Shown piece after piece: positions 1 through 64,000 of a DNA stretch of 64,000 nucleotides (positions are counted from its first letter, which is position 1; every line of letters begins with the position of its first letter). A program made the translations under genes and the position numbers. The notes under the pieces are model-generated. The model was not told the origin of the DNA. It did not search any database and saw only the letters and a list, made by a program, of their open reading frames with translations. The DNA is from Candidatus Spongiisociaceae bacterium. GTDB lineage: Bacteria > Actinomycetota > Acidimicrobiia > Spongiisociales > Spongiisociaceae. The stretch covers positions 2,368,001 through 2,432,000 of the forward strand of contig CBDCOH010000002.1 of NCBI GenBank assembly GCA_965219685.1. Reading direction: 5' to 3'.

Positions 1-851
1 CCCATCGGGCGGACCGCCGATCCGGCGTCGGCCAAACCGAGCCGCGTGCATAGCCGATCAATGTCGTACAGGTCTTCCAGCGGCCTGGCCTCCAGCACGC
101 GTAGCAACTCAGCGCCGCGGTCGCCGTTCTCCTGCAGGTAGTCCCTGGCCAGCACCTGCTGCAACTCGTCCACGCCCATCATCAGGTCTGCGTGCTGCAG
201 GCTCGCCAGATGGCCTTCCTCACCGAGGTCCACGGCAAGCCGGCTGACCCGATCACCGATGCGACGCACCAACTCGGTGCGCTGGAGAAGCGTTATCGCG
301 TCACCCAACGTCGCCTGATCATTGACCTCCAGGCGCGTCAGCCGCTCCTCCGCCTCGACAACGCGCCTCCTGAAGCGTTCCAACGTCTGGAGTTCCTGGT
401 TTATGCGCACCAGCAACTCCGAGGGGGTCCTGAGCCGGTGCTTCCGGTCGCCGTAGAAGAGGAAACACTGCCCGCGCTCCTCGCTGATGGCCAGCACCGG
501 CCGGTCGCTCATGCGCGCCATCCGCTCGGAGGTCCGGAACCGCGATCCCGTCTCGTCGGTACGGATCGAGGGATCGGGGAGGAGGTGGGCATTGGCGCGC
601 AGGATCTTCTGCCCCTCCTCGTCGAGGATGATGGCGCCATCCATCTTGGCCAACTCTGCCAGCCGGGCAGGGGCGAACGGGCTGTCCCTGAGAATGAAGC
701 CACCGTGGGCGACGGCCTCCACCTCGGGACCCGACCCGATTACGACCAGCGCGCCGTTACCCTGCTGAACGATCCGCTCCACCGCGGTACGCAATGCGGT
801 TCCGGGAGCGACACGAGCCAGAACCTCCAGAAATCCGGGCCGATCCGTCAT
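1..851 (-). CDS. disA: DNA integrity scanning diadenylate cyclase DisA (3' end outside the window)
   Basis: Not in the ORF track; translated by hand from ATG 851: MTDRPGFLEVLARVAPGTALRTAVERIVQQGNGALVVIG...LAELAKMDGAIILD...RANAHLLPDPSIRTDETGSRFRTSER. This is the typical DisA N-terminal DAC domain with the DGA motif. Confidence 0.92.
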   Translation of the reverse strand, partial: MTDRPGFLEVLARVAPGTALRTAVERIVQQGNGALVVIGSGPEVEAVAHGGFILRDSPFAPARLAELAKMDGAIILDEEGQKILRANAHLLPDPSIRTDETGSRFRTSERMARMSDRPVLAISEERGQCFLFYGDRKHRLRTPSELLVRINQELQTLERFRRRVVEAEERLTRLEVNDQATLGDAITLLQRTELVRRIGDRVSRLAVDLGEEGHLASLQHADLMMGVDELQQVLARDYLQENGDRGAELLRVLEARPLEDLYDIDRLCTRLGLADAGSAVRPM

Positions 852-1140
852 CGGTGCATCAGGCTAACGGCAACGGGTCGTGCATGTCATATGTACAAAC
901 CTCTGACCGATCGATGCGCCGCGCTCGCGCTACCGTGACCGGGCATGGTTCACTGTCGATCACCGGCCCGCCATAGTCGCCACAGCACGAGCACCAGGAG
1001 GACGAACAGAACCAGTCCCGCCAACTCGGACCGGACGGTCCATGGTTCGGCTGTCCGGATGGCGTCCGCGAACATCACCCCAGTCCTCTCCACCGCAACT
1101 AGTATCGCCCCCAAGATTAACGGGTGAAGGCAGGTTCGGA

Positions 1141-2034
1141 TTGAGCGACCGTGGACGAGGTGGATCCTGGGACGATCCATTGGACGGGATCGACTTCGAG
1201 GAGTTCGAGCTAACAGAGCCTGAGGACTGGGACGATGTGGACCCCTACCGGCCCATCGATTCACGCGAGGAATCCGTAACCTGCCCTTCCTGCGGCGTTG
1301 CCCAGAATGCCGCCAACCGGCATTGCGAGCAGTGCGGGGCAAGACTCGGACAGCAGCGTATCGCCGTGGCCGCTCCACCGCTGCGATCGGTGAGTCCGGG
1401 AGGGCGCGCGCTCGGGATCATCGTGGTCGTGATCGCATTGGTGGTAGTGGCGGCGCTGGTCATCTCGGCGATCCGTGGGGAAGACCCGGACACCGAGGTG
1501 GTAGCCGAGGAGCAGGAGACCACACCCTCCACGCCGCCGACAACCCTGGGTCGTCTCATGAAGGTGACGCCTATCTCCATTACCTGCTCAAGCGAGTACA
1601 ACGCCAACCTCGGTTGCGAGAACCTGATCGATGGCACCGACACCTACTGGAACGACCAGAGCCTGCGGGGGGAGGATGCGTGGATAAAGGTCACCTTCGT
1701 AAACCCGGTGGCTCTCGAGTCCGTGCTGTTTATCAACGTCAGCAACCAGGAGAAGTTCCGCCGGAACTATCGGGTCAGAGCCGTCGAGATCCACGCCGAC
1801 GATCTTCCCGGAGTGCCGTTCGTCGAGGAGATCCCCGATGCGAACGACCGCCCGCTCTCCGTGTCGACACCTACCAACCACACGCTCGAGCTCGAGATCA
1901 GGGTGACAGCCACCTACCCCTCCGAGCCTCTCGGGGGAGGTCAGGCATTCGATGAGCTCGCCATCGAGGACCTGGAGTTCTGGGGCCGAGTGAAGGACAC
2001 CGATCCTGTGGAGAGCGAAACCGTCTCCGGGTAA
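1141..2034 (+). CDS. Membrane protein: cytoplasmic zinc ribbon, one TM helix, extracellular discoidin/F5-8-like domain
   Basis: CPSC-x10-CEQC; hydrophobic GIIVVVIALVVVAALVI; Thr/Pro linker; CSSEY...ENLIDG...YW...WIKVTF...AIEDLEFWG. Start is uncertain (TTG 1141 chosen; the ORF opens at 1042). Confidence 0.7.
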   Translation: MSDRGRGGSWDDPLDGIDFEEFELTEPEDWDDVDPYRPIDSREESVTCPSCGVAQNAANRHCEQCGARLGQQRIAVAAPPLRSVSPGGRALGIIVVVIALVVVAALVISAIRGEDPDTEVVAEEQETTPSTPPTTLGRLMKVTPISITCSSEYNANLGCENLIDGTDTYWNDQSLRGEDAWIKVTFVNPVALESVLFINVSNQEKFRRNYRVRAVEIHADDLPGVPFVEEIPDANDRPLSVSTPTNHTLELEIRVTATYPSEPLGGGQAFDELAIEDLEFWGRVKDTDPVESETVSG

Positions 2035-3254
2035 TGCCCGAGTTTTTCGATCCCTCCGACAGATCCTTCATCGACAACCCCTACCCCACGCTAAACGCCC
2101 TAAGGGAACAGGCACCGCTGCACCGCGATACGGAGTGGAACCTCTGGCTGGTGACCCGCTACGCGGACGTGAGGGCCGTGCAGTTGGACCGCCGGCTGGG
2201 GAGGGTCAAACAAGGACATGCTCTCCCCTCGGACCTGCGCCCCATCCGCAAACTCGGCCTGGTCGGGTGGGAGCCGTACTACCAGGTGGAGCGCTACTCG
2301 TTGCTCATGCTGGAACCGCCCGAGCACACCAGGCTGCGCTCGCTCGTGAACCGTGCCTTCACACCGAGGCGCGTTCGCGAACTCAGGGATCCGATCACGG
2401 CAATCGCCGATGAATTGCTGGAGAGCCTGAAGGATCGCTCGAACTTCGACCTTCTGGGCGACTACGCCCAACCGTACTCCGTCCGGGTCATCGCTACGCT
2501 GCTGGGGGCTCCGGTGGAGGACGCGGACCTGCTCCTCGACTGGTCCCACGCAATAGTGAAGATGTACGAACTCCATACCACGCACGACCAGGCCCGGGCG
2601 GCCATCGATGCCTCCGGGGAGTTCTCGCGATGGGTCTCCGACCTGATCGCCCGCCGCCGCGCCGAGCCACGAGACGACCTGATCACGGCCCTCTGCTTCG
2701 CGGAGACCGCACAGGGCCAACTGACCGACCCGGAAATAGTCTCGACCGTGATCCTCCTGCTCAACGCAGGGCACGAGGCAACGGTCAACACCATGGGCAA
2801 CGGGATAGTCGCCGCACTGCGGAACGGCAACGCGTGGAGACAACTCGTCGACCGATCCGTCCAACCCGCCACAGCCATCGAAGAGATGATGCGCTTCGAC
2901 CCTCCCCTCCAACTCTTCGAGCGCTACGTCCTCGCTGAAGGAGTCGAGATCGCAGGAACCCCCATTCCTCCCGGTGACAAGGTCGCCGTCCTGTTCGGAT
3001 CCGCCAACCGGGATCCGCGAAGGTTCGAGGCGCCCGACGAGTTCCGCATCGGCCGGGGTGATGCGGATCACATCACCTTCGGGGCGGGGGTCCACTTCTG
3101 CCTGGGCGCGCCCCTCGCCCGCCTGGAACTGGAGATCGCGGTGGACCGGCTCACCCGGGCCTTCCCCGAAGCGAGACTCGCCTTCGAACCCCGGCGTGAA
3201 GATGGATTCGTCATCCGCGGCTACGACACCGTGGAACTGTCAACGTCCGGATAA
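2034..3254 (+). CDS. Cytochrome P450
   Basis: EPPEHTRLR, I-helix AGHEAT, EEMMR (ExxR), heme motif FGAGVHFCLG; TAATG overlap with the upstream gene. Confidence 0.97.
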   Translation: MPEFFDPSDRSFIDNPYPTLNALREQAPLHRDTEWNLWLVTRYADVRAVQLDRRLGRVKQGHALPSDLRPIRKLGLVGWEPYYQVERYSLLMLEPPEHTRLRSLVNRAFTPRRVRELRDPITAIADELLESLKDRSNFDLLGDYAQPYSVRVIATLLGAPVEDADLLLDWSHAIVKMYELHTTHDQARAAIDASGEFSRWVSDLIARRRAEPRDDLITALCFAETAQGQLTDPEIVSTVILLLNAGHEATVNTMGNGIVAALRNGNAWRQLVDRSVQPATAIEEMMRFDPPLQLFERYVLAEGVEIAGTPIPPGDKVAVLFGSANRDPRRFEAPDEFRIGRGDADHITFGAGVHFCLGAPLARLELEIAVDRLTRAFPEARLAFEPRREDGFVIRGYDTVELSTSG

Positions 3255-3266
3255 GGGGAGCGCACG

Positions 3267-4199
3267 ATGCCCATACGAATGGTGATCGACACGGACACCG
3301 CCTCGGACGATGCGGTCGCCTTGGCGATGGCGCTGCGGCATCCGGCTGTCGACGTGGTGGCCATCACAACAGTGGCGGGAAACTGCCCTGTCGAGCTCTC
3401 GACCCGTAACGCCCTGTACACGGCGGAGTTGTGCGGCGCCGATGTCCCCGTCTACCAGGGAGCGGCCGGCCCGCTGGTGGTGGACGCCCACTTCGCCACC
3501 TGGTTCCACGGGGAGGACGGCCTCGGTGACCAGGGCTACCCGCCGCCGGCCCGTGAACCGGAGCCCGCGGATGCATCGACGGCACTCATCGGCGCCATCC
3601 GCGCCAACCCCGGTTGCGTGCTGGTGACCCTCGGCCCCTTGACCAACGTGGTCGTAGCGTTGCGGCAAGCCCCCGACATCGTCGACCTGGTAGGTAGGTG
3701 CGTGGTCATGGGGGGAACGGTCAACGCGGTCGGAAACGTCACCCCCGCCGCCGAGTTCAACCTGTGGTTCGACCCGCACGCCGCGCGCGCCGTGTTCGCA
3801 TCGGGACTGCCCATCGAGATGGTGCCCTGGGAGATATGCCGGGGCGAGGCCGGGTTGGACCGCGAGGAGCGGGTGGCGCTCAGGGCCTTGGACACCCCCC
3901 TCGCCCACTTCTTCGTGGACTGCAACTCCACCGCTATGGAAGCGGCACGCAGGCAGTCGGGAACCCGCCGGATGGAACTCCCCGATCCGACCGCCATGGC
4001 GGTCGCCCTCGACAAGGCGGCTGTAATCACCCATTCGACCCGCCACCACGTCGAGGTCGAGGCGGAGAGTCCGTTGACCAGGGGAATGTCGGTGGTCGAC
4101 TCGCTCGACGTCACCGGTAACCCACCCAACGTCGAGGTGGTTCACGCCATCAACACGGACCGCTTCAAGCAGATGATCTCCGACGCCGCAAGCGGGTAA
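3267..4199 (+). CDS. Nucleoside hydrolase (IU-NH family)
   Basis: DTDTASDD (DxDxxxDD), HGEDGLGD, LGPLTN, AEFNLWFDP. Confidence 0.95.
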   Translation: MPIRMVIDTDTASDDAVALAMALRHPAVDVVAITTVAGNCPVELSTRNALYTAELCGADVPVYQGAAGPLVVDAHFATWFHGEDGLGDQGYPPPAREPEPADASTALIGAIRANPGCVLVTLGPLTNVVVALRQAPDIVDLVGRCVVMGGTVNAVGNVTPAAEFNLWFDPHAARAVFASGLPIEMVPWEICRGEAGLDREERVALRALDTPLAHFFVDCNSTAMEAARRQSGTRRMELPDPTAMAVALDKAAVITHSTRHHVEVEAESPLTRGMSVVDSLDVTGNPPNVEVVHAINTDRFKQMISDAASG

Positions 4200-4295
4200 T
4201 CGTTCTGTGATCAGCGCCGCCACGTGGCGAAACGGTCGTCACCGACCGGTACTGTCTACCCGCTCGTGGAGTGACGCAGGCCCGATGCTGAAACG

Positions 4296-4653
4296 TTAGG
4301 GAAGGCTCCTGATAGTCCATAGACCGTTGTCTCGGTCGGCGACAAAGTTGTTGAGGTGCATGCCGCCGCCGGCGCAGATGCATCCGAGACATCCGGAACC
4401 GTCGGGCTCAACCCTGAATGTGAATTGACTCGGACCATCGTCGTGACTGCAGCTCTCTCCCGCACTCAGAGTCAATCCCAGACGGCACGTACCATCATCA
4501 GTCGTGGTATCGGGCGCGGCCGTGGTGGTAGGTCTCGTCGTGGTGGTGGTAGGCGCGGAGGTTGGAGCGTTGGTGGTGACGCTGCCGTCATCGCCGCAGC
4601 CCAACCGCGAGCAGCGCAAGTGCAGACAGCACTGCGATCAACCTCCAAGTCAT
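4296..4653 (-). pseudogene. Small Cys-containing lipoprotein with a +1 frameshift at the lipobox (or a sequencing error)
   Basis: AGGAGG RBS, then MTWRLIAVLSALALLAVG. Removing one G from GGG (4600-4602) restores LAVG-CGDD, a Thr-rich linker and a domain ending WTIRSLP. Confidence 0.7.
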
Positions 4654-4747
4654 TGACCTAGCCTCCTGGTAACACATAGAAACCACCCGGCACCTCCCTG
4701 ACAATTGAGACGCGAACTCAACCGAGCTGCGGCAACTTTTGCGTTGC

Positions 4748-4936
4748 CTATGGCAGACTTTCGATGGTCCACACACCGCCGGCCCTCGTCATACGCAACC
4801 CGCCCAAAAAGACAATCGACCCGCTGAATCTGGAATTGCTCATTTGGATGGCACCGATCGAGCCGTCGACAATCGCTACCGAAGAACCATCAATGCTGAT
4901 ACTGAACCCTTCGCCGTCACAGCTGTCACCAGGGCT
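4748..4936 (-). pseudogene. C-terminal fragment of a paralogous lipoprotein domain, truncated by IS110
   Basis: SPGDSC...F...GVWTIESLP* aligns with SAGESC...F...GLWTIRSLP* of the neighbouring gene. Similarity ends at the IS boundary. Confidence 0.6.
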
Positions 4937-5555
4937 TTGTCCCCCTGTCAGTTGGATGGCCTGGGGGGTGTTGCCACCCGCCGTGGTTGGGCACCTGCGA
5001 CCTCTTGGGGGACAAGCACCGACAGGGGGCTGGTTCGCAGATGTGGTTGAGGCGTTGGTGCCCTCGAGTAGCTGCCGAAAGGAGTTTGCGACTAGAGAGG
5101 ACCAGTTGATGGGTGAGAGCCTTACGCCCGCTCCCGGAGTGTTCGTCGGTGTGGACATCGCCAAGGGCAAACATTACGCCTGTGCGGTGTCGGCTTGTGG
5201 TGAGGCGCTGTTTTCTCGGGCGGTTCGCAGCGACGAAGCAGCGATCCGGCGGGTGATCGACGACGCTGGGGACCACGGCCGGCCGGCGTTGGTGGTTGAT
5301 ATGACATCGTCTGCGGCTGTTGGGACCCTCGCGGTCGCCGCAGAGATGACGATTCCGGTGGCTTATGTCACCGGCTTGGCGATGCGCCGAGCTGCCGACC
5401 TCTACGCCGGTGCGGCAAAGGCTGACCCCACCGACGCCCAGGTGTTGGCCGACTTCGCTTGGCGTAACGCGGACCGGCTGACCTGGACCACCATCACCGA
5501 TGAGTTGTTGGCCGTGGTCGGCGGCTCTGGAGCGTGCCGTCGGTGGAAAGGCTGA
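4935..5555 (+). mobile_element. IS110-family element remnant: left non-coding end plus truncated transposase
   Basis: Transposase from ATG 5109 with RuvC-like DEDD motifs FVGVDIAKGKHYA, LVVD, VAYVTGLAMRRAADLY and KADPTDA; no C-terminal Tnp domain. A CT dinucleotide lies at the apparent junction (4935-4936). Confidence 0.85.
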
Positions 5556-5595
5556 TGTCGACACCTGGTCTCAGAGCTGCGCTGGCGAAATACCA

Positions 5596-5611
5596 CCCCC
5601 CCCCCCCCCCC
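5596..5611. repeat. Poly-C homopolymer (16 C)
   Basis: Counted directly in the sequence. Confidence 0.9.
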
Positions 5612-5717
5612 GGACCGGAAACACCGGAACAAAGGCGCGGCGACAGCTCCGAGCACGGTGGAACATCTCACTACATCTGAAACGCCAGGTCCCGAGCGAA
5701 ACCAAACCAACAAGCGT

Positions 5718-5744
5718 CGAGGTCAAACCGACCGGTTGACCTCG
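5718..5744. repeat. Inverted repeat / hairpin CGAGGTCAA-N9-TTGACCTCG
   Basis: 9-bp perfect stem; may be the remnant of an IS end. Confidence 0.55.
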
Positions 5745-6059
5745 CAGACGGCATCCTCAGGACAGATAGCCCGAACCCGCTGTGCCCAGTCGATATCGAG
5801 CACCACGAGGCGCTTACCAACGTGCGGCGGTCGGAGGCCACCACCTTCAAGCCCGTCGCAGCAGGCACGCATCGGTCAGCACTCAAACCGCTTGACGCCC
5901 TTGTTGAGTACTGCGTGGGCGATCTTGCGAAGCCTATGTCCTCACTCGGGGAGACATCCCACTTGGCCGAGGAGGGCTCTTGCTGTCACCAGCACTGGTC
6001 CGTAGCCGGTCGGAGCCACCCCGCCGCCCTTAGTCCATTCGTTCCAGTCGAGAACCATC

Positions 6060-6310
6060 TGCCTGAACCGTTTCGTACGGCCGCGCTCCCGTTCTCGACA
6101 GTGACAGCGATGCCGCCGTCGACCGGACTGACCGCTTGGACGTATCCCCGTTGGCGGACGAGCCCCTCGGCCTTTCCGTTCAGCGCATCGTCGGGGCCGT
6201 CGGCGGCGCCGCTGAGGGCGATCTGCACCATCGCCGCCCACCTCGGCTTTGAGCGACTCGGGCGAGCCGCTAGCGACGATCTTGCCGTGGTCGATGATGG
6301 CGATGATGTT
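6060..6310 (-). pseudogene. Frameshifted C-terminal fragment of a DrrA-like ABC ATPase
   Basis: IAIIDHGKIVASGSPESLKAEVGGD continues in another frame as VQIALSG...VQAVSPVDGGIAVTVENG; no Walker A/B present. Confidence 0.7.
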
Positions 6311-6587
6311 TGTCAAGTCATCTATCTCGCTTGCATACCATCCCGCATTGGGTCACATCCCTTGCTGGGTGCGCGGATAGGTACCCAAGTTGAGAAAGCG
6401 GTCCGTGCGGCGGGTGGTGACTCCACAGCCAGGACAGGAGTTTCTTTGCGTAGGAGCAGCGGCGAATCCTGCGGCCGGCGCGAACACTGCCGCCGCCTAT
6501 CGCATACCTTCTTAATATGGCTGTGATTAACAGTACGTAATATCGGCACCTGGCGCCGCTGGCATCTGGCCATCTGACACCTGGCCC

Positions 6588-7871
6588 CTACGTCTCACCC
6601 TTCCTGAACGGGAGGCCATCTGCGGCGGGCGGGCGGAGGCGGGAGGTGGCGAACAGCAGCACCACGAGTACTGCGATGTGGGGGGTGATAGCCGGGAGCT
6701 GGTTGGGCACGCCGGTCGAGTTGGCGTACCAGAAGCCGACTGCGATGGCGATGATCGCCAACTGCAGGGTGCCCAAGTGGCCACTCCGGCGTAGTAGTCG
6801 CCAGACGATCAGCAGGCCGACAGCGATGGCAACCAGCAGTAGGAGCGCGTGCGCTGCGTTCTCGTCCCGCAACCGCAGCGTCTCGGTGAATCCGAAGAGG
6901 ATGGCGCCCCGGGCGGTGCCGATCGGGTTCCAGTTGCCGAAGATCATGGTGGCCAGCCCTATGTAACCCTTTCCCTGGGTCTGGCCTTCCTTGTAGAGGC
7001 CGGACAGCTGGATAGCGAGGAAGCCGCCCCCCAGACCGGCGAGGCTTCCGCTGATCACCACGCCGTAGTACTTGTACTTGTAGACATTGACGCCCAGCGA
7101 GTCGGCGGCGTGGGGGTGCTCGCCGCAACTCCGCAATCGCAGACCGAACCGGGTCCGCCAGAGTACGAGTATCGACAGCGGGAGGATGAGAAAAGCGATC
7201 AGCGTCAACCACGACATCTGGAACATGAACCCCCGCAGGATCCCGGCCAGGTCCGACAACCAGAACACTTCGGCCCGCTCTATCGAACCCAGGATGTCGG
7301 GGCTCTTCCAGCCGAAGATGGTTCCGCCCGCAAGTATCGGCAGGGTGAAGTCACTCACACCGGTGATATTGGGCGACTGAGTGATCGATCCGCCGCGGTC
7401 CGTGAAGTGCAGGTCGGACAGGAAGCGGGTCAGCCCGGGCGCCATCAGGTTGACGGCTACCCCGGCGACTATGTGATCCACGTTGAAGCCGACCGCGGCC
7501 ACCGCCATCATCAAACCGCCCACGCCGCCGGCGATCGCCGCCAGCAACATCCCGACCCAGGGCCCGCCGACCAACGTTCCGAAAGCGCCGAACCAGGTCC
7601 CCAGGATCAGCATGCCCTCGAGACCGATGTTGACCACCCCGGACCGTTCCGCGAACACGCCGCCGAGTCCGGCCATGAGGATCGGGACAGACCAGGCAAG
7701 GGCGATCGACCATGTACCGCTCGAGGTCAGGTCATCGGTGGCCTGCTTGGCGAACGTCTGGGTGGCAGCCAGCAGGAGCACCGCGGCCAAGCTGTAGACA
7801 ATCCACCGTCGCCGTCCTTGCAGGAGGGCTTCCCGCAGGTCGATCACGGGTCTCTCACGCACCGTACTCAC
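6588..7871 (-). CDS. Nucleoside/sugar ABC transporter permease (CUT2)
   Basis: ERSGVVNIGLEG, TRFGLRLRSCGEHPHAADSLGVNV, G.GYIGLA..IFG.W.P. Confidence 0.93.
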   Translation of the reverse strand: MSTVRERPVIDLREALLQGRRRWIVYSLAAVLLLAATQTFAKQATDDLTSSGTWSIALAWSVPILMAGLGGVFAERSGVVNIGLEGMLILGTWFGAFGTLVGGPWVGMLLAAIAGGVGGLMMAVAAVGFNVDHIVAGVAVNLMAPGLTRFLSDLHFTDRGGSITQSPNITGVSDFTLPILAGGTIFGWKSPDILGSIERAEVFWLSDLAGILRGFMFQMSWLTLIAFLILPLSILVLWRTRFGLRLRSCGEHPHAADSLGVNVYKYKYYGVVISGSLAGLGGGFLAIQLSGLYKEGQTQGKGYIGLATMIFGNWNPIGTARGAILFGFTETLRLRDENAAHALLLLVAIAVGLLIVWRLLRRSGHLGTLQLAIIAIAVGFWYANSTGVPNQLPAITPHIAVLVVLLFATSRLRPPAADGLPFRKGET

Positions 7872-8998
7872 GTGTCGGCCTCCTTGGCATCGACCCCCGG
7901 AGCTTCGACGACCTGTGCAGCCGCGGCCGCGGCCGCCTCGATCCGTCTGCGCCGTTGGGCCAGCGCGTAGGCGATCACCGCGAACAGGATGATGACCCCC
8001 ACCATGATCGTCACGATCTCCCGCGGGGCGTCACCCCTCACCTCCAGCACCCCGGACGCTCGTTCGAGCCAACCGAAGGCCACCGCGGCGATCGCGGCCC
8101 CGACCGCGTGGTTACGGCCCAGCAGGGCCACCGCGATGCCGGCGAAGCCCAAGCCCTGCGGGAACCGGAGGCTGTAGAAGTGCTGGTCACCGAGTAGGTC
8201 GGCCATTCCCACCAGCCCCGCAACCGCGCCGCTGATCAGCATGGCCAGAACGATGGTTCGTTTGGGCGGTACGCCGCTGGCCTCCGCCGCCCACGGGTTA
8301 GTCCCGGTCGCCCGCAGGTCGAACCCGAGCCGGGTCCGGTTGACCAAGAGGTGGTAGCCGACGCCTACTGCCGCCGCTACGAGGATGAAGCCGGTCAACT
8401 CCACGCGTTTGATCTCCCGGGTGACCAGTTCGAGGATCGGGTTGAGGCTCGGGAACCAGCCGGTGGTGGCGATGTCACCCAGGCGGGTGTCGAGGGACTC
8501 ACTCTCGATACTCCACCGTCCCAGCAGGAAGGAGACCACCCCGCCCACCGCGATGGCGTTGAGCATGATGGTGGAGATCACCTCGTGGACGTTGCGGGTC
8601 ACCTTCATCCATCCGGCCAGACCGGACCAGGCCGCACCTACCAGCATCGCCACGAGGATGATGATCAGAACGTGTAGCGGAGGGAACAACGAGCCCACAC
8701 CGGCACCGACGTAGGCGGCGAGGAAAGCCGCCAGGATGTACTGGCCCTCCACGCCGATCTGGAACAGGTTCATCCTCATGGCGATGGCGAACGCGATGCC
8801 GGAGAGGTAGAGGGGTGTAGCCCGGTTGAAGGCCTCGACAAGGGTCTCGAGCCGGGTGCCGTACTCAATGACGTTGCCGAAGGCGACGAAGGGGTTGGCG
8901 CCGGAGACAGCGAGTATGACCGAGGCGACGATGACGGCCAGTAGCACTGCGCCCACCGGCGGGCCCAGTACCCTGCGGACGGCTCGCAGCCTGTTCAT
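7868..8998 (-). CDS. Nucleoside/sugar ABC transporter permease (CUT2)
   Basis: FQIGVEGQ, HEVISTIMLN, GFAGIAVALLGRNH. Confidence 0.93.
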   Translation of the reverse strand: MNRLRAVRRVLGPPVGAVLLAVIVASVILAVSGANPFVAFGNVIEYGTRLETLVEAFNRATPLYLSGIAFAIAMRMNLFQIGVEGQYILAAFLAAYVGAGVGSLFPPLHVLIIILVAMLVGAAWSGLAGWMKVTRNVHEVISTIMLNAIAVGGVVSFLLGRWSIESESLDTRLGDIATTGWFPSLNPILELVTREIKRVELTGFILVAAAVGVGYHLLVNRTRLGFDLRATGTNPWAAEASGVPPKRTIVLAMLISGAVAGLVGMADLLGDQHFYSLRFPQGLGFAGIAVALLGRNHAVGAAIAAVAFGWLERASGVLEVRGDAPREIVTIMVGVIILFAVIAYALAQRRRRIEAAAAAAAQVVEAPGVDAKEADT

Positions 8999-10506
8999 GC
9001 GGCGGCTCCGGTCATGTAAGCGCCGAGCTCGCGGGGGTTGACCAGCGCCGGATCAAGCCGGGCCACGATTTCGCCGCGCAACATGACCAGCAGCGTGTCG
9101 CTCAGCCCTATCAACTCCTCCAGGTCGGCGGAGATGAGCAGCACTCCCAGACCGTCGGCCCGCGCGCGGCGGAGTTCCTCCCAGATCGCCGCCTGCGATC
9201 CCACGTCGATGCCCCGTGTGGGGTGGGCCGCGATCAGCGGGTTGCATCTTGTAGCCATCTCCCGGCCCACGATCAGTTTCTGCTGATTCCCCCCCGAGAG
9301 GGCGTGGATGGGCGTCGAGACACCCGGAGTTCGCACGTCGAAGCGTCGGACCACACCCTCCGCATGATCCCTCGAGGCCTGCTCATCGATCCACAACCGG
9401 GAACTGCAGAACGGCTTGCTGGTCTGGTGACCCAGAATGCTGTTCTCCCAGACGGGCGCCGGGAGCAGCAGGCCTCTTCGGTGCCGATCCTCGGGTATGT
9501 AACCGAGTCCGGCCTCCCGCCTCCGACGCACAGACCACTCGGTTACATCCTCTCCATGCAGGCTGATCGACCCGGTGGTGACCGGTGTGATCCCGAGGAT
9601 GGCCTCGACCAATTCGCCCTGGCCGTTGCCCTCCACACCCGCCACCCCGACGATCTCACCGGTGTGCACGGCGAAGTCGACGTCGCGAAGCCTGGTCACC
9701 CCGGCGTCGTCGACCGCCGAGATTCCCCGGACCTCGACCACCGTCTCCTCGGTGTCCGTCGAGACACGCGCTCCCGGGGTGGGGAGCTCCGAGCCGACCA
9801 TCAACTCGGCGAGGTCGTGGGCGGTCACGTCGGCGGGATCCACGGTGGCGACCGAGCGCCCATGGCGGAGCACGGTGATCGTGTCGGCTATCGCCAGCAC
9901 CTCATCCAGCTTGTGATCGATGAATATGATCGTGTGGCCCTCCGCCTTGAGTTCCCGCATGTTGCGGAACAACTCCTCGACCTCCTGGGGGACGAGCACC
10001 GCGGTGGGCTCGTCGAGGATCAGGATGCGAGCCCCCCGGTAGAGGATCTTGATGATCTCGATCCGCTGGCGCTCACCCACCTCGAGCGTGTCGGCCGTGT
10101 CGTCAAGGTCCAACTGCAGGCCGTAGGCATCACCGAGCTCCTGGAGCCGGGCCCGGGCGGTGGGGAAGTCGATCACGGCGCCCTTGCCCGGTTCGGCACC
10201 CAGGATCACGTTCTCGAGGACCGTGAGGTTGTCGGCCAGCATGAAGTGCTGGTGGACCATTCCGATCCCGGCGTCGATCGCTTCCTTCGGGGAGGTGAAG
10301 TGCCGCTCTTCCCCGAAGATCTCGATCCGGCCCTCGTCTGCGGGCTGCATCCCGTAGATGATCTTCATCAGGGTTGACTTGCCCGCACCGTTCTCCCCAC
10401 AGATGGCGTGGATCTCGCCCGACCGGACCGTCAGGTTCACGTTGTCGTTCGCCACCACACCGGGGAAACGCTTGGTGACCCCCTCAAGCCGGATCGCGGC
10501 TGTCAT
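8995..10506 (-). CDS. Nucleoside ABC transporter ATP-binding protein (two NBDs)
   Basis: GENGAGKS, LILDEPT, GVEGNGQ, LSGGNQQK. Confidence 0.96.
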   Translation of the reverse strand: MTAAIRLEGVTKRFPGVVANDNVNLTVRSGEIHAICGENGAGKSTLMKIIYGMQPADEGRIEIFGEERHFTSPKEAIDAGIGMVHQHFMLADNLTVLENVILGAEPGKGAVIDFPTARARLQELGDAYGLQLDLDDTADTLEVGERQRIEIIKILYRGARILILDEPTAVLVPQEVEELFRNMRELKAEGHTIIFIDHKLDEVLAIADTITVLRHGRSVATVDPADVTAHDLAELMVGSELPTPGARVSTDTEETVVEVRGISAVDDAGVTRLRDVDFAVHTGEIVGVAGVEGNGQGELVEAILGITPVTTGSISLHGEDVTEWSVRRRREAGLGYIPEDRHRRGLLLPAPVWENSILGHQTSKPFCSSRLWIDEQASRDHAEGVVRRFDVRTPGVSTPIHALSGGNQQKLIVGREMATRCNPLIAAHPTRGIDVGSQAAIWEELRRARADGLGVLLISADLEELIGLSDTLLVMLRGEIVARLDPALVNPRELGAYMTGAAA

Positions 10507-10543
10507 ACGTCCATCTGTCGAACAGCCAACCGGATCCTCCTGA

Positions 10544-12610
10544 TCAGCCCTGGTAGTCCGCCGGGTCCCTGCTCACGATAACGGCCCCGGACACGATCTG
10601 CTCCTTGAAGGCGTCCAGTTGGGCGGCGATGTCGTCGACGAACCCACCCGAAGTGGAATACCCCACTCCGTCGACCGACAGGTCGAACACCTGCGGCCCC
10701 GCCTGGAAAGTGCCGGTCTGGACCGCCTGGATCGTGTTGAACACCGCCACATCCACCCGCTTGAGCATCGAGGTCAGGATGTAGGACTGGAAGTCTCCGG
10801 CGGTCAGGTACTGGTCCGAGTCGACTCCGATGGCCCACACATGGGTGTCGTTGGCCTCCGAGTAGTCCTTGGCGGCCTGGAAGAGACCGGCCCCGGTGCC
10901 GCCCGCCGCGTGGTACACGACATCAGCGCCCTGCTCGAACATGGACTGGGCGATCACCCGGCCGGCCGCCGGATCGTTGAAGCCACCGAAGTCGGGGGGC
11001 TCGGTCACGTACTGCGAGAGAATCTGTATGGATGGATCCACGGCCTGCACACCCGCCAGGAACCCGGCCTCGAAAGCATGGATCAACGGGATGTTGACCC
11101 CGCCTATGTAGCCGACTATCCCCGACTCGGTCTTCAAGGCCGCGGCGGCGCCCACCAGGAAGGATCCCTGCTCCTCTGCGAAGATCAACCCGGCCACGTT
11201 GGGGGCGTCGACCGTCGAGTCCACGATGGCGAAGTTGGTCTCGGGGAACTCGGCCGCCACATTGGCCATCGGCTCACCGAACAGGAACCCGACCCCTATC
11301 ACGAGGTTGGCGCCTTCCGAGGCCTGGAGCGCCAGCAACTCCTCACGGTTGGTCCCGTCCTCGTTGGCCGAAGCCTCTGACGTTCCGACCGAGAGCTCGG
11401 CCGCCGCCCGGTCGAGACCCGCCGCCGCGGCATCGTTGAACGACTGGTCACCGCGACCGCCGATGTCGTATACCAACCCGATGTTCACGGGCTCACCCGC
11501 CTCCACCGCCGGGGGCGGGGCTATCGCGAGATCGGCCGGATCCCGGGTGACCGAAATCTGGCCCGAGACGATCCTGTCCTTCCAGTTCTCGAGCTGGCCG
11601 ACGATGTCGTCGACGAACCCACCCGAGGTCGAGTAGCCGACCCCGTCGACCGACAGGTCGAAGACCTGGGGACCCGCCTCGAAGGTACCGTCCTGGACAG
11701 CCTGGATCGTGTTGTATACGGCCACATCCACCCGCTTCAGCATCGAAGTCAGGATGTAGGACTGGAACTCACCGGCGGTCAGGTACTGGTCCGAGTCCAC
11801 CCCGATCGCCCACACATGGGTGTTATTGGCCTCCGAGTAGTCCTTTGCGGCCTGGAAGAGACCGGCCCCGGTGCCGCCCGCGGCGTGGTACACGACATCG
11901 GCGCCCTGCTCGAACATCGACTGGGCCACAACGCGGCCTGCCGCCGGATCGTTGAAACCGGCGAAGTCGGGAGGTTCGGTCACGTACTGAGAAATGACCG
12001 CTATGTCGGGGTCGATGGCCTGGACACCGGCCAGGAAGCCGGCTTCGAAAGCATGGATCAGTGGGATGTTGACACCACCTATGAAACCGACGGTGTTGGT
12101 CTCGGTCTTGAGTGCCGCAGCCACACCCACCAGGAACGATCCTTGCTCCTCGGCGAAGATCAACCCCGCCACGTTGGGAGCGTCCACGACCGAATCCACG
12201 ATGGCGAAGTTGGTCTCGGGGAACTCGGCCGCCACATTGGCCATCGGCTCGCCGAACAGGAACCCGACCCCGAACACAAGGTCGGCGCCCTCCGACGCCT
12301 GGAGCGCCAGCAACTCCTCACGGTTGGTCCCGTCCTCGTTGGCCGAAGCCTCCGAGAACTCGATGCCCAACTCGGAAGCGGCCCTATCGAGACCCGCCGC
12401 CGCCGCATCGTTGAACGACTGGTCACCCCGACCACCGATGTCATAGACCAAGCCGATCCTGATCGGCTCACCGGCCGGGACCTGGGTGGCTGCCGCGGTG
12501 TCGGAGGTCGCCTGGGCTGCGGTCGTACCCGGCTCCTCTTCGCCCCCACAAGCCGCTGCCAGCAGCGCTAAGGCCGCCAGCACGTAAAACAACCTCGTCT
12601 TCATCCGCAT
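10544..12610 (-). CDS. BMP-family (PnrA/TmpC-like) substrate-binding lipoprotein with two tandem BMP domains
   Basis: Lipobox LAAAC. GGRGDQSFN...FAEEQGSFLVG...WAIGVDSDQ...TSMLKRVD occurs twice, 325 aa apart. Confidence 0.95.
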   Translation of the reverse strand: MRMKTRLFYVLAALALLAAACGGEEEPGTTAAQATSDTAAATQVPAGEPIRIGLVYDIGGRGDQSFNDAAAAGLDRAASELGIEFSEASANEDGTNREELLALQASEGADLVFGVGFLFGEPMANVAAEFPETNFAIVDSVVDAPNVAGLIFAEEQGSFLVGVAAALKTETNTVGFIGGVNIPLIHAFEAGFLAGVQAIDPDIAVISQYVTEPPDFAGFNDPAAGRVVAQSMFEQGADVVYHAAGGTGAGLFQAAKDYSEANNTHVWAIGVDSDQYLTAGEFQSYILTSMLKRVDVAVYNTIQAVQDGTFEAGPQVFDLSVDGVGYSTSGGFVDDIVGQLENWKDRIVSGQISVTRDPADLAIAPPPAVEAGEPVNIGLVYDIGGRGDQSFNDAAAAGLDRAAAELSVGTSEASANEDGTNREELLALQASEGANLVIGVGFLFGEPMANVAAEFPETNFAIVDSTVDAPNVAGLIFAEEQGSFLVGAAAALKTESGIVGYIGGVNIPLIHAFEAGFLAGVQAVDPSIQILSQYVTEPPDFGGFNDPAAGRVIAQSMFEQGADVVYHAAGGTGAGLFQAAKDYSEANDTHVWAIGVDSDQYLTAGDFQSYILTSMLKRVDVAVFNTIQAVQTGTFQAGPQVFDLSVDGVGYSTSGGFVDDIAAQLDAFKEQIVSGAVIVSRDPADYQG

Positions 12611-12756
12611 GGTTCCAATCCTCCTACTCCGAACCCCGGCAGGGATATCGCACCAGCATTCTACGCCTCTCTTGGTTTGCTAGCCAGCGAACGGAAGATT
12701 GGTAGCGGGTATTGATGCGGTTCCCAACGTAAATATAACAACTACCACAGGTCGTT

Positions 12757-12784
12757 AACAACCGATAACAGATAACGGATAACT
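12757..12784. repeat. Degenerate heptamer repeat (GATAACN x3 plus AACAACC) directly after the clpC stop
   Basis: aacaacc-gataaca-gataacg-gataact. Confidence 0.7.
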
Positions 12785-12785
12785 G

Positions 12786-15278
12786 CTACGAGCCGGAGTC
12801 GACCAGGTCGACAGGCGGGATGTCGGGAGTGTCGACCATCTCGAAGACCAACTCCTCGCCCTCGGGGTCGGTGTCCACCACGATGGTGGTTCCAGACGGA
12901 TACTCCCCGAGCAACACCTGCTCGGCCAGCGGATCCTCCAGGTACCGCTGTATCGCCCGCCTCAGCGGACGGGCGCCCAACTCCCGGTCGTATCCCCTCC
13001 GCACCAGGAAGGTCTTGGCGGAGTCGGTCAACACGAGGTCGAGCGCCTGGGTGGCGAGCTGTTCGCGATCCCTCACCAGCAGCAGGTCGACGATCTGCTT
13101 CACCTCGTCCTCGGTAAGGCGGTGGAAAACGATCACCTCGTCGATCCGGTTGAGGAACTCGGGGCGGAAGTGGCGCTTCAACTCGTCGGTCAACTTCTGC
13201 TTCATCTTCTCGTAGCTGACCTCGTCGTCCTCCTGCTGGAAACCGACCGACCGCTTGCGCAGGGAGTGGGATCCCAGGTTGGAGGTCATGATGATCACCG
13301 TGTTCTTGAAGTCGACGGCGCGGCCCTGAGCGTCCGTCAACCGACCGTCCTCGAGGATCTGGAGCAGCGTGTTGAACACATCGGAGTGAGCCTTCTCGAT
13401 CTCGTCGAACAGGACCACCGAGAAGGGCTTCCGGCGGACCGCCTCCGTGAGTTGCCCACCCTCGTCGTATCCCACGTAACCGGGCGGGGACCCGACCAGG
13501 CGGCTGACCGTGTGCTTCTCCATGTACTCGGACATGTCGAGTTGGATGAGCGAGTCCTCGTCCCCGAAGAGGAACTCCGCCAGCGCTTTCGCGGTCTCCG
13601 TCTTGCCCACTCCCGACGGCCCGAGGAATATGAACGAACCGCTGGGCCGTTTGGGATCCTTCAGTCCGGCTCTCGTGCGACGGATGGCCCGGCTGACCGC
13701 CGAAATCCCATCGTGCTGACCGATGATGCGTTTGTGCAGTTCCTCCTCCATGTGCACAAGGCGGGCGGTCTCCTCCTCGGTCAGGCGATGAACGGGGATC
13801 CCGGTCCACTGCGCCAGCACATCGGCTATCTCGTCCTCGTCGATGACCCAGTCGTCGGCTGCCGAACCCGTGCCCAGCTCGGAGGTCCGCCTGGCGCGAT
13901 CCGACAGCAGGGACCTCTCCTGGTCCCGCAACTGCGCCGCCCGCTCGAACTGCTGGGCGGAAACCGCCTTGAGCTTGTCGTTCCTCACCGCGCTCAACTG
14001 GTCGTCGATCTGCTTGAGCTGCGGGCTGGAACTGCGCCGGAAGATGCGGTTGCGGCTTCCGGCCTCGTCGATGAGGTCGATGGCCTTGTCGGGTAGGAAC
14101 CGATCGGAGATATAGCGGTCGGCCAGGTTGGCGGCCATCTTCAGCGCACTGTCCGTGAACCGTACGGAGTGATGGGCCTCGTAGCGATCCTTGAGGCCGT
14201 GCAGGATGAGAACCGTCTCCGCAACGGTCGGTTCGTCAACATGGATCGGCTGGAACCGGCGTTCGAGCGCCGAGTCCTTCTCCAGGTACTTCCGGTACTC
14301 CTCGAGGGTGGTGGCGCCGACCGTCTGGAGTTCGCCACGGGCCAGCATCGGCTTGAGGATGCTGGCGGCGTCGATGGCGCCCTCGGCGGCGCCCGCCCCG
14401 ACCAGCGTGTGGATCTCGTCGATGAACAGGATGATGTCACCCCGGCTCTTGATCTCCTTAAGGACCTTCTTGAGCCGCTCCTCGAAGTCTCCGCGATACC
14501 GGGAGCCGGCCACCAGGGCGCCGAGGTCCAGCGTGTAAATCTGCTTGGCGCTGAGCGTGTCGGGAACCTCTCCCGCCACGATGCGCTGGCCCAGGCCCTC
14601 CACGATGGCGGTCTTGCCCACACCCGGTTCGCCGATCAGGACCGGGTTGTTCTTCGAGCGCCGGGAGAGAATCTGCATCACTCTCTCGATCTCGGTCTGG
14701 CGCCCGATCACCGGGTCCAACACGTGGTCACGCGCCATCTGGGTGAGGTTGCGACCGAACTGGTCCAGCACCGTGGACCCCGACGCGGTGGACCCCCGGC
14801 CGGACGGCGCGGTGCTGGCAGGCGCCGGATCGTCGCCCCCGGACGCCCCAGACAGCAACTGGATGACGGTATGGCGGACCTTGGGGAGGTCGGCGCCGAG
14901 TTTCTCCAGGACCTGGGCGGCGACGCCATCCCCCTCCCGGATCAGGCCGAGGAGTATGTGCTCGGTGCCGATGTAGTTGTGGCCCAATTGCAGCGCCTCG
15001 CGCAAGCTCAACTCCAGCACCTTCTTGGCGCGCGGCGTGAAGGGTATGTGGCCGGACGGGGACTGATGTCCCTGGCCGATCGTCTCGACCACCTGGCTAC
15101 GCACCGAGTCGAGACGGATGCCGAGGCCCTGGAGCGCACGAGCGGCCACACCCTCACCCTCATGAATGAGGCCGAGCAGGATGTGCTCCGTGCCGATGTA
15201 GTTGTGGTTGAGCAGCCGGGCCTCTTCCTGTGCCAGGACCACGACCCGGCGGGCCCGGTCGGTGAAGCGTTCAAACAC
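12786..15278 (-). CDS. clpC: ATP-dependent Clp protease ATP-binding subunit ClpC
   Basis: [22 protein letters not shown]-domain; two AAA+ modules ([16 protein letters not shown]); UVR-like middle coil. Confidence 0.98.
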
Positions 15279-15453
15279 GACCCCGTCAACCTCCGTGGGT
15301 TCAGCGGCTCTGCTTCCTACACGTACAAGCTTAAGCCCACTTGGTACTTACGTTAGGACTATACCCCCCATGAGCGACGTCGCGCGATCTGGATCGTCCC
15401 TCCGACCCGCTTACCATAGGCGAAGTAGGTGACCGGAGTAGGCAGCGGCAGAG

Positions 15454-16449
15454 ATGATGACCAACGTCCTGCGGGACTTCATCGACATCCCCCGACTCTG
15501 GGAGCGGATCGACCGCGTGGAGGAACGGCTCTTCGAGGTCTCCACCTCCGACGACCCGTTCCTCACCGAGATCGCCCAGCACCTGCTGGCTGCCGGCGGC
15601 AAGAGGTTCCGTCCCGTCCTCTCCCAGTTGGCAGCCGAGTTCGGACCCGCCCGTGACGATCGGTTGATCGAGGCCGGAGCGGCCGTCGAGTTGATCCACG
15701 TCGGCTCGCTCTACCACGACGACGTGATCGACGGTGCGGAGACACGCCGGGGAACGGTGTCGGTGAACACCAAGTGGGGGAACGCCCAAGCGATCCTAGC
15801 CGGCGACTTCCTCATCGCCAGGGCGTCGGAGTTGGCGGCCGCCAGCCTGGGCCTGGAAACCGTGAGGCTCCTCGCCCGTACCTACACGGACTTGGTCGCG
15901 GGACAGGCCCTGGAACTACGGTTGACCGGCGACCTGGCCCACGGACCTGCCGAGCACTACCGGGTGATGGGCGGCAAGACCGCCAGCCTGATAAGAACCG
16001 CGGCGCGCATGGGCGCCCTTGCCGCCGATGCGCCCTCCCGGTACGTGGAGGCGCTGTCCGTCGCCACGTGGGAACTGGGAATGGTGTTCCAGATCACCGA
16101 CGACGCCCTCGATCTCGTGGCCACCGAAGAACAGCTGGGCAAGCCCGCCGGCAGCGACATCCACCAGGGCGTGTACACCCTTCCCGTTCTCCGGGCGCTC
16201 GAAGGTCCGTCGGGCGCCCGGATCTCGGCGCTCCTGGCCGGCGGCATGCCTTTCGCGGAATCGACGGTGGCGGAGGTGATCGACCTCGTGCAGGAGGGCG
16301 GATACATCGAGGAGATCATCGACGAGTGCGTGAGCCGCCTGGACGTCGCTTCGGGGGCGATCGCCTCGCTGCCGGACATCGAGGCCCGTTCGGTCCTCCA
16401 AGAGATGGGTAGCTTCCTCGTGAACCGGGTGGAAGTGGTTGGTTGCTAG
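15454..16449 (+). CDS. Trans-polyprenyl diphosphate synthase
   Basis: GGKRFRP, FARM HDDVID..RRG, GKTASL, SARM FQITDDALD, GKPAGSD. Confidence 0.95.
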   Translation: MMTNVLRDFIDIPRLWERIDRVEERLFEVSTSDDPFLTEIAQHLLAAGGKRFRPVLSQLAAEFGPARDDRLIEAGAAVELIHVGSLYHDDVIDGAETRRGTVSVNTKWGNAQAILAGDFLIARASELAAASLGLETVRLLARTYTDLVAGQALELRLTGDLAHGPAEHYRVMGGKTASLIRTAARMGALAADAPSRYVEALSVATWELGMVFQITDDALDLVATEEQLGKPAGSDIHQGVYTLPVLRALEGPSGARISALLAGGMPFAESTVAEVIDLVQEGGYIEEIIDECVSRLDVASGAIASLPDIEARSVLQEMGSFLVNRVEVVGC

Positions 16450-16463
16450 TAATACTCAACCAT

Positions 16464-16540
16464 TCACCACTCACCACTCACCACTCACCATTCACCACTC
16501 ACCACTCACCATTCACCACTCACCACTCACCACTCACCAC
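16464..16540. repeat. Heptamer tandem repeat TCACCAY x11
   Basis: Nine TCACCAC and two TCACCAT units between convergent genes; the last unit includes the lysS stop codon. Confidence 0.97.
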
Positions 16541-18057
16541 TCAGGGCGGAGATGGGGGAACAGGACCACTTCCCGTAGGGTCCGCTGATCGGTGAGCAGC
16601 ATCACCAGGCGGTCGACCCCGATCCCAAGTCCCCCTGTCGGCGGCATACCCACCTCCAGCGCACGCAGGAAGTCCTCGTCGATCGGGTGTGCCGTGTCGT
16701 CCCCCGCCTCCCGCGCCGCGGCCTGCGCCTCGAAGCGACCTCGCTGATCCACAGGGTCGTTGAGCTCGGTGAACGCGTCGGCGTACTCGTTTCCCGCGAT
16801 GAAGAGCTCGAAGCGCTCCACGAGACCTTCCTTCGAGCGGTGACGGCGCGCCAGCGGCGAGATGTCGACGGGGTGATCGATCACGAACGTGGGGTCCCAC
16901 AGCCCGGGTACGACGCGGTGGTCGAAGACCTCCTCCACCAACTTCCCGAAACCCCAGGCGGGCTCGGGCTCCACCCCTGCTTGCTCGGCTAGCTTCCTGA
17001 GACGGGCAACGGAGGTCGAGGTCGTTACCGGTGTGTCCAAGGCCTCTCCGACCAAGTCCAGCATCGGCGCCCGGCGGTATGGAGGCCGGAGATCGATCTG
17101 GCGACCCTGATAGGTGATGCAGGACGTACCAACTGCGCGTTTGGCCACCGCCGGGATGACCTCCTCCATCAGTTGCATGATGTCGCGGTAGTCCGCCAGT
17201 GCCTGGTAGGCCTCGAGAGTCGTGAACTCAGGGTTGTGCGTGGCGTCGATGCCTTCGTTGCGGAACACCCGACCCAGTTCGAACACCCGCTCCATACCCC
17301 CCACCACCAGTCGCTTGAGATGCAACTCGGTGGCGATCCTCAGGTACATGTCTATCCCGAGTGCGTTGTGGTGGGTCCGGAACGGCCTGGCCAGCGCGCC
17401 TCCCGCCTGGACCTGGAGCACCGGAGTCTCCACCTCGATGAAGCCTCTTTTCTCGAACTGGCGCCGCAGCTCCGAGACCACCCCCGAACGCGTCTCCGCG
17501 ACGCGCCGAGCTTCGGGGTTGACCAGAAGATCCAGCTCGCGGCGACGGAAGCGGCCCTCCTTGTCGGTCAGGCCGTGCCACTTCTCGGGAAGGGGTCGAA
17601 GACCCTTGGCCAGCAGGGCGAACCCGGCCACATGCACACTGAGTTCGCCCCGACGGGTGGTCATGACCTCCCCTTTCGCCCACACCCAATCGCCCTGGTC
17701 GAGATCCCCGAACTCAGCGAGCGGGGAAGCACCGAGACCGCTCTCGTCCGCGAACAGCTGGATCCGGCCGGAGTGGTCCTGGAGCACCCCGAAGATCAAC
17801 CGGCCGAGCTGGCGCTGGTTCATCAGCCGCCCGGCGACCTCCACCACCTCGCCGGTCGTCGTGTCGGCTTCCAGGTCCGCGAATCGATGATGGAGTTCGC
17901 GAGCCGACGCGTTGCGCGTGTAGCCCAGCGGATAGGGATCGACTCCCTCCGAACGTAGCCGGGTCACCTTCTCCAAGCGGTTGGCCGTCAGCGGATGGTC
18001 TGCGAGGCCGAGACCTTCGGGGAGGTCCGAACCTGACGTTTCGCCGGGACTGTTCAT
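16534..18057 (-). CDS. lysS: Lysine--tRNA ligase (class II)
   Basis: OB anticodon-binding domain, FIEVETP, FRNEG..HNPEFT, GMPPTGGLGIGVDRL. Confidence 0.98.
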   Translation of the reverse strand: MNSPGETSGSDLPEGLGLADHPLTANRLEKVTRLRSEGVDPYPLGYTRNASARELHHRFADLEADTTTGEVVEVAGRLMNQRQLGRLIFGVLQDHSGRIQLFADESGLGASPLAEFGDLDQGDWVWAKGEVMTTRRGELSVHVAGFALLAKGLRPLPEKWHGLTDKEGRFRRRELDLLVNPEARRVAETRSGVVSELRRQFEKRGFIEVETPVLQVQAGGALARPFRTHHNALGIDMYLRIATELHLKRLVVGGMERVFELGRVFRNEGIDATHNPEFTTLEAYQALADYRDIMQLMEEVIPAVAKRAVGTSCITYQGRQIDLRPPYRRAPMLDLVGEALDTPVTTSTSVARLRKLAEQAGVEPEPAWGFGKLVEEVFDHRVVPGLWDPTFVIDHPVDISPLARRHRSKEGLVERFELFIAGNEYADAFTELNDPVDQRGRFEAQAAAREAGDDTAHPIDEDFLRALEVGMPPTGGLGIGVDRLVMLLTDQRTLREVVLFPHLRPEW

Positions 18058-18085
18058 CGGCCGCAAAGGGTACCGCAGGCGAGGC

Positions 18086-18868
18086 TCAGCGGTTCCGCTC
18101 CCAGATCAGGCGGAGACCCTCGAGGGTCAGGGTCTCGGCCACCGTCGACACGAGTCTGCACAACGGCACGATCACGGGAGCGATCCCGCCTGTGGCCACC
18201 ACGCTTATCACGCCACCGGCAGTAGCCGGCAGATGCTCGAACGTCCGCCCCAGGATTCCATCTACCAACCCGGCGTAGCCGTACAGGAGCCCGCTCTGGA
18301 TGGCTTCGACAGTGCCTTTGCCCACCACCGACCGGGGCTCGGTCAGATCGACCCTGCGCAGGGCCGCCGTCGCGGAGACGAGTGCCTCCATGGAGACCTC
18401 GAGACCCGGCGCGATGGCACCCCCGATGTAGTCGCCCGCACCGTCCACGACATCGAAGGTGGTCGCCGTCCCGAAGTCCACCACGACCACCGGGGCTCCG
18501 TAGCGCTCCCGCGCCGCCACCGAGTTGACTACCCGGTCGGCTCCCACTTCCCGCGGGTTGTCGATCTTGATCGCCATGCCGGTGCGCACCCCCGGACCGA
18601 CCACCAGCACCGGGGTTCCCACCAGGTCCTCAAGGGCCGCCTGGAGCGCCTTCGCCACCGGCGGGACCACCGACGACATCGCTGCTCCCTCGAAATCCCC
18701 GGCCTCGTAGACGGTCGGCGCGAGCAGCCCGCGCAGCAGGATCGCGAACTCGTCCCTGGTGCGCTCGCGGCCGCTGGAGAGCCGCCACTGCTGCACGACG
18801 CGGTGACCCGAGAGGATCCCGATGACCGTCTGGGTGTTGCCTACGTCTACGGCTAGGAACATGGTCAT
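18086..18868 (-). CDS. coaX: Type III pantothenate kinase
   Basis: LAVDVGNT, EVGADR, VVDFGTATT, ATGG. Confidence 0.97.
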   Translation of the reverse strand: MTMFLAVDVGNTQTVIGILSGHRVVQQWRLSSGRERTRDEFAILLRGLLAPTVYEAGDFEGAAMSSVVPPVAKALQAALEDLVGTPVLVVGPGVRTGMAIKIDNPREVGADRVVNSVAARERYGAPVVVVDFGTATTFDVVDGAGDYIGGAIAPGLEVSMEALVSATAALRRVDLTEPRSVVGKGTVEAIQSGLLYGYAGLVDGILGRTFEHLPATAGGVISVVATGGIAPVIVPLCRLVSTVAETLTLEGLRLIWERNR

Positions 18869-19770
18869 GGTTGGTGGGTGGTGGCTGGCGCTGCATCGTA
18901 CAGGACGCTGGGGCGCTCGAGGCAGACTCCCCGATCCGCCGTGGGACCGCGGTCATCGAAGGAGAGCCGGACGTTGTCAATGAGGCGTACCGGGCCGATG
19001 CGGGCCGCCACCGCCAGGACCACTCCCGCTTCGATACGCGAGACCGGCTCCACCGTCGTCGAGTCGAAGGCTTCGGCGTATTCGAGTTGGCCGGAGCGGA
19101 AGGCGTCCCGGACCGTCCCCGCCAGAACCTCGGCCCGGTACTCCCCCGTTTCGAACATCGTCGCGGCTTCCATCAAGCCACGCGACAGGCCCAACGCGTC
19201 CGGGCGGTGTTCGCCTAGGAAGACGTTCCGGGAAGACAGTGCCAGGCCGTCCTGTTCCCTGACCAGCGGGCACCCGACGACCTCCAAGGGGAAGCCCAGG
19301 TCATGGGCCAGGCGTCTCACCAGCGCAAGCTGCTGGGCGTCCTTGCGCCCGAGATAGGCCCGGTCCGGCTGGAGCGCCGCGAACAGCCGGGCGACGACCG
19401 TCGCCACGCCATCCATGTGGCCGGGTCGGTGCGCACCTTCAAGGCGTTCCCCGATGCCCGCCACCGAGACCGTGGTCAGCGGCGCGGTCGGGAACATCTC
19501 GTCAGGATCCGGAATCACCGTCAGGTCCACACCGCACTCCGAGGCCAGGGCAAGATCGCGATCGTGGTCGACCGGGTAGCGGGCGAGGTCGGCCGCGTCC
19601 TCGAATTGGAGAGGATTCACGTAGAGCGTCACCACCGTCTGGTCGCACTCGGCAACCGACCTGTGCATGAGCGACAGGTGGCCCTCGTGGAAGAACCCCA
19701 TGGTCGGGACGAGTCCCACCACCCCGCTCGCCGACTCCCGGGCGGCCCCCATGGTGCGGATGACCCTCAT
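18865..19770 (-). CDS. panC: Pantoate--beta-alanine ligase
   Basis: VPTMGFFHEGH, VNPLQF, RPGH, GRKDAQQ, DGLALSSRN, RLIDN. Confidence 0.97.
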   Translation of the reverse strand: MRVIRTMGAARESASGVVGLVPTMGFFHEGHLSLMHRSVAECDQTVVTLYVNPLQFEDAADLARYPVDHDRDLALASECGVDLTVIPDPDEMFPTAPLTTVSVAGIGERLEGAHRPGHMDGVATVVARLFAALQPDRAYLGRKDAQQLALVRRLAHDLGFPLEVVGCPLVREQDGLALSSRNVFLGEHRPDALGLSRGLMEAATMFETGEYRAEVLAGTVRDAFRSGQLEYAEAFDSTTVEPVSRIEAGVVLAVAARIGPVRLIDNVRLSFDDRGPTADRGVCLERPSVLYDAAPATTHQP

Positions 19771-20579
19771 GAGAGAACTTCCTCCATGATGGCCGAGGTT
19801 CCGGCCACAGACGCTGTGACACGCGCGAAGGCACGGAACATCTCCGACACGGCGGGCGCATGGAGTTCCACGGCCTGCAGTTGGCTCCGTACCGTTTCCG
19901 TATCGCCCCTGGCAATAGGACCGGTGAGGGCTGGACGGGGTCCCATGTCGAAGGCATTGGCGACTATCTGCTCCACGAGAGGCCGAGCCACCCGGTAGTC
20001 CACCCCCGCCTCCGCATACAACCTCTCGGCGACCGCGAGCGCCGCCACAACGTAGTTGGCTGATGAAGCAGCCGCGGCGTGATAGAGAGGCTTGGCCGCG
20101 TCGGCGATACGGAAGGCCTGGCAGCCCAGCGAGCCGGCCAACTCCTCCAAGAAATCCCCCAACGCCGCCCCCGCGGTGATCGCAACGTGGGCACCCCTGA
20201 ACGACCCCGACCCGGTGCTCCAGTCCGGAAAGGTCTGGAGCGGATGGAACGAACCGGCTGCCAGGCCGGCATCGCGCAGCGGATCGAGAGCCGACCGCGA
20301 CACCAGCCCAGACAGATGCACGACGCGGGCGACCGGGATGGCGTGCCCGGCGAGGGATCGGGCGACGTGGCGGATCGCGTCGTCACGGACTGCGACCACC
20401 AACAGATCGGCCTCCGGCATGGGATTGCCGATCAGCCGGGCGACCACACCGAGATGCCGCGCCACCTCCTGGTCGTCGGCGCGGCGTGTAACTATCCCTA
20501 CTATCTCATGGCCCGCTTCGTGGGCGGCGACCGCCAACGATCCACCGGCCCTGCCGGGGCCCACAACGATGATTCGCAC
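19767..20579 (-). CDS. Rossmann-like/DUF2520 oxidoreductase (PanG-like putative ketopantoate reductase)
   Basis: VGPGRAG, AVRDDAI, HLSG, FHPLQTF, YHAAA...SN, LTGPIARGD; immediately upstream of panC. Start GTG 20579. Confidence 0.9.
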   Translation of the reverse strand: MRIIVVGPGRAGGSLAVAAHEAGHEIVGIVTRRADDQEVARHLGVVARLIGNPMPEADLLVVAVRDDAIRHVARSLAGHAIPVARVVHLSGLVSRSALDPLRDAGLAAGSFHPLQTFPDWSTGSGSFRGAHVAITAGAALGDFLEELAGSLGCQAFRIADAAKPLYHAAAASSANYVVAALAVAERLYAEAGVDYRVARPLVEQIVANAFDMGPRPALTGPIARGDTETVRSQLQAVELHAPAVSEMFRAFARVTASVAGTSAIMEEVLS

Positions 20580-20621
20580 CTGTACTCCCGGTTCCGGTCC
20601 GTTCCTTCGGTACCGTTCCGG

Positions 20622-20729
20622 GAGGGTGCTGAAAAACCCCGTGCATCGGGGTCGCACATTCGGCCACAGCAGTCGAGCCAATGGTCTGCCGACGAGCGAA
20701 GCCCGAAAGATCCGCTTCTCAGCACCCTC
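20622..20729. mobile_element. 108-bp MITE-like element
   Basis: Terminal inverted repeats GAGGGTGCTGAAAA / TTCTCAGCACCCTC (13/14 match), with CCGG on both flanks (20618-21 and 20730-33). Confidence 0.75.
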
Positions 20730-20742
20730 CCGGGGCCGAAGG

Positions 20743-21309
20743 TTAGGGAGGCAACCTGGCCGCCGCCACCTGCGAGACGGACCGGCCGCCACCACCGGAC
20801 CCCCGACCCCCGACCCGTTGCCCCCGCCACCACCGGTCCTCGATCATCGTGACATCTTGATCGGCCACACCCGCGAGCAGGTCGGACACGCGCGTTCCGT
20901 CAGGATCGCGAGCCTCGGGCCAGGCGGCTGCCAGCGGCTCCATGACGAAGCGGCGTTGCCGATAGCGGGGATGCGGTACCGAGACCTCCACCGTGCGGAC
21001 CACCGAGTCGCCGTGGAGGATGAGATCCAGGTCGATAATCCTCGGACCCCAGCGCGGTCCCCTGACGCGGCCGAGTCGCTTCTCGATGGCGAGCAGGCGC
21101 GCCACCAGATCCTCCGGTTCCAGATCGGTCTCGATCACGGCCACCGCGTTGTAGAAGGGCTGCTGCTCCACAGGTCCCACAGGAGCCGTCTCGTAAAGAG
21201 GAGACAGAGCCTGCAGCCGCCCGAGTTCCGCGAGACGGGCGACCGCCTTGCCGAGGACGGCGCGACGGTCTCCCATGTTGGAACCCAGGGAGACGGCGGC
21301 CGGCGTCAT
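20743..21309 (-). CDS. folK: 2-amino-4-hydroxy-6-hydroxymethyldihydropteridine diphosphokinase
   Basis: SLGSNMGDR, YETAPVG, RWGPRIIDLDLI, PHPR..QRRFV.EPL. Confidence 0.96.
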   Translation of the reverse strand: MTPAAVSLGSNMGDRRAVLGKAVARLAELGRLQALSPLYETAPVGPVEQQPFYNAVAVIETDLEPEDLVARLLAIEKRLGRVRGPRWGPRIIDLDLILHGDSVVRTVEVSVPHPRYRQRRFVMEPLAAAWPEARDPDGTRVSDLLAGVADQDVTMIEDRWWRGQRVGGRGSGGGGRSVSQVAAARLPP

Positions 21310-21316
21310 ACCTGTA

Positions 21317-22165
21317 TCAGTCGCGGGGAGAGTGCCGGACGATGGTCACCGCCACGTCCTCGAAAGGAACCTCGATCGGCGCCTCGGGTTTGTGCACGGT
21401 CACCTCCACCCGGGTGACCAGGCGGTTCTCGAGAACGAGATCGGCCACCCGTTCGGCGACCGTCTCGATGAGGTTCCACTGCTCGCCCGACACCCGGCCG
21501 TGGATCGCCTCCGCAAGAACCCCGTAGTCGAGGGTCTCGGAAAGGTCGTCGGTACGGCCCGCCTCCGAGAGGTCCAGCCGGGCCATGACATCCACCGCGA
21601 AGGTCTGGCCGGCGGCCCGCTCCTCGTCGGTCACTCCATGACGGGCCGGTATGCGGAGACCCTTCAACGTGATCGAGTCGGCGGAACCGCGGACGCGGAC
21701 CGGACCCGGATCGGGTGGGTCCTCGCCCACAACTCCAGCCAGCAGCCGGAGAACCTCTTGGCGAACCTTGGGGAGGTCGGCGCCGAGATTCTCCAATACC
21801 CGGGCGGCGACGCCGTCCCCCTCCCGGATCAAGCCGAGGAGTATGTGCTCGGTGCCGATGTAACTGTGACCTAGCTGGAGCGCCTCGCGTAGGCTCAACT
21901 CCATCACCATCTTGGCGCGACGCGTGAAGGGTACGTGCCCGGAAGGGGATCGGTGACCCTTGCCGATAGTCTCCTCCACCTTGCTACGCACCGAATCGAG
22001 ACGCATCCCCAGGCTTCCGAGGACCCGGGCCGCAACACCCTCACCCTCATGGATAAGGCCGAGCAGGATGTGCTCGGTGCCGATGTAGTTGTGGTTCAGC
22101 AGCCGGGCCTCGTCCTGCGCCATGACCACCACCCGGCGAGCCCGGTCGGTGAAGCGTTCAAACAC
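21317..22165 (-). CDS. folB: Fusion of a ClpC N-terminal (Clp-R) domain with dihydroneopterin aldolase FolB
   Basis: aa 1-144 are ~85% identical to this window's ClpC N-domain. aa ~160-282 are FolB (HGV..EER..GQ.F.VD, TLDY, NLIET.AE, HKP.API). Located between folP and folK. Confidence 0.93.
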   Translation of the reverse strand: MFERFTDRARRVVVMAQDEARLLNHNYIGTEHILLGLIHEGEGVAARVLGSLGMRLDSVRSKVEETIGKGHRSPSGHVPFTRRAKMVMELSLREALQLGHSYIGTEHILLGLIREGDGVAARVLENLGADLPKVRQEVLRLLAGVVGEDPPDPGPVRVRGSADSITLKGLRIPARHGVTDEERAAGQTFAVDVMARLDLSEAGRTDDLSETLDYGVLAEAIHGRVSGEQWNLIETVAERVADLVLENRLVTRVEVTVHKPEAPIEVPFEDVAVTIVRHSPRD

Positions 22166-22227
22166 AGCGGGCCGGCAGTTGAGGGCTCTCCGTCCCAGAC
22201 GCGTCGGCGGTGCCGAACGCCATCGGG

Positions 22228-22704
22228 TCAGCCGGAAGGAGGTATCAGTGCACGGGCGCCGGGTCCGAGGGGCCGGCCGATGGCCGACTGTATGGCCATG
22301 GTCGCGAGACGCTCATCGTCGACCAGACCCGAGTACACCACATAGCCTGCCAGGATGCCGGCCACCGCGTCATCCACGAAGTCCCGATGCACCAGCACAC
22401 GAGCCCCCGGCTTGGAAAGCGCCTCGTGGATGGTGGAGAAAGCATGCTCGATAGCGGCCGGCTCGGATTCGAGATCCACCGGGGCCAGACACACCTCGAG
22501 GCCGGCCGCCTCGTAGCTGTTGACGTTCTGGGTTCCCGGGAGCAGGGAGACTACGGTGGTGAAACCCTCATCGACCAGCCAGGCAATCTCCTCTTGGCGG
22601 CGTACCCGCCGATGCTGGAAGCCCTGCCCTCCGATCCGCGCCGAGGTGGCCAGCCGATTGCCGATCACCCAGGCGAAATCACGCGGTTGCAGTCCGGTCG
22701 TCAT
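22228..22704 (-). CDS. Dual-specificity-phosphatase-like protein lacking the catalytic CX5R motif
   Basis: F.WVI...LA.S.R, GFTTVVSL, VLVH followed by RDFVDD instead of CxxGxxR. Confidence 0.65.
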   Translation of the reverse strand: MTTGLQPRDFAWVIGNRLATSARIGGQGFQHRRVRRQEEIAWLVDEGFTTVVSLLPGTQNVNSYEAAGLEVCLAPVDLESEPAAIEHAFSTIHEALSKPGARVLVHRDFVDDAVAGILAGYVVYSGLVDDERLATMAIQSAIGRPLGPGARALIPPSG

Positions 22705-23608
22705 CACCCTTGCCCATCTCCCGCACCATAGCGTCGGCCAGCGCCAAAGCGTCGCGCGCCAGCGCGACATCGTGGACCCTGACGATCGAAGCCCCTCCGA
22801 GCGCGCAGATAGCGGCTGAGACGGCCGTGACCGCATCCCGGTCGTGGACGGGCCGCCCGGTGAGGGCGCCCAGGAACGCCTTGCGGGAGGTACCCACGAG
22901 CACCGGTACGCCCTCCGCGGCGAAGGCGGGCAATCCGTTGAGCAGGGCCAGGTTGTGAGCCGTTGTCTTGCCGAATCCGATCCCGGGGTCGATGGCGATC
23001 GCACCCCGCCGGACTCCCGCCCGCACCGCGGATCCGATCCTGCCACGGAGAAACGCACCTACCTCGCCTACCACATCGGTGTAGGTCGGGTTGACCTGCA
23101 TGGTGCGCGGGTTGCCGCGCCTGTGCATCAGCACCACACCCACCCCGGCCCCGGCGCACAACCCGGCCATCTCCTCCGCCTCCAGCGCTGCCACGTCGTT
23201 GACCACGACCGCCCCGGCCGCGATCGCCTCGGCGGCAACCCTGGGCTTCGAGGTGTCGATCGACACCCGGACCCCGGCGGCGGAGAGGCGTCCCACCACG
23301 CCGACCACCCGGCGTAGCTCCTCGGTCTCATCCACATCGGCCGCTCCGGGGCGGGTCGACTCACCCCCCACGTCGATCAGGTGGGCCCCCTGATCCCTCA
23401 AACGCAGGCCTCGATCCACGGCCCCGTCCTCGTCCATGAAGCGGCCCCCGTCCGAGAACGAATCGGGTGTAGCGTTCACCACGCCCATGATCAGGGTGCC
23501 GCGGTTGGGATCGAGCACCTCTCCGCGTACATGCCAGAGGGGCCTATCGGACCGCACGCGTGCTTCGGGCGGTCGTGGAGGCCCCGGCTCGGAGCCTGAC
23601 GGTTTCAT
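22679..23608 (-). CDS. folP: Dihydropteroate synthase
   Basis: MGVVNATPDSFSDGG, DVGGESTRPG, DPGIGFGK, GTSRK, RVHDV; true start may lie up to ~100 bp downstream. Confidence 0.97.
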   Translation of the reverse strand: MKPSGSEPGPPRPPEARVRSDRPLWHVRGEVLDPNRGTLIMGVVNATPDSFSDGGRFMDEDGAVDRGLRLRDQGAHLIDVGGESTRPGAADVDETEELRRVVGVVGRLSAAGVRVSIDTSKPRVAAEAIAAGAVVVNDVAALEAEEMAGLCAGAGVGVVLMHRRGNPRTMQVNPTYTDVVGEVGAFLRGRIGSAVRAGVRRGAIAIDPGIGFGKTTAHNLALLNGLPAFAAEGVPVLVGTSRKAFLGALTGRPVHDRDAVTAVSAAICALGGASIVRVHDVALARDALALADAMVREMGKGDDDRTATA

Positions 23609-23680
23609 ACTCGACTGCCGCCCCGATCCTCGGAGCGAGCCGGTGCAGACCGGTCCGGCTCCCGCGTGACCTCACCGATG

Positions 23681-24262
23681 TCAGGGGCCGGCCCGGTTTA
23701 TGAGGGCCAGGGCCTCGGCTCTCGTGGCCGGGTTGCTCCGGAACTGGCCTCGGACCGCGGATGTCTGGGTGACCGCTCCAGGCTTGCCGACGCCCCTCAT
23801 CTCCATACATAGGTGGCGGGCCTCGACGACGACGAGCACTCCGCGAGGCTTCAGCACCTCCATCAACGACTCGGCCACCTGGGTGGTCAAGCGCTCCTGC
23901 ATCTGGGGACGGCGGGCGAATCCCTCGACGAGACGGGCGAGCTTCGAGAGACCGGTCACCCTGCCGTCCGGCACGTAGGCCACATGAGCGGTTCCATGGA
24001 AGGGAAGGAGATGATGCTCGCACATCGAGTAGAAGGAGATGTCGCGTACCAGCACCATCTCCTGGTGCTCGTCGGCCACGAACACGCGGTAGAGGTCCTC
24101 CCGTGGATCGCGGTGCATCCCTTCGAAGACTTCCGCGTACATGCGGGCCACCCGGGTCGGGGTGTCGACCAGTCCTTCCCGGCCAGGGTCCTCGCCGATA
24201 GCCTTCAGGATCTGGTGCACAGCGTCTGCGATCGCCTGCTGATCGACCACCCACCCTGACAT
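23681..24262 (-). CDS. folE: GTP cyclohydrolase I
   Basis: [39 protein letters not shown]. Confidence 0.98.
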
Positions 24263-24267
24263 GGTCG

Positions 24268-26199
24268 CTACCCGCTGATCGGGGAATCCCCCGCGGTGGC
24301 CGCCGCCACACCTTCCGAAAGAGCGGGACCGGCCAGGGTCGGCGCCTGGATTCGGGGACCGGCGCCGTCGACCGTTTCCCACTTGGGCACATCGTGGAGT
24401 ACGTCGCTGATCTCCGCGGCCTGGAGGGTCTCCGAGTCGAGCAACCGATCGGCGAGCCGGTGCAAGGAGTCCATGTGAGTGGTGAGTATCCGCTTCGCCT
24501 CGTCGTGAGCCTGACCCAACAATGCCCGGACCTCATCGTCGATAGCGGCGGCGACCTCGTCGGAGTAGTCCTGCTGGCTGGAGTAGTCGCGACCGAGGAA
24601 CACCTCGCCGTGGTCCTTTCCGTACTTCATGGGACCCAGGTTGTCGCTCATCCCGTATTCCATCACCATCCGTCGAGCCAACTCCGTGGCCTTCTCGATG
24701 TCGTTGGACGCGCCCGTGGTCGGGTCGGCGAAGATGAGTTCCTCGGCGGCCCGGCCTCCCATGAGCATCGCCAACTGGTCGGTCAACTCCGAACGGCGCA
24801 TGTAGTTGCGATCCTCCGTCGGAAGTGCGAGCGTGTATCCGCCCGCCCGGCCCCTCGGGATGATGGTGACCTTGTGGATTGGGTCCGCATTGGGTAGGGC
24901 GAAGCCCACCAGAGCGTGCCCGCCCTCGTGGTAGGCGGTCACCTTCTTCTCCCGATCGGTCATGACCCTGCTCTTGCGCTCCGGACCGGCGATGACCCTG
25001 TCGATCGCCTCCTCCAGTTCCTCCGGCCCAACCCGTTCCTTGTCCCGCCGGGCTGCCAGCAGCGCGGCCTCGTTGATGAGGTTGGCCAGGTCGGCCCCGG
25101 TGAACCCGGGGGTCTGGCGGGCGACGACGTCCATGTCCACTTCTTCCGAGATGGGCTTACCCTTGGCGTGGACACCCAGGATGGCCTTCCGCCCCTTGAG
25201 ATCAGGGCGGTCTACGACGATCTGGCGGTCGAAACGTCCCGGCCGGAGCAGCGCCGGGTCGAGGATGTCGGGCCTGTTGGTGCCCGCGACGACAATCACC
25301 CCGCTCGACACATCGAAGCCGTCCAACTCCACCAGGAGTTGGTTGAGAGTCTGCTCCCGCTCATCGTGACCACCTCCGAGACCGGCGCCCCGGTGCCGTC
25401 CCACCGCGTCGATCTCGTCGATGAACACGATCGCCGGAGCGGCCGACTTGGCCTGCTCGAACAGGTCACGCACCCGGCTGGCGCCCACTCCCACGAACAT
25501 CTCCACGAAGTCGGACCCCGAGATCGAGAAGAAGGGCACTTCGGCCTCGCCGGCCACCGCCCGCGCCAGGAGGGTCTTGCCCGTTCCGGGAGAACCGTAG
25601 AGCAGGACCCCTTTGGGGATCTTGGCGCCCATCGCCCTGAACTTCTGGGGCGCCTGGAGGAAGTCCTTGATCTCGCCCAACTCCTCGATGGCCTCCTCGA
25701 GACCGGCCACATCCTCGAAGGTCACCTTGGGCTGGTCCTTCGTGACCTGTTTTGCCTTGGCCTTGCCGAACTGCATGATCCGGCTCCCGCCACTCTGCAT
25801 CTGCATGATGACAAAGATCATGAAACCGAAGATCAGAAGCCACGGAAGGATGCCTAGGACCAGATCCCAGAACCCTGGAGGCTCGGGGTCGATGAGAACC
25901 TTCACGTCGTTGGCGAGCAGGATCTCGGTGAGCGTCCCCTCGTACTCCGCCGGGTACAGAACGCGGAACTCGGCGGGAACATCCGCCACGAGCGTTCCCG
26001 GCACCAGAGCGCCTTCGATGGCATTGGAGCGCTCGAGGATCAGGACCTCGGCCACCGCTCCGGTGGTGACCACCTCCTCGAATACGGTAAGGTCGATCTC
26101 CTCCGGCTTGCTGGCCTGGTTGAGGAACCGCTGTCCCATCAGGACCAACGCCATGACCACGAGACCGTATACGAAAATGGTGCGGGTGGTCTTACTCAA
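24268..26199 (-). CDS. ftsH: ATP-dependent zinc metalloprotease FtsH
   Basis: Two TM helices, [17 protein letters not shown] motif [15 protein letters not shown]. Confidence 0.98.
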
Positions 26200-26536
26200 T
26201 GTCTCTCTTTCTTGTTCTCGGCTTGCCCGAATGGAGGCCGGTGGAATCCCGTAGTGTCGACCGGACTTGCGTCGCGCCCCATCCTACGGGGCTGCCGGAA
26301 CTATCGCAGGTGGTTTCACCGTGACGAGGACAACCCGTGCCTACCAGGTGAAATAGCCAGTTCTAGTCTAGGTGACCGGGCGGCCAGGTTCGCCGGACCG
26401 TCTCCCGCCACGTAAAGGTTGCGACAGCGAGAATGCCATCTCTACGCTGGCACGTACATGTCGTCCACCGCCTTCCGGCGACTGGGGCCTGCGTTGGCGG
26501 TGCTGCAGGAGGGCGACGGACGAGAAAGGGTGAACG

Positions 26537-28288
26537 TTGGCTGCGGTAGGCGAGAACGGGAACGTCCGCTACGAACCGGATGAGAGTCCACCTCCACTGA
26601 TCGCCCTGGGCGCCGGCCTGCAGGCCGGCGCTCTGATAGTGGCGCCCGTGGTGCTGACCGTGGTGATCGTCGCCAGGATTGCCAAGCAGCCGGAGGGTTA
26701 CATCTCGTGGGCCGTCTTCGCCGCGCTGCTGATCAGCGGGATCACGACCGTGATGCAGGCGGTACGGGTGGGACGCATCGGCGCCGGCCACGTACTGATC
26801 ATGGGCACATCAGGAGCGTTCATCGCGGTGTGCGTAGCGGCGCTGGTCCAGGGTGGACCGTCCACGATGGCGAGCCTCATCGCCGTCTCGTCGCTGTTCC
26901 AATTCCTGATGGCCTCCCGGCTGTCGCTGCTACGCCGGGTCTTCACTCCGGTCGTCTCCGGCACCGTGATCATGCTCATAACCGCAACGGTCGTTCCGGT
27001 GATCTTCGACTCGCTCGGCGACGTAGCCGCCGACGCCTCCCCGGCCGCCGCTCCTGCAGCGGCGTTGGCCACCCTGATAACCGTCACCGGACTCGTGCTG
27101 CGAGCGCCGGCCGCATGGCGTCTCTGGTCGCCGGTGATCGGCATCACGGTTGGATGCGTGGTGGCGGCGTCCTTCGGCATCTACGATGCGCAACCCCTTC
27201 GCGACGCCCCCTGGATAGGAGTTGCCATAGGCTCCTGGCCAGGGCTCGATGTCACCCCCGGTGCGGAGTTCTGGGCACTCCTGCCGGCATTCGTCGTGGT
27301 GACGCTGGTAGGAGCCATCGAGACCATCGGCGACGGGGTTGCAATCCAGCGCGTCTCGCGGCGGAGCCCGCGCGCCACCGACTTCCGGGTCGTGCAGGGG
27401 GCTCTGAACGCAGACGGCATGGGGAACCTGCTCTCGGGCCTCCTCGGAACCCTCCCCAATACGACGTACTCGACGAGCATCTCCCTAGCCGAGGTCACCG
27501 GGATCGGGGCACGAAGGGTGGGTGTGGTCATCGGGGCGTTGTTCGCAGCGGTGGCCTTCCTGCCCAAGGTGGCAGCTGTGCTGATCTCCATCCCCGCGCC
27601 GGTGGCCGCCGCCTACCTGCTGGTCCTCCTGGGGCTGCTGTTCATCCAGGGTGTGAAGATCATCATCAACGACGGCATGGATCACCGGAAGGCCACGGTC
27701 GCCGGAGTGTCGTTCTGGGTGGGTGTCGGCTTCCAGAACGGCTGGATCTTCCCGGACCTGCTGGGGGAGGGTTTTCTCGGAGTGCTGTTCGGCAACGGGA
27801 TGACGGCCGGAGCCATCGTCGCCATCGTCATGGTCTTCTTCATGGAGGCGACCGCCCCACGGCGGAGCCGTCTCGAATTCGCTCTGGACATGGAGGAACT
27901 CCCCAGGCTCGGAGCCTTCCTGCGTGGAGTAGCCGAAGAGTACGGATGGGGGTCGGCCGCCGCCGAGCGCCTGGTCCTTGTCGGTGAGGAAACCCTTTCT
28001 AGCCTGCTGGAGGAACCACCCGACATCCCGGAGGAGCCGCGACACCTGCTCGTGACTGCTCGCCCCTATAGCGGCGGGGCCGAACTCGAGTTCCTGTGCG
28101 CATCCGAACCCGGGAACCTGGAGGATAGGTTGACGTACATGGGGGAGGCGCCGGACATAGCCGACGTCCGTGAGGTTTCGTTCCGCCTCCTGCGCCACTA
28201 CGCCTCGTCGGTCCGCCACCAGAAGTATCACGACGTGGACATCGTGATGGTGAGGGTAGACCGGCCGGGAGTGGTGAATAGTGAATAG
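26537..28288 (+). CDS. NCS2 (xanthine/uracil) permease with a C-terminal degenerate HATPase/RsbW-like domain
   Basis: LGLQ-like LGAGLQ, SGITTVMQ, MGTSGAF, ETIGD, DG.GN..SG.LGT.PNTTYS; ~140-aa soluble C-terminal tail. Confidence 0.88.
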   Translation: MAAVGENGNVRYEPDESPPPLIALGAGLQAGALIVAPVVLTVVIVARIAKQPEGYISWAVFAALLISGITTVMQAVRVGRIGAGHVLIMGTSGAFIAVCVAALVQGGPSTMASLIAVSSLFQFLMASRLSLLRRVFTPVVSGTVIMLITATVVPVIFDSLGDVAADASPAAAPAAALATLITVTGLVLRAPAAWRLWSPVIGITVGCVVAASFGIYDAQPLRDAPWIGVAIGSWPGLDVTPGAEFWALLPAFVVVTLVGAIETIGDGVAIQRVSRRSPRATDFRVVQGALNADGMGNLLSGLLGTLPNTTYSTSISLAEVTGIGARRVGVVIGALFAAVAFLPKVAAVLISIPAPVAAAYLLVLLGLLFIQGVKIIINDGMDHRKATVAGVSFWVGVGFQNGWIFPDLLGEGFLGVLFGNGMTAGAIVAIVMVFFMEATAPRRSRLEFALDMEELPRLGAFLRGVAEEYGWGSAAAERLVLVGEETLSSLLEEPPDIPEEPRHLLVTARPYSGGAELEFLCASEPGNLEDRLTYMGEAPDIADVREVSFRLLRHYASSVRHQKYHDVDIVMVRVDRPGVVNSE

Positions 28289-28336
28289 TGAATAGTGAAT
28301 AGTGAATAGTGAATAGTGAATAGTGAATAGTGAATT
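28274..28336. repeat. Heptamer tandem repeat GTGAATA x8 (+1 variant)
   Basis: Starts in the last codons of the NCS2 gene (VVNSE*); lies between convergent genes. Confidence 0.97.
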
Positions 28337-28369
28337 TTTACGACTGGTTGTAGTATTAGTTATTGTTTC

Positions 28370-28906
28370 TCACCGCTCACCAATCGAGTGCTGCTCGAGG
28401 ACCCCGATGTAGGGCAGGTTCCGGTACAACTGGTCGAAGTCCAGCCCGTAGCCGACCACGAACTCCGGACCGATCTCGAAACCCACGTAGCGGACTTCCA
28501 CCGGCACCCGCTGCATGTTCTCCTTGACCAGCAGGGTGGCCAGTTCGATCGAGGCGGGCCGCCGGAGTCTCAGCGTCTTGAGGAGGTAGTCGATGGTGAG
28601 TCCCGAGTCCACGATGTCCTCCACCAGCAGGACATGGCGTCCCGCGATCTCCTCGTCCAGGTCCTTGAGGATCCGGACCACTCCGGAGGTCTTGGTGGCC
28701 GATCCGTACGAGGACACCGCCATGAAGTCGAACTCGACCGGGAGCCGGATATGGCGGGCCAGATCCGCCATCACCATAAAGGCCCCCCGGAGGACGCCGA
28801 CCACCAGCAACGCTTCCCCCTCGTAATCGCGGGTGATCTGCTCCCCTATCTCGCGCAGGCGCGCCGCGATCTCGTCCTCGCCTATCAGTACCCGACCGGC
28901 TTCCAC
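28370..28906 (-). CDS. hpt: Hypoxanthine phosphoribosyltransferase
   Basis: VSSYG, VLLVEDIVDSGLT, FVVGYGLD...YRNLP. Confidence 0.98.
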   Translation of the reverse strand: MEAGRVLIGEDEIAARLREIGEQITRDYEGEALLVVGVLRGAFMVMADLARHIRLPVEFDFMAVSSYGSATKTSGVVRILKDLDEEIAGRHVLLVEDIVDSGLTIDYLLKTLRLRRPASIELATLLVKENMQRVPVEVRYVGFEIGPEFVVGYGLDFDQLYRNLPYIGVLEQHSIGER

Positions 28907-30234
28907 ATCTCCTCCCGAGCGACCGACGCCACGACATGGCCCATCGTATCGTCATTCACCCAACCTGTGTACGCCCTCCGAACCCCCGGGATCCAGGCAA
29001 CCCTTCCATCCACCTCCAGAACGGGCCAACCATCGCGCTCGTCTGCGGGTATACGCGCTTCCGACAGCGCGTCCGAAGCCCGCTTGCGCCCCTCACGCAT
29101 CGCTATGCGGTCACCGGCGCCCACCCCTCTGATCACCACGCTCCGCCCCGAGAAGGAACCGATGTCGAACACCTGGCGCCAGCGTGACAAGGGATAGACC
29201 TCCGGCCGGCCGGTCCCCTGGTGAGCGGTCCAGGTCCAAGTCCCCCATCGCAGGGTCGCGTCGAGGTCCCAGCGGACCGGTCCGGGAGGCCCCTGGGTAC
29301 CGGTCCCGATCCGCACGTGGGCGCCGACACGAGTCACCGGATGGCCGCCCGTGACCAGGGCGTTGCTCCCGCCCTTTGCCACTCCGAGGACAGCTTCGAC
29401 ATCCGCCCTGGTACCCGGGTAGCCGCCCGCCATTGCGCGCAGCGCCCTCCGCACCACTCGTGCGGCCAGGCTCGGCGGGAGGGTTCGGAGCAGTCCCGTG
29501 GGAATCCTCACGGTGCCTGCGCTCTGCTCGATCTTCACGCCGCCGGCCACCTCATCCAGAAAGGCCAGGTCTGTCTGCGCCAGCCCGGCCAACTCCACCA
29601 GCCTCCTCGAGATGCCGGACGAGATCGATCGTTCCCACTCGCCCAGAACCCGCCGGATCCGGACTCGCCTGAACGAGACATCGTGGTTGGCCGGATCATC
29701 GACGAACGGCAGCCGGAGCAGGCGGGCCAGTTCACGTGTCTCGGAGCGCGTCACGTCGAGCAGGGGCCGCACCAGGCTGTTCCTGCGCCGATGGATCCCG
29801 CGGAGCCCGTCCAGCCCCGATCCCCAGATGAGGTTGCCCAGCACGGTCTCCGCCTGGTCGGTCGATGTATGACCGGTTGCGACCAACTCGCCGGGGCGGA
29901 CCATCCCATCCAGCGCCGCATAGCGGGCCCGGCGGGCCACCTCTTCGGCTGAGCCCGAACCCGACATCGTGATCCTTGCCGTCCGGAAACCCAGGCCGAG
30001 CCGGTCGGCCACCGCCGCGGCGGCCGACTCCATCCGATCAGAGGCGGGCCAGCCGTGGTGAACATGGACTGCCCGCACCGGTCGCCCATGCTGGAGTATG
30101 GCCCACGCAAGAACAGCGCTGTCCGCTCCGCCGCTGAGCGCAACCACCAAGGGAGCTCCGGACTCGCCCAGCCCCCCTCTGACCCTGTCTACGACTTCCG
30201 ACCCGAGCCGGGTCAGCCGACGCGAGCCAGCCAA
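28885..30234 (-). CDS. tilS: tRNA(Ile)-lysidine synthetase
   Basis: ALSGGADS, HVHHG, ARRARY, TGHT..DQAET, RPLL, DP.N; start uncertain (30234-30309). Confidence 0.95.
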   Translation of the reverse strand: MAGSRRLTRLGSEVVDRVRGGLGESGAPLVVALSGGADSAVLAWAILQHGRPVRAVHVHHGWPASDRMESAAAAVADRLGLGFRTARITMSGSGSAEEVARRARYAALDGMVRPGELVATGHTSTDQAETVLGNLIWGSGLDGLRGIHRRRNSLVRPLLDVTRSETRELARLLRLPFVDDPANHDVSFRRVRIRRVLGEWERSISSGISRRLVELAGLAQTDLAFLDEVAGGVKIEQSAGTVRIPTGLLRTLPPSLAARVVRRALRAMAGGYPGTRADVEAVLGVAKGGSNALVTGGHPVTRVGAHVRIGTGTQGPPGPVRWDLDATLRWGTWTWTAHQGTGRPEVYPLSRWRQVFDIGSFSGRSVVIRGVGAGDRIAMREGRKRASDALSEARIPADERDGWPVLEVDGRVAWIPGVRRAYTGWVNDDTMGHVVASVAREEMWKPVGY

Positions 30235-31250
30235 GACTCGGGCGCCTTGATCTCCGAGCGCGTGGGCAGGGTCTCGGGCGACTCCCATGCAATGTCCACA
30301 GCCGACCAACCGGCCCTACGCTCGACGTGGAGAATGAAGTCCCTTCCCTCCTCGTACTGCCGGAGCTTCATCTCCAGCCCGGTGAGTCTCAGCAAGGCAG
30401 CCACCCGCGGGTTGTTCCGTCGCTGGGCGAGCAACCCGGACATCCTGCGCCACGTAACCAACTGGCGGGACCCGATCCGATCCATCACCACATGACCATG
30501 ACCCTCGAGCAGTGACATGAGCGCCTGCACCTTGTCGAGACGGCGGAGTTCGGCGGGTGTCGCCATGAGTCCCGGGATGCCGGCCTCGCCGAGCGAGAAA
30601 AAGCCCTCTACGCCGGCCCGCTGGATCCCCGAGACGAGCACGGCGAGCCGGGATTCGTCCGGTTTGGAAACGTTGAGAAGCCCCATCGCGAGATCCAGGA
30701 AGTACGACCTCAACCAGGGGACCCCGACGAACTGGAGCCGGTGAGTGGCTTCGTGGAGCGCGACCCAGAAGCGGAACTCGTCCGGACGGAGTTGGTTCCT
30801 TCGCTCGAACTCCAGGATGTTGGGAGCGGGCAGGCAGATCTCGTCACCGCTCCCGGCCGAAGGAATAACCAACTCGTACTGCCCCAGAACCCGGTGGGAA
30901 AGGAGCCCGAGCAGCACGCCCATCTCGATCGCCAAAAGCCGTCCCGAGAGTCCGTCGCCCAGTCCGGCATCCGCCAATTCGTTCTCCAGCGAACTCTCAA
31001 CCGGACTGAGTAGGGCAGAGAAGAAGGCCAGGTTACGTTCCACCCAGGTCAATCGGTCTATGACCGCAACTCTCGGGACGTCGCCACCCGACAGGCCCGT
31101 CTCATCCTCGACCATTCCCGCAGCCCGCACGACCATCGAGGGAGCCGTCTCTTCAAGTACGCGCCGGTGGTAACCATCGGCGAGGGGATAGGTGCCGGCC
31201 AACCGACCGGCTATGCGGGCTGCCTGCTCGACGTGCACATCATCCATCAT
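30213..31250 (-). CDS. Zinc-dependent metalloprotease (actinobacterial zincin, F420-biosynthesis-associated family)
   Basis: VLGQYE, WVALHEATHRLQF, MSLLEGHG.VVMD, K.RQYEEG..F; usual position upstream of tilS. Confidence 0.9.
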   Translation of the reverse strand: MMDDVHVEQAARIAGRLAGTYPLADGYHRRVLEETAPSMVVRAAGMVEDETGLSGGDVPRVAVIDRLTWVERNLAFFSALLSPVESSLENELADAGLGDGLSGRLLAIEMGVLLGLLSHRVLGQYELVIPSAGSGDEICLPAPNILEFERRNQLRPDEFRFWVALHEATHRLQFVGVPWLRSYFLDLAMGLLNVSKPDESRLAVLVSGIQRAGVEGFFSLGEAGIPGLMATPAELRRLDKVQALMSLLEGHGHVVMDRIGSRQLVTWRRMSGLLAQRRNNPRVAALLRLTGLEMKLRQYEEGRDFILHVERRAGWSAVDIAWESPETLPTRSEIKAPESWLARVG

Positions 31251-31302
31251 GAGCGGGCCCGTTCACGGACCTTCCGAGTAAGGCGTCGGCGCCTCTCGAT
31301 CC

Positions 31303-31623
31303 TCACCGGATCACGCGATACCGATTCTTGGTGACCCTGACGAAATACATGACGATGGCTCCGACGACGGCCACCGTGCCGAGCAACAACGTGGCCGGAA
31401 CCAGGAAGCGGTACGACCACTCGGGGTCCGGTTGAGCCGGGGCGTCGTCGGGCACCGGTACTGCGGGCTCGGGAACTTCGGCGACCGGAGTCTCGACCGG
31501 GCCGTTCTCCTGGGCACCGACCGGAGCAACGGATACGCCGCCGAACCAAAGGACAAGCAGTGCAAGTGTCAGCAACGGGATGAGGAGGCCGGCGGGCACG
31601 TTGAATCGGACGGATCGCGACAT
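31303..31623 (-). CDS. Small secreted or membrane-anchored hypothetical protein
   Basis: Signal peptide ending VGA-Q, Pro/Glu linker, C-terminal TM helix and basic tail. Confidence 0.7.
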   Translation of the reverse strand: MSRSVRFNVPAGLLIPLLTLALLVLWFGGVSVAPVGAQENGPVETPVAEVPEPAVPVPDDAPAQPDPEWSYRFLVPATLLLGTVAVVGAIVMYFVRVTKNRYRVIR

Positions 31624-31657
31624 TAGTCCAACTGTACCATCCGGAAGGCGTTGTTCA

Positions 31658-32602
31658 CTAATACCCGACCCGCTGAGAGGGTCCGTCGGAGCCGGACGCG
31701 GCGGGAAGGGGTTGGCGGAACAAGCCGGGCGGGACCGGGCAGCCGGCCCGGACAAGAGCGAGGCGCCAGGAGGGTGACGAACCCATCGCCCAGCGCAGCG
31801 AGGCTGTAGCGACCCGACCCGCCAGGTGTCCCCCCGGGACGTCCCTCATCCCGAGGATGCGGCGGATGCGGACGGGGGTTATGGCGACCGCTCCCCTGAA
31901 CAGGAGGCTGTACCCGGCCTTGTGGAGAGGACCTAGGGGTGGATCGGACAGGAACTCCACCGCGGCCTGCATGCCTGGTGAACGTTCCAGATCGGGATGG
32001 CCCCCGACCCAGTCCCTCAACGCGCCGGCGTCCGTGGGCAGGGGGTCCGCGTCCAGCATTCGCCCGATCCGCGCCTGCTCGGCCACGAACCGGTCGGCTT
32101 CCGAAGGCGCCAGGGACCTGGGACCGTATGCCTGGAAGGCGGCCAGGAACGAGTCGGTGAGCACGTTGTGGACCCAGGCCGAGAGGGCGGGCGCGCCTGC
32201 CGAGTACGGCAGGCCCCGATGGGATCGCCCGACAACCATCTGGTGGGCGGCACGGACGAGATCGACGGCCCGGGAAACCTCGGGCATGGCGCCGAAAGTG
32301 GTAGCGGTCACGTATGCCGAAGTGCGGGACAGACGGCCCAGTGGATCCTCCCTGAACAGCGAGTGGTCGGCCACGCCGGCCACGACCTCGGGATGGGCGC
32401 TCTGGATCAGGAGCGCCCGGATGCCTCCCACGAAGGCCGCCACATCCCCTATCAGGGGCCACGAAGCAGATCCAGGGCCGCATACCCCCGGGTCGCCCGG
32501 ATAGTCGAGGGTCCTCCGCAGCGGGTACTCGACATGACTGAACAGACCGGCCGTAGACGCTCGGATCCGCGTGCGCAGATAGCCCGGAGTCCCGGCCGCC
32601 AC
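31658..32602 (-). CDS. MpaB/DUF2236 (Lcp-like) oxygenase family protein
   Basis: GPGSASW, GGIRALLIQSAHP.V.AGVADHS, RL.RT, AH..V.G, WVH. Confidence 0.9.
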   Translation of the reverse strand: MAAGTPGYLRTRIRASTAGLFSHVEYPLRRTLDYPGDPGVCGPGSASWPLIGDVAAFVGGIRALLIQSAHPEVVAGVADHSLFREDPLGRLSRTSAYVTATTFGAMPEVSRAVDLVRAAHQMVVGRSHRGLPYSAGAPALSAWVHNVLTDSFLAAFQAYGPRSLAPSEADRFVAEQARIGRMLDADPLPTDAGALRDWVGGHPDLERSPGMQAAVEFLSDPPLGPLHKAGYSLLFRGAVAITPVRIRRILGMRDVPGGHLAGRVATASLRWAMGSSPSWRLALVRAGCPVPPGLFRQPLPAASGSDGPSQRVGY

Positions 32603-32609
32603 GATCAGA

Positions 32610-32849
32610 TCAGCGGCGAGTCAGGTCGCGAATGGAGCGCCTTATGCGATCGACCATCTCGGGCGGCGCTTCGACTCTGGAATGGTCACGGATGAATCTG
32701 AGGAGACGCTGTTCGAACTCGTAGGCCCGCTCGCAGTTCAGGCAACTGCGCAGGTGGAGCCGGATCCGCACTTTGCGGACCGCCCGAATCTCCCCGTCCA
32801 GGTACGAGTAGACGCGGGACAACGCTCGGATACAACTCCCTCTATCCAT
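32610..32849 (-). CDS. rsrA: Zinc-binding anti-sigma factor (RsrA/RshA type)
   Basis: C..A..RVY.YLDGE and HLRSCLNC (HxxxCxxC); directly downstream of the ECF sigma factor. Confidence 0.88.
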
Positions 32850-33426
32850 GGTCGAAGTCACCCGTAGAGTCCACGATGCCCTGCTCCCTCGCCGTCTCCC
32901 ACAATAACTTCTGCAGCGCCTTTCTTCCACGATGAAGGCGGGACATGACCGTACCGATGGGGATTTCGAGCATGGCGGCGATTTCCTTGTACGAAAAGCC
33001 CTGGATGTCAGCCATCAGGACCGGCATCCGGTAGGGTGCCGGCAGGGAGTCTATGGCGTTCCGCACATCGGCGCCTTCGAGCGCCTCGAACACTTGGTCC
33101 TCGGCCGACCGCGCCACCCTGTTGCCCTCCAGCGGCGCCAGCTTCCGGTAGAGGTACAGGTCTTGGACCTCGTCCAGTTCGACTTCGTGGGGACGGCGCT
33201 GCAGCTTCCGGTAGCGGTTGATAAAGGTATTGGTAAGGATCCTGTAGAGCCAAGCACGCAGGTTGGTGCCCTCGGTGAACCCCTCGTAACCGCGGTACGC
33301 CTTCAAGAACGTCTCCTGCACCAGGTCCTCGGCATCGGCCGGGTTGCGGGTCATCCGGAGCGCGGCCGAGTAGAGCCTGTGGGCGTGTTGGAGCGCATCC
33401 CGCTCGAAGTCTGCCGTATCCGCCAT
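32842..33426 (-). CDS. sigH: ECF sigma factor, SigH/SigR type
   Basis: [56 protein letters not shown]. Confidence 0.92.
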
Positions 33427-33528
33427 CGTCCCACGCCCTGCTCGACTGCCATCAGGCAGATGGCCTCCACACCCCCGCCGAATGATGCGGACCGGATGCC
33501 CGGTGGCAGGGGCGGTGGCGGTCCACCG

Positions 33529-33601
33529 AGCCGGAGAGGGGAATCGAACCCCTGACCTGCTCATTACGAGTGAGCCGCTCTGCCGACTGAGCTACTCCGG
33601 C
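33529..33601 (-). tRNA. tRNA-Thr(CGT)
   Basis: GCCGGAG acceptor stem, TAGCTCAGTCGGCAGAGC D-arm, anticodon loop CT-CGT-AA, GGTTCGATTCC T-arm; CCA not encoded. Confidence 0.97.
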
Positions 33602-33736
33602 GCGATCAATGATCCTAGCCGGAGCGGTCGGCCTACCCTACGGTGCGATCTCCGAGAGATGCGCCAGGTGACGGTCCACACCCCGACCCCGCCATGCCCA
33701 CCACAGGGACGGACCGGTCACCATCCCGGGAGCAGC

Positions 33737-34393
33737 TCAATCGGTGGAGAGCCCATCGGAGGACAGAGACCGTATCTCCCGGTCGAGAACCGAGAAGACC
33801 GCATCCGTGAGAGCTCTCACCCCGTCCGAACCTTCGAATCGGGACGGTTCGATCGGGCAGCCCACCACAACCCGGATGGGTGCCCGCCTGATCCTCATCC
33901 CGTCCAAGGGCATGGCGTGCTGTGTTCCCCACACCGCGACCGGCACGATCGGGACATCGGCGCGGGTCGCAAGCCAGGCCGCGCCCGAGGCGACCGGCGC
34001 CTCTCCCCAGTCACGCACCCGGCGGCCCTCCGGAAACACCCCGACGATCCCGCCCGCCTCGAGGTGGCGCAGAGCCGCCCTGAATGCCCCGACCGGATAG
34101 CGGCGTTCCCTGGGGAACGGGATCGCGCCGAACAGGTTGAAAACCCAGTCGAGGATCACCGCATTACCCCACAGCTCGTCGAGTGCCAGGAACCGGACGG
34201 GCCGACCAAGAGCGAGACCGGCGATCGGCGGATCGAGATGGGACAGGTGGTTGATGGCCGCCACATACGGCCCGGCCGGTGGTCTGCATCGTCTAACCGC
34301 TGAATACGGGAACCAGGCGGCCAGTACCCGGGCCGGCGGCCACGCGAGCCTCCAGAGCGCGCGGCGCGCTAACCCCTCCCAATAGCCGGGCAC
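33737..34393 (-). CDS. 1-acyl-glycerol-3-phosphate / lysophospholipid acyltransferase
   Basis: NHLSHLD (HxxxxD), FPEG, PIVPVA. Confidence 0.92.
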   Translation of the reverse strand: MPGYWEGLARRALWRLAWPPARVLAAWFPYSAVRRCRPPAGPYVAAINHLSHLDPPIAGLALGRPVRFLALDELWGNAVILDWVFNLFGAIPFPRERRYPVGAFRAALRHLEAGGIVGVFPEGRRVRDWGEAPVASGAAWLATRADVPIVPVAVWGTQHAMPLDGMRIRRAPIRVVVGCPIEPSRFEGSDGVRALTDAVFSVLDREIRSLSSDGLSTD

Positions 34394-34399
34394 GCGGCG

Positions 34400-35494
34400 T
34401 CACTCCTCCTGCGACCGCAGCCTCAGCGCTTCGAGTTGCTCGTCCGTCCCGAAGCAGATCAGCAGATCGTCCGCCTGGAATACCAAGTGCAGGGAGGGAT
34501 TCGTAATGAAGGAACCATCCCGGAGCACGGCCAGAACGGAGGCCCCGGTGGTGCTCCGGATTGCGCAGTCCGCCAGCGACCGATCTGCGAACACCGAACC
34601 GGCGGCTACCCTGATCTCGACGAGCCGTACCGCGAAATCGCCGTTGTTCATCACGACGTCCAGGAACTGAGCCACTTCCGGATGCGCGACCAGGGCCGCC
34701 ATTCGCGCCCCACCGATCTGGTCCGGATTGACCACGCGGTCTGCTCCCGCGTGCTGCAGCTTGGCGACCGTGGCGGACTCGTTGGCCCTGGCCACTATGA
34801 AAATGTCCGGGTTGATGTAGCGCGCAGTGAGCGTTATGAACAGGTTGTCGACATCGGAGTCGAGGGCGACGATCAGGGTCTTAGCCTGCCCGAGCCCGGC
34901 TCGGACAAGGACATCGTCGTCAGTGGCATCACCGACCACGACCCGGTGTTGGACACCATGCATGGCCGCCGGCTCATCGCGGTCGACGATTACCACTTCT
35001 TCGCCGGCCCGGATCAACTCGTCCTCGATTGCTTTTCCGACCTGGCCGAATCCGCACAGGACCACATGATCCCTCAACCGCTCGATCCTGCGTTGCATGC
35101 GTCGCCTCCGGAACCGGTCGTCGAGCCTACCTTCGAACATCGTCTCGATGAGGACGCCCAGCGTATACAGGCTGGTGCCAGTGCCGAACAGGATGAGGAA
35201 GACCGTGAAGACCTGGTAACGCTCGGCCACCGGACCTACCTCCCGGTACCCGACGGTGGAGATGGTGATCACGGTCTGGTAAACGGCGTCCAGGAAGTCG
35301 AGACCGAGCGCCACGTAGCCGCCGGTGCCCGCCAGCAGCACCAGAGCGATCACGCCTAGACCCGCTCGGAACCGTCGCCACGGATCCTCGAGAGCATGGG
35401 CGGCCGAAAGCCGCCGGGATATCAACTTCACGCCAGCGAAGGATAGATACAGTGGCTGGCGGTCACGGACCACAGGACACCGGGCGCGGACCAC
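34400..35494 (-). CDS. Two-TM potassium channel with TrkA-N/TrkA-C (RCK) domains
   Basis: Pore TISTVGYRE, CGFGQVG, GDATDD, GADRVVNP; true start probably ~60 bp downstream. Confidence 0.92.
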   Translation of the reverse strand: MVRARCPVVRDRQPLYLSFAGVKLISRRLSAAHALEDPWRRFRAGLGVIALVLLAGTGGYVALGLDFLDAVYQTVITISTVGYREVGPVAERYQVFTVFLILFGTGTSLYTLGVLIETMFEGRLDDRFRRRRMQRRIERLRDHVVLCGFGQVGKAIEDELIRAGEEVVIVDRDEPAAMHGVQHRVVVGDATDDDVLVRAGLGQAKTLIVALDSDVDNLFITLTARYINPDIFIVARANESATVAKLQHAGADRVVNPDQIGGARMAALVAHPEVAQFLDVVMNNGDFAVRLVEIRVAAGSVFADRSLADCAIRSTTGASVLAVLRDGSFITNPSLHLVFQADDLLICFGTDEQLEALRLRSQEE

Positions 35495-35509
35495 TCATCA
35501 CTCACCAGC

Positions 35510-36754
35510 TCAGAGTGCTGCGGTCAGTCCGCCGGCGGCTGCAGTGAAAGTCACGACCAACCATGGAGGGAGCTTCCAGAACGCGAGCATTAGGAATGCT
35601 ATGAGTGCCAACCCGAAGTCGGCAGGCCCGAGAATTGCGCTCGACCACAGCGGATCGTAGAGAGCCGACAGCAGAATCCCCACCACCACTGCGTTGACAC
35701 CTCGCAGGACTGCCTGTACACGCGGCCGGGAACGCATAGCCCCGAACGTGGGCAGGGTGGCTACCACGATCAGGAAGGACGGCAGGTAGATGGCGGACAA
35801 GGCGAGGGCGGCGCCCGCCACCCCGTTGGGCTCAGGACCCATGGCGAACCCGATATAGGCCGCGAACGTGAAGATCGGCCCGGGTATGGCCTGAGCTGCG
35901 CCGAAGCCGGCGAGGAACGTCTCCTCGTCGATCCAACCGGACTCCACCACCTCTCGCTCGAGCAACGGCAGGACCACCGGAGCGCCCCCGAACACGAGGG
36001 CGCCCGAACCGTAGAAGGCGTCGGCGGTATCGATGGCGTGAGAATCGAGCGCGGCGCGCACCACCGGCAGCGCCACCAGCAGGCCAACGAACAGCGCAAT
36101 GCTCACCACCGCCGCCCCCCGACCGGCGCCCAACTCACGGGAGCGGGCCACCGGCGTCTCCCGGCGCAGTAGGAACCATCCCAGGATCCCGCCGGCGACT
36201 ATGACCACCACGATGGTCGTGCGCGCCGAGGACGGGAACGCAAGGAGAGCAGCGGTGGCGAGGACGACCATCGAACTCCGCGTCTTGTCAGGAGCCAGTT
36301 GGCGCCACAGTTTCCATACGGCCAAAGCCACCACCGGCACCGCCACGACCACCAGCCCATGGATCCATCCCGCGAGCTGATCGGTCAGCCGTGAGGCCGT
36401 CCATGCGAACGCGGTGAGCAACACGGCAGATGGGAGGGCAAAACCGAGCCACGCCGCGAGGCCGCCCAGCATCCCGCGGCGCATGATGCCGATGGCGATG
36501 GCCAACTTGCTGCTTCCCGCTCCCGGGAACACCTGGGAGAGGGCGACCAGGTCCGCAAACGTCTTGGTGTCGAGCCACCCTCGTCGCTGCACGTACTCGT
36601 CCTCGAAGTACGCGAAGTGGGCCAGCGGACCCCCGAAGGCAACGCACCCCAGCCGAAGAGACACCAGAAAGATCCGGATGGCGGACTCCCGCTCCGGGGC
36701 CGGACCTCCCGCTGCGGATGTACCGACCGGTTCGCGGTCTTGCCTACCGGTCAC
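35510..36754 (-). CDS. chrA: Long-chain chromate-ion (CHR) transporter
   Basis: Two CHR halves: AFGGP.AH...PG and FGG..VVLPLL...AQAIPGP. Confidence 0.93.
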   Translation of the reverse strand: MTGRQDREPVGTSAAGGPAPERESAIRIFLVSLRLGCVAFGGPLAHFAYFEDEYVQRRGWLDTKTFADLVALSQVFPGAGSSKLAIAIGIMRRGMLGGLAAWLGFALPSAVLLTAFAWTASRLTDQLAGWIHGLVVVAVPVVALAVWKLWRQLAPDKTRSSMVVLATAALLAFPSSARTTIVVVIVAGGILGWFLLRRETPVARSRELGAGRGAAVVSIALFVGLLVALPVVRAALDSHAIDTADAFYGSGALVFGGAPVVLPLLEREVVESGWIDEETFLAGFGAAQAIPGPIFTFAAYIGFAMGPEPNGVAGAALALSAIYLPSFLIVVATLPTFGAMRSRPRVQAVLRGVNAVVVGILLSALYDPLWSSAILGPADFGLALIAFLMLAFWKLPPWLVVTFTAAAGGLTAAL

Positions 36755-36814
36755 AGAGTCCCTCCGGTGAATGGTCAGTGATTCTCGACCGGGACGATAC
36801 CGACCTCGATGGTC

Positions 36815-36982
36815 TCAGCCGGGAGAAGCCACTCTCCCGCGACCCGGCGCGCCTATCACCTCTCCGCGCTCGTAAACCACCCGGCCCCGCAGGATCGTGC
36901 GATCGATGGCCCCGACAACCGGGCGCCCCGCGTCGGGCGTCCAACCGCACTTGCTGTGCACCAGGTCGTCGCTGATGACCTT
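36815..36982 (-). pseudogene. C-terminal remnant of a dihydroorotase/allantoinase-type amidohydrolase
   Basis: VISDDLVHSKCGWTP..G..V.G....TILRG.VVY..GEV.G.PGRGR*. Confidence 0.75.
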
Positions 36983-37203
36983 CGGAACCCGTCCTCGAGG
37001 GACTCGGAGTGCGTCACATCGGCTTCGATACCGGCAGCAATGCCTCCCGAGTTCCGGAGCCGGGCGGCGGCTCGGGCCGCGGCCCCACCGTCGACGTCCA
37101 GGACAGCTACCCGCCCACCTTCCGCGATGATGTGCTCGGCCACGGCCATCCCGATACCGCCGACCGCTCCTGTGACGACGGTCGCCCTCTCCTCGAGCGT
37201 CAC
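36983..37203 (-). pseudogene. N-terminal remnant of a short-chain dehydrogenase (SDR)
   Basis: GTG start; LEERATVVTGAVGGIG (TGxxxGIG)...VLDVD...ADVT; ends before the NNAG and YxxxK motifs. Confidence 0.8.
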
Positions 37204-37339
37204 GGCAATCCCGCTCCGGATCCGGAAAGGCTGAGGAGGGCGTGCGGCAGAGGCGCATCGTGTGTGGGATGACCTTGGATCGTGGGCAGCAACCGGCCGT
37301 CTCCGGCAGGCATCTGGACCCTGCAACTACAGTCCACAA

Positions 37340-37360
37340 CGATATCGGATCACGATATCG
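37340..37360. promoter_or_regulatory. Operator-like motif, copy 1: CGATATCG-gatca-CGATATCG
   Basis: Perfect copy in a divergent promoter region, just downstream of a TACAGT -10-like box (37328-33). Confidence 0.85.
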
Positions 37361-37394
37361 AGTGTCGAGGGCCTTGCGCGGAGGCAAGAACCGG

Positions 37395-38711
37395 ATGGAC
37401 CGCAACCCGCTGGATGTACTCGCCGACCACATACTCGAGCTCAGGTTCGAGGCGATACCCGACCAGGTGATAAGGCAGGCGAAGGCCGTCATACGCCACG
37501 ACCTGGCAGTCGGGATGCTCGGCAGCGGCACCGACGAGGCCCTTAGAGCAGTGGATTTCGCGACTTCGACGGGCAATTCGGGCTCGTCGACCGTAATCGG
37601 GCACCGGATGACACTGGCTCCGATCGACGCGGCGTTCGCCAACGCGGTGATCATGCGCTCGCTCCGGCAGGAGGATTCGATCCTCCCTTCGTTCATCCAC
37701 CCCGGTCCCATGGTCATACCCCCCGCCCTGGCGATCGCCGAAGCACGCGGGCTTGCCGGACACGAGGTGATCACCGCGGTGGTAGCGGCCTACAACGTGC
37801 TCGGAGTGTTGGCCGGATCGGAATGGACGTGGGAGAAGTGCGCCCGCACGCCTTCCCATGTATACGGCGCTTTCGGAGCGGCAGCCGTTTCGGCCCGGCT
37901 CCTGGGTCTGGACCCCGATCAGACGCGAACGGCGCTGGCTTACGCCGGTAACTACGGCGCGATGATCACCCACGGTTTCCACAACCACCAGTACGGCGTC
38001 CTGGCCCGTAACGGTATGACCGCGGCCGGACTCGGGCGAGCTAGGGCCCCTTACAGGGAAGATGCTCTCGAAGGGCCGCACGGCTTCTTCGAAGCCCAGG
38101 TCGGCGCAGTGCGGCCGAGCCTCCACGAGGACCTGCAAGGAGTCGGAAGGCGCTGGGAGATCATGACCGCCGTTCTCAAGCCCTACCCGTGCACGGCGAT
38201 CAACGTGGTACCGCTCACTCTGATTGAAGAGTTGTTGAGACGGGAAGGACTCTCCGCCGACGGGGTTGCCCGGCTGACGGTACGGAGATCGAGAGATTCG
38301 TTCCGCGTTCCCGGGATCAACGACCCTGATCCGCATGCGAAGGAGTTCGGACGGGTCAGTTCGCTGCAGTTCAACCTGGCGGTCATGCTGCTGCGAGGAT
38401 CGGTGACACCGGAGTCTCATAGGGATCCCGACCTCGCCGAACGTGCCGCCGGCCTGGCGGGCATCATCCGGATCGAGCCTTCCGCCTCGACGGACCTACT
38501 CCACCACGAGGTACTCCTGACCGCATCGGACGGACGCCGGTTCCGTGTCTCCGGAGGTGCGGAGGTCCTGGCCGCGCCCCGACCGGTGGCCATCGCGCGG
38601 ATGTATCCCGGGAGCGACTCGACGGCAGCCCGGATCGAACGGATGGTCTCCGAGGTCCATCAACTCGACTCGGCCGACCGCGTAACCGGGTTGATGCGAT
38701 GCGTCGCGTGA
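37395..38711 (+). CDS. MmgE/PrpD family protein (divergent)
   Basis: L.FEAIP..V...AK, AAFANA, ED...HPG..VIPPALA, ARNG..AA, LEG..GFF, KPYPC. Confidence 0.9.
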   Translation: MDRNPLDVLADHILELRFEAIPDQVIRQAKAVIRHDLAVGMLGSGTDEALRAVDFATSTGNSGSSTVIGHRMTLAPIDAAFANAVIMRSLRQEDSILPSFIHPGPMVIPPALAIAEARGLAGHEVITAVVAAYNVLGVLAGSEWTWEKCARTPSHVYGAFGAAAVSARLLGLDPDQTRTALAYAGNYGAMITHGFHNHQYGVLARNGMTAAGLGRARAPYREDALEGPHGFFEAQVGAVRPSLHEDLQGVGRRWEIMTAVLKPYPCTAINVVPLTLIEELLRREGLSADGVARLTVRRSRDSFRVPGINDPDPHAKEFGRVSSLQFNLAVMLLRGSVTPESHRDPDLAERAAGLAGIIRIEPSASTDLLHHEVLLTASDGRRFRVSGGAEVLAAPRPVAIARMYPGSDSTAARIERMVSEVHQLDSADRVTGLMRCVA

Positions 38712-38811
38712 CCACCGGCGCAGCGGGGCCGGGTCGTAACGACCGGTCGGGAGTCACGGCCGCGCTGTTAGCGTGCCCCGAACCCGAACCCCGGCGCGGG
38801 GAGGAGCCGCC

Positions 38812-39180
38812 ATGATGGAAGACCTGATCGCGAATACCTACGACGTGATCGACGCCAACCCGGTCCTCGCGGGCGAGACCTTCCGGGTAACCCACCTTCA
38901 ACGAACCGAGAGATCCACGAGCGCGGTGTGCTCCATCGAGGCGGGCGGGGGCCTACGACCGCACATCCACCACCACCACGACGAGGTCATCGTCTTCCTG
39001 GAAGGCGAAGCCGACTTCCGCCTCGGCGACGAGATACGGCAGGTGAGAGCCGGTGATGTGGCGGTCGTACCGGCCGGAACCGCACACGCCACTATGAACG
39101 CCGCCACCCGTGTGGTCATAGCCGCGGTCTTCGCTCCCAACTTCGATCCCGAGAACGAGGACCGCGAGTACGTCGACTGA
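38812..39180 (+). CDS. Cupin domain protein
   Basis: PHIH..HDE....LEG, AGD..VVPAG..H; GAGGAG RBS. Confidence 0.9.
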   Translation: MMEDLIANTYDVIDANPVLAGETFRVTHLQRTERSTSAVCSIEAGGGLRPHIHHHHDEVIVFLEGEADFRLGDEIRQVRAGDVAVVPAGTAHATMNAATRVVIAAVFAPNFDPENEDREYVD

Positions 39181-39348
39181 CCGTCTGGGTGTCAGGTGAT
39201 TGTACGGATTCCTGACATCTTCGACTGCCGAAGTCGACCGGCATAACGAGCAAGGTGCGGTAGCCGTTTACGGCAACCGGCAACCCGCACCTGACTGCCG
39301 CCGCGGCCGGTTGGGAAGCGAGCCGGTGGGCCACGTAGTGTGGTGCCC

Positions 39349-40554
39349 ATGGCATCGACCGCGCCACCGGATAGGCCGCGCTCCGCCGACGTCTCCCCGG
39401 CAGATCCCGGGTTCCTGGAGCGGATCATCGGTCTGCGGCGAGAATTGCACCGCCATCCGGAACTCTCGGAGCAGGAGGAGCGGACTGCCGGTCTCATCTG
39501 CTCGTTTCTGGAGGAACTCGGAATCCCTTACCGGGCCGGGGTCGGAGGGAACGGTGTGGTGGCGCGTTTGAGCGGCCGCAAGGTCGGGCCCGTGGTGGCC
39601 CTTCGAGCCGATATCGATGCCTTGCCGATACGGGAGGAGACCGGGCTCCCGTTCGCTTCGGCGGTCGAAGGCGTGATGCACGCCTGCGGCCACGACGGCC
39701 ACACCGCCATGCTGATGGGCGCGGCGATTCTGCTCCGCGCAGAGCCTCCCCCTTACCCGGTCCGGCTCCTGTTCCAGCCGGCCGAGGAGCGCGGGAGCGG
39801 GGCGCGGATGATGATCGCGGACGGGGCTATCGACGGGGTATCCGCCGTCTTCGGCGGACACCTGGACATCAACTACCCGGTCGGAACGCTGGTGGTCAGC
39901 GATGGAGCGGTCAACGCAGCGTCCGACTACTTCACGATCCGTATCAAGGGCAGGACGGGACACGCCGCCAGGCCTCACCAAGCGGTGGACGCAGTGGTTG
40001 CCGGGGCGTCGCTGGTGAGCGCACTCCAGACGATCGTCGCTCGAGAGGTAGACCCAGCAGATCCGGCGGTGCTCACGGTGGGAAGTTTCACCGCCGGAAC
40101 CGCCGAGAACGTAATCGCCGGCGCCGCCAGGCTCACTGGGACCATCCGTACCCTCGACCCCGAGGTACGCCGGCATCTCTGTGACTCGGTGGTCCGGATG
40201 GCCACCGCGGTCGCGCAGTTGCATGGCTGCGCGGTGGAACCGGAGGTGCGAGAGGGTAACCCACCAGTCGTCAATGCCCCGGCTATTACGCGGTTGGCCC
40301 GGCAGGCCGCGTCGGCGGTCGTGGAGGACACCGGCTTGCTACAGATGCACACCGTCAACATGGGATCCGAGGACTTCGGGCGATACCTGGAGAGGGTTCC
40401 CGGCTGTTACATCCGGTACGGCGGTCTCACGCCCGGTCATGAACCGTCGCCAGCCCATTCGGGCCGTTTCGACTTCGATGAGCGGGCGCTCGGCATCGGG
40501 GCGCGATGGCTCGACAAGGTCGCACGGGTAGCGGGCGAGGAACTGGCCCGCTAG
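39349..40554 (+). CDS. M20D-family amidohydrolase (hippurate/N-acyl-amino acid hydrolase-like)
   Basis: RRELHRHPELS, LRADIDALP, MHACGHDGH, FQPAEE, GSEDF. Confidence 0.95.
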   Translation: MASTAPPDRPRSADVSPADPGFLERIIGLRRELHRHPELSEQEERTAGLICSFLEELGIPYRAGVGGNGVVARLSGRKVGPVVALRADIDALPIREETGLPFASAVEGVMHACGHDGHTAMLMGAAILLRAEPPPYPVRLLFQPAEERGSGARMMIADGAIDGVSAVFGGHLDINYPVGTLVVSDGAVNAASDYFTIRIKGRTGHAARPHQAVDAVVAGASLVSALQTIVAREVDPADPAVLTVGSFTAGTAENVIAGAARLTGTIRTLDPEVRRHLCDSVVRMATAVAQLHGCAVEPEVREGNPPVVNAPAITRLARQAASAVVEDTGLLQMHTVNMGSEDFGRYLERVPGCYIRYGGLTPGHEPSPAHSGRFDFDERALGIGARWLDKVARVAGEELAR

Positions 40555-40558
40555 CTAC

Positions 40559-41671
40559 TCAACCCTCCAGTGCTCGCGTGACCGCCGCCATGAAACGGCG
40601 TCCCTCGGCGCCATCGATTATGCGATGATCGTAGGAGAGGCTGAGGGGAAACTGCCGGACGGCGGCAATGGCGCCATCCCGGACCACCGGACGCGGTTCG
40701 GCACGCCCGACCGAGAGGATGGCGGTGGTTCCGTAGGGGATGATCGGAGTCCCGCGTCCCCCACCGACCGCCCCGATGTTCGAGACGGTGAAGGTCTGGC
40801 CCCTTAGTTCATCAACCTGCAAGGTCCGTTCCTTCGCGCCAGAGGCCAGCCTGCGCACCTCTGCGCCCAGATCCTCGATCGAGAGGGTGTCGGCGTCATG
40901 GACTACCGCAACCATCAGCCCGTCGGGGGTGTCGACCGCGAATCCGATGTCGTAGAACCGGCGTTCGACGATGTCATTACCTTCCACCGCTGAGTTGAAT
41001 CCGGGAAACCGAACCAGCAAGGGGACGAGGCGGGCGATGAGGAGAGCCTCGACCGGTGGCTTGCCGAGACGTCTCCGTTCAGCCATGAGCCGGTCCGAAT
41101 CCGCGTGCCCGTAGGTGGTCACGTGGGGTATCTCCCGCCAGGACCGGGACAGGCTCTCTGCGATTGTCCTGCGGAGGCGGGCCATCGGTATCCGGACCGC
41201 AGGACGGGCGGAGGCGGCCGCCCGCACATCATCTTCGGTGATGCGTCCTAGCGGACCGGTTCCGCGAACCCCTGAGAGGTCCACCCCCAACTCGTCGGCC
41301 AGTTTCCTCACGTAGGGCAGGGCGAGCGGCCGGCGGGGTACTCCAGGATCCGCCTCCGGGAGAACACCTACCACAGGCGCTGACCGCCGCTCAGCGGGCG
41401 GCGGCGCTCCGGGTGCGTGGTCCCAACGCTCACCGGGCTCCCCGATCACCGCGAGGAGCGAATCGACCTCCACCGTTTCCCCGTCCTCCCCGCCTCGGTG
41501 CAACAGAACACCCGCGAACGGCGAAGGTATGTCGACGATCGCCTTGTCGGTCTCCACCTCGACCAGCGGTTCGTCGAGCCCGACCCGTGCGCCCACCTCC
41601 ACGTACCAGGAGACGATCGTCGCCTCCACGAGACCCTCGCCCACGTCGGGAAGGTGGAATTCTCGCGCCAT
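40559..41671 (-). CDS. 2-oxoacid dehydrogenase E2 (dihydrolipoamide acyltransferase)
   Basis: Single lipoyl domain ETDKA, E3-binding GTGP.GRI, catalytic DHRIIDG. Confidence 0.95.
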   Translation of the reverse strand: MAREFHLPDVGEGLVEATIVSWYVEVGARVGLDEPLVEVETDKAIVDIPSPFAGVLLHRGGEDGETVEVDSLLAVIGEPGERWDHAPGAPPPAERRSAPVVGVLPEADPGVPRRPLALPYVRKLADELGVDLSGVRGTGPLGRITEDDVRAAASARPAVRIPMARLRRTIAESLSRSWREIPHVTTYGHADSDRLMAERRRLGKPPVEALLIARLVPLLVRFPGFNSAVEGNDIVERRFYDIGFAVDTPDGLMVAVVHDADTLSIEDLGAEVRRLASGAKERTLQVDELRGQTFTVSNIGAVGGGRGTPIIPYGTTAILSVGRAEPRPVVRDGAIAAVRQFPLSLSYDHRIIDGAEGRRFMAAVTRALEG

Positions 41672-41672
41672 C

Positions 41673-42647
41673 TCAGCCCGCCAGAGCGTGCTCGGCAGCA
41701 GAAACGATCCGGGACACCGATGGCATGTAGTGACGTTCTGCGAGCCGCAGTGGAACCACGACATCCCACCCCGTCACTCTCTGCACCGGCGCTCGCAGCG
41801 AATAGAGGGCCCGTTCCTGTATCAGCGCCACGATCTCGGCGCCGTAACCGCCGGTCAGGGGTGCCTCGTGAACGATGACGGCGCGGCCGGTCTTCTCGAC
41901 CGACGAGACGATCAGATCCGCGTCGAGGGGCACGAGGGTTCTCACGTCGACCACCTCGGCGCTCACGCCCTCTTCAGCCAGCTTGGCAGCGGCCTCCCTC
42001 GTCTCGCGCATCATCGCGCCGTAGGAGACGAGTGATACATCGGAGCCCGGTTGCTCGACTACGGCCGAGCCGATGGCCGTCGTGTAGCGGCCACTCGGCA
42101 CCTCGCCCCGGGCCGCCCGGTACAGACGGATCGGCTCCATGAATATGACCGGATCCGGGTCGTCCACCGCCGCGAGGAGCAGACCCTTCGCGTTCTCGGG
42201 CGTGGAGGCAACCACGACCTTGAGGCCCGGAATGTGAGCGTAGATGGCTTCTGTCGACTCGCTGTGGTGCTCGGCGGCTCCTATCCCCGCTCCGAAGGGA
42301 AGCCGGATCACCATGGGGGCGGTGAATCGGTGCCGGGATCGGTTCCGGATCCTGGCAACGTGGTTGATCACCTGGTCGTAGGCCGGATAGGAGAAACCCA
42401 TGAACTGGATCTCGACTATGGGCCGGATTCCGGCAACCGCCATCCCGAAGGCAGCTCCGACTATCCCCGACTCCGCCACCGGGGTGTCGATGACCCGCTC
42501 CGTTCCATGCTTGCGGGCCAGCCCGTCGGTGATCCGGAACACGCCTCCGGTCGTCCCGATGTCCTCCCCCATCACCACCACCCGGGGATCCGACAGGGCG
42601 TGGTCGAGCGCCGAGTTGAGAGCCTGCGCCATGGTCATGACGCTCAT
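41673..42647 (-). CDS. 2-oxoacid (pyruvate/branched-chain) dehydrogenase E1 beta
   Basis: GEDIG..GGVFR, DTPVAESGI, EIQFMGF, EHHSES. Confidence 0.96.
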   Translation of the reverse strand: MSVMTMAQALNSALDHALSDPRVVVMGEDIGTTGGVFRITDGLARKHGTERVIDTPVAESGIVGAAFGMAVAGIRPIVEIQFMGFSYPAYDQVINHVARIRNRSRHRFTAPMVIRLPFGAGIGAAEHHSESTEAIYAHIPGLKVVVASTPENAKGLLLAAVDDPDPVIFMEPIRLYRAARGEVPSGRYTTAIGSAVVEQPGSDVSLVSYGAMMRETREAAAKLAEEGVSAEVVDVRTLVPLDADLIVSSVEKTGRAVIVHEAPLTGGYGAEIVALIQERALYSLRAPVQRVTGWDVVVPLRLAERHYMPSVSRIVSAAEHALAG

Positions 42648-43684
42648 CGCCAGCCCCTCTCCGCCAGGCAACGCTGGAGCAACAACGGCGCGGTCGGCTC
42701 CTGGTAGGTGGCGTCGAAGATTTCCCCGGCGCTGAACGACGCTAGTGACTCAGCCTCGGCAACGGCATCCTCGATCCGCTGTGATGCCCGATCCTGCAGG
42801 TCGGCCTGCCACCTGTCGTTCCAGGCTTCCCGCCGCTGCAGCCATAGGCGAACCCGCTCCAGGGGGTCCTTGCCGCGCCACGCGGTGACATCCTCCTGCT
42901 CCCGGTACCGTCGATGGTCGTCTGCAGTGGTGTGGCCGTGAATCCGGTACGTGAGGGCCTCGATCAGCGTCGGGCCCTCACCGGCGCGAGCCCTTGCGAC
43001 CGCCTCGCCGACAACTTCTTCGACGGCCAGGACATCGTTGCCATCGACCATGACTCCCGGAAAGCCGTAGGCCACGGCCTTCTGGGCGATGGTTTCGGAC
43101 GCCGTCTGCCGGGACCGGGGCATGGAGATGGCCCAACCGTTGTTCTGGCACAGGAACACCGTGGGGAGGCGGTAGACGCCCGCGAAGTTCATCGCCTCGT
43201 GGAAGTCCCCCTCCGAGGTGGCCCCGTCCCCGAACATCGTCAGGGCAACGGCATCGGTTCCCATCAGCTTCTCCGCCCAGGCGACCCCCACCGCATGGAT
43301 CATGTGCCCGCCCACCGTTATGGAGGGCGGGAGGACTTTGACACCCTCCGGTGGATGACCGCCCCGCTCGTCGCCCATTCTGGTTAGGAGCAGGTTCGTC
43401 CATGGGTAGCCGTGGAAGCGCATCGCGGCGGCATCCCGGTAGCTGGCCACCAGCCAGTCCCCCTTAGCCAGCGGTGCGACCGCCCCGACCTGGGCAGCCT
43501 CCTGGCCCTCGTAAGGTGCATAGGTGGCGAGGCGACCCTGGCGCTGGAGGGCCGACGCCTTGTGGTCGTAGAGTCGCGCCTCCACGAGCGCTGCGTACCG
43601 GGCGCGCACGGTGCGCACGTCGGGCGCTGTGCGGCCGGTCAGAACACCGTCCGGAGCGAGTATCTGGCGAGGCTTGAGGTGCAT
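42644..43684 (-). CDS. 2-oxoacid (pyruvate/branched-chain) dehydrogenase E1 alpha
   Basis: LQRQGR, GQEAAQVG, TPP motif GDGATSEGD...QNN, HTTADD. Confidence 0.96.
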   Translation of the reverse strand: MHLKPRQILAPDGVLTGRTAPDVRTVRARYAALVEARLYDHKASALQRQGRLATYAPYEGQEAAQVGAVAPLAKGDWLVASYRDAAAMRFHGYPWTNLLLTRMGDERGGHPPEGVKVLPPSITVGGHMIHAVGVAWAEKLMGTDAVALTMFGDGATSEGDFHEAMNFAGVYRLPTVFLCQNNGWAISMPRSRQTASETIAQKAVAYGFPGVMVDGNDVLAVEEVVGEAVARARAGEGPTLIEALTYRIHGHTTADDHRRYREQEDVTAWRGKDPLERVRLWLQRREAWNDRWQADLQDRASQRIEDAVAEAESLASFSAGEIFDATYQEPTAPLLLQRCLAERGWR

Positions 43685-43706
43685 GTTCGGGAAGGCTACA
43701 GTGTGT

Positions 43707-43727
43707 CGATAACGAATCACGATATCG
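43707..43727. promoter_or_regulatory. Operator-like motif, copy 2: CGATAACG-aatca-CGATATCG
   Basis: Between the divergent E1-alpha and ferredoxin genes; TACAGT at 43697-702. Confidence 0.82.
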
Positions 43728-43796
43728 GATGTCGAGACCATCGGTCGGGAGGGCAGGAATGCACCGCCGTCCCGTGCCGGGTCAGCGGGGATTCAA

Positions 43797-44045
43797 ATGG
43801 CGGACATCGTTGAGCGCAAGGTGGGTGACCTGACCCTCCGGATTGATCGCGACCTGTGCGTCGGATTCGAGCATTGCACGGACGAGTCGCCCACCGCCTT
43901 CCGGCTCGGTGACTACGACGTGGTCGAGTTCGCCGACCCCGAACAGGAGGACAGGTCACGCCTGATCACGGCATCCGAGGTCTGTCCCGTGGACGCACTT
44001 ACCGTGGTCGACTCGGAGGGCAACCAACTGGTTCCGCGAGCCTGA
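43797..44045 (+). CDS. Single-cluster ([3Fe-4S]-type) ferredoxin
   Basis: IDRDLCVGFEHC...CPVDAL. Confidence 0.88.
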   Translation: MADIVERKVGDLTLRIDRDLCVGFEHCTDESPTAFRLGDYDVVEFADPEQEDRSRLITASEVCPVDALTVVDSEGNQLVPRA

Positions 44046-44108
44046 GCCGGCCCCCGGGCGGGCGGGAAACGTCGTACGATTGTGAGCAGACCGACGGAAG
44101 GGACCGGG

Positions 44109-44435
44109 ATGAGCAGCGGATCGCTGGTGGAGTTGACGACGGCCGCGGCCGAGAAGGTGATCGAACTCGCCGACGGGGAGGCGGACCGCGCCTACCTGCA
44201 CGTCTATCCCGCGGGCCAGGGATGCTGCCGGACGGTCTACGGCCTCGCGTTCCTACCCCAGGTAGACGACGAGTTCGAGGTGTCCGAGACGCACGGCGTC
44301 AAGGTGGCGGTGGCCACCAAGTCCCGCGATACGGTCCAAGGCGTCGAGATCGACTTCGTGCAAACACCCCAAGGCGATGGGTTCACGGTCATCAACCAGA
44401 ACCCCACCGCAGGCGGTGGCTGCGCCTGCCACTGA
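44109..44435 (+). CDS. HesB/IscA-family Fe-S carrier
   Basis: LT..AA.KV, GCC...YGL, IDF...GF...NQN...GCAC. Confidence 0.9.
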   Translation: MSSGSLVELTTAAAEKVIELADGEADRAYLHVYPAGQGCCRTVYGLAFLPQVDDEFEVSETHGVKVAVATKSRDTVQGVEIDFVQTPQGDGFTVINQNPTAGGGCACH

Positions 44436-44601
44436 AGCCGGGTGCCAGTTGAGTTGTACCCCTCCGAGGAGCGTCACAGGCTTCTCTAACCACTAAGCCA
44501 CCAGCCACCAGGGTGTTACCTCCGGTGAGCGCCCTGCCGGATGTACAAGGCGCTGATCTGGCCGGTCCGTGCATCCCGGTCGCCGATACTCCGAGCCGGC
44601 T

Positions 44602-44622
44602 CGGTATCGGGCTACGATATCG
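44602..44622. promoter_or_regulatory. Operator-like motif, copy 3: CGGTATCG-ggcta-CGATATCG
   Basis: Upstream of the ABC permease; overlaps a TACGAT -10-like box. Confidence 0.8.
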
Positions 44623-44664
44623 CCAATCAAGGTCGCCGCCGGAGAGAACCAGAGGAGGCGGGCT

Positions 44665-45654
44665 ATGTGGGCTTACATCCTGCGACGAGCAGCCCTCGGC
44701 CTTCTCACGTTGTTCGTCATCTCGATCATCTCCTTCATCATCATCCAGCTACCGCCGGGCGATTTCGTGTCAACTGCACTCGCGGAGTTGGCTGAGAGCG
44801 GAACCGAGACCGCAGACGAGTTCGCGGCGCAACTCCGCGCGGAGTACGGGCTGGATCGCCCGCTCGTGGTCCAGTACGGCATCTGGATGAGCCGGGTGCT
44901 GAGGGGCAACCTCGGTACGTCGTTCTTCTACCAGAAACCCGTGGTGGAGGTGATCGGGGATCGGTTGCCGCTCAGCATGCTGGTGTCGATCTCGGCGCTC
45001 GTCTTCACCCTGCTGATCGCGATCCCCATCGGTATCTACTCCGCGGTCCGCCAGTACTCGGTCGGCGACCACATAGCCACGTTCTTCGGCTTCCTCGGCC
45101 TGGCCACGCCCAACTTCCTTCTCGCCCTGGTGCTGTTGTACGTGGGTTTCCTATGGCTCGACGTCTCCTTGGCAGGTCTGTTCTCGGCCGAATACGCGAC
45201 CGCGCCATGGAGCCTCGCCAAGATCGGAGACCTCCTGGTTCACCTTCCGATTCCGGCCATCGTGCTGGGGACCGCGGGAGCAGCGCAATTGATCCGGATC
45301 ACCCGGGCCAACCTGCTGGACGAGAAGCGCCAGCCCTACGTGACGACCGCCCGGGCGAAGGGCCTGTCGAACCGCCGGGCCATAGGCAAGTATCCGGTCA
45401 GGGTGACGATGAATCCGGTCGCGAGCTCGGTGGGCCTGCTGTTTCCCAGCATCGTCTCGGGTGCGGTGATCGTGTCGGTGGTGCTGAGCCTCCCCACGAT
45501 GGGTCCGGTCCTGCTGAGTTCTTTGCTCAGCCAGGACATGTACCTCGCCGGGGCCATCATCCTCCTGCTGGGCGCGTTCACGGTACTCGGGGTGTTCCTC
45601 TCCGACCTTGTCCTGATGTGGCTCGATCCCCGCATCCGCCATGGCCACTACTGA
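44665..45654 (+). CDS. Opp/Dpp/Nik-type ABC permease (B subunit)
   Basis: YGLDRP..VQY..W, ARAKGL, DPRIR; GAGGAGG RBS. Confidence 0.95.
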   Translation: MWAYILRRAALGLLTLFVISIISFIIIQLPPGDFVSTALAELAESGTETADEFAAQLRAEYGLDRPLVVQYGIWMSRVLRGNLGTSFFYQKPVVEVIGDRLPLSMLVSISALVFTLLIAIPIGIYSAVRQYSVGDHIATFFGFLGLATPNFLLALVLLYVGFLWLDVSLAGLFSAEYATAPWSLAKIGDLLVHLPIPAIVLGTAGAAQLIRITRANLLDEKRQPYVTTARAKGLSNRRAIGKYPVRVTMNPVASSVGLLFPSIVSGAVIVSVVLSLPTMGPVLLSSLLSQDMYLAGAIILLLGAFTVLGVFLSDLVLMWLDPRIRHGHY

Positions 45655-46819
45655 CGAGAGCCGCCAATCCGCCCCTACCGGAGCAGGGTTGCCAACCAAG
45701 CGCGGTTCGACGGCGGACAGCGATCGGGACGGCGTCTATGTCGCACCGCAGTGGAAGCTCATGTGGTGGAGGTTCCGCAAACACAGGGTCGCGGTGAGCG
45801 CCGGTGTGGTCGTGGGTGCCTTCTACCTGGTCGCGCTGCTCGCCAACTTCATCGCCTACTCGGATCCCGAGGACTCCCGAGCCGAGCAGTCATTCGTGCC
45901 GCCCAGCCCGATCCACTGGTTCCAGGATGACGGCTCCTTCTCCCCCCATGTCCACCCGCTGGTCGGCGAGCGCGATTTCGAGACCTTCAAGAAGGTCTGG
46001 ACAGCCGACGAATCTGTGTCCATCCCGATCCGTCTGTTCGCTCGCGGCTACGAGTACCGGTTGTTCGGTGTCTTCGACACCGACGTTCACCTGATCGGGG
46101 TCCCTGACGAGTACGAAGCGGAGTCCACGATCTTCCTACTCGGAAGCGACAACTTCGGCCGGGACATCTTCTCGCGGCTGGTCCTCGCCACCCGAACCTC
46201 CCTGACGATAGGACTGGTCGGAGTGTTCCTAAGTCTCGTTCTGGGCGTCACCCTCGGGGGGATCTCCGGCTATTACGGTGGCATCACCGACTCGCTGATC
46301 CAGCGGGTGATCGAGATACTGCGCTCGGTTCCCGTGATACCCCTCTGGCTGGGCATCGCGGCGGCGCTGCCACAGACTTGGAGTCCAACCCGGATCTACT
46401 TCTCGATCACCATCATCATCTCGCTCATCGGATGGACGGCCCTGGCCCGCGAAGTCCGGGGAAGGTTCCTGCAGCTACGCCATGAAGACTTCATAATGGC
46501 CGCTCAACTGTGCGGGGCCGGCGACCGGCGCATCATCCGGGTCCACATGGTCCCCCTCATGACCAGCCACATCATCGCCGCCACCACCCTGGCGGTGCCG
46601 CTCATGATCATCGCTGAGACGTCACTCAGTTTCCTGGGTCTCGGACTGCGACCGCCCGCCATATCCTGGGGGGTCATGCTTCAGGACGCCCAGAATGTCC
46701 AGACTGTCGCCCAAGCGATCTGGATGCTCATACCCGTGGCACCGGTGATCCTGGCCGTGCTGACCTTCAACTTCCTCGGCGACGGTGTCCGGGACGCGGC
46801 CGATCCCTATGCAGCCTGA
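45641..46819 (+). CDS. Opp/Dpp/Nik-type ABC permease (C subunit)
   Basis: LGSD..GRD, ETSLSFLGLG, FNFLGDGVRDAADP. Confidence 0.95.
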   Translation: MATTDESRQSAPTGAGLPTKRGSTADSDRDGVYVAPQWKLMWWRFRKHRVAVSAGVVVGAFYLVALLANFIAYSDPEDSRAEQSFVPPSPIHWFQDDGSFSPHVHPLVGERDFETFKKVWTADESVSIPIRLFARGYEYRLFGVFDTDVHLIGVPDEYEAESTIFLLGSDNFGRDIFSRLVLATRTSLTIGLVGVFLSLVLGVTLGGISGYYGGITDSLIQRVIEILRSVPVIPLWLGIAAALPQTWSPTRIYFSITIIISLIGWTALAREVRGRFLQLRHEDFIMAAQLCGAGDRRIIRVHMVPLMTSHIIAATTLAVPLMIIAETSLSFLGLGLRPPAISWGVMLQDAQNVQTVAQAIWMLIPVAPVILAVLTFNFLGDGVRDAADPYAA

Positions 46820-47858
46820 CGTGCGGACCGACCCCCCGCTGCTCTCGGTGCGGAACCTCAGAACGTACTTCCTGGCCGACGAGGGAACCACCAAGGCGGT
46901 CGATGGCGTGAGCTTCGACGTGTTGGCAGGCCGGACGCTCGGGATCGTCGGAGAGAGCGGCTGCGGGAAGAGTGTCACCGCGCAGTCGATTCTGCGAATC
47001 GTCGACGACCCGGGCCGGATCGTCGACGGCGAGATCCTCTTGTCCCGCAACGGTGGGAGGCCGGTCGATCTGGTGAAGCAGCGCAAGAACGGGAAGTTCA
47101 TGCGTTCGGTGCGCGGAGGTGAGATCGGGCTGGTGTTCCAGGAACCGATGACGTCGTTCAGCCCGGTCCATACCATCGGCAACCAACTCGTCGAAGCCAT
47201 TCGCCTCCACGACAGCCTGACGAAGAGACAGGCCAGGGACAAGGCGACCGATCTGCTCACCATGGTGGGAATCCCCCGACCCGCCTCGACCCTGGACCAG
47301 TACAGCTGGGAACTCTCCGGGGGTCTTCGCCAGCGTGCCATGATCGCCCACGCTCTCGCACCGGACCCCAGACTGCTGATCGCAGATGAGCCGACCACTG
47401 CGCTGGACGTCACGACCCAGGCCCAGATCCTCGACCTCATGATGTCCCTCCAGGACGAACGGTCGATGGCCGTGATGCTCATCACCCATGACCTCGGAGT
47501 CATCGCCGAGACCGCCGACGAGGTGGTGGTCATGTATCTGGGTCGCGAGGTAGAGAAGGGTTCGGTGGAGGACATCTTCTACGATCCCCAGCATCCCTAC
47601 ACGCGGGCGTTGTTGCGTTCCATACCTTCCCTGGACGCGGCGCCGAAACTCAAGCTTCCCGCCATTACCGGATCTGTCCCCCATCCGTTCGACCGCCCGT
47701 CCGGGTGCGGCTTCCATCCCAGGTGCCCGGAAGCCATGGAAGGCTTGTGCGACATCGTAGAGCCGGCGACCTGGACACCTGCCGATGGCCGGGAGGTGGC
47801 ATGCCATCTCTTCGGCGATCACCAGACGGTCGTATCCCTCGAGGGGAGGCGGTCATGA
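46809..47858 (+). CDS. Oligopeptide-type ABC ATPase (D subunit)
   Basis: [33 protein letters not shown]. Confidence 0.96.
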
Positions 47859-48907
47859 CCCCGGTTGGCGGCGCCGGCCCGGATCCCGACCACCAGCGCG
47901 AGAACATCCTCGAGGTCCGCGATCTCAAGAAACACTTTCCGATCAGGGTCGGCTTCACTAATCGGGTAGCGGGTCACGTACGGGCCGTCGATGGGATCAG
48001 CTTCGATGTGCGCCGGGGAGAGACCCTGGCCCTGGTGGGTGAGAGCGGGTCGGGCAAGACCACCACCGTCCGATGCATCGTGCGGGCTCTCGAGCCGACC
48101 GCCGGCCAGATACGGTTCCGGACCGATTCCGGCTCATGGATCGAACTCGGCGATCTCTCCAGGCGGGAACTCCGCCCGCTGCGTCCCCAGATGCAGATGG
48201 TGTTCCAGGACCCTCGTTCTTCCCTGAACCCCAGGATGACCGTGCTCGACATCATCGGCGAACCGTTGCTGCTCAACGGGATGGAGAACCGTCGCGACCG
48301 CATCGATCGGGTCGAGGAGTTGCTCCGGTTGGTAAGGCTGCGTCCGGAGTACATGCGGAGATTCCCGCACGCATTCAGCGGTGGTCAGCGGCAGAGGATC
48401 GGAATCGCCCGGGCGTTGGCGTTGAACCCGCGCCTGGTGATAGCCGACGAGCCCGTGTCGGCTCTCGATGTCTCCGTTCAGGCACAAACGCTCAACCTGC
48501 TACTCGAGCTTCAGGAGCAGCTGGGTCTCACCTACATATTCGTCGCCCACGACCTGAGCGTGGTCAAGCACATCAGTGACCGCGTGGCGGTCATGTACGT
48601 GGGGAAGATCGTGGAGATCGGAGAACGCGATGACGTCTTCTTCGATCCCAAGCATCCCTACACAGCAGCTCTCCTGAACTCGGTACCGCGCACTGATCCC
48701 AGAGTGCGCCGGACGAGGATCCCTCTGCGGGGAGAGGTTGCCGATCCGGCCAACCCTCCCCCGGGCTGCCACTTCCATCCGAGGTGTGCTCACGCCATCG
48801 ACCGGTGCCGTACCGAGACTCCTGCCGCCGAGGTTCTGGAGGGGGCACGGCGCGTCGAGTGCCTTCGGGTAGCCGAGTTGGACCTGCCAGGTATCGGTAC
48901 CGGCTGA
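47855..48907 (+). CDS. Oligopeptide-type ABC ATPase (F subunit)
   Basis: [34 protein letters not shown]. Confidence 0.96.
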
Positions 48908-48979
48908 CCCGATCTGCAACCCTCGATACAACCCCGATCCGGCGGCCTCCCCAGCAACCTTGCGAACCCCCGAAACCAG

Positions 48980-49034
48980 TTGACACTCCGGCTGGCGCGC
49001 GGATATCGTGAGTCGTTATCGGGATGTGATACCA
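48980..49034 (+). promoter_or_regulatory. SigA-like promoter overlapped by operator copy 4 (GGATATCG-tgagt-CGTTATCG-ggatg-TGATACCA)
   Basis: TTGACA at 48980-85, 18-bp spacer, TATCGT at 49004-09; three 13-bp-phased boxes. Confidence 0.8.
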
Positions 49035-49102
49035 ACAGGACTAGGCCTACCGATGGAAGGGCTGCCCCGACCCGTTAAGGCGTAGGCGGAGGAGGTTCTT
49101 CG

Positions 49103-51352
49103 ATGGCGGCAGACAACACCCGAGGTAACGACGGTCTTTCGAGACGCCGTTTCCTGAAGCTGGCAGGTGGAAGCGTAGGGGGCGCCATCGTGATCGCTGC
49201 CTGCGGAGCGGACGAGACGGATCCGGCGCCCCAGACCACCGCCGCCGCCACGCCCACGAGCGCGGCCCCGGAGACGACCCAGGCGGCCACCACGGAGACA
49301 ACCGCAGCCGCCGCCGCGGACGGAACCACCACCACGGCCGCTGCCGGCGAGGCACCCGCGACCACAGCCGCGGCAGTCGTAGAGGAAACGACTACCACTA
49401 CCCGCGCTATCGAGCGGGGTTTGCCCGAGATCGAGGGTCACATCGTGATCACCGATCCTGCCCGGTATCCCACGAGCTTCAACGAGTCGCCGGAGATGGC
49501 GGCCCGGGTGGCGGCGGGCGAGCTCCCACCGGTTGGCGAGCGTGTGCCCAAGAATCCCTTGGTGGTCGAGCCGGTTCACGAGATCGGCAGCTACGGAGGG
49601 CGTGAGTTGCGCCGCGGCTACATATCCACGGTCAACGACCGCCAGAACGCCAACCGGTTCAACGGTGGCCCCGACAACCTCATCTACTGGGACTACCTGC
49701 ACAAGGAGCTCATCCCCAATGTCGCGGCCGGCTTCGAGGTCAACGCCGATGCCACCGTCCTTACGATCTACCTGCGCGAAGGGATGAAGTGGTCCGACGG
49801 GGCGTCGTTCACGGCCGACGACATCGTCTGGTGGCGGGACCACATGAGCCTGAACTCCAATGTGACCAACCCCCCTGGCCAGTTGCGCGTCGGTGGAGAG
49901 CATATGGCCGTGGAGAAGGTAGACGACTACACGGTCACGTTTACGTCGGTCGCGCCGTATCCGCTGCTTCCCCAAATTATGGCTGGGTGGGGATCCATCA
50001 ACGGTCAGAGCATCACCGGCCAGTTCGGACTCGGAGGGTACGCACCGGCCCACTACCTGCAGCAGTTCCACGCCGACTTCAATGCTGACGCCGACCAGAT
50101 GGCCAAGGACGCCGGCCAGGAGAACTGGGGCGCCTACCTCAAGAACCGCAACACCTGGCAGTTGAATCCAGAACTCCCGACCGTGACGCCCTGGGTGATG
50201 ACCCGGCCCATCAACGACCCGCCATGGGAGTTCGAGGCCAACCCGTACAGCATCTGGGTGGACACGGCCGGCAACCAGCTGCCCTACATCCACAAGATAA
50301 GCATGGCCGGCGCCGAGGACCGGGAAGTACTGGTGCTCAACGCGGTCGCCGGAGAGTACGACTTCCAGGACCGCCATCTACAGGTGGCGAGCCTTCCGGT
50401 GTTGCTCGAGAACCAGGAGCGGAGCGGGTACACCATCCACCGGACCCCCGGTGAGGAATCCGACTTCGGGGTGCGGATCAACCTTGCCTACAACACGGAC
50501 CCGGTCATCGGCGAGTTGATCCGGACCGCCGACTTCAGAAGAGCCCTGTCGATGGGAATCGACCGGGACGAAATCAACGAGGCGATCTTCCTGGGGACGA
50601 GCCAGCCCACCTCACCGGCTCCCTCACCCAACAACGCGTACTATCCCGGCCCCGAGTGGACCACCAGGTGGGCGACCCTGGATGTCGGTGCGGCCAACGC
50701 GTTGCTGGACGGGATCGGCTTGACGGAGAAGGACGGCGACGGCTTCCGGCTGCGTCCCGATGGGAGCGGCGACCGGCTCGTGCTGGTGTACGAGGCTCCG
50801 GCGAGCTTCGCCGACTTCCCCGCAGCCGGCCAGTTGATCCGTGAGCATTGGAAGGAAATCGGTATCGACCTGAGTGCCGGCCCCGCCGTCACGGGCGGTC
50901 TGCTGGTGGAGAAGGCCGAGGCCAACGAGATCATGCTCTCCGGTCACGTGGTCTCGTCCCCCGATCCGTTCCGGCAGCAGGACCTGATCATGCCGACCCG
51001 GACCAACAACTATCCGGGCCTCATCGGGATCCCCTACGCCAGGTGGCGTGCCACCGACGGCGCCGAAGGTGCCGAACCGCCCGATCAACTGATGATCAAG
51101 GAGGGTTGGGCCCTGCTCGATGAGGGTCTGGTGGCCACGGACGAGGCGGAGCGGATCCGTATCGGCCAGGAGATCTACAAGCTCCACGTCGATCAGGTCT
51201 GGTCCATCGGCGTGGTCGGCTTCGGCATGGCGATCTACGGGATGTACCTGTCCAACAACAACCTGGGCAACGTCCCGAACCGGATCCTCAACACGCTGGA
51301 CCAGCGCTCCCCTTCCAACGCCCTCCCACCCGGCTTCTACTGGAAGTCCTGA
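49103..51352 (+). CDS. Family 5 ABC substrate-binding Tat lipoprotein
   Basis: SRRRFLK Tat motif, IAAC lipobox, Thr/Ala linker, LPPVGERVP, LREGMKWSDG..FTADD, GNQLPYI. Confidence 0.95.
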   Translation: MAADNTRGNDGLSRRRFLKLAGGSVGGAIVIAACGADETDPAPQTTAAATPTSAAPETTQAATTETTAAAAADGTTTTAAAGEAPATTAAAVVEETTTTTRAIERGLPEIEGHIVITDPARYPTSFNESPEMAARVAAGELPPVGERVPKNPLVVEPVHEIGSYGGRELRRGYISTVNDRQNANRFNGGPDNLIYWDYLHKELIPNVAAGFEVNADATVLTIYLREGMKWSDGASFTADDIVWWRDHMSLNSNVTNPPGQLRVGGEHMAVEKVDDYTVTFTSVAPYPLLPQIMAGWGSINGQSITGQFGLGGYAPAHYLQQFHADFNADADQMAKDAGQENWGAYLKNRNTWQLNPELPTVTPWVMTRPINDPPWEFEANPYSIWVDTAGNQLPYIHKISMAGAEDREVLVLNAVAGEYDFQDRHLQVASLPVLLENQERSGYTIHRTPGEESDFGVRINLAYNTDPVIGELIRTADFRRALSMGIDRDEINEAIFLGTSQPTSPAPSPNNAYYPGPEWTTRWATLDVGAANALLDGIGLTEKDGDGFRLRPDGSGDRLVLVYEAPASFADFPAAGQLIREHWKEIGIDLSAGPAVTGGLLVEKAEANEIMLSGHVVSSPDPFRQQDLIMPTRTNNYPGLIGIPYARWRATDGAEGAEPPDQLMIKEGWALLDEGLVATDEAERIRIGQEIYKLHVDQVWSIGVVGFGMAIYGMYLSNNNLGNVPNRILNTLDQRSPSNALPPGFYWKS

Positions 51353-51361
51353 CACCGACAA

Positions 51362-51401
51362 CGCAGGCGAGGGTGGCCCGCTCGGGCCACCCTCGCCTGC
51401 G
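51362..51401 (+). terminator. Long GC-rich hairpin after the SBP gene
   Basis: CGCAGGCGAGGGTGGCCCG / CGGGCCACCCTCGCCTGCG is a 19-bp perfect inverted repeat; no U-tract. Confidence 0.8.
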
Positions 51402-51479
51402 CACCGGATCCAACCACCATCCCGACGCCGACGCCTCATCCCACCACGAACACGAACCGGCGGCCACCAACCACCCGAA

Positions 51480-51540
51480 CTGACACCAACTACCAATCAC
51501 TAACTATCGTCTACCAACTACCGACTAGGAACTAGTCCCC
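51480..51540. repeat. Degenerate heptamer repeat (consensus CAACTAC)
   Basis: caactac-caatcac-taactat-cgtctac-caactac-cgactag-gaactag. Confidence 0.7.
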
Positions 51541-51725
51541 TAGGAGGGAAGAGGGCGCCGGCGGCGCTCGATGCGCCCGATGACGGCCATCCACAATCCC
51601 GATCCGATGACCAGCGCGGCGCCGAACGCGGCTTGGCCCCAGGTGCGCCAGATGAGCGCGAAGAACAGCAACACGATACCCAGTCCCATCGGTAGCAGGG
51701 CTATCAACTTGACCAGCTTCAGCAC
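51540..51725 (-). CDS. Small two-TM membrane protein
   Basis: GAGGAGG RBS, two hydrophobic helices, basic tail. Confidence 0.7.
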   Translation of the reverse strand: MLKLVKLIALLPMGLGIVLLFFALIWRTWGQAAFGAALVIGSGLWMAVIGRIERRRRPLPS

Positions 51726-51726
51726 G

Positions 51727-52362
51727 CTACCTCCTCCTCAACACGAGGTCACCCTTCTGAACCGCCGCGTAGTCAGGCACGCGGCTCGTCCCCATGGAAT
51801 AGCCCCGCATGCCGGCTCTCAGAAACCTCTGCGCCCGTACCACGCCACGAGCGGGCGCGCCGGGATCTCTCAGCAGGAACTTGCTGAACGGAACGCAGGG
51901 GTTGAGAACATCGGGAGGATCCAGTTCCAGTTCTCCGCCAGAGGTGCGGATGACAAAGCCTTTGGAGACATCCTCGTGATACAAGCGCTCCTCGGTGTCG
52001 ACGACGATGTTCTCACCCGCCGCGCCCAAGGGAGCCCATCCGAACTCGCCCTCGATCAGCTTGTAGTGCCTCGTGAAGCCGATGCTCAGGATCCGGCGAG
52101 GACGATGCTCGTGCACCTCCGCGGGATGCCCCGAGTGATGGCGATCGAGCACCCAGCCGCCGTCGACCTCGGCGATGACCCCGGCCCTACCTACCTTCAA
52201 GGACTCCACCGGGATCAACGAGGTGGTCCTGTAGACCTTGCCCTCGTGGGTGACCACGTTGAGCTTCTGCTTCTGGATCTGGAGAAGGACCACCAGCCCG
52301 ACCGGGACCAGCCGACTATCCGGGGTCGGGTCCGCTTCCGGACCCTCGGTTACGTTGCTCAA
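51727..52362 (-). CDS. MOSC-domain-like protein
   Basis: AGENIVV, PC..F, G.RG, V..GD.V motifs. Confidence 0.7.
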   Translation of the reverse strand: MSNVTEGPEADPTPDSRLVPVGLVVLLQIQKQKLNVVTHEGKVYRTTSLIPVESLKVGRAGVIAEVDGGWVLDRHHSGHPAEVHEHRPRRILSIGFTRHYKLIEGEFGWAPLGAAGENIVVDTEERLYHEDVSKGFVIRTSGGELELDPPDVLNPCVPFSKFLLRDPGAPARGVVRAQRFLRAGMRGYSMGTSRVPDYAAVQKGDLVLRRR

Positions 52363-53429
52363 GCCACCGCCTCCCGGATTTCCTCAGGGGTCATACCATC
52401 AATCCCCATGTCCTCCAGCGAGCGACCTTCACTCCGGTAGTCCCTTCCCGTGGCGGCCCCCGCCAGAGTGATGACCGCGTCGATCACCGGAGTGCGGACA
52501 CCGACCAGCCGGGCCATCCGGGTCATCGGAACCAAGCCCAGCGGCACGTCCTCGGTGACGTAACGGCCCCGCATCCCGTCCGGGACGGAGATACCCCTCA
52601 TGATGTTCGATGCCAACTTCCTCTCCACCTCCATGGCGTCGGACCCGACGATACCGTAGGAGCGCTGCAGCCAGGCCTGATGGCTCCTCACCGGGACCCC
52701 GAGCGCCAGGCCGGCCTCCATCCTCTCGGCATCCAACGCCTCCATGGCACGGACGACCGACGGCGTCAACCCGTCGGCGTAGAAGTCGAAGAGGCCCCCG
52801 TCCATGGAACCGGCGTTGAGCACCGCCACGACCGGGTGCGCCACCGGGTTCATGTTGTCGAAGCTCGTCTCCAGGACGGAGCCGGCCGCCTCGACATCCG
52901 GGAAGGCATGAGCGAGCAGTTCGAGCACTTCCGGGGTCTTCGAGGCACCCAAGGCCGCGACCGAGAAGACCTTCTTGACCCCGCCCACATGCACCGTCCC
53001 CGGCTCCACCACCCGGCACGCGTAGGCGAGGGTGTTGGTCTCGGCCAGGCGAACGCTGGACGGAACTCCGATGTCCGACCAGGTCCTCCCCACCTCCAAG
53101 GCTCCTCCGAATCCGCCCGGGTGGAGCACCACCGTCTCGCCTCCGTCGAGGACCGCCGCCAGTTCGGTCGCTATGTACCGGTGCGCGAAGCCGGGGACAG
53201 ACACGAGGATCAGGTCGGCGCCCGAGATGGCCCTGCCCATGTCGGTGGTGGCCATCTCGATGGGACCGGTCTCCTCGATCGCTCCGCTCGCCCGGACCCT
53301 GCCCAGCGAGGAGAGCGGCCCGACTACGTCGGAGAAACGATCGTAAAGCCTCACCGAGTGACCGGCGTATCCGAGGCGTGCGGCAGTGGACTGGCCACCG
53401 TTACCGGATCCGAGAATCGCTACCCGCAT
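52359..53429 (-). CDS. NAD(P)-dependent opine (octopine/nopaline-type) dehydrogenase
   Basis: GSGNGG, ET.TL.YACR, N.NPV.HP, LD.ER, RYVTEDVP.GLVP. Confidence 0.92.
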   Translation of the reverse strand: MRVAILGSGNGGQSTAARLGYAGHSVRLYDRFSDVVGPLSSLGRVRASGAIEETGPIEMATTDMGRAISGADLILVSVPGFAHRYIATELAAVLDGGETVVLHPGGFGGALEVGRTWSDIGVPSSVRLAETNTLAYACRVVEPGTVHVGGVKKVFSVAALGASKTPEVLELLAHAFPDVEAAGSVLETSFDNMNPVAHPVVAVLNAGSMDGGLFDFYADGLTPSVVRAMEALDAERMEAGLALGVPVRSHQAWLQRSYGIVGSDAMEVERKLASNIMRGISVPDGMRGRYVTEDVPLGLVPMTRMARLVGVRTPVIDAVITLAGAATGRDYRSEGRSLEDMGIDGMTPEEIREAVA

Positions 53430-56161
53430 ACGTCCACCATAACTTTCAGGAGGGTCGAGGCATCGTGCACCGTTTCCAGCCTGTCGACCAGATCCAGAAC
53501 CTCCGCGACCCGACCCCGGGAACCGGCAGGCAAGGCGGCCTCCAACGAGACTCGCCGGCTCGCGCGATATGTCGGCAGGACCGAGAGCCCCCCTTGAAGT
53601 CTCTCAACCCGGCCGGAACTCGTGGTCACCGTCACCCTGGCGGAATATGGATCGTCGAAGTGCCGGTAGTTAAGTCTTACACCCGCCGGCAGAGGCGACC
53701 TCGCGGCGGCCGAACCCGGCCCCATAACCACTTCTGCCGGTTGCCTCCCCTCCATCAGCCGCGCGACCTTCAGGCGCAGCACGTCGGCCTGGGACATCCG
53801 GCGATCGAAGCCCGGGAGGCTGCACCGGGCGGAGGCGTCCCAGCGCCTGCGAATCTCGGGGAGCGAGACCTCCGCCGCAACGGGTCTCTCCTTCTCGGTC
53901 GCCAGCATGGCCGACAAGCGGCCGGCCAGTTCGATGGGGACGAGGTGGTTGTGATCGACGGAGTGCCGGCTGACGATGGCCTCGTCGAGTCCGAACCTGG
54001 CGCCCAGTCGCGACAGCGCCTCGTCCAGGCCTGCCGGAACCGAACCCAGAGTCGACCTGTACAAGCCGAACTCACCCTCGATCATCAGGTCGGCGGCCGG
54101 GAACCCCGCCTCGGCGAGGAGCGCAGCGAAGACACCGTTGCGAGCCAGTTGTGCATTGACGACTGCTTCCTCCTCGACTCCCTCGATCAGTCCCATGGTC
54201 AGGTGACAGGCCTGTCCCATGGCGTCGGCTGTGAGTTTCTCGTCCAGTCCGAGCAGGCGGGCCGCCATACAGGCAACCGCTACTGGCCCGAACACGCAAT
54301 CAGCCCGGCGGGCCGTCGCGGTCCCCCACGCCCAGGTGCCGGCGGACAGCGCGAGGGCGACGTCGTAGCCGATGGCGATGGCCACCAGCAGTTCCCTCCC
54401 CGGGACGTTCCGGTCCTCGCTCAGTGCCAGCGCGACTGGAATGGTCATGGCCCCCGGACGGAGACCCCCGGCCATACTGTCCTGCCAACCCCGGGCCTGC
54501 ATGCTCAGCGAATTCGCAAACACCGCGTCCAGGAGGCGGAGAGTGGGACGCTGGCCTATGAAGGAATACCTGCCGGGTCTCCCGGTCCGTGGATCAGCCG
54601 CGGACGACCGACCCTGCAACGCCAGCGCGAGATGGTGGACGAGTAGATCCTTGCCCCGGTCAATGACCGCAGGAGGGAAATCCCGGTACCTGGCTCCGGC
54701 CGTGTAGGCGGCTATCCGCTGGGAAGCCGTCCGGCCCGGGACACGATCAAGACCCCAGAAGACCCCTGGCGCCGGATCGGCTCGGGTGGCGAACCGGTCA
54801 AGCGCAGTCCACAGGCCGGCGGCACCGTGCGACTCCTCGAGCCCCTCAACCGAGGTCACCAGGTGTTCGATCGCGGGCGAAGGGGCTGCCGGGAGGAGAT
54901 CGGCCAACCATTCCCTGTGGTCCATGGGAGGGGTCGGGGAAGCGGCATGACTCTCCCGGACATGCCGCCGGCCGTTGGTGGTGACAACCGTTAGGCGAGC
55001 CGAGCGTAGAGGCAACCCGTGCACGTAGTCCAAGGATGTCCGATCGACCAGATCCAGGAATCCCGCGGGCATGTCCTCGCGGTACCGGGCCGGATTCAGT
55101 TCCCCATCCCACAGCCACGCGGCCACCAGGAACCGGGGAGACGCGTAACGGCTGATATACCGGCGTTCACCGGCGTCCCGGTACCGGCGGAAGTTGCGGT
55201 CGAAGTCCTCCTCGCGAGGCCGACGCTCTTCGGGAAGCGTGAGGTGGATCAAGGCGACGTCGGGCACGGTTATCCCAGTGGTCCGGATCAGGTCGTCCAT
55301 CAACTCGACCGGCACGACGTTGAAACCGCTGCACCGGTAACGCTTCCGGAATGCGTGCGAGATCCCGAAGTCCGTTCCCAACCCGTCCATTGCCGAGACG
55401 ACCTCTCCGGGAACCTCTCCCAGGTAGGTCTCGTACAGACCGAAAGGACCCTCGAGAATCGATGGAGTGGATCGGACCCCGGCCGAAGCCAGCAGAGCAG
55501 CCTCAACCCCGTTGCGCGTGATCTGCGGATAGAGGACCCGAGCGAACGGAGTCCCCTCGATGAGGCCGACCGCACCGTTGGCCGCCAGTCCCAGCGCGTG
55601 AGCCGTCCGATCCGCACCGAACCCCAGTAGGCGCGACGCTACCGCCGCCACGCCCACCGGACCCACCACGCAACCGGAACGGCGGGGCGTGCTAACCCCC
55701 CAGGTCCAGGTGCCCCGGGCAAGGGCCACAAGGAGGTCATACCCGACCGCCACGGCTGACAGAAACTCCCGACCGGTGATGGGTCTCGTCTCGGCGAGCG
55801 CCAGGACGGTGGGGAAGACCAGCACGCCCGGGTGGGTGCCCCCCAGGGCCGCGTCGTCCAACGCATCCTCGCCCATGAGCAACGAATTGACGAACACCGC
55901 CTCGAGCAACCCGTACCTGCCCCTTGCGCCCAGAACCCTGTGTCGCCCCCCTCCATCCGATAGCCTTCCGGCCAGAGACCGTGCCCTCCCCGCGCTCGGG
56001 TTTCCGGTGGCGGCCAGAGCAAGACCGACATGGTGCACCAGGTGATCCTTGGCGAGCCCGACCACGTCGGGGGGGATCGCCTCGAACGGGAGTCCCGACA
56101 CGTGGCTCGCCAACCTTCGGGTTAGAGAGACGGCTGGTTCACCGGCGGTCGGCATCGACAT
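53420..56161 (-). CDS. Tandem two-domain MmgE/PrpD protein (~913 aa)
   Basis: Two complete repeats (AKDHLVHH...DD...HPG...EG.FGLY and GKDLLVHH...QD...RPG...EGEFGLY); start ATG 56161 or 56155. Confidence 0.88.
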   Translation of the reverse strand: MSMPTAGEPAVSLTRRLASHVSGLPFEAIPPDVVGLAKDHLVHHVGLALAATGNPSAGRARSLAGRLSDGGGRHRVLGARGRYGLLEAVFVNSLLMGEDALDDAALGGTHPGVLVFPTVLALAETRPITGREFLSAVAVGYDLLVALARGTWTWGVSTPRRSGCVVGPVGVAAVASRLLGFGADRTAHALGLAANGAVGLIEGTPFARVLYPQITRNGVEAALLASAGVRSTPSILEGPFGLYETYLGEVPGEVVSAMDGLGTDFGISHAFRKRYRCSGFNVVPVELMDDLIRTTGITVPDVALIHLTLPEERRPREEDFDRNFRRYRDAGERRYISRYASPRFLVAAWLWDGELNPARYREDMPAGFLDLVDRTSLDYVHGLPLRSARLTVVTTNGRRHVRESHAASPTPPMDHREWLADLLPAAPSPAIEHLVTSVEGLEESHGAAGLWTALDRFATRADPAPGVFWGLDRVPGRTASQRIAAYTAGARYRDFPPAVIDRGKDLLVHHLALALQGRSSAADPRTGRPGRYSFIGQRPTLRLLDAVFANSLSMQARGWQDSMAGGLRPGAMTIPVALALSEDRNVPGRELLVAIAIGYDVALALSAGTWAWGTATARRADCVFGPVAVACMAARLLGLDEKLTADAMGQACHLTMGLIEGVEEEAVVNAQLARNGVFAALLAEAGFPAADLMIEGEFGLYRSTLGSVPAGLDEALSRLGARFGLDEAIVSRHSVDHNHLVPIELAGRLSAMLATEKERPVAAEVSLPEIRRRWDASARCSLPGFDRRMSQADVLRLKVARLMEGRQPAEVVMGPGSAAARSPLPAGVRLNYRHFDDPYSARVTVTTSSGRVERLQGGLSVLPTYRASRRVSLEAALPAGSRGRVAEVLDLVDRLETVHDASTLLKVMVDVCG

Positions 56162-56189
56162 CGGACTACGATATCGGTTGCCGAGATCA
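56156..56189. promoter_or_regulatory. Operator-like motif, copy 5: CGACATCG-gacta-CGATATCG-gttgc-CGAGATCA
   Basis: In the short gap between the divergent MmgE/PrpD genes; overlaps the leftward start codon and TACGAT. Confidence 0.82.
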
Positions 56190-56237
56190 CGGTCAATCGA
56201 CCCGAGTCGTCGCCATCGGCAAGGAGGCCGGCCAAGC

Positions 56238-57584
56238 ATGCCCTCAAGCGGTCCATCGGTAAGCGAGAGACTGGCCCGCCATGTCGTCTCGCTGCGTTTC
56301 GATGATCTGCCCACCGAGATCGTGGAACGCGCCAAGGACCACCTGGTGCACCATGTGGGTCTCGGAATACAGGGCCGGAACAGTGAGTACGGGAAGAAGG
56401 CGCGCCGAAACGCGGCCCGGCTCAGCGCGACCGGCGGGCGGTTCTCGGCCATCGGCGAGAAGCCGGCCCTAGGACTGCTCGACGCGGTGTTCGTGAACTG
56501 CCTCTACATGCACCACAGCGGCCAGGACGATTCGGAGTCTGCCGGCACCCATCCCGGGGTCCTCGTGTACCCGGCGGCTCTGAACCTCTCGCAGGACCGC
56601 ACCGTCAGCGGGAAGGAGTTCCTGGTGGCTTGCGTGATCGGCTACGACGTGTCGATGGTCCTGAGCGCCGGAACTTGGGCATGGACCGCCCCCGCGCCCA
56701 GGAGAAGCAATGCGATCTTCGGGCCGGTCGCGGTCGCCGCCACCGCCGCCCGCCTGCTCGGCCTTTCCGAGTCACAGACCGTGGATGCGCTGGGCCAGGC
56801 CTGCCATGGAGCGCTGGGTCTGATCGAAGGAACCCGGTTCATATGGGTGGTGTATCCGTGGGAGTGCCGGGCGGGAGTGTTCGCCGCCACCCTCGCCGAG
56901 TCGGGCCTCCGGGCCGCGCCGAGCATGATCGAAGGCGACTTCGGCCTTTACCGGACGCTGCTCCAGGAGGTCCCGTCCGGCATCGACGAGAACCTCGCCA
57001 CTCTGGGCTCCTACTTCCGCATCGTGGAAGCGCGAGTCAAGAAGTACAGCGCCAGCAACCTGAACGCTGGCATCCTCGACGCGACGAAGAGGGTGTGCGA
57101 GGCGAAGTCGATCCGGCCGGAGCATGTGGAGTCGATCCTGATCGAACTGCCCGACAGCCGCAGGATACGGGAGAAGCGCATGGAGGAGAACTTCTCCAGG
57201 TACGTGGATCTCGCCTCGCGGTGCGGCTCGCTGCGCTTCCTGACGGCGTTGATCCTCCGCGACGGCGACCTCGACAGCCGGATCTACACCGACCCCATCC
57301 CCGAGGACCTCCGGGCGCTGATCGACTCGATCTCCCTGCGCTTCCTGGACGAGGCACCGTCCAATTACTACGGGAGGGTCACCATACGGACCACCGACGG
57401 CGGGGCGGAAAGGGTCGAGTACGGGCGCGACGGCGTCGACTATCCGGAAGTGGACCGGGAGGGATGGATGTCCAGGTGCGTGGGCGACGATCCCTCGGTC
57501 GACGTTGATCGTCTCCTGCAGATCGTCAGCGAACTGGAGCAGCTACCCGACGCATCGGTCCTCCTCGAAGCCCTCTCGGGCTGA
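56238..57584 (+). CDS. MmgE/PrpD family protein (divergent)
   Basis: L.FDDLP..IVERAKDHL, QDD...HPG, EGDFGLY, KKY; AAGGAGG RBS. Confidence 0.9.
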   Translation: MPSSGPSVSERLARHVVSLRFDDLPTEIVERAKDHLVHHVGLGIQGRNSEYGKKARRNAARLSATGGRFSAIGEKPALGLLDAVFVNCLYMHHSGQDDSESAGTHPGVLVYPAALNLSQDRTVSGKEFLVACVIGYDVSMVLSAGTWAWTAPAPRRSNAIFGPVAVAATAARLLGLSESQTVDALGQACHGALGLIEGTRFIWVVYPWECRAGVFAATLAESGLRAAPSMIEGDFGLYRTLLQEVPSGIDENLATLGSYFRIVEARVKKYSASNLNAGILDATKRVCEAKSIRPEHVESILIELPDSRRIREKRMEENFSRYVDLASRCGSLRFLTALILRDGDLDSRIYTDPIPEDLRALIDSISLRFLDEAPSNYYGRVTIRTTDGGAERVEYGRDGVDYPEVDREGWMSRCVGDDPSVDVDRLLQIVSELEQLPDASVLLEALSG

Positions 57585-57708
57585 TGGTGCGTACGAGGAT
57601 GGTCCTGCATGCCTGGGAGAGCGTTCCGAAAGGAACCGGGATGGATCGAACGGGACTCTTGATCCGGGTTACGACCGGCGCCACGGCCCCGGTGACAGGA
57701 CGGACATC

Positions 57709-58440
57709 ATGACCGGCGCCCGAGGTGGAAGGACCGTCTACGGGCTGGCGCTCGGCGTCATCATGCTCGACACCAAGTTCCCGCGCCTCCGGGGCGATGT
57801 CGGCAATGCCCGCACCTGGCCCTTCCCCGTTCGTTACCGGATCGTGGAGGGGGCCATCCCCGAGCGTATGGCCCAGGCCGATCCCGATCCCGAGTTACTG
57901 GCTCCCTTCTTGGATGCCGCCCGTGCGCTGGAGTCGGAAGGCGTGCGAGCCATCTGCACCAGCTGCGGGTTCCTGGCGGTCAACCAGCCGGAGTTGGCGT
58001 CGGCCGTGGAGGTACCGGTCTTCTCGTCGCCGCTCCTCCAGGTTCCGATGGCGGCCGCCGCGGCGGGGGGCAGGAAGGTGGTGATCCTGACCGCCCGGAC
58101 CGTGCTCACCGAACAGCACTACCGGGGAGCGGGCTGGTCCTCGCAGGATTTGTCCGTGGTCCAGATGGCGCCCCCCGAGGACAGCCACTTCTACACCACC
58201 TTCGTGGGTAACTCGCCCGAGGCGGACAGCCGGATACTCGAGCGGGAACTTGCCGACCTGGCCAGGAGGGTCGTCTCCGAACACCCCGACGCCGGGGCGA
58301 TCGTGATGGAGTGCGCCAACTTCCCGCCGTTCGGCCAGATCGTCCGGTCGATCACCGGCCTGCCGGTCTTCGACCTGTACACGATGGGGATGTACGCCTA
58401 CCTGGCGAGTTCCGGGACCGAGTTCCCGCGAACCCTGTAA
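57709..58440 (+). CDS. Asp/Glu/hydantoin racemase superfamily protein
   Basis: LDT.FPR..GD.GN..T.PFPV, TSCGF and MECANF (two catalytic Cys). Confidence 0.9.
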   Translation: MTGARGGRTVYGLALGVIMLDTKFPRLRGDVGNARTWPFPVRYRIVEGAIPERMAQADPDPELLAPFLDAARALESEGVRAICTSCGFLAVNQPELASAVEVPVFSSPLLQVPMAAAAAGGRKVVILTARTVLTEQHYRGAGWSSQDLSVVQMAPPEDSHFYTTFVGNSPEADSRILERELADLARRVVSEHPDAGAIVMECANFPPFGQIVRSITGLPVFDLYTMGMYAYLASSGTEFPRTL

Positions 58441-58444
58441 CCCG

Positions 58445-59044
58445 GTGAACGCACCTAAGGAGGGATCGACCGAACCGCGGCGGGACCGGCTGGGGATCGG
58501 CGCCATCGCCACGGTCTTCTTCAGGATGGGGATCGTGGCGTTCGGAGGGCTTCTCCTGCTGCTCGTATTGATCGAGCGGGAGTTGGTGGACAAGCGCCCG
58601 GCGCTGACCAAGCGGCAGATCACCGAAGCCGTCACCTACACGCGCCTCCTTCCCGGTTCGGGTGGCCCTCTCGTGGTCTCCTACCTCGGCTACGTGCTGA
58701 GGGGGGTCGGCGGGTCGGGGGTCGCCACCCTGATGTATCTCCTTCCCGGGATACTCGTCATGACCGGGTTGGCGGTGGGTTTCGTCGCCATCTCCACCCT
58801 GCCCTTGCTCAGCCCCGCCATCGAAGGCCTCCTGGCTGCCGTCGTCGGCATCCAGTCGGTATACCTCTACCGGTTCGCCCGGAAGGCGATCATCGACGCG
58901 GTCACGGCCACCATCCTCGTAGCCGGGCTGTGCGCGACGCTCCTCCTGGATGTCAGCGCGCCGCTCGTCGTCCTGCTGGCCGGAATGGTGGGGATCGTCC
59001 TGTTCACCAAGAGCCTCGGTGCGGAAGTTGCGGATGATGGCTGA
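58445..59044 (+). CDS. Short-chain CHR transporter subunit 1
   Basis: FFRMG..AFGG, ELV.K, LLPG. Confidence 0.85.
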   Translation: MNAPKEGSTEPRRDRLGIGAIATVFFRMGIVAFGGLLLLLVLIERELVDKRPALTKRQITEAVTYTRLLPGSGGPLVVSYLGYVLRGVGGSGVATLMYLLPGILVMTGLAVGFVAISTLPLLSPAIEGLLAAVVGIQSVYLYRFARKAIIDAVTATILVAGLCATLLLDVSAPLVVLLAGMVGIVLFTKSLGAEVADDG

Positions 59045-59597
59045 ACTGCTCGACCTGTTCTGGCAGTTCATGCTGTTCAGCCTTCTCGCCTTCGGTGGAG
59101 GGGGAACCGTATTGGGCCTGGTGGACCGGGTGGCCGTGGCGGACAAGGGATGGATCACGCCGGCGGAGTTCTCGGCGGCGGTCGGCTTCACTTTCATCAC
59201 TCCGGGACCGATCCTCGTTCTGGCGCCCTTCGTCGGCTATCTCGTGGCGGGAGCGCCGGGCGCGGTGGTCGCCACCTTCGGCGTATTCCTGGCCCCTTGG
59301 ACACTGGCCATGGGATCGGCCCACCGGCTCCGGCAGTACCTCCACCATCCCCGGCTCCGGGCCTTCGGCAAGGGCGCGGGACCGGCCATCGTCGGCCTGT
59401 TCAGCCTCGCCGTGCTCACCATCGCCAGATCCAGCATCTCCAACGTGGCCATGGTCGCCGTGGCGCTGGTAGCAGGGGTCCTGATGACGAGGACGAAGCT
59501 CCATCCGATCCTCATCCTGGTGGGCGGAGCGTTGGCGGGCCTGGTGCTTGGCCTCACCGGCCTCGGCGACGCGATACCGGAGGTCCGGATCCCCTAG
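59034..59597 (+). CDS. Short-chain CHR transporter subunit 2
   Basis: LAFGGG, GWIT..EF, TPGP, FVGY. Confidence 0.87.
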   Translation: MMAELLDLFWQFMLFSLLAFGGGGTVLGLVDRVAVADKGWITPAEFSAAVGFTFITPGPILVLAPFVGYLVAGAPGAVVATFGVFLAPWTLAMGSAHRLRQYLHHPRLRAFGKGAGPAIVGLFSLAVLTIARSSISNVAMVAVALVAGVLMTRTKLHPILILVGGALAGLVLGLTGLGDAIPEVRIP

Positions 59598-59649
59598 TTG
59601 GTAGTTGGGGTTAGATCGGGTCGCTTTCCATCAACAAAGGGATCCAGCC

Positions 59650-60918
59650 CTACCTGCGGTCGAGGATCCGGAAGCGGGAAGGGCGGAAGGGGGCCATGTC
59701 CACGGATGGATCCTCGTTCGATACGAGTTGGCCGATGATCTCGCCGGTGATCGCGGCCAGGGTGAACCCGATGTGGCCGTGGCCGTAGGCGAGGAAGACG
59801 TTGGCATGGCGGGGCGCCCGGCCGATGACCGGAAGGGAGTCGGGGTGCGACGGGCGGTAGCTCATCCATCTCCTCGCCCCGTCCGTCCGCAACTCAGGAA
59901 ACACCAGCCTGGTGGCCTCGATCAGGCGGTCGGCGCGCCGGTAGTCGGGCGGGGCTTCGAGTCCGGCCAACTCGTCGGTGCCGGCCAGGCGGAGGCCGTC
60001 GGGAAGGGGGGTCATCGCGAAGTGATGGTCCATCGAGACGATGGGAAAGGGGAGTTCGACCCCCGGATGCGGCAGGTCAACCCCGTAACCGCGCTCCGTG
60101 TCGAGGGGGGTCGCGAAGCCGAGCATCCTCGTGAGGTGCTTGGACCAGGCCCCGGCAGCGATCACCACCAGGTCGGCGGGAAGCGCCCCGCTCGTCGTCT
60201 CGACGGCGACTATCCGATCTCCCGACCGGACGAACCCCGAGACCTCCCCCGCCACGCGACGACCCCCCGCGGCGACCATGCGGTCCGTAAGCACCGTGCA
60301 CAGTCGTAGCGGGTCGGCCCAAGGGGCCTTGGGAATGTAGACGCCGTGGCTGAAACGGCCCGCCAGCACCTCGGACAGTCCCGCCACTCCGTCCGCGTCA
60401 AGGACCCGCATGTCGATGCCCCGCCTCCGCCTCGTCTCGATGGCGAAGGCCGCCTTGGCGAACACCGCGTCGGTCCCATAACCCAGTAGATGCCCGCCTT
60501 CGATGAGAGCGCCGCCGGAGTCATGCACGGGTAGCACCTCCTCCCACGCCCGGAGTGCCTGCTTGACCAGACGAGCGAGCGCGATGGAGGCGCGCTCGAC
60601 ACGCGCCGGCCTCGCCGAGGCGATGAACCGAAGCAGCCATGGCACCATCCGCGGTAGGTAGCGCCACCGGATCGCGAGGGGTGAGTACGGGTCGAGCAGC
60701 ATCCGGGGCACCGACCGGATGACCCCGGGAGTCGCCGTCGGGAGGCAGTTTCCCACCGAGAACAGACCGGCGTTGTGACCTGAGGCTCCGTCGCCGGGAG
60801 CGCCCCTGTCCACGACGGTCACCTCGTAGCCACGCCGGAGCAGATGCATCGCGCAGCAGAGTCCCACCGTTCCACCGCCTACTACGACAGCAAGCCTTGG
60901 ATCCCCGGACGATGTCAT
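59650..60918 (-). CDS. FAD-dependent D-amino acid dehydrogenase (DadA-like)
   Basis: GGGTVG, ASGHNAG, AAGAWS, RGY, RP..PDSLPVIG, GHGH.G.T. Confidence 0.92.
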   Translation of the reverse strand: MTSSGDPRLAVVVGGGTVGLCCAMHLLRRGYEVTVVDRGAPGDGASGHNAGLFSVGNCLPTATPGVIRSVPRMLLDPYSPLAIRWRYLPRMVPWLLRFIASARPARVERASIALARLVKQALRAWEEVLPVHDSGGALIEGGHLLGYGTDAVFAKAAFAIETRRRRGIDMRVLDADGVAGLSEVLAGRFSHGVYIPKAPWADPLRLCTVLTDRMVAAGGRRVAGEVSGFVRSGDRIVAVETTSGALPADLVVIAAGAWSKHLTRMLGFATPLDTERGYGVDLPHPGVELPFPIVSMDHHFAMTPLPDGLRLAGTDELAGLEAPPDYRRADRLIEATRLVFPELRTDGARRWMSYRPSHPDSLPVIGRAPRHANVFLAYGHGHIGFTLAAITGEIIGQLVSNEDPSVDMAPFRPSRFRILDRR

Positions 60919-60926
60919 CGGCCCTC

Positions 60927-60947
60927 CGATATTGGGATGCGATATCG
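60927..60947. promoter_or_regulatory. Operator-like motif, copy 6: CGATATTG-ggatg-CGATATCG
   Basis: In the divergent promoter between the dadA-like and CCG genes. Confidence 0.82.
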
Positions 60948-61000
60948 AACTTCGAGCATTATGGTACGTCCCGACCGAGGCACGGTGGATCGGAGGATCT

Positions 61001-62134
61001 ATGGGTTCCGGGTTCTCCCCCAAAGAGTTCTATGGGGGCATGGCGAACAGCCTCGCCATGCAGGTGGCACGGGACGAGGTGGCATGGACGGATCGCCACC
61101 GGACGCCCGACGGCCCCGTGGACACGCTGCTCGCGTTCGGATGCGCCGTCCAGCACACACCGCACCTGATGCGCGCCGCAACGAGGGTCTTCGACGTGCT
61201 CGGGATCGAGCACCGGGCAGTCGCCGGGCGCCAGTACTGCTGCGGCCGGCCCTTCCGGCGGACCGGGAAGGTCAAGGCCGCCGACAACATAGTGGCCAGT
61301 TCCTACGCACGCTTCGCGTCCTACCGTCCGCAAACGATGGTGCAGTGGTGCGGGGCGTGCATGATCACCTATATCGACGTCGCCAGCCGCCGCATGACCA
61401 CCCCGTTCGAGGTGATCCACGTCTCCACTTACATGGCCCGTGTGCTGCGCGAGCGGGCGGGCAGCCTCCCGTGGCGGGAGACCGACCGGCTAACCGTCCT
61501 CGTCCACCGCCATGTCCAGCCCAAGGTCCCCAACGATCGCTCATCCGAACACCGCGGAAAGCCGGGCCGTGACCAGGTCACCGACGCCACGATCGAGGCG
61601 GTCGACGAGATCCTCTCGCGCATCCCGGGAGTCGAGAACCTGGGGGTCGTCGAACCGCCATCGAGCGGCGCTCCCTGTGATCTCAAGAAGGTCAACGACC
61701 GGTTCGTGGGCTTGGGTGATATCAGTTCCGACGCCCATCGGGCGATCCTTGGGCATCTGGCGGAGCAGGCCGATCGCACCGGGGCAGAGATCGTCGTGAC
61801 CCCTTACCACGCCTGCCAGAAGCAATGGTCCAAGCTGGCGAGCCACAAGCTGGGCGTGCGCCACTGGATGTCCGTACTCGCCGATGCCCTCGGGGTCGGC
61901 GTCGAGGACCGCTACCAGGCCTACTGGCGCCTGGCCGATCCGGAGGCCATCGTGAAGTCATCCAGCCCCGCTTGGAGTTCGTGGGGGATCAGTTCCGAAG
62001 ATGCCTACGAGCACGCTCGGACCCACTTCACCGCAGCCTTCTCGGACAGCATCCACGACTGCGAGTGCGGCGGCTCAGGCTGCGGAGCGCCCACTCCGGA
62101 GTTGGTCTGGCCACTGGTAAGCGGAGCCCGTTAG
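61001..62134 (+). CDS. Stand-alone CCG-domain (HdrB/GlpC-like) Fe-S protein
   Basis: FGC, YCCGRP, CGAC, second degenerate repeat PC...HAC, C-terminal CECGGSGC; GGAGG RBS. Confidence 0.78.
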   Translation: MGSGFSPKEFYGGMANSLAMQVARDEVAWTDRHRTPDGPVDTLLAFGCAVQHTPHLMRAATRVFDVLGIEHRAVAGRQYCCGRPFRRTGKVKAADNIVASSYARFASYRPQTMVQWCGACMITYIDVASRRMTTPFEVIHVSTYMARVLRERAGSLPWRETDRLTVLVHRHVQPKVPNDRSSEHRGKPGRDQVTDATIEAVDEILSRIPGVENLGVVEPPSSGAPCDLKKVNDRFVGLGDISSDAHRAILGHLAEQADRTGAEIVVTPYHACQKQWSKLASHKLGVRHWMSVLADALGVGVEDRYQAYWRLADPEAIVKSSSPAWSSWGISSEDAYEHARTHFTAAFSDSIHDCECGGSGCGAPTPELVWPLVSGAR

Positions 62135-62151
62135 GCCCTACACGGTAGGTT

Positions 62152-63366
62152 TCAGACCAGGTCGAGGACGGGGAGTTCCATACCGGCCTCCAAGGTGGCC
62201 TTCCAGGAGGTGTCGCAAGCCGCCCCTGCTCCGGCGGAGCGCGCACCGGCGACCGCCTCGACGCAGTTGCCCTCGCAGGGACAGCGCTGGACCCGGGACG
62301 CGTACTCGGGCATGAAGTGATGCTTCACGATGTGTCGAGCCTCCTTCTCATCCATCCCCCACGACTCCCAGTGGCGCCTCGTCTGCTCGAAGATCATGTC
62401 CGGATCCCCCAGCTTCCAGAGGGTCTGGAACCGGTCGGGAATCCTGATCCCCAGCGCTTCTGCGAGCAGCGACTGGTAGTGGAGAACGGGAAGACGGTCG
62501 CTCCCGAACTTGCACCACTCCCGGTGACACATGTGGTGGTGGGTCAGGATGGCATCGGCCCCGACCGCATCGGCCTGGGCCTGAAGATCCTGCTGGACTT
62601 CCAGGTATTGCTCCGGGGTGATGTCGTTGAGAACGCTTGGTTCTCCCGGACCCTTGGTCGCGCACGGCTGGCCGAGTGCGGGACTCTCCACGATACCCAC
62701 GTACTCGATCCCCGGGATCAACTCGAGCGTCCTGATCACCGCCGACTTGGCTGCTTCCTTGGTGGGATGGACCTCGGCGCCCTCGGCATGGAGCATCACC
62801 CGGCGGGGTATGGACTTGCGCCACGGTATGCCGTCGCCCATCTCGACCAGGAGGTCGGCCAGGTAGTCCGTTATATGGATCACCTCGAAAGGGGCCTGGC
62901 CGCGCTGGTCCGAGATGACCTTCACGTGGTAGTCGAACTCGATGAGGCACGAACCGCAGCACTGCACGTTGACCTCCGGCTGCCACGAAGCGAACCTGTC
63001 GATGGCCCGCGCCGCCATCGCGTCGCCGACTTGGCCCTTGCCGAAGCGTTGGAAGGGCCTGCCGCAGCAGTACTTGTTACCGGCTACCGCGACGAAGTCG
63101 ACCCGGAGCGCCTCGAACAGGGCGACCTGGGTGAGCATCAGGTGCGGCGTGTTCTGGACGCCGCAACTCAGGTTCAGGACCACCTCCGCCCCTTCGGCCG
63201 GTTTCGAGTACCGCTCCAGCCAGGTGACCTCGTCTCGCGAGATCTGGAGGCGTTCCGAGTTGAGGTGATCACGATAGAAGCGGGTGAAGCTGAACTCCTT
63301 GGCCCGCGAGAGATCGAAGTCCTCCCCTGCCGCGTTCTTCGTGACCATCCGGTCGTCAACCACCAT
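62152..63366 (-). CDS. Stand-alone CCG-domain Fe-S protein (paralog of 61001-62134)
   Basis: LSC.VQ.TPHLM, YCCGRPF, CCGSC, PC...HMC, C-terminal CPCEGNC. Confidence 0.78.
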   Translation of the reverse strand: MVVDDRMVTKNAAGEDFDLSRAKEFSFTRFYRDHLNSERLQISRDEVTWLERYSKPAEGAEVVLNLSCGVQNTPHLMLTQVALFEALRVDFVAVAGNKYCCGRPFQRFGKGQVGDAMAARAIDRFASWQPEVNVQCCGSCLIEFDYHVKVISDQRGQAPFEVIHITDYLADLLVEMGDGIPWRKSIPRRVMLHAEGAEVHPTKEAAKSAVIRTLELIPGIEYVGIVESPALGQPCATKGPGEPSVLNDITPEQYLEVQQDLQAQADAVGADAILTHHHMCHREWCKFGSDRLPVLHYQSLLAEALGIRIPDRFQTLWKLGDPDMIFEQTRRHWESWGMDEKEARHIVKHHFMPEYASRVQRCPCEGNCVEAVAGARSAGAGAACDTSWKATLEAGMELPVLDLV

Positions 63367-63426
63367 CGATCCGTTCCTTTTCGTCTCGCTTCAATCTAGT
63401 AGGGAGCTCGCTCCGACGCCCGGCCA

Positions 63427-64000
63427 TCAGCGGGGCGCCGGGCCCTTCGAGAGCTGCTCCAAACCCCTGCGTATGGCCGCACGCTCCGCACTGGCGCCGA
63501 CCCTTCCCAGCGCCAGGCCGTGCCGTTCCCGCACCAACTCGATCCGCTCGTCCAATGGAAGCAACGGGCAGTTCTGACACAGCCGACCCCGGCGATCGTC
63601 CAACCGGTAGGTGAGACAGCACGCATGGCGGCGGTGGATGCCGTGGGGGAACATCGGGTCGTCGATCTCATCCCACACCACGAGGCCTCGCAGGGGGTTG
63701 GGTCCCGGTACCCCCGGTATGGCCGGAGCGCCCAGCAGGGCTCGGCGGTCCTCCACGTAGGGTCGGCCGGCCCCGCCTAGGTACTCGTCGGCCGAGTCCG
63801 AGACCATCCCCACCCATTCGGCCGCGTTGGTCCACAGCAGACGTTCCGAGACCCGCGTCAGGCTCCGGACAACCTCGAAGAAGGGCGCCAGGTGCCGGCC
63901 GTACAGGGTCTCCCAGGCATGCGCCCTGACCTCGGCCAGAGTTGCAGCGGCTTGGGCGTCCACCTTCCACGGCGTGAGCCGCTCGCCGGTCACCACTGCT
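63427..64000 (-). CDS. FhuF-like ferric-siderophore reductase / (2Fe-2S)-binding protein (5' end outside the window)
   Basis: S.RLLW.N and C-terminal RHACCLTYRL...LCQNCP (CC-x11-CxxC). Confidence 0.85.
   Translation of the reverse strand, partial: AVVTGERLTPWKVDAQAAATLAEVRAHAWETLYGRHLAPFFEVVRSLTRVSERLLWTNAAEWVGMVSDSADEYLGGAGRPYVEDRRALLGAPAIPGVPGPNPLRGLVVWDEIDDPMFPHGIHRRHACCLTYRLDDRRGRLCQNCPLLPLDERIELVRERHGLALGRVGASAERAAIRRGLEQLSKGPAPR

What the first reader, a model, noticed from the sequence alone, without database searches (positions are those of the whole stretch)
21317..22165. FolB fused behind a close copy of the ClpC N-terminal substrate-recognition domain
Seen: the gene in the folB position starts [14 protein letters not shown]. 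Its first 144 aa differ from this genome's ClpC at about 22 positions (hand count). DNA similarity starts at the GTG start codon. A Pro-rich linker leads in frame into a FolB retaining the EER, DY, LIE and HKP catalytic-site residues, and I see no good internal start. Established: FolB is a T-fold homo-octamer; ClpC N-domains bind phospho-arginine substrates and adaptors and are the target of cyclomarin-class antibiotics; stand-alone Clp-R proteins (mycobacterial ClpC2) act as decoys or regulators. Inference: an octamer displaying eight Clp-R domains could be a multivalent decoy or adaptor, or could link folate synthesis to proteostasis. I know of no functional description of this architecture.
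Basis: partly seen in the sequence, partly recalled or inferred. Interest (0 to 1): 0.82.

Follow-up and report, generated by a model that had tools for sequence, protein, structure and literature searches.

The report
ClpC N-domain fused to FolB
The genome's only dihydroneopterin aldolase (a folate-synthesis enzyme) carries, in one reading frame, a copy of the substrate-recognition domain of the nearby ClpC unfoldase, a real but patchily distributed and functionally undescribed gene fusion that keeps being re-copied from clpC.

Summary
Window 21317-22165 (-) is one 282-aa ORF: a ClpC-type N-domain (two Clp_N repeats), a disordered linker, then a FolB domain with its catalytic residues. It is the only FolB in the genome. 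It differs from the ClpC 6.5 kb away at 22 of 143 compared residues.

It is not an assembly artefact. The fusion occurs in 13 of 401 sampled genomes of the order, in 3 families. A contig from an independent sponge-metagenome run bridges the junction.

New here:
- The fused N-domains are not one clade (AU p 1.4e-46). Each groups with the ClpC of its own lineage and shows mosaic identity tracts. This indicates recurrent gene conversion from clpC.
- The domain evolves far faster than ClpC's, with dN/dS 0.12-0.47 against 0.00-0.10. Neutrality is rejected in 7 of 11 genomes.
- One relative lost the domain by deletion and keeps a 21-codon relic.
- A second Clp_N+FolB lineage sits in a different FolB clade.

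Function is untested. My best guess is an active aldolase oligomer displaying ClpC-like binding domains as a decoy or competitor. A nearly equal rival is a tolerated, locked-in appendage. No paper describes the architecture.

The parts
21317..22165 (-). Whole fused ORF, 282 aa plus stop, GTG start: ClpC-type N-domain, linker, then FolB.
21734..22165 (-). ClpC-type N-domain, residues 1-144, made of two Clp_N repeats. Predicted to form 8 helices.
   Evidence: Pfam Clp_N x2. 121 of 143 residues identical to this genome's ClpC. Best solved match is the mycobacterial ClpC1 N-domain, E 3e-69, residues 1-147 aligned to 1-147. AlphaFold block means 78-95.
21680..21733 (-). Linker, residues 145-162 (VVGEDPPDPGPVRVRGSA). 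Its length and sequence vary among relatives.
   Evidence: pLDDT below 50 for residues 145-160. Alignments.
21320..21679 (-). FolB (dihydroneopterin aldolase) domain, residues 163-282. The only FolB match in the genome.
   Evidence: Pfam FolB E 1.2e-35. TIGR00525 above its cut-off. One match in the genome. E182, Y214, E234 and K259 invariant.
14817..15278 (-). 5' end of clpC, codons 1-154. It is the paralogous stretch and the presumed donor in gene conversion.
12786..15278 (-). clpC, 830 aa, on the same strand, 6.5 kb downstream of the fused gene.
20743..21309 (-). folK (HPPK), immediately downstream.
   Evidence: Pfam HPPK E 1.6e-37.
22228..22704 (-). Gene X, about 158 aa, between folP and the fused gene. 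It belongs to no known family and has only a weak phosphatase-like hit.
   Evidence: A homologue lies upstream of folB in G019.
22679..23608 (-). folP (dihydropteroate synthase).
   Evidence: Pfam Pterin_bind E 6.3e-78.
23681..24382 (-). folE (GTP cyclohydrolase I). ORF limits are as listed by the ORF tool.
   Evidence: Pfam GTP_cyclohydroI E 9.6e-78.

Best explanation
**Shown**
- The gene encodes one polypeptide: a ClpC-type N-domain, a flexible linker, and a catalytically intact dihydroneopterin aldolase.
- It is the genome's only FolB.
- It lies in the run folE-folP-X-folB-folK. No promoter-like or terminator-like site was found inside that run.
- The N-domain is a paralogue of the 5' end of clpC. 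It is repeatedly overwritten in patches by gene conversion from clpC.
- It evolves several-fold faster than ClpC's own N-domain, yet mostly under purifying selection.
- It can be lost by deletion.

**Inferred**
- The protein is the cell's working aldolase.
- Like other FolB proteins, the aldolase part assembles into tetramers or octamers. These would carry 4-8 tethered ClpC-like N-domains.
- Those domains bind what ClpC's own N-domain binds: adaptors, degrons, phospho-arginine, or cyclic peptides aimed at the ClpC1 N-domain.
- The protein would then act as a non-proteolytic competitor or decoy, as the stand-alone paralogue ClpC2 does in mycobacteria.
- Conversion from clpC would keep the mimic in register with its target.
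For: **The architecture is real**
- AlphaFold predicts two confident domains and a disordered linker: mean pLDDT 82.8, pTM 0.52.
- The fusion is present in 13 of 401 genomes of the order, several of them single-contig assemblies.
- About 36 of the 120 listed database clusters are full-length fused forms by my motif filter.
- A 5350-nt contig from an independent run covers 20708-21862 with 21 differences.

**It is the working enzyme**
- It is the sole FolB match in the genome.
- The catalytic residues are invariant.

**Gene conversion from clpC**
- In the DNA tree, fused N-domains pair with the ClpC of their own lineage: G018 100/99, G004 100/100, G002 99/96, G039 96/67. The G021/G022 pair groups with the ClpC of its genus at 99/91, and G000/G007/G001 group with the ClpC of G000 and G007 at 96/91.
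- Holding the fused N-domains as one clade is rejected: lnL difference 239, AU p 1.4e-46.
- Identical tracts are longer than permutations allow in G002 (p 0.0016), G039 (0.010) and G004 (0.031).
- Sliding windows are mosaic.

**Selection on the N-domain**
- Pairwise dN/dS is 0.12-0.47.
- There are fewer nonsynonymous changes than a neutral fused branch predicts in 7 of 11 genomes.

**Binding surface**
- F2, F80 and E89 are invariant in 31 of 31 fused proteins and in 11 of 11 genome copies. A paper names these residues as critical for cyclomarin binding in ClpC1 (PMC10030653, passage).

**Precedents**
- ClpC2 is a sponge and sensor for cyclomarin, rufomycin and phospho-arginine (PMC10030653 abstract and passages; PMC13345244 abstract and section 5).
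- Single chains made only of tandem N-domain modules exist.
- A second Clp_N+FolB lineage sits in another FolB clade. This hints that the combination arose more than once.
Against: - **No binding, oligomer or expression data.** No RNA run was listed.
- **Patchy distribution.** The fusion is in 9 of 29 genomes of the family and 5 of 8 of the genus. One clear loss by deletion is documented. It is therefore dispensable in close relatives.
- **Relaxed constraint.** Only 50 of 143 positions are invariant among 11 fused copies, against 105 of 143 among 30 ClpC.
- **Neutrality not always rejected.** It is not rejected in 4 of 11 genomes (G002, G004, G039, G031), which include the three with the significant conversion tracts.
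- **Conversion is a confounder.** Copying from a highly constrained donor can by itself make the copy look conserved.
- **Binding residues are not all kept.** E106 is Gly in 11 of 31 fused proteins. R21 and P79 each vary in 3 of 11.
- **Abundance.** Folate enzymes are usually scarce, while ClpC2 works as a sponge through massive induction (PMC13345244 section 5). A stoichiometric decoy role is therefore doubtful.
- **No McsB-type kinase** was found in the genome.
Confidence: 0.4

Rival explanations
1. The N-domain is a tolerated, locked-in appendage. A copy of the clpC 5' end landed in frame ahead of folB and supplied its start codon. Stops and frameshifts in it would then abolish the only FolB. 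Selection therefore keeps the frame open and the domain folded and soluble, but not its binding function. Gene conversion from clpC passively refreshes it. It disappears whenever a deletion recreates a start codon.
For: - Distribution is patchy: 9 of 29 genomes in the family.
- The G013 relic shows exactly such a loss. It keeps 21 codons, has a deletion of about 390 nt, and has a new ATG overlapping the relic's TGA.
- Constraint is much relaxed against ClpC.
- Neutrality is not rejected in 4 of 11 genomes.
- Most invariant positions are Gly, Leu, His or Phe of the repeat core.
- E106 is Gly in 11 of 31 fused proteins.
- The linker is disordered and variable.
Against: - Neutrality is rejected in 7 of 11 genomes.
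- Closest-pair dN/dS is 0.36 and 0.47, not 1.
- F2, F80 and E89 are invariant in 31 of 31 fused proteins.
- The fusion persists in three families whose FolB domains are only about 58-62% identical to this one.
- A second lineage with the same architecture sits in another FolB clade. That is hard to explain by accident alone.
Confidence: 0.35
2. The N-domain acts on FolB itself. It could couple the aldolase's stability, assembly or location to the ClpC system. For example, it could make FolB a conditional ClpCP substrate, or tether it to ClpC partners, linking folate synthesis to proteostasis.
For: - The domain is always fused to FolB, the first committed pterin-branch enzyme after FolE. It was not seen on FolK or FolP in the searches made.
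- clpC and the fol genes are neighbours in most of these genomes.
- From recall: mycobacterial FolB is reported to be regulated by a tetramer-octamer equilibrium.
Against: - There is no evidence of contact between the domains: pTM is 0.52 and the linker is disordered.
- Unfused FolB works in most relatives.
- No N-domain-to-N-domain or N-domain-to-AAA+ docking of this kind is known to me.
Confidence: 0.15
3. The fusion is an artefact: a chimeric assembly, a mis-called start, or a pseudogene.
For: - Public contigs break inside the conserved 5' end of the gene, at 22056-22120.
- An in-frame GTG exists at codon 146.
Against: - The same in-frame architecture is found in 13 genomes, including single-contig assemblies.
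- Contigs from two studies span the junction.
- Relatives use ATG at the same MFERF start.
- There are no stops in any of the matches.
- GTG146 is not conserved.
Confidence: 0.02

Closest known systems
ClpC1 N-terminal domain of actinobacterial ClpC (solved for mycobacterial ClpC1, e.g. 3wdc, 7aa4, 8a8u)
   Same: - Two Clp_N repeats and an all-helical fold.
- E 3e-69, with residues 1-147 aligned to 1-147.
- 82% identical to this genome's own ClpC.
- F2, F80 and E89 are kept.
   Different: - No AAA+ modules follow. A FolB domain does.
- It evolves several-fold faster than the ClpC domain.
ClpC2, the stand-alone ClpC1 N-domain paralogue of mycobacteria and other Actinomycetota (a sponge for cyclomarin and a phospho-arginine-responsive repressor)
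   Same: - An N-domain-like module without an ATPase.
- The cyclomarin pocket residues are conserved.
- It offers a plausible competitor role (PMC10030653; PMC13345244).
   Different: - It is not an orthologue. The match to ClpC2 chains is E 3.7e-25, against 3e-69 for ClpC1 N-domains.
- In ClpC2 the N-domain-like part is C-terminal, behind a region that mediates operator binding. Here it is N-terminal to an enzyme.
- ClpC2 is about 40% identical to the ClpC1 N-domain (PMC13345244 section 5). This domain is 82% identical to its ClpC and is kept so by conversion.
FolB / dihydroneopterin aldolase (TIGR00525; solved e.g. 1nbu, 1z9w, 9b2e)
   Same: - The FolB domain scores above the curated cut-offs.
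- The catalytic residues are kept.
- The operon context is folE-folP-folK.
   Different: It carries a 162-residue N-terminal extension. Ordinary FolB proteins are about 120-135 aa.
FolB-HPPK fusion proteins (FolB plus FolK in one chain), common in Acidimicrobiia MAGs
   Same: FolB is fused to another domain. The relatives of the second Clp_N+FolB lineage are of this type.
   Different: There the partner is the next pathway enzyme, at the C-terminus. Here the partner is a proteostasis domain, at the N-terminus.

Membership tests
FolB / dihydroneopterin aldolase | Profile match above the curated cut-off. | tested here: met
   PF02152 scores 122.8 bits against a cut-off of 31.8. TIGR00525 scores 114.6 against 72.15.
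FolB / dihydroneopterin aldolase | Catalytic Glu, Tyr, Glu and Lys (the residue roles are recalled from the S. aureus and M. tuberculosis enzymes). | tested here: met
   E182, Y214, E234 and K259 are invariant in 31 of 31 fused proteins.
FolB / dihydroneopterin aldolase | T-fold subunit that assembles into a tetramer or octamer. | not tested
   The monomer model has the expected pattern of strands and helices with pLDDT 80-91. No oligomer prediction was run.
FolB / dihydroneopterin aldolase | Aldolase activity. | not testable with these tools
   Indirect only: it is the sole FolB in a genome that has folE, folP and folK.
ClpC (class I Clp/Hsp100 unfoldase) | N-domain of two Clp_N repeats. | tested here: met
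ClpC (class I Clp/Hsp100 unfoldase) | Two AAA+ modules and a middle domain. | tested here: not met
   Only Clp_N and FolB were found in the 282 aa. It is not a ClpC.
ClpC2-type stand-alone N-domain paralogue | A ClpC1 N-domain-like module without an ATPase. | tested here: met
ClpC2-type stand-alone N-domain paralogue | Orthology to ClpC2, with its N-terminal region and self-repression. | tested here: not met
   The match to ClpC2 chains is far weaker than to ClpC1 N-domains. The domain order differs. Only 62 nt separate the start from gene X.
ClpC2-type stand-alone N-domain paralogue | Conserved pocket residues for cyclomarin-type ligands (F2, F80, E89). | tested here: met
   Invariant in 31 of 31 and 11 of 11. 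The residues are named in PMC10030653.
ClpC2-type stand-alone N-domain paralogue | Binds the ligands and protects ClpC. | not testable with these tools
   None.

The most novel reading that the evidence does not exclude
The FolB oligomer is a constitutive, multivalent mimic of ClpC's N-domain. Gene conversion from clpC actively keeps its likeness to the target, so the decoy stays in register with what it imitates. It would protect these Acidimicrobiia, whose sequences turned up in sponge and coral metagenome runs, against cyclic peptides or other factors aimed at the ClpC N-domain. The same solution arose at least twice on different FolB backbones.
Probability: 0.15. Interest if true: 0.8.

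Novelty: new variant of a known kind. Interest (0 to 1): 0.55.

Why it matters
ClpC1's N-domain is the target of several natural antibiotics, and stand-alone copies of it (ClpC2) are a recently recognised way of blunting them. A copy tethered to an oligomeric housekeeping enzyme would be a new format for such a competitor. The locus is also a clear natural case of concerted evolution between part of an essential chaperone gene and an unrelated enzyme gene. If the domain turns out to be only tolerated, the locus is still useful. It would then show how a fusion can be locked in because an essential enzyme's translation depends on it, and how it is lost again.

Tried and rejected
- **Named-genome scan.** The search for related loci on genome contigs with the fused alignment chose patterns from the N-domain and returned 80 ClpC loci. 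It said nothing about the fusion.
- **Apparent relics.** The N-domain 'relics' upstream of unfused folB in G019 and G006 were spurious. The G019 match is the C-terminus of the upstream gene X homologue, and the G006 match is chance.
- **FolB trees.** The trees of 22, 50 and 68 rows do not resolve how many times the fusion arose inside the main FolB clade. The 68-row careful search did not finish, so only the quick tree was seen.
- **Residual fused-clade signal.** In no sliding window was a fused copy from another genus closer than a ClpC.
- **RNA.** No RNA holder was listed among the sequencing runs.
- **Contig cover.** Public contigs break inside the conserved 5' end (22056-22120), and no single listed piece spans the whole stretch.
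- **Representative search.** The search with the fused profile was dominated by multi-Clp_N proteins. Only 2 of the 150 listed rows (P0152, P0077) are fused forms, so it gives no count of fused clusters.
- **Complex prediction.** None was run. A FolB tetramer would pass by likeness to solved structures, and four full chains exceed the size limit.
- **Supplements.** Supplementary files of the papers were not seen. Supplementary Fig. 1 of PMC10030653 and Fig. S1 of PMC13345244 hold the residue alignments on which the pocket and phospho-arginine residues rest.

Full report
**1. The observation**

Window 21317..22165 (-) is a single 282-aa ORF with a GTG start.
- Pfam finds two Clp_N repeats (E 1.6e-37) and a FolB domain at residues 165-275 (E 1.2e-35).
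- NCBIfam's folB equivalog model is passed, 114.6 bits against a cut-off of 72.15.
- The genome's ClpC lies in the same window at 12786..15278 (-). It is on the same strand, 6.5 kb downstream.
- BLASTP gives 126 of 154 identical residues without gaps.
Nucleotide identity there is 84.8%.
- The run of DNA identity starts at the start codon.
- The EER, DY, LIE and HKP motifs are present.
- An in-frame GTG at codon 146 has a GGAG only 2 nt upstream. It is not conserved in relatives.
- AlphaFold on an alignment of 31 fused proteins gives two confident domains and a linker with pLDDT below 50 at residues 145-160. Mean pLDDT is 82.8 and pTM 0.52, so there is no fixed mutual orientation.

**2. Context**

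The minus-strand gene order is ftsH, folE, folP, gene X (about 158 aa, no family), the fused gene, folK, a DUF2520 gene, panC, a type III pantothenate kinase-like ORF, lysS, and further on clpC.
- The names panC, pantothenate kinase and lysS are my reading of the translations. They were not run against a library.
- No promoter-like or terminator-like site was found between folE and folK.
- Only 62 nt separate gene X from the GTG. Co-transcription is therefore likely, but this is an inference.
- The fused gene is the only FolB match in the genome, so it must supply the aldolase.
- Clp_N occurs only in the fused gene, ClpC and a ClpB-like gene.
- No McsB-type guanido kinase was found. The genome is 96.7% complete.

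**3. It is not an artefact, and where it occurs**

- With the full protein as query, one-frame matches over residues 1 to about 280 occur in 11 of 41 relatives.
- At E <= 1e-85 they occur in 9 of 29 genomes of the family, in 3 of 7 genera.
- In an even sample of the order they occur in 13 of 401 genomes. By family, excluding the window's own genome, this is f1 8/28, f5 2/2 and f8 2/7. None were found in f2 (125 genomes), f4 (124) or the others.
- In an even sample of the class they occur in 2 of 401 genomes.
- The two f5 genomes (G028, G039) are unpublished, and every statement about f5 rests on them.
- A more divergent fused form could fall under the E-value threshold, so these are counts of what was found, not of what is absent.
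- In the protein database, 36 of the 120 listed clusters pass my filter for full-length fused forms. Sources name them 'dihydroneopterin aldolase' from Acidimicrobiia, Actinomycetota or 'bacterium' MAGs.
- Public contigs were laid on the region. One contig from the run that may be the source sample covers 20700-22085 with no differences. A 5350-nt contig from another study, labelled sponge metagenome, covers 20708-21862 with 21 differences. Both bridge the junction.
- Contigs break at 22056-22120, where the sequence is shared with ClpC genes of many organisms.

**4. How the N-domain evolves**

I took the first 143 codons after the start from 11 fused genes and from the ClpC of 30 genomes.

*Conservation.* ClpC's N-domain is almost frozen, with 105 of 143 positions invariant. 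The fused copies are not, with 50 of 143 invariant.

*Pairwise dN/dS by the Nei-Gojobori method.*

| Stretch | Range | Two closest pairs |
|---|---|---|
| Fused N-domain | 0.12-0.47 | 0.36 and 0.47 |
| FolB part | 0.13-0.30 among the f1 copies, up to 0.72 against f5 | 0.24 and 0.21 |
| ClpC N-domain | 0.00-0.10 | 0.00 |

*Not one clade.* The DNA tree does not unite the fused copies. Each sits with the ClpC of its own genome or lineage:
- G018 100/99, G004 100/100, G002 99/96, G039 96/67.
- G021 and G022 group with the ClpC of their genus, 99/91.
- G000, G007 and G001 group with the ClpC of G000 and G007, 96/91.

Holding the 11 fused copies together costs 239 log-likelihood units (AU p 1.4e-46).

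*Time since the last copying.* Synonymous distance between a fused copy and its own ClpC ranges from 0.20 (G039, G018, G002) to 1.36 (G001). ClpC N-domains of different lineages mostly differ by 0.8-1.7.

*Mosaic identity.*
- G002 is 93-98% identical to its ClpC over the first five windows and 78% in the last.
- G039 shows 92-99%, then 80%.
- G004 shows 80-87%, then 94%.

A permutation test on runs of identical polymorphic sites is significant in those three (p 0.0016, 0.010, 0.031) and not in the other 8.

*Reading.* Patchwise homogenisation with the local clpC is what gene conversion produces. Repeated whole-domain re-acquisition fits the mosaics poorly. Some states absent from all 30 ClpC are shared by fused copies of different genera: N26D in 5 copies, Q140R in 6, I113V in 5. 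This is compatible with common descent of the fused gene, or with parallel change.

**5. Is the N-domain under selection?**

ClpC barely changes at the protein level. If the fused copy were neutral since its last identity with ClpC, the expected share of nonsynonymous differences would be about 0.58.
- The observed share is lower in 7 of 11 genomes, with p from 0.043 to 6e-6.
- It is not lower in G002, G004, G039 and G031.
- The test uses raw counts and ignores conversion tracts.
- Conversion from a frozen donor can itself mimic constraint, so this is moderate evidence only.

Conservation at named positions:
- F2, F80 and E89 are invariant in 31 of 31 fused proteins. A paper names them as critical for cyclomarin binding in ClpC1 (PMC10030653, passage).
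- T6 and K85 are kept in 11 of 11 copies, and E31 in 10 of 11.
- The glutamate of the second GTEH motif is Gly in 11 of 31.
- From recall, the two GTEH glutamates belong to the two phospho-arginine sites described for Bacillus ClpC. I did not see this in a paper here.

**6. Loss and origin**

*Loss.* G013 belongs to the same genus as the fused G021 and G022 and has an unfused FolB. Upstream it keeps the first 21 codons of the fused gene, 20 of 21 identical to G022, including the QENAR variant seen in the fused copies of that genus and in none of the 30 ClpC. A deletion of about 390 nt follows. A TGA then overlaps a new ATG (ATGA) that opens a FolB 92% identical to G022's, linker end included. 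This is a documented loss by deletion.

*Origin.* FolB trees do not settle the number of origins.
- In the 68-row tree (quick search only), the fused lineages f5, f8 and one subclade of f1 are separated by unfused lineages with weak support.
- A second Clp_N+FolB lineage is represented by P0089 and P0097, from two sources, on contigs of 2065 and 2647 nt. Its FolB domain nests among FolB-HPPK fusion proteins of Acidimicrobiia MAGs.
- That clade is split from the main one at 100/99.
- So the architecture exists on two FolB backbones. Either it arose twice or the N-module moved.

**7. What it most likely does**

*Shown.* It is a real fusion and the only FolB in the genome. Its N-domain is ClpC1-like and is kept similar to ClpC by conversion. 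Purifying selection is relaxed but mostly present. The domain is dispensable in relatives.

*Inferred from family knowledge.* FolB forms tetramers and octamers, so the product would display several N-domains on flexible tethers.

*Best reading (0.40).* The domains bind what ClpC's own N-domain binds and compete with it, as ClpC2 does (PMC10030653; PMC13345244).
- Proteins made only of tandem N-domain modules show that multivalent display recurs. Examples are P0122 with 8 Clp_N repeats and P0123 with 15.

*Rival of nearly equal weight (0.35).* The domain is only tolerated. The frame is protected because FolB translation depends on it, and the fold is protected because a misfolded tag would harm an essential enzyme.

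*Third reading (0.15).* The domain couples FolB itself to the ClpC system.

*Against a stoichiometric sponge.* Folate enzymes are usually scarce (general knowledge), whereas ClpC2 acts after roughly 300-fold induction (PMC13345244, section 5).

**8. Comparison and novelty**

- By sequence the N-part is a ClpC1-type N-domain, E 3e-69 to mycobacterial ClpC1 N-domains with the same numbering. It is not a ClpC2 orthologue, E 3.7e-25.
- It is not a ClpC, because it has no AAA+ modules.
- The C-part is a FolB by every test available.
- The architecture is already in databases, annotated simply as an aldolase.
- Three full-text searches found no paper that treats it. Subscription journals are not covered.
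- I rate it a new variant of a known kind: an N-domain paralogue without an ATPase, in a new format and with an unusual evolutionary mode.
- Interest is moderate (0.55). The locus is well defined and testable, but the function is open and the domain is clearly dispensable in close kin.

Noticed in passing
window 22228-22704 (-): Gene X, about 158 aa, lies between folP and the fused gene and overlaps the end of folP. Its only family hit is a weak phosphatase-like one (PF22741, E 0.044), with no NCBIfam hit. Where a Cys-based phosphatase signature would sit it reads HRDFVDDA, with no Cys. A homologue lies upstream of folB in G019.
   Followed up: partly
proteins P0122, P0123, P0124, P0003, P0130: Proteins of 493-1762 aa are made only of tandem ClpC N-domain modules, with 6 to 15 Clp_N repeats each. 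They are single-chain multivalent arrays of the same domain. Their origin and function were not examined.
   Followed up: partly
L050 (G013:C34), positions about 605-730: A 23-codon relic ORF ([23 protein letters not shown]) ends in a TGA that overlaps the ATG of the unfused FolB (ATGA). The deletion that removed the N-domain left a translationally coupled leader.
   Followed up: yes
G001 (L010, L019): The fused N-domain of G001 groups with the fused copies and ClpC of G000 and G007. G001's own ClpC groups with G003 and G005 (97/97). Both genes are on one contig, which suggests recombination or transfer within the genus.
   Followed up: no
G436 contigs C8 and C22: The fused gene appears twice with identical scores on two contigs of one genome that is 72% complete. 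This is either a duplication or assembly redundancy.
   Followed up: no
window 22049-22119: The summed contig depth in metagenome runs rises 10- to 100-fold here, and contigs break. This stretch of the N-domain is shared almost letter for letter with the ClpC genes of many other organisms.
   Followed up: partly
G021, G022: In these two genomes clpC lies 370-490 kb from the fused gene, not 5-10 kb as in most others. Their fused copies are at intermediate synonymous distance from ClpC, 0.73 and 0.56. Whether the conversion rate falls with distance was not tested.
   Followed up: no

Follow-up and report, generated by a model that had tools for sequence, protein, structure and literature searches.

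Genes at the locus

In the genome of a marine Acidimicrobiia bacterium, ~47 kb of import, stereo-inversion and oxidation genes lie under a common DNA control site. Positions given here refer to the window, the whole 64,000-nucleotide stretch of DNA that was analysed; on this scale the island spans ~37.3-84.7 kb, its right part reaching ~20 kb past the window end. That part contributes families absent from the view of the initial annotation, namely AcnX, three Ldh_2 proteins, DapD, an aminotransferase, a TPP decarboxylase and an unusual ACAD. The dapD and aminotransferase genes here are paralogues additional to another such pair outside the island. The regulon also includes a Bcr/CflA-type MFS efflux protein, and a trypsin-like peptidase lies at the island edge. 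On the left, the annotated region had begun at 36815, but the minus-strand ORF there (36815-37774) is no gene and holds only the remnant of a cyclic amidohydrolase gene, its final ~55 codons (36815-36985, minus strand; NCBIfam matches on ORF residues 264-315 only). This gene, of the dihydroorotase/allantoinase/hydantoinase family, is intact in relatives, with a full 537-aa version at the matching place in genome G007 and split tblastn matches in G007 and G023. Otherwise, all families listed by the initial annotation were recovered with Pfam or NCBIfam models, although the MOSC protein and the D-amino-acid dehydrogenase fall below their model cut-offs.

The importer comprises OppB-type (44665-45654, plus strand) and OppC-type (45641-46819, plus) permeases and OppD-type (46785-47858, plus) and OppF-type (47855-48907, plus) ATPases, all matched by Pfam and NCBIfam, with an ATGA overlap between the two ATPase genes. 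It is completed by a family-5 solute-binding lipoprotein (49103-51352, plus; Pfam SBP_bac_5, 158.7 bits vs a cut-off of 32.4) with a twin-arginine signal, a lipobox Cys, a Thr/Ala-rich linker and a long (~620 aa) binding domain. The description 'Opp/Nik-type' holds at the family level, but the CntA model of NCBIfam reaches 37 bits (cut-off 800) and its NikA model 34 bits (cut-off 393), and the nearest solved structures (5ipw, 7ver) are of neither kind, the closest relatives being a ligand-free Thermotoga 'OppA' (E 1.7e-76) and a pectin-oligosaccharide binder (E 1.2e-71).

The island encodes an NAD(P)-dependent opine dehydrogenase (ODH) of the CENDH type (52359-53429, minus), with 138.8 bits to Pfam Octopine_DH (cut-off 30) and a His198 that is invariant in 7/7 aligned sequences. 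Its start overlaps the stop of the upstream gene by 10 nt, and it is translationally coupled to that gene, which encodes a fused double MmgE/PrpD protein (53420-56161, minus; start uncertain, 56113-56161). The fused protein (1010 aa, two stretches matched by Pfam, 1e-68) holds two of the four MmgE/PrpD N-domains of the window; the others are in MmgE1 (37395-38711, plus; Pfam MmgE_PrpD_N 1e-39, start moved to an ATG behind GGAGG) and MmgE4 (56238-57584, plus; Pfam), making three genes. Downstream of MmgE4 is a two-Cys protein of the Asp/Glu-racemase superfamily, PRK07475 type (57709-58440, plus; Pfam and NCBIfam, 256 bits vs a cut-off of 231), whose two Cys, in TSCGF and EC.NF, are invariant; the island has three copies of racemase-type proteins. 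The last gene of the ODH operon encodes a MOSC-like protein (51727-52362, minus) that aligns with positions 9-119 of the 120 in Pfam MOSC but falls short of the model's threshold (E 0.0033, 17.9 bits vs 22.7). Among 80 ODH loci, the 76 from other phyla are without the island and differ in context; a MOSC-like orthologue follows the ODH in 4/80.

The remaining window genes are as follows. A small cupin (38773-39180, plus; Pfam Cupin_2 1.3e-12) and an M20 amidohydrolase (39340-40554, plus; TIGR01891 369.7 bits, CpsA and DoeB2 below cut-off) are followed by genes for a 2-oxoacid dehydrogenase E2 with lipoyl, E3-binding and catalytic domains in Pfam (40559-41671, minus), E1 beta (41673-42647, minus; Pfam, NCBIfam) and E1 alpha (42644-43684, minus; TIGR03181 PDH_E1_alph_x, 422 bits vs 411). 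Beyond them lie a small 4Fe-4S ferredoxin (43797-44045, plus; Pfam Fer4_15, Fer4_13) and an IscA/ErpA-type Fe-S carrier (44082-44435, plus; TIGR00049, 60.1 bits vs 58.8). Further to the right are the N-type (58445-59044, plus) and C-type (59034-59597, plus) halves of a short-chain CHR transporter and a DadA-like, DAO-family FAD dehydrogenase (59650-60918, minus; NCBI DadA model 205 bits vs a cut-off of 383), all matched by Pfam and NCBIfam. The CCG (HdrB-like Cys-rich) Fe-S protein 1 (61001-62134, plus; Pfam) precedes CCG2 (62152-63366, minus; Pfam), the last gene of a ChrA2-FhuF-CCG2 operon, and the 3′ part of the FhuF-like gene (63427-64000, minus; Pfam), which extends to 64461 past the window end and encodes a C-terminus with the CC-x12-C-x2-C motif kept. 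The scheme developed below has no step for the three CHR transporters, the three CCG proteins or the FhuF-like and MOSC-like proteins.

A common operator and its candidate regulator

The operator is a 22-nt element of two CGATATCG-type boxes with a 13-nt period, and it occurs at six promoters in the window. The initial annotation had claimed such a common site, and the statistics bear it out: a 21-nt consensus with at most 3 mismatches finds 10 matches in the window vs 0.41 expected, a number reached by 0/100 shuffles, and 9/10 fall inside the gene region. Across all 4.42 Mb of the genome, 32 entries score at least 16; of these, 19 (11 distinct places) lie within ~41 kb, and the 11 top-scoring entries are all inside the island region. 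Five further operators are found past the window end, at window-equivalent positions 65682, 67139, 73284, 75795 and 78153, using a matrix built without them. Several longest-ORF starts crossed an operator and were moved. At all sites, the operator lies 8-70 nt from the revised start.

All six window operators are given on the plus strand. O1 (37339-37360) is 35 nt upstream of MmgE1, O3 (44601-44622) is 43 nt upstream of OppB, and the three-box O4 (49001-49034) is 69 nt upstream of the binding protein. O2 (43706-43727) lies between the divergently transcribed E1alpha and ferredoxin genes, in their promoter region, and a third box follows 13 nt further along; no O2-like site lies between E1alpha and IscA in the island-less relative G002. 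O5 (56155-56176) separates the divergent double-MmgE/ODH and MmgE4/racemase/CHR operons, and O6 (60926-60947) is between the DAO-family gene and CCG1. Operators, O1 among them, are kept at orthologous positions in three further genomes (G004, G007 and G023). Given this common and conserved operator, the view that the genes form a single functional unit is supported.

Most likely, the operator is the site of action of the island's own PadR-family repressor. PadR is the sole DNA-binding family that a profile scan found in the island, and an operator precedes the start of the PadR gene by ~50 nt. The best model for this protein is the Rv3488 family, at 95 bits vs a cut-off of 140.

Distribution among relatives and in metagenomes

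Orthologues of the ODH, MmgE4, all three racemase copies and PadR have an identical distribution, being present in the same 5/41 related genomes (G000, G003, G004, G007 and G023). The genes thus co-occur, as the initial annotation had proposed to check, but the five genomes are close kin, and the co-distribution reflects few independent events. The gene order from MmgE1 to the trypsin-like gene is common to the relatives, order and operators together are kept in three, and the island is confined to one narrow clade. Some components are older than this association. E1/E2, IscA and one ChrA also occur next to TrkA in congeneric genomes that lack the island (E1/E2 and IscA in G002 and G006), indicating that these genes were there first and were later drawn into the regulon; E1/E2 and IscA are not dedicated to the island.

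Beyond the clade, a distant metagenome contig (L113) carries the operator motif at five intergenic places together with genes for CCG, cupin, racemase (65% identity), E1/E2, Ldh_2, ChrA and DAO proteins; despite the operator, no PadR is present in the 15.4 kb examined. DNA ~98% identical to the locus covers 30/30, 25/30 and 26/30 bins in runs labelled sponge, marine and coral metagenome, which stem from three studies distinct from the possible source study. Strombine is the chief fermentation product in a coral (PMC7669893).

A proposed catabolic route and its alternatives

The enzyme set, which joins an importer and epimerase-type enzymes to NAD- and FAD-dependent oxidoreductases for C-N bonds and to the oxidation of 2-oxoacids, looks catabolic, and growth on an opine-like acid is the most likely purpose of the island. 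In full, our preferred reading is of one substrate-inducible island, under PadR control, that breaks down an opine-like amino/imino polycarboxylate after its import; drawn from gene content and arrangement, this reading together with its individual steps seems to us about evenly poised between right and wrong. The lipoprotein and OppBCDF would take up a small anionic amino/imino polycarboxylate, the leading candidate being an N-(carboxyalkyl) amino acid, probably host-derived. MmgE/PrpD-type enzymes, acting on succinate-like 1,4-dicarboxylate moieties, and two-Cys racemase-type enzymes would then equilibrate stereocentres beside carboxylates. The characterised MmgE/PrpD enzymes all use a C4 1,4-dicarboxylate backbone, and two are epimerases or isomerases (PMC12290011). 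Since simple animal opines such as strombine and alanopine lack a succinate-like moiety, they would not explain the six MmgE/PrpD domains of the island.

The ODH, co-made with the fused double MmgE/PrpD protein, could then oxidatively open the C-N bond; the DAO-family flavoprotein may do so as well, passing electrons to CCG iron-sulfur proteins. Because opine dehydrogenases are reversible, the direction of this reaction is not given by sequence alone. The recruited E1/E2 complex, whose E1 alpha passes a PDH-type model, would oxidise the freed 2-oxoacid, and AcnX, the three Ldh_2 proteins, the DapD paralogue, the aminotransferase, the TPP decarboxylase and ACAD may handle imine, 2-oxo and acyl-CoA products.

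We consider it unlikely that the substrate is instead an organosulfur acid (for instance tauropine/taurine, cysteate/sulfolactate or a sulfinate), with the three CHR transporters exporting freed sulfite or sulfate. Three CHR systems lie within or adjoining the regulon, and CHR transporters are not known to handle anything but oxyanions of the chromate and sulfate type. Taurine-type compounds are abundant in such a habitat, taurine dehydrogenase is a DAO-family enzyme, and the operator-bearing contig L113 begins with a TauE/SafE exporter. The family models point the same way, but each below its cut-off: ACAD is best matched by sulfinopropionyl-CoA desulfinase (336.7 bits vs 600), all three Ldh_2 proteins by L-sulfolactate dehydrogenase (172-200 bits vs 500) and, weakly, the racemase by cysteate racemase CuyB (E 3e-5). 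Arg84, an important desulfinase residue, aligns with Trp in the island ACAD. This protein lacks the catalytic Glu, with AGG replacing YEG and kept in G007 and G023, a variant reported for the desulfinase (PMC8360864); the ACAD of L113, however, is of the ordinary YEG type. No model of a known desulfonating enzyme reached its threshold, the TPP enzyme scores higher with benzoylformate decarboxylase (326 bits) than with Xsc (144-147 bits, cut-offs 620-676), the LLM protein is of the F420 type rather than SsuD, and the six MmgE/PrpD domains are left without explanation.

Degradation of imino acids, D-amino acids or unusual small peptides (for instance those with hydroxyproline or D-residues, from host matrix or cell walls), with the ODH as a side activity, is likewise improbable. 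It would suit the Opp-family importer and M20 amidohydrolase, the DAO-family enzyme with three racemase-type proteins, the trypsin-like peptidase at the edge, a DapD paralogue over its model cut-off (303 bits vs 204) and a DapL/DapC-like aminotransferase. AcnX large and small subunits, best matched by cis-3-hydroxy-L-proline dehydratase (266 bits vs 700), are followed by the three Ldh_2 genes, of a family that includes pyrroline-2-carboxylate reductases. However, AcnX and Ldh_2 remain far under equivalog cut-offs, the proline-racemase-family epimerase, DapA-type deaminase and aldehyde dehydrogenase of known hydroxyproline routes are absent among the ORFs scanned, and the ODH-MmgE coupling and six MmgE/PrpD domains are not accounted for.

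The initial annotation favoured an imported metal chelate, an opine-type or aminopolycarboxylate metallophore whose metal is released by the FhuF-like protein with CCG, ferredoxin and IscA before the ligand is epimerised, cleaved and burned. Of that reading, the single unit, the catabolic set and the CENDH-type ODH stand, while reductive de-metallation has the FhuF-like protein as its one basis, and we now find the metal-chelate reading quite unlikely. The FhuF-like protein exceeds the Pfam cut-off (38 bits vs 25.2) with its Cys motif intact, and its gene, along with those for CCG2 and ChrA2, belongs to an operon under the control of the operator; the importer falls in the Opp/Nik family, the MmgE domains have IDS epimerase as nearest solved relative, and PadR is closest to the Rv3488 model, albeit under its cut-off. 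As a lead only, the listed genes of a Mesorhizobium nickel-adaptation island also include those for an opine dehydrogenase and for a chromate transporter (PMC5315480). Against this, FhuF is below the NCBI equivalog cut-off (53.8 bits vs 63.85), CntA and NikA scores are far too low, IscA also occurs in island-less relatives, no aspartase/fumarase-family C-N lyase is among the island ORFs scanned, and the CHR transporters receive no role. Control is by an island-specific operator with the PadR gene adjoining rather than by a metal regulon, and a search of the window for IdeR-type boxes gave 0 matches.

A common regulator without a common pathway, in which PadR governs a stress or detoxification regulon of unrelated transporters and oxidoreductases, is very unlikely. 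PadR regulators often govern detoxification and efflux, and the regulon includes efflux-type transporters (CHR, MFS) alongside many redox proteins that could not be assigned, but tight block-wise co-inheritance, translational coupling within operons, paralogous modules that recur within a small number of enzyme families and a dedicated importer with its own operators argue for a pathway. Hardly credible is a Cnt-like opine metallophore made by racemase and ODH, exported by MFS, recaptured by Opp and released by FhuF: the gene set formally parallels the cntKLM-cntABCDF-cntE list, with the MFS efflux protein in the regulon and ODH and CntM in one Pfam family, yet the genome (96.7% complete) has 0 matches to the nicotianamine synthase family PF03059 and no IucA/IucC family member was found in it, metal-type regulation was not seen, and the many dehydrogenases, 2-oxoacid complex and ACAD indicate breakdown.

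The binding protein is not near any solved opine, nickel or peptide binder, and the DAO-family protein has glycine and sarcosine oxidases as its nearest solved relatives. The ODH is closest to CENDH rather than to any metallophore synthase; we know of no physiological role for CENDH. It is a full-length relative of this Arthrobacter opine dehydrogenase (E 6e-65), and the double MmgE/PrpD protein made with it has IDS epimerase as its nearest solved structure (E 3.5e-12).

Gene content and extent of the island

All of the families that the initial annotation had named were recovered between 37.2 and 64.0 kb of the window (G+C 64-69%) when coding frames were chosen by codon-position G+C and the ORFs were then scanned with Pfam and NCBIfam. 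They comprise three MmgE/PrpD genes with four N-domains, one gene product being a 1010-aa fusion; a cupin and an M20 amidohydrolase (TIGR01891 subfamily); E1alpha, E1beta and E2 of a 2-oxoacid dehydrogenase, with a small ferredoxin and an IscA-type carrier; and OppBCDF with a 749-aa family-5 binding protein (SBP) bearing a twin-arginine signal, lipobox and Thr/Ala linker. The same interval encodes an Octopine_DH-family dehydrogenase (ODH), an Asp/Glu-racemase-superfamily protein of the PRK07475 type with two invariant Cys, a short CHR pair, a DAO-family flavoprotein, two CCG proteins and an FhuF-like protein, whose gene is cut by the window end.

Two of the original labels required correction. 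The MOSC protein scores below the Pfam cut-off (17.9 bits vs 22.7; E 0.0033) and is for that reason termed MOSC-like only; its match covers model positions 9-119 of 120, and it contains a Cys within an NPC motif. The D-amino-acid dehydrogenase belongs to the DAO family (214.5 bits vs 27.9) but falls short of DadA (PRK00711, 205.3 bits vs 383), and is closest to glycine and sarcosine oxidases. In addition, 36815-37774 (minus strand) holds no full gene, only the ~55-codon tail (36815-36985, minus) of a cyclic amidohydrolase of the dihydroorotase/allantoinase/hydantoinase family, for which no equivalog cut-off was reached. Because this gene is intact and divergent from MmgE1 in one related genome, G007 (L013:2173-3786, minus), and, by tblastn spacing, in a second, G023, the source genome has lost one island gene.

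The flanking genome sequence past the window end was analysed to find the limits of the unit. This co-regulated region encodes ChrA2 and a PadR-family regulator; an F420-type LLM oxidoreductase, a four-helix membrane protein and a Bcr/CflA-type MFS protein; a third CCG protein; a DapD paralogue (passing NF008808) with a DapL/DapC-like aminotransferase; a benzoylformate-decarboxylase-like TPP enzyme; an ACAD (L021:13372-14556, window-equivalent 73372-74556); a fifth MmgE/PrpD gene with a second racemase; the large and small AcnX subunits with a third racemase; and three tandem Ldh_2 genes with a trypsin-like peptidase. Genes that look like housekeeping genes (O-methyltransferase, DNA polymerase III delta', TopA) return from ~84.7 kb on, and the stretch originally singled out is therefore the left 60% of a ~47-kb unit.

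On the left, minus-strand genes at 28370-35494 encode Hpt, TilS, a Zincin_2 peptidase, an MpaB/Lcp-family oxygenase, an ECF-type sigma factor, an acyltransferase and a TrkA-domain potassium channel. This flank is an ordinary conserved block, and its sigma factor, acyltransferase and TrkA genes are syntenic in the related genome G004. Two full-length ChrA genes of the same orientation (35510-36754 and window-equivalent 64407-65654; 72.5% identity) flank the left 28 kb of the island, and the lone ChrA of an island-less relative, G002, is nearly equally similar to both (77% and 79%).

Operator, candidate regulator and inheritance

A repeat search of the window identified a 22-nt direct-repeat family at 37339, 43706, 44601, 49013, 56155 and 60926. 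Each operator site consists of two CGATATCG-like boxes 13 nt apart, several with a third box 13 nt further on. A 21-nt consensus allowing at most three mismatches has 10 matches in the window, 9 of them inside the island region, against 0.41 expected, and none of 100 shuffles reached 10. When a matrix built from the six window sites was scanned across the entire 4.42-Mb genome, 32 entries scored at least 16; 19 of these (11 distinct places) lie within ~41 kb, as do the top 11 entries. Five sites past the window are outside the training set (window-equivalent 65682, 67139, 73284, 75795 and 78153). With gene starts that crossed an operator shifted before distances were measured, operators lie 8-70 nt upstream of MmgE1, E1alpha/ferredoxin, OppB, the SBP, double-MmgE/MmgE4 and DAO/CCG1, and they are kept at the orthologous promoters in G004, G007 and G023. 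In these three and the source genome an operator also lies between ChrA2 and PadR; the PadR gene is co-inherited with the operator and predicted to be autoregulated, making PadR a candidate repressor acting at the 22-nt site. The pair would offer a direct route to the substrate, through the ligand that frees PadR from its operator. Judged from its sequence, the unit is a predicted substrate-inducible catabolic island.

The island is inherited with its parts together. Of 40 relatives, four (G003, G004, G007 and G023) have an ODH orthologue (71-94% identity), three further genomes have homologues of 35-39% identity, and other matches are to the N-terminal Rossmann fold only. Orthologues of MmgE4, all three racemase copies and PadR are found in exactly the same five of 41 genomes, the source genome included. 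G007 and G023 share one gene order, MmgE1 through the trypsin-like gene, and so does G004, where several genes are missing or in pieces. Since the island genomes are close kin, few independent events lie behind this co-inheritance. The genes grouped in the initial annotation thus form one conserved, operator-defined regulon inherited as a block, a stronger result than could have been known from the window. G004 is the smallest island genome (2.8 Mb; loci L011, L012 and L110); its tblastn matches to MmgE1, OppB, SBP, DAO, LLM, MFS and ACAD are split or partial, and DapD, AcnX and two of three Ldh_2 genes went undetected. This pattern could reflect island decay or indel errors of a long-read assembly.

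Some components are older than the island. The TrkA flank was examined in three island-less genomes of the same genus: G002 has ChrA, E2-E1beta-E1alpha and IscA there, G006 has IscA and E1/E2, and G005 has IscA only. IscA is not island-specific, and E1/E2, IscA and one ChrA, being present without the island, are older residents that predate it. The gap between E1alpha and IscA in G002 is only 85 nt, which leaves no room for the ferredoxin, and no operator was found in it; in the island genomes the E1alpha promoter has gained both operator and ferredoxin. An operator-like site in G002 (score 25.6; L107 ~5878) lies where IscA and the O-methyltransferase gene converge, and in another relative, G001, a PadR gene is split over two frames (C66:63520-63880) ~10 kb from TrkA. 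As apparent relics, these two features suggest that the island was lost in the G001 and G002 lineages rather than never present.

Outside the clade, we scanned one genome per species (185,579 species) with a pattern from the ODH alignment and kept the 80 best loci. The island is present in four of these (L023-L026, from MAGs titled Acidimicrobiia or "bacterium"); MmgE, racemase, DAO and CCG genes accompany ODH in three of the 80, and SBP and MOSC-like genes in four. The other 76 (34-45% identity) showed none of these six. Pfam was run on four of them, Bacillota/Chloroflexota MAG contigs L031, L049, L063 and L090; each time the ODH homologue (~40% identity) is directly followed by a ~550-aa protein with a B12-binding domain, with a MutL gene (PF13941) in two and a D-Ala-D-Ala-ligase-like gene nearby in three. 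This system is distinct from the island, a conserved and apparently uncharacterised cluster. In three of the four contigs PadR is adjacent, and two have a CHR gene within a few kb.

A metagenome scan with the racemase alignment gave 80 kept loci, 40 of them at least 6 kb long; these 40 include a TPP enzyme in 20, Opp-type ATPases in 11 and DAO in 6. One distant contig, L113 (15.4 kb analysed), encodes a racemase of 65% identity, together with TauE, an ELFV dehydrogenase, a Zn-ADH, CCG, cupin, E2-E1beta-E1alpha, ACAD, Ldh_2, ChrA and DAO. It bears the same TATCG-N5-CGATA-type motif as the island operator at five intergenic places, although no PadR was found in the 15.4 kb analysed, nor ODH or MmgE; among 601 kb scanned, only five other loci have motif entries of at least 17. 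Because L113 combines these genes with the island's operator motif, it points to an older core regulon of CCG, cupin, racemase, E1/E2, Ldh_2, ChrA and DAO, to which the Acidimicrobiia would later have added the Opp system, ODH and MmgE/PrpD genes. Recurring in L113, an unrelated contig, this core is a better functional target than the lineage-specific additions. At a further locus, L116:3297-4718 (minus), an XRE-type HTH domain and a CCG domain are fused in one 473-aa protein, whose neighbours are a molybdopterin oxidoreductase, an MFS protein and a pair of racemase homologues; this fusion may hint at a sensing role for the CCG family.

Proposed mechanism and candidate substrates

The best available mechanism is that the substrate is imported and epimerised, its C-N bond cleaved and the resulting 2-oxoacid oxidised, an account we consider roughly an even bet. 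The initial annotation, which had proposed these steps, thus finds partial support; its metal steps are weakly based, and E1/E2, IscA and ChrA were in place before the island. ODH is a member of the Octopine_DH family (PF02317, 138.8 bits vs 30), with N-terminal Rossmann matches and GSGNGG at residues 7-12. The ODH gene begins 10 nt before the double MmgE/PrpD gene ends and is itself followed immediately by the MOSC-like gene, indicating that the three proteins are made together. The MmgE_PrpD_N domain scores 136.6, 231.6 (two stretches) and 139.3 bits in the window and 164.9 in the fifth gene (cut-off 32.1); C-domain matches are below the Pfam cut-off, and none of these proteins is a 2-methylcitrate dehydratase by the PrpD equivalog model (NF042438, 19.5-45.8 bits vs 950). 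When the five island domains are aligned to one another, a His shared by four of them (HPG/HAA) is replaced by Arg (GGLRPG) in the C-terminal half of the fusion (53420-54800). The fused protein may join an active domain to a diverged one. E1alpha scores above the cut-off of the PDH-type model. A PDB sequence search gave no match for the racemase or CCG1, and the Atlas describes CCG1 only as "heterodisulfide-reductase-related CCG family".

One less likely variant draws its substrate from the habitat. Three metagenome studies, none of them the possible source, contain matching DNA: in a run labelled as sponge metagenome, ~98%-identical contigs span 30 of 30 bins of 49.0-57.6 kb, one 5.5-kb contig having 105 differing letters, and runs labelled marine and coral metagenome cover 25 and 26 of the 30 bins. 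According to PMC7669893, a coral ferments mainly to strombine, which reaches very high levels. Host opines are thus within reach of the organism. The food may be a fermentation opine of the sponge or coral host (strombine, alanopine or tauropine), and the CHR proteins may export sulfite. If the substrate is a host opine, the island would provide a metabolic link from animal fermentation to symbiont nutrition.

That a sulfur oxyanion is released as a product is unlikely in our judgement. The island ACAD has AGG instead of YEG, as do those of G007 and G023, and this variant is reported for 3-sulfinopropionyl-CoA desulfinase (PDB 5AF7/5AHS; PMC8360864). The desulfinase is also the top NCBIfam model, but at 336.7 against a cut-off of 600, and two ordinary ACADs slightly outscore it in a PDB search. 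Arg84, which we take to play a role in the desulfinase, is Trp in the island ACAD. For all three Ldh_2 proteins the best model is sulfolactate dehydrogenase, below cut-off, and the island has three CHR transporters, with TauE on L113; against this, no model of a known desulfonating enzyme (Xsc, SsuD, SuyAB, CuyA type) reached its cut-off.

The initial annotation had proposed import of a metal chelate and reductive release of the metal, and these metal steps have a weak foundation: besides the FhuF-like protein, nothing ties the island to metals. That protein scores 38 bits against Pfam FhuF (cut-off 25.2) and 53.8 bits against the NCBI equivalog model TIGR03951 (cut-off 63.85), and ends in CC-x12-C-x2-C, whereas the Cys spacing of E. 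coli FhuF is presumably x10. The window contains no match to an IdeR-type box, a weak test. NAS (PF03059) has no match in the 96.7%-complete genome, a control genome being matched, and no IucA/IucC family member was found in the genome. We consider a chelate reading of the island very unlikely. Equally little credence attaches to its full form, in which the whole regulon would serve to consume a chelator, opine-type or aminopolycarboxylate, in its metal-loaded form: the Opp system would take up the chelate, the FhuF-like, CCG and ferredoxin proteins would free the metal by reduction, the six MmgE/PrpD domains and three two-Cys racemases would epimerise several stereoisomers, and the NAD opine dehydrogenase and the flavoprotein would cut C-N bonds oxidatively. 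If true, this would be the first described pathway using a metallophore as food, and a metallophore turnover route.

Comparison with characterised systems

If import, epimerisation, C-N cleavage and 2-oxoacid oxidation hold, the island is a large, cleanly delimited regulon of ~45 genes and one operator in uncultured, invertebrate-associated Acidimicrobiia. Our literature searches found no description of such an island, nothing joining opine dehydrogenase with PrpD or Acidimicrobiia, and nothing joining Acidimicrobiia, sponge and PrpD. Physiological roles would follow for most MmgE/PrpD proteins, PRK07475 racemase-type proteins and CENDH-type bacterial opine dehydrogenases, all poorly understood groups.

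ODH resembles CENDH, the N-(1-D-carboxyethyl)-L-norvaline dehydrogenase of Arthrobacter sp. 1C (PDB 1BG6), over its full length (residues 3-355 of 356 to 7-358, E 6e-65), and has the same Pfam Octopine_DH domain and N-terminal Rossmann fold. Its invariant His198 corresponds by alignment offset to position 202 of the 1BG6 chain, which we take to be catalytic. ODH is evidently not orthologous to any characterised enzyme, and its opine dehydrogenase activity is putative; unlike CENDH, for which no such context is described, it sits in a large regulon coupled to MmgE/PrpD genes.

The six MmgE/PrpD domains in five island genes share their family with iminodisuccinate (IDS) epimerase (PDB 2HP0/2HP3), their closest solved yet distant relative (E 3.5e-12), and with methylsuccinate isomerase, reported in 2025 (PMC12290011). 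That paper argues that all known members act on a C4 1,4-dicarboxylate via an enolate, and gives His/Glu/His/His/Lys/Lys as the conserved dicarboxylate-binding set. In contrast to these enzymes, one island protein fuses two MmgE/PrpD domains. The IDS pathway has an aspartase/fumarase-type C-N lyase partner, whereas no lyase of that superfamily, expected for IDS/EDDS catabolism, was found among the island ORFs scanned with Pfam.

The SBP belongs end-to-end to the same long family-5 subfamily as the pectin-oligosaccharide binder SPH1118 (PDB 7VER, E 1.2e-71) and the ligand-free Thermotoga "OppA" 5IPW (E 1.7e-76). Transfer of a pectin or sugar specificity to the SBP is rejected, since four of five SPH1118 contacts mapped by alignment from the contact list in PMC9314435 are replaced (Arg438 by Phe569, Arg466 by Thr597, Phe592 by Asn730 and Trp594 by Leu732; Asn53 is kept as Asn182), and the island has no uronate-pathway or other sugar-acid enzymes.

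Like the island, the staphylopine (Cnt) system brings together an Octopine_DH-family enzyme, a racemase, an Opp/Nik-family ABC importer and an MFS efflux protein. The Cnt models nevertheless fall short on the island proteins (CntA 36.8 bits vs 800, CntC 152.5 vs 440, CntD/CntF 178-219 vs 380-385), and on the SBP the NikA model reaches just 34 bits. CntL/NAS is present there but was not found in this genome, the island racemase is of the Asp/Glu type, no metal regulation is seen in the island, and Cnt has no counterpart to the many catabolic enzymes.

The opine catabolism regions of Agrobacterium (occ/noc) also combine a dedicated importer and C-N oxidoreductases with a substrate-responsive regulator, and act on host-made opines. 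Their opine oxidases are flavin enzymes, and the island likewise has a DAO-family flavoprotein. The two differ in that the Agrobacterium enzyme is of the OoxAB type, whereas an NAD-type enzyme is central in the island; its binding protein is of the polar-amino-acid type rather than family 5; its regulator is LysR, where PadR is the candidate in the island; and its host is a plant, where an animal host would apply to the island.

Follow-up and report, generated by a model that had tools for sequence, protein, structure and literature searches.

Regulators of the PadR/LmrR type are dimeric winged-helix repressors, which bind a promoter-overlapping inverted repeat and are released by a small-molecule effector; the classical operators of these proteins carry the inverted repeat ATGT-N8-ACAT. 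MetJ with its met-boxes and Arc/Mnt, which are of the ribbon-helix-helix type, use short palindromic boxes arranged head to tail at a period of 8 bp or 11 bp, so that each extra box means an extra dimer and a graded cooperative repression. The sites described here lie in a stretch of 64,000 nucleotides (the window). A likeness to PadR/LmrR is seen in the general features mentioned above, whereas the half-site and spacing are different (ATCG-N5-CGAT) and two or three units abut with a period of 13 bp. The likeness to MetJ and Arc/Mnt is one of working principle only.

The Rv3488 family (NF053635; PDB 5zhc, Mycobacterium tuberculosis Rv3488; PadR subfamily 2) is the closest to the padR genes that adjoin this motif in other genomes. 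Like the members of this family, the motif-adjacent PadR proteins are small winged-helix proteins (about 100–130 amino acids) with the site immediately upstream of their own gene. The window differs in that it has no such gene and in that the array occurs at six or seven metabolic and transport promoters instead of the regulator's own promoter.

A PadR of the same subfamily is also encoded in the chrA-padR modules of B. cereus SJ1 and in those next to class 1 integron/IS6100 regions of enterobacterial plasmids. In B. cereus SJ1, the PadR homologue ChrI is encoded beside chrA (chrI-chrA1) and is chromate-induced (PMC2936356). No description of an operator for these modules was found in the literature searched or in passages of PMC2936356. 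On plasmids with chrA-padR, 13-bp-phased ATCG/CGAT arrays as in the window lie upstream of chrA or padR (E. coli plasmid pHP243 and plasmids of Burkholderia, Rhizobium, Agrobacterium, Hydrogenophaga, B. thailandensis and Bradyrhizobium), and the full-length ChrA of the window is 47–50% identical over the full length to padR-linked plasmid ChrA proteins. The modules consist of two genes, one of them for a cis-encoded regulator. The window, in contrast, contains ChrA without padR, and its array is distributed across a 25-kb island of several operons, whose genes are mostly catabolic.

Architecture of the operator sites

A preliminary description of this DNA had listed six copies of a doubled 8-bp box. 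All six are present (37340, 43707, 44602, 49001, 56156 and 60927) with a constant 5-bp spacer; sites 1, 2, 3, 5 and 6 read on the + strand, whereas site 4 has the opposite orientation. With up to three mismatches, CGATATCG-N5-CGATATCG gave 10 matches in the 64-kb window (0.41 expected), a number that was reached in 0 of 100 shuffles. Besides the six sites, these comprise three matches offset by 13 bp at the same sites (43720, 44615, 56169), which represent the partial third box, and a three-mismatch match at 25506 within an ftsH-like open reading frame, which is probably due to chance. Except for this weak match, the core half of the window is devoid of the doubled motif, as had been observed before.

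An oriented 30-bp pattern of the form box-N5-box-N5-CNAG (CGRYAWYG-N5-CGATATCG-N5-CNAG) gave seven matches in the window (0.00 expected), located at the six sites only: five exact matches on the + strand, one at site 4 on the − strand (48992–49021, one mismatch) and an extra overlapping reverse match at site 3. The single unit TATCG-N5-CGA occurs exactly nine times in the 64 kb (1.9 expected), and all copies are within sites 1, 2, 3, 5 and 6. The third half-box is CGAG at the four sites for which it had been reported, CAAG at site 3 and CCAG at site 4 (read on the − strand). Box 2 is almost invariant, and the variation is found in box 1. All six sites are intergenic and promoter-proximal, four of them (sites 1, 2, 5 and 6) in divergent and two (sites 3 and 4) in unidirectional regions, and no similarity was found between the DNA flanking the six sites. 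The motif is a genuine cis-element of promoter regions, and its occurrence is not random.

Binding to tandem palindromes had been inferred in the preliminary description. As the binding unit, abutting copies of the 13-bp inverted repeat ATCG-N5-CGAT are more likely than whole 8-bp palindromes; divided in this way, the array reads CGAT/ATCG-N5-CGAT/ATCG-N5-CGAG, which is equivalent to the 8-5-8-5-4 pattern described earlier.

Promoters and genes of the island

Site 1 (37340–37369, + strand; CGATATCG-gatca-CGATATCG-agtgt-CGAG) has a TACAGT hexamer (37329–37334) 5 nt upstream of box 1 and, on the − strand, a promoter-like match (TCGACA-18-TATCGT) inside the operator. On the − strand, a possible unit downstream of this site (34400–37326; Pfam assignments) comprises a truncated SDR remnant (36856–37326), the full-length ChrA (35510–36754) and a TrkA-domain ion channel (34400–35494), which are presumably transcribed from the site 1 promoter. 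On the other side, genes for PrpD/MmgE-like protein 1, a cupin and an M20 amidohydrolase follow (37395–40554, + strand). Site 2 (43707–43736, + strand; CGATAACG-aatca-CGATATCG-gatgt-CGAG), with TACAGT 4 nt upstream of box 1, is flanked by genes for the E1-alpha, E1-beta and E2 components of a PDH-type complex (40559–43684, − strand; E1-alpha 422 bits against TIGR03181, cut-off 411) and by genes for a small ferredoxin and a HesB/IscA-like protein (43797–44435, + strand).

Sites 3 and 4 serve an Opp/Dpp/Nik-type ABC transporter (44665–51352, + strand). Site 3 (44602–44631, + strand; CGGTATCG-ggcta-CGATATCG-ccaat-CAAG) precedes the operon encoding two permeases and two ATPases, and the subsequent gene for a 749-amino-acid family-5 solute-binding protein has its own site 4 (48992–49021, − strand, i.e. 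in reverse orientation; CGATAACG-actca-CGATATCC-gcgcg-CCAG), where the −10 element of a promoter-like match (TTGACA-18-TATCGT, 48980–49009, + strand) lies inside a box.

Site 5 (56156–56185, + strand; CGACATCG-gacta-CGATATCG-gttgc-CGAG) separates two operons. The one on the − strand (within 51540–56161) contains an open reading frame of about 913 amino acids with two PrpD/MmgE domains, an opine (octopine/nopaline-type) dehydrogenase gene, a 218-amino-acid weakly MOSC-like open reading frame and a 65-amino-acid two-helix membrane peptide; the one on the + strand (56238–59597) contains the genes for PrpD-like protein 4, an Asp/Glu-racemase-like protein (PRK07475) and two short ChrA-family proteins. 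A − strand match (TTGACC-17-TATCGT, 56196–56168) stops 6 nt before the in-frame ATG at 56161, which suggests that the − strand transcript is leaderless. Site 6 (60927–60956, + strand; CGATATTG-ggatg-CGATATCG-aactt-CGAG) is directly followed by TATGGT (60960–60965) and lies between the divergent genes for a DadA-like FAD oxidoreductase (59650–60918, − strand) and the CCG-domain Fe-S protein 1 (61001–62134, + strand).

Only three sigma-70-like matches were detected between 37 and 50 kb and between 55.5 and 61.5 kb, and all of them are on operator sites. The hexamers TACAGT, TATCGT or TATGGT adjoin the boxes or sit within them, in agreement with the −10 overlap noticed earlier. The sites overlap −10/+1 elements, as expected of a repressor site. 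The island encodes an ABC importer of the Opp/Nik type, four paralogues of PrpD/MmgE, an opine dehydrogenase, a DadA-like oxidoreductase together with its Fe-S partners, a complex of the PDH type and transporters of the ChrA family. This set of genes suggests that an N-substituted amino-acid, opine-like or polycarboxylate compound is taken up and oxidatively degraded in a coordinated manner.

Conservation and association with PadR genes

The relatives of this DNA are uncultured marine actinobacteria, represented by Acidimicrobiia-like MAGs with a collinear island (contigs JAPPFW010000029.1, WTGW01000019.1 and VXRE01000153.1). These contigs contain a further, seventh site 11–13 kb past site 6, about 10 kb beyond the end of the window, in the divergent promoter of a TPP-enzyme/acyl-CoA-dehydrogenase pair. 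The sites are conserved at the orthologous positions of these relatives: at site 6, 28 of 30 positions are invariant in five genomes (76–83% identical overall), in comparison to 11 of 40 and 20 of 40 adjacent columns and 39 of 60 columns in each of the flanking blocks, which are largely coding. Likewise, 28 of 30 positions of site 5 are invariant in three genomes (the window, L106 and L095), and site 2 is identical at 30 of 30 positions in the relative L030 (92.5% identical overall). Site 3 is also kept in L030 (box 1, tGGTATCG), although the upstream DNA is unrelated there. Because 28 of 30 operator positions are invariant in relatives while the flanks diverge, the sites are, as judged from these alignments, functional.

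A pattern scan of 596 Gb of genome contigs gave at least 117 loci, and the flanks were examined for 80 of the 117. Among the matches listed, 14 of 117 loci have a PadR gene at or near the motif (13 directly at the site, one about 650 bp off), in Bacillus, Actinokineospora, Acidobacteriota, Planctomycetota/Gemmataceae and a betaproteobacterial Usitatibacteraceae MAG, and 10 are island homologues. In 75 of the remaining 93 listed loci the site lies deep within an open frame. The third half-box CGAG is present in 13 of the 14 PadR loci and in 10 of 10 island-like loci, in comparison to 33 of the 75 coding background loci among the matches listed; this similarity in architecture was partly imposed, because the scan pattern demanded C.AG and box 2. 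PadR proteins of the Rv3488/ChrI subfamily are the only transcription factor family that repeatedly adjoins the motif among these matches. Their profile matched PDB 5zhc with E=3.6e-37 (1e-17 for the next PDB entry), and NF053635 was the best NCBIfam model with 93–118 bits, below the equivalog cut-off of 140. The PadR of locus L076 is 63% identical to an enterobacterial plasmid PadR, which is found in about 1,900 plasmid records.

In the reverse direction, 13 plasmid padR loci, not all of them independent (L121 and L122 are similar, as are L120 and L126), were chosen solely for the similarity of their PadR proteins. A site of the ATCG-N5-CGAT type, differing from the doubled box by 2 to 5 mismatches, is present in all 13, no more than 250 bp upstream of padR or of the chrA-padR operon. 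Nine have at most three mismatches, which was matched by at most 4 of 2000 shuffles; the other four have 4–5 mismatches, a result that also came up in 18 to 85 of 2000 shuffles. Motif and PadR genes are associated in both directions, outside the island.

The putative repressor and alternative explanations

It is fairly probable, as far as can be judged from sequence comparison, that the six sites are operators of one trans-encoded PadR repressor of the Rv3488/ChrI type, which would bind to abutting 13-bp ATCG-N5-CGAT units. The preliminary description had found no regulator gene in the window, which was borne out by searches for a PadR-like open reading frame or remnant (hmmsearch to E=1; tblastn best E=0.38) and for a MarR relative; a regulator gene carrying the site, which it had proposed to look for, is seen in the PadR loci elsewhere but is lacking in the window. 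In the relatives, the 2 kb on either side of the sites were likewise devoid of PadR genes. A PadR protein controlling at least seven promoters from a non-adjacent gene would be unusual; PadR regulators of this type usually adjoin their target, as in the loci found.

The absence of a PadR gene from the island and the vicinity examined also fits one repressor of another winged-helix or HTH family (MarR, TetR, GntR/FadR), with a convergent likeness to PadR operators. In L047 (Gaiellaceae MAG, Actinomycetota), a MarR-family gene, not a PadR gene, begins at the third half-box of a perfect doubled box with CGAG, and in L040 a TetR gene lies just upstream of a 3.5-box array, which precedes a flavin monooxygenase gene. 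These are single cases of MarR and TetR against 14 PadR loci among the matches listed, the L047 protein has no relative in the window, and the test from PadR protein to motif was positive in 13 of 13 loci, so that another family is rather unlikely. The GntR/FadR type, which had been suggested originally, is unsupported, since a GntR gene adjoins the motif at none of the sites examined.

Considerably less probable is a promoter cassette without a dedicated repressor, in which the boxes supply the −10 element (TATCGT) for bidirectional or leaderless transcription. An A before box 2 creates TATCGT on the − strand at five of six sites, the −10 element is a box in all three promoter-like matches, and the conserved block of site 6 continues into CATTATGGTACG. 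However, a −10 element alone explains neither the repetition of an 8-bp palindrome at exactly 13 bp nor the third half-box, the occurrence in both orientations or TATCGT on the unused strand at the unidirectional site 3, and a cassette leaves unexplained why the same array occurs at padR genes of several phyla with differing promoter contexts. Alternatively, the boxes could pair in the RNA of the 5' leader, as a stem of 8 bp around a 5-nt loop, and act via attenuation, RNA stability or the binding of a protein. The sequences of the two boxes are complementary to each other (8 of 8 pairs at site 1, 6 to 8 of 8 elsewhere), and at several promoters the array is downstream of the putative −10 element and would therefore be transcribed. 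Against this, departures from the consensus are one-sided in eight sites (box 1 varies in seven, box 2 in one) with no compensatory double changes; four departures break a pair and three keep only G-U (L004 and L038, with identical boxes, counted once). At site 4 and the TPP-enzyme site the −10 element is within box 1, which would leave part of the stem untranscribed. In addition, the array is used in either orientation and also at divergent promoters, and upstream of padR genes, too, both orientations of it occur. An RNA stem is thus very improbable. Chance similarity, or a small dispersed repeat or mobile element without regulatory role, is close to refuted: the 75 loci within coding frames show that the pattern occurs by chance across 596 Gb, but only 0.00 to 0.41 matches are expected in the window, the intergenic, promoter-proximal sites share no flank similarity, and the operator is conserved better than neighbouring coding DNA.

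The preferred PadR repressor would be a small winged-helix protein encoded outside the window, with one dimer per 13-bp unit and hence two, possibly three, adjacent dimers, and cooperative binding is plausible. Given that the array is located at the −10 hexamer or immediately downstream of it, and is shared by both promoters of a divergent region, the bound protein would block RNA polymerase or open-complex formation until an effector releases it and the uptake and breakdown genes are induced. Within the window, the regulon would include about ten transcription units from at least six promoter regions, to which the seventh site is added in relatives. That one repressor controls most island operons remains the simplest reading, with a regulon reaching beyond the window; that the genes form one pathway is a conjecture going further than this, and co-regulation itself is something that we infer. 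If the proposed mechanism is true, a large cluster for nutrient uptake and breakdown would be switched on and off as a single unit.

The doubled-box motif in the gene island

A mismatch search of the 64-kb window with CGATATCG-N5-CGATATCG (up to three mismatches) yielded 10 matches versus 0.41 expected, and none of 100 shuffled sequences (0/100) reached 10. The matches comprised all six doubled-box operators of the preliminary description (sites 1 to 6, at 37340, 43707, 44602, 49001, 56156 and 60927), three of the same sites shifted by 13 bp (partial third box), and a weak match with three mismatches at 25506 within an ftsH-like ORF. With the oriented pattern CGRYAWYG-N5-CGATATCG-N5-CNAG, for which 0.00 matches were expected in the window, five sites were matched exactly on the plus strand; site 4 was matched on the minus strand (48992-49021) with one mismatch. 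The short unit TATCG-N5-CGA occurred nine times (1.9 expected) and was confined to the operator sites. Box 2 is nearly invariant, and departures are concentrated in box 1.

The left part of the window (1-32 kb) carries a conserved actinobacterial core (disA, clpC, lysS, coaX, panC, folK/B/P, ftsH, hpt, tilS), within which an IS110-family (DEDD) transposase domain was found at 4764-5555 (+), in a stretch of lower G+C content (~0.62). Beyond an ECF sigma factor gene (32842-33564), the island opens with genes for a TrkA-domain channel, a full-length ChrA and a truncated short-chain dehydrogenase (SDR) remnant (34400-37326, -). These are followed by a first PrpD/MmgE-like protein, a cupin and an M20 amidohydrolase (37395-40554, +), by E1-alpha, E1-beta and E2 of pyruvate dehydrogenase (PDH) type (40559-43684, -), and by a ferredoxin and HesB (43797-44435, +). 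Permeases and ATPases of an Opp/Nik-type ABC transporter (44665-48907, +) precede a 749-aa family-5 binding protein (49103-51352, +). A small membrane peptide, a weak MOSC-like ORF, an opine dehydrogenase and a ~913-aa double-PrpD ORF are encoded at 51540-56161 (-), and a fourth PrpD-like protein, an Asp/Glu-racemase-like protein and two short ChrA proteins at 56238-59597 (+). A DadA-like FAD oxidoreductase (59650-60918, -) and, from 61001 to the window end, two CCG-domain proteins and a FhuF-like protein (+, then -) complete the island. All six sites fall between island transcription units. The earlier placement in promoter regions, four of them divergent, holds, with four divergent and two unidirectional inter-unit regions.

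Several further features of the island were observed. The SDR remnant (36856-37326, -), located between site 1 and ChrA, matches its 195-position profile over the initial ~70 positions alone and then runs into a stop codon; it looks like the mark of a rearrangement at the island's left edge. The ~913-aa ORF (53420-56161, -) is unbroken and contains two MmgE/PrpD N-terminal domains, i.e. it is a tandem PrpD-like fusion, and further PrpD-like paralogues lie near it at 37395-38711 and 56238-57584. The family-5 binding protein is unusually long, with an RRRFLK twin-arginine-like signal and ~200 residues ahead of the SBP_bac_5 domain. Directly 3' of its gene, a G+C-rich inverted repeat (gcgagggtggcc...ggccaccctcgc, 51369-51397, +) was found, which was absent from the terminator-scan output and is likely a terminator without a T-run. 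When 25 kb of the island was compared with plasmids by megablast, short matches within the M20 gene, none longer than 166 bp, were the only ones obtained.

When 37-50 kb and 55.5-61.5 kb were scanned for promoter consensus, just three sigma-70-like sites were detected, all of them on operators. These predicted promoters are TTGACA-18-TATCGT at site 4, TCGACA-18-TATCGT within site 1 (-), pointing to the SDR remnant, ChrA and the channel gene, and TTGACC-17-TATCGT at site 5 (-), the -10 hexamer of which ends 6 bases ahead of an in-frame ATG at 56161. Additionally, a TACAGT hexamer occurs 5 bases (site 1) and 4 bases (site 2) upstream of box 1, and TATGGT follows immediately after the array at site 6. 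The overlap with -10 boxes noted in the preliminary description was thus found again, as consensus matches to TACAGT, TATCGT and TATGGT adjoining or falling within the boxes. Overlap of operators with core promoters, here predicted from consensus matches, is the geometry of a repressor. Start codons 6-8 nt past an operator-box TATCGT, at 56161 (-) and at ~2006 (-) in locus L047 outside the window, suggest leaderless transcripts in which the -10 box would belong to the operator.

Conservation of the candidate operator and its association with padR genes

One scan of genome contigs with the oriented pattern returned at least 117 loci, and 2-kb flanks were taken for 80 of the 117. The source genome is not among the loci listed. 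Ten island homologues were among the 117 loci listed; they stem from the metagenome-assembled genome (MAG) contigs JAPPFW010000029.1, WTGW01000019.1 and VXRE01000153.1 and from a further MAG, CAZEZF010000108.1, and three of the records are labelled Acidimicrobiia. The homologues are 71-92.5% identical to the window, and the spacing of the sites is collinear. The operators are conserved in these relatives: at site 6, five genomes agree in 28 of the 30 operator positions, versus 11/40 and 20/40 in the adjacent columns and 39/60 in each 60-column flank, which is largely coding. The site 5 footprint is likewise invariant at 28/30 positions (three genomes), and site 3 is kept in L030 despite unrelated DNA just upstream. 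This conservation, together with 10 matches versus 0.41 expected and the expectation of 0.00 for the oriented pattern, rules out a chance origin of the sites. The three contigs JAPPFW010000029.1, WTGW01000019.1 and VXRE01000153.1 share an extra site 11-13 kb past site 6, located between genes for a TPP enzyme (benzoylformate-decarboxylase-like) and an acyl-CoA dehydrogenase, with a -10 box (TAACGT) inside box 1. Therefore, the putative regulon extends ~10 kb beyond the window. Extended runs of short tandem repeats lie directly upstream of the operator sites in L018, L022 and L030, examples being the units gaaccc/ccccga in Acidobacteriota loci and gtagcc plus a masked N-run in L030.

Genes for PadR-type regulators were present in 14 of the 117 loci listed, in 13 cases at the site and in one ~650 bp off. 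The hosts are Bacillus, Actinokineospora, Acidobacteriota, Planctomycetota/Gemmataceae and a betaproteobacterial Usitatibacteraceae MAG. In 75 of the other 93 listed loci, the site lies at least 150 nt within an open frame on both sides, a criterion which is rough, especially for GC-rich DNA. The third half-box CGAG was found in 13/14 PadR loci and 10/10 island-like loci versus 33/75 background loci among those listed. The nearest match of these PadR proteins is Rv3488 of Mycobacterium tuberculosis (PDB 5zhc, E=3.6e-37); their best NCBIfam model is NF053635, with scores below its cut-off, and TIGR03433 for the acidobacterial ones.

In the reverse test, 13 plasmid loci were picked solely by tblastn, two of these PadR proteins serving as queries. 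A site of the ATCG-N5-CGAT type is present in every one of the 13, no more than 250 bp upstream of padR or a chrA-padR operon. Their best doubled-box matches contain 2 to 5 mismatches; in nine of the 13 there are at most three, a result reached by no more than 4/2000 shuffles, and the other four matches were reached by 18 to 85/2000. On a Burkholderia plasmid, a half-box, a full box and a half-box follow each other in 13-bp steps. This arrangement and the degenerate doubled box on the Escherichia coli plasmid pHP243 point to ATCG-N5-CGAT as the putative binding unit, abutting units of which would share one full 8-bp box. On the sequence level, the island operator has the motif and architecture (13-bp period, CGAG end box) seen upstream of genes of the Rv3488/ChrI subfamily, which comprises PadR-type regulators near Rv3488 and ChrI of Bacillus cereus.

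The three ChrA-family genes downstream of sites 1 and 5 correspond to the chrA association of this subfamily, which is frequent, not universal, and the full-length ChrA of the window shows 47-50% identity over its whole length to padR-linked ChrA proteins. PadR homologues beside chrA were noted earlier, and ChrI is described as chromate-induced (PMC2936356). On the Escherichia coli plasmid pHP243 (NZ_LC520289.1), a chrA-padR pair is flanked by sul1 and IS6100; homologues of its PadR occur in ~1,900 plasmid records. A degenerate 13-bp-phased array, TTATATCG-aattt-CGTTATCG-aattt-CGCT (~1209-1242), was found ~70 bp upstream of this chrA. In two other loci, a padR of the subfamily adjoins a TauE/SafE sulfite-exporter-like gene (L021, 1128-2344) or the selenoneine-synthesis gene senB and chrA (L125, 434-3052). 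These neighbours are hints at oxyanion or sulfur/selenium-related effectors.

Candidate regulators and alternative explanations

The preliminary description had noted that no regulator gene lies in the window, and the searches agree with this. A PadR-like ORF is absent from the 64 kb according to our own profile, which was built from five PadR ORFs recognised by Pfam and searched up to E=1, and according to tblastn (best E=0.38). Pfam analysis of the genes tiling the island detected no PadR, no GntR and no DNA-binding regulator, and since the called genes tile tightly, no further gene fits into the island. In the relatives, no PadR was detected in the 2-kb flanks of the sites, between which 7-9 kb separate the CCG/FhuF genes from the TPP-enzyme site. 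Because padR is lacking in the window and in these flanks, the PadR assignment rests on the two-way association elsewhere. The proposed GntR/FadR type was not borne out: no GntR gene occurs in the window or adjoining scan sites with scanned flanking ORFs, and the GntR gene of L120, over 2 kb away from its site, has no connection with it. The preliminary description is confirmed in its observation and partly supported in its interpretation.

Some further candidates were rejected. The ECF sigma factor (32842-33564) was dismissed because the motif is palindromic and its box spacing is unlike that of -35 and -10 elements. A 65-aa ORF (51540-51737), considered as a ribbon-helix-helix regulator, encodes a two-helix membrane peptide. 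In L005, L011 and L014 (also L083, L113, L115), from several Actinomycetota MAGs, CGATATCG-tgcca-CGATATCG-tgcca-CGAG falls within a gene for a class-IV aminotransferase (pabC-like) that adjoins one for a chorismate-binding enzyme. L005, L011, L014, L083 and similar loci (CGATATCG-tgcca-CGATATCG) had resembled a second regulon; they were set aside as a conserved coding match, since the site is part of this coding sequence in L005, L011 and L014. In L040 (CAVYUJ010000014.1, an Actinomycetota MAG), three full boxes and CGAG follow in 13-bp steps at 2001-2043, with a TetR gene on one side and a flavin-monooxygenase/P450 pair on the other; the motif may serve a further regulon here.

It is possible that a MarR or other winged-helix regulator binds the island sites. 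A MarR gene was found at a site in one case (L047) and a TetR gene upstream of the site in one case (L040); the MarR protein of L047 has homologues neither in the window nor among the other loci. The boxes could also act in RNA, with box 1 pairing with box 2 in a 5' leader hairpin. This is not supported: among eight sites there is no compensatory change, the departures are one-sided with at least four of them breaking pairs, and the -10 box lies inside box 1 at two promoters. Nor is a pure promoter cassette supported, even with all three consensus promoters located on operators, as it leaves unexplained the exact 13-bp repeat, the half-box, the use in both orientations and the padR link in other phyla.

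A bolder reading, possible rather than probable, is that a PadR of the ChrI/Rv3488 type, which normally guards one adjacent efflux or transporter gene, has become detached from chrA and serves as master switch of a ~40-kb uptake and catabolism island with seven promoters in an uncultured, probably sponge-associated lineage of Acidimicrobiia, the operator being integrated in the -10 boxes of divergent and leaderless promoters. If this is true, ATCG-N5-CGAT would be the hitherto undescribed operator of the whole subfamily, including the chrA-padR module on ~1,900 enterobacterial plasmids, and M. tuberculosis Rv3488 would probably use it as well.

Putative function and significance of the regulon

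The gene content suggests that the island imports and oxidatively degrades an N-substituted amino-acid, opine-like or polycarboxylate compound. It includes the Opp/Nik-type importer, the opine dehydrogenase, the DadA-like oxidoreductase with Fe-S partners and the M20 amidohydrolase. The PDH-type E1-alpha scores above the cut-off of TIGR03181, and the four PrpD/MmgE paralogues fall far short of the true PrpD model in score. Members of the MmgE/PrpD family include an iminodisuccinate epimerase, and opines are made by marine invertebrates.

In the literature, subscription journals being thinly covered, no published description of an ATCG-N5-CGAT operator was found for PadR, Rv3488 or chrA-padR. 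Searches combining PadR, chromate and EMSA, or Acidimicrobiia, sponge and opine, found nothing, and PadR, chrA and inverted repeat led to transposon papers only. The listed occurrences of the string CGATATCG in published texts are unrelated to a regulator and are probably primers; in a PadR paper (PMC6624303), it is present in primers.

Repressor-operator regulons and PadR repressors are already known, and the mechanism is not of a new kind. What appears to be new is this regulon in uncultured Acidimicrobiia-like bacteria, the candidate operator code for the Rv3488/ChrI subfamily and, if confirmed, the action of such a regulator on many promoters far from its own gene. Unannotated enzymes and transporters of an uncultured marine actinobacterium can hereby be grouped into a defined regulon open to testing; from its six or seven promoters, one can predict the genes that would work together and the places to look for regulator and effector. 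Furthermore, ATCG-N5-CGAT with its 13-bp period is a candidate DNA code for a widespread, poorly characterised PadR subfamily. With this code, regulons could be predicted across many genomes, among them that of the chrA-padR module, which accompanies resistance regions on enterobacterial plasmids.
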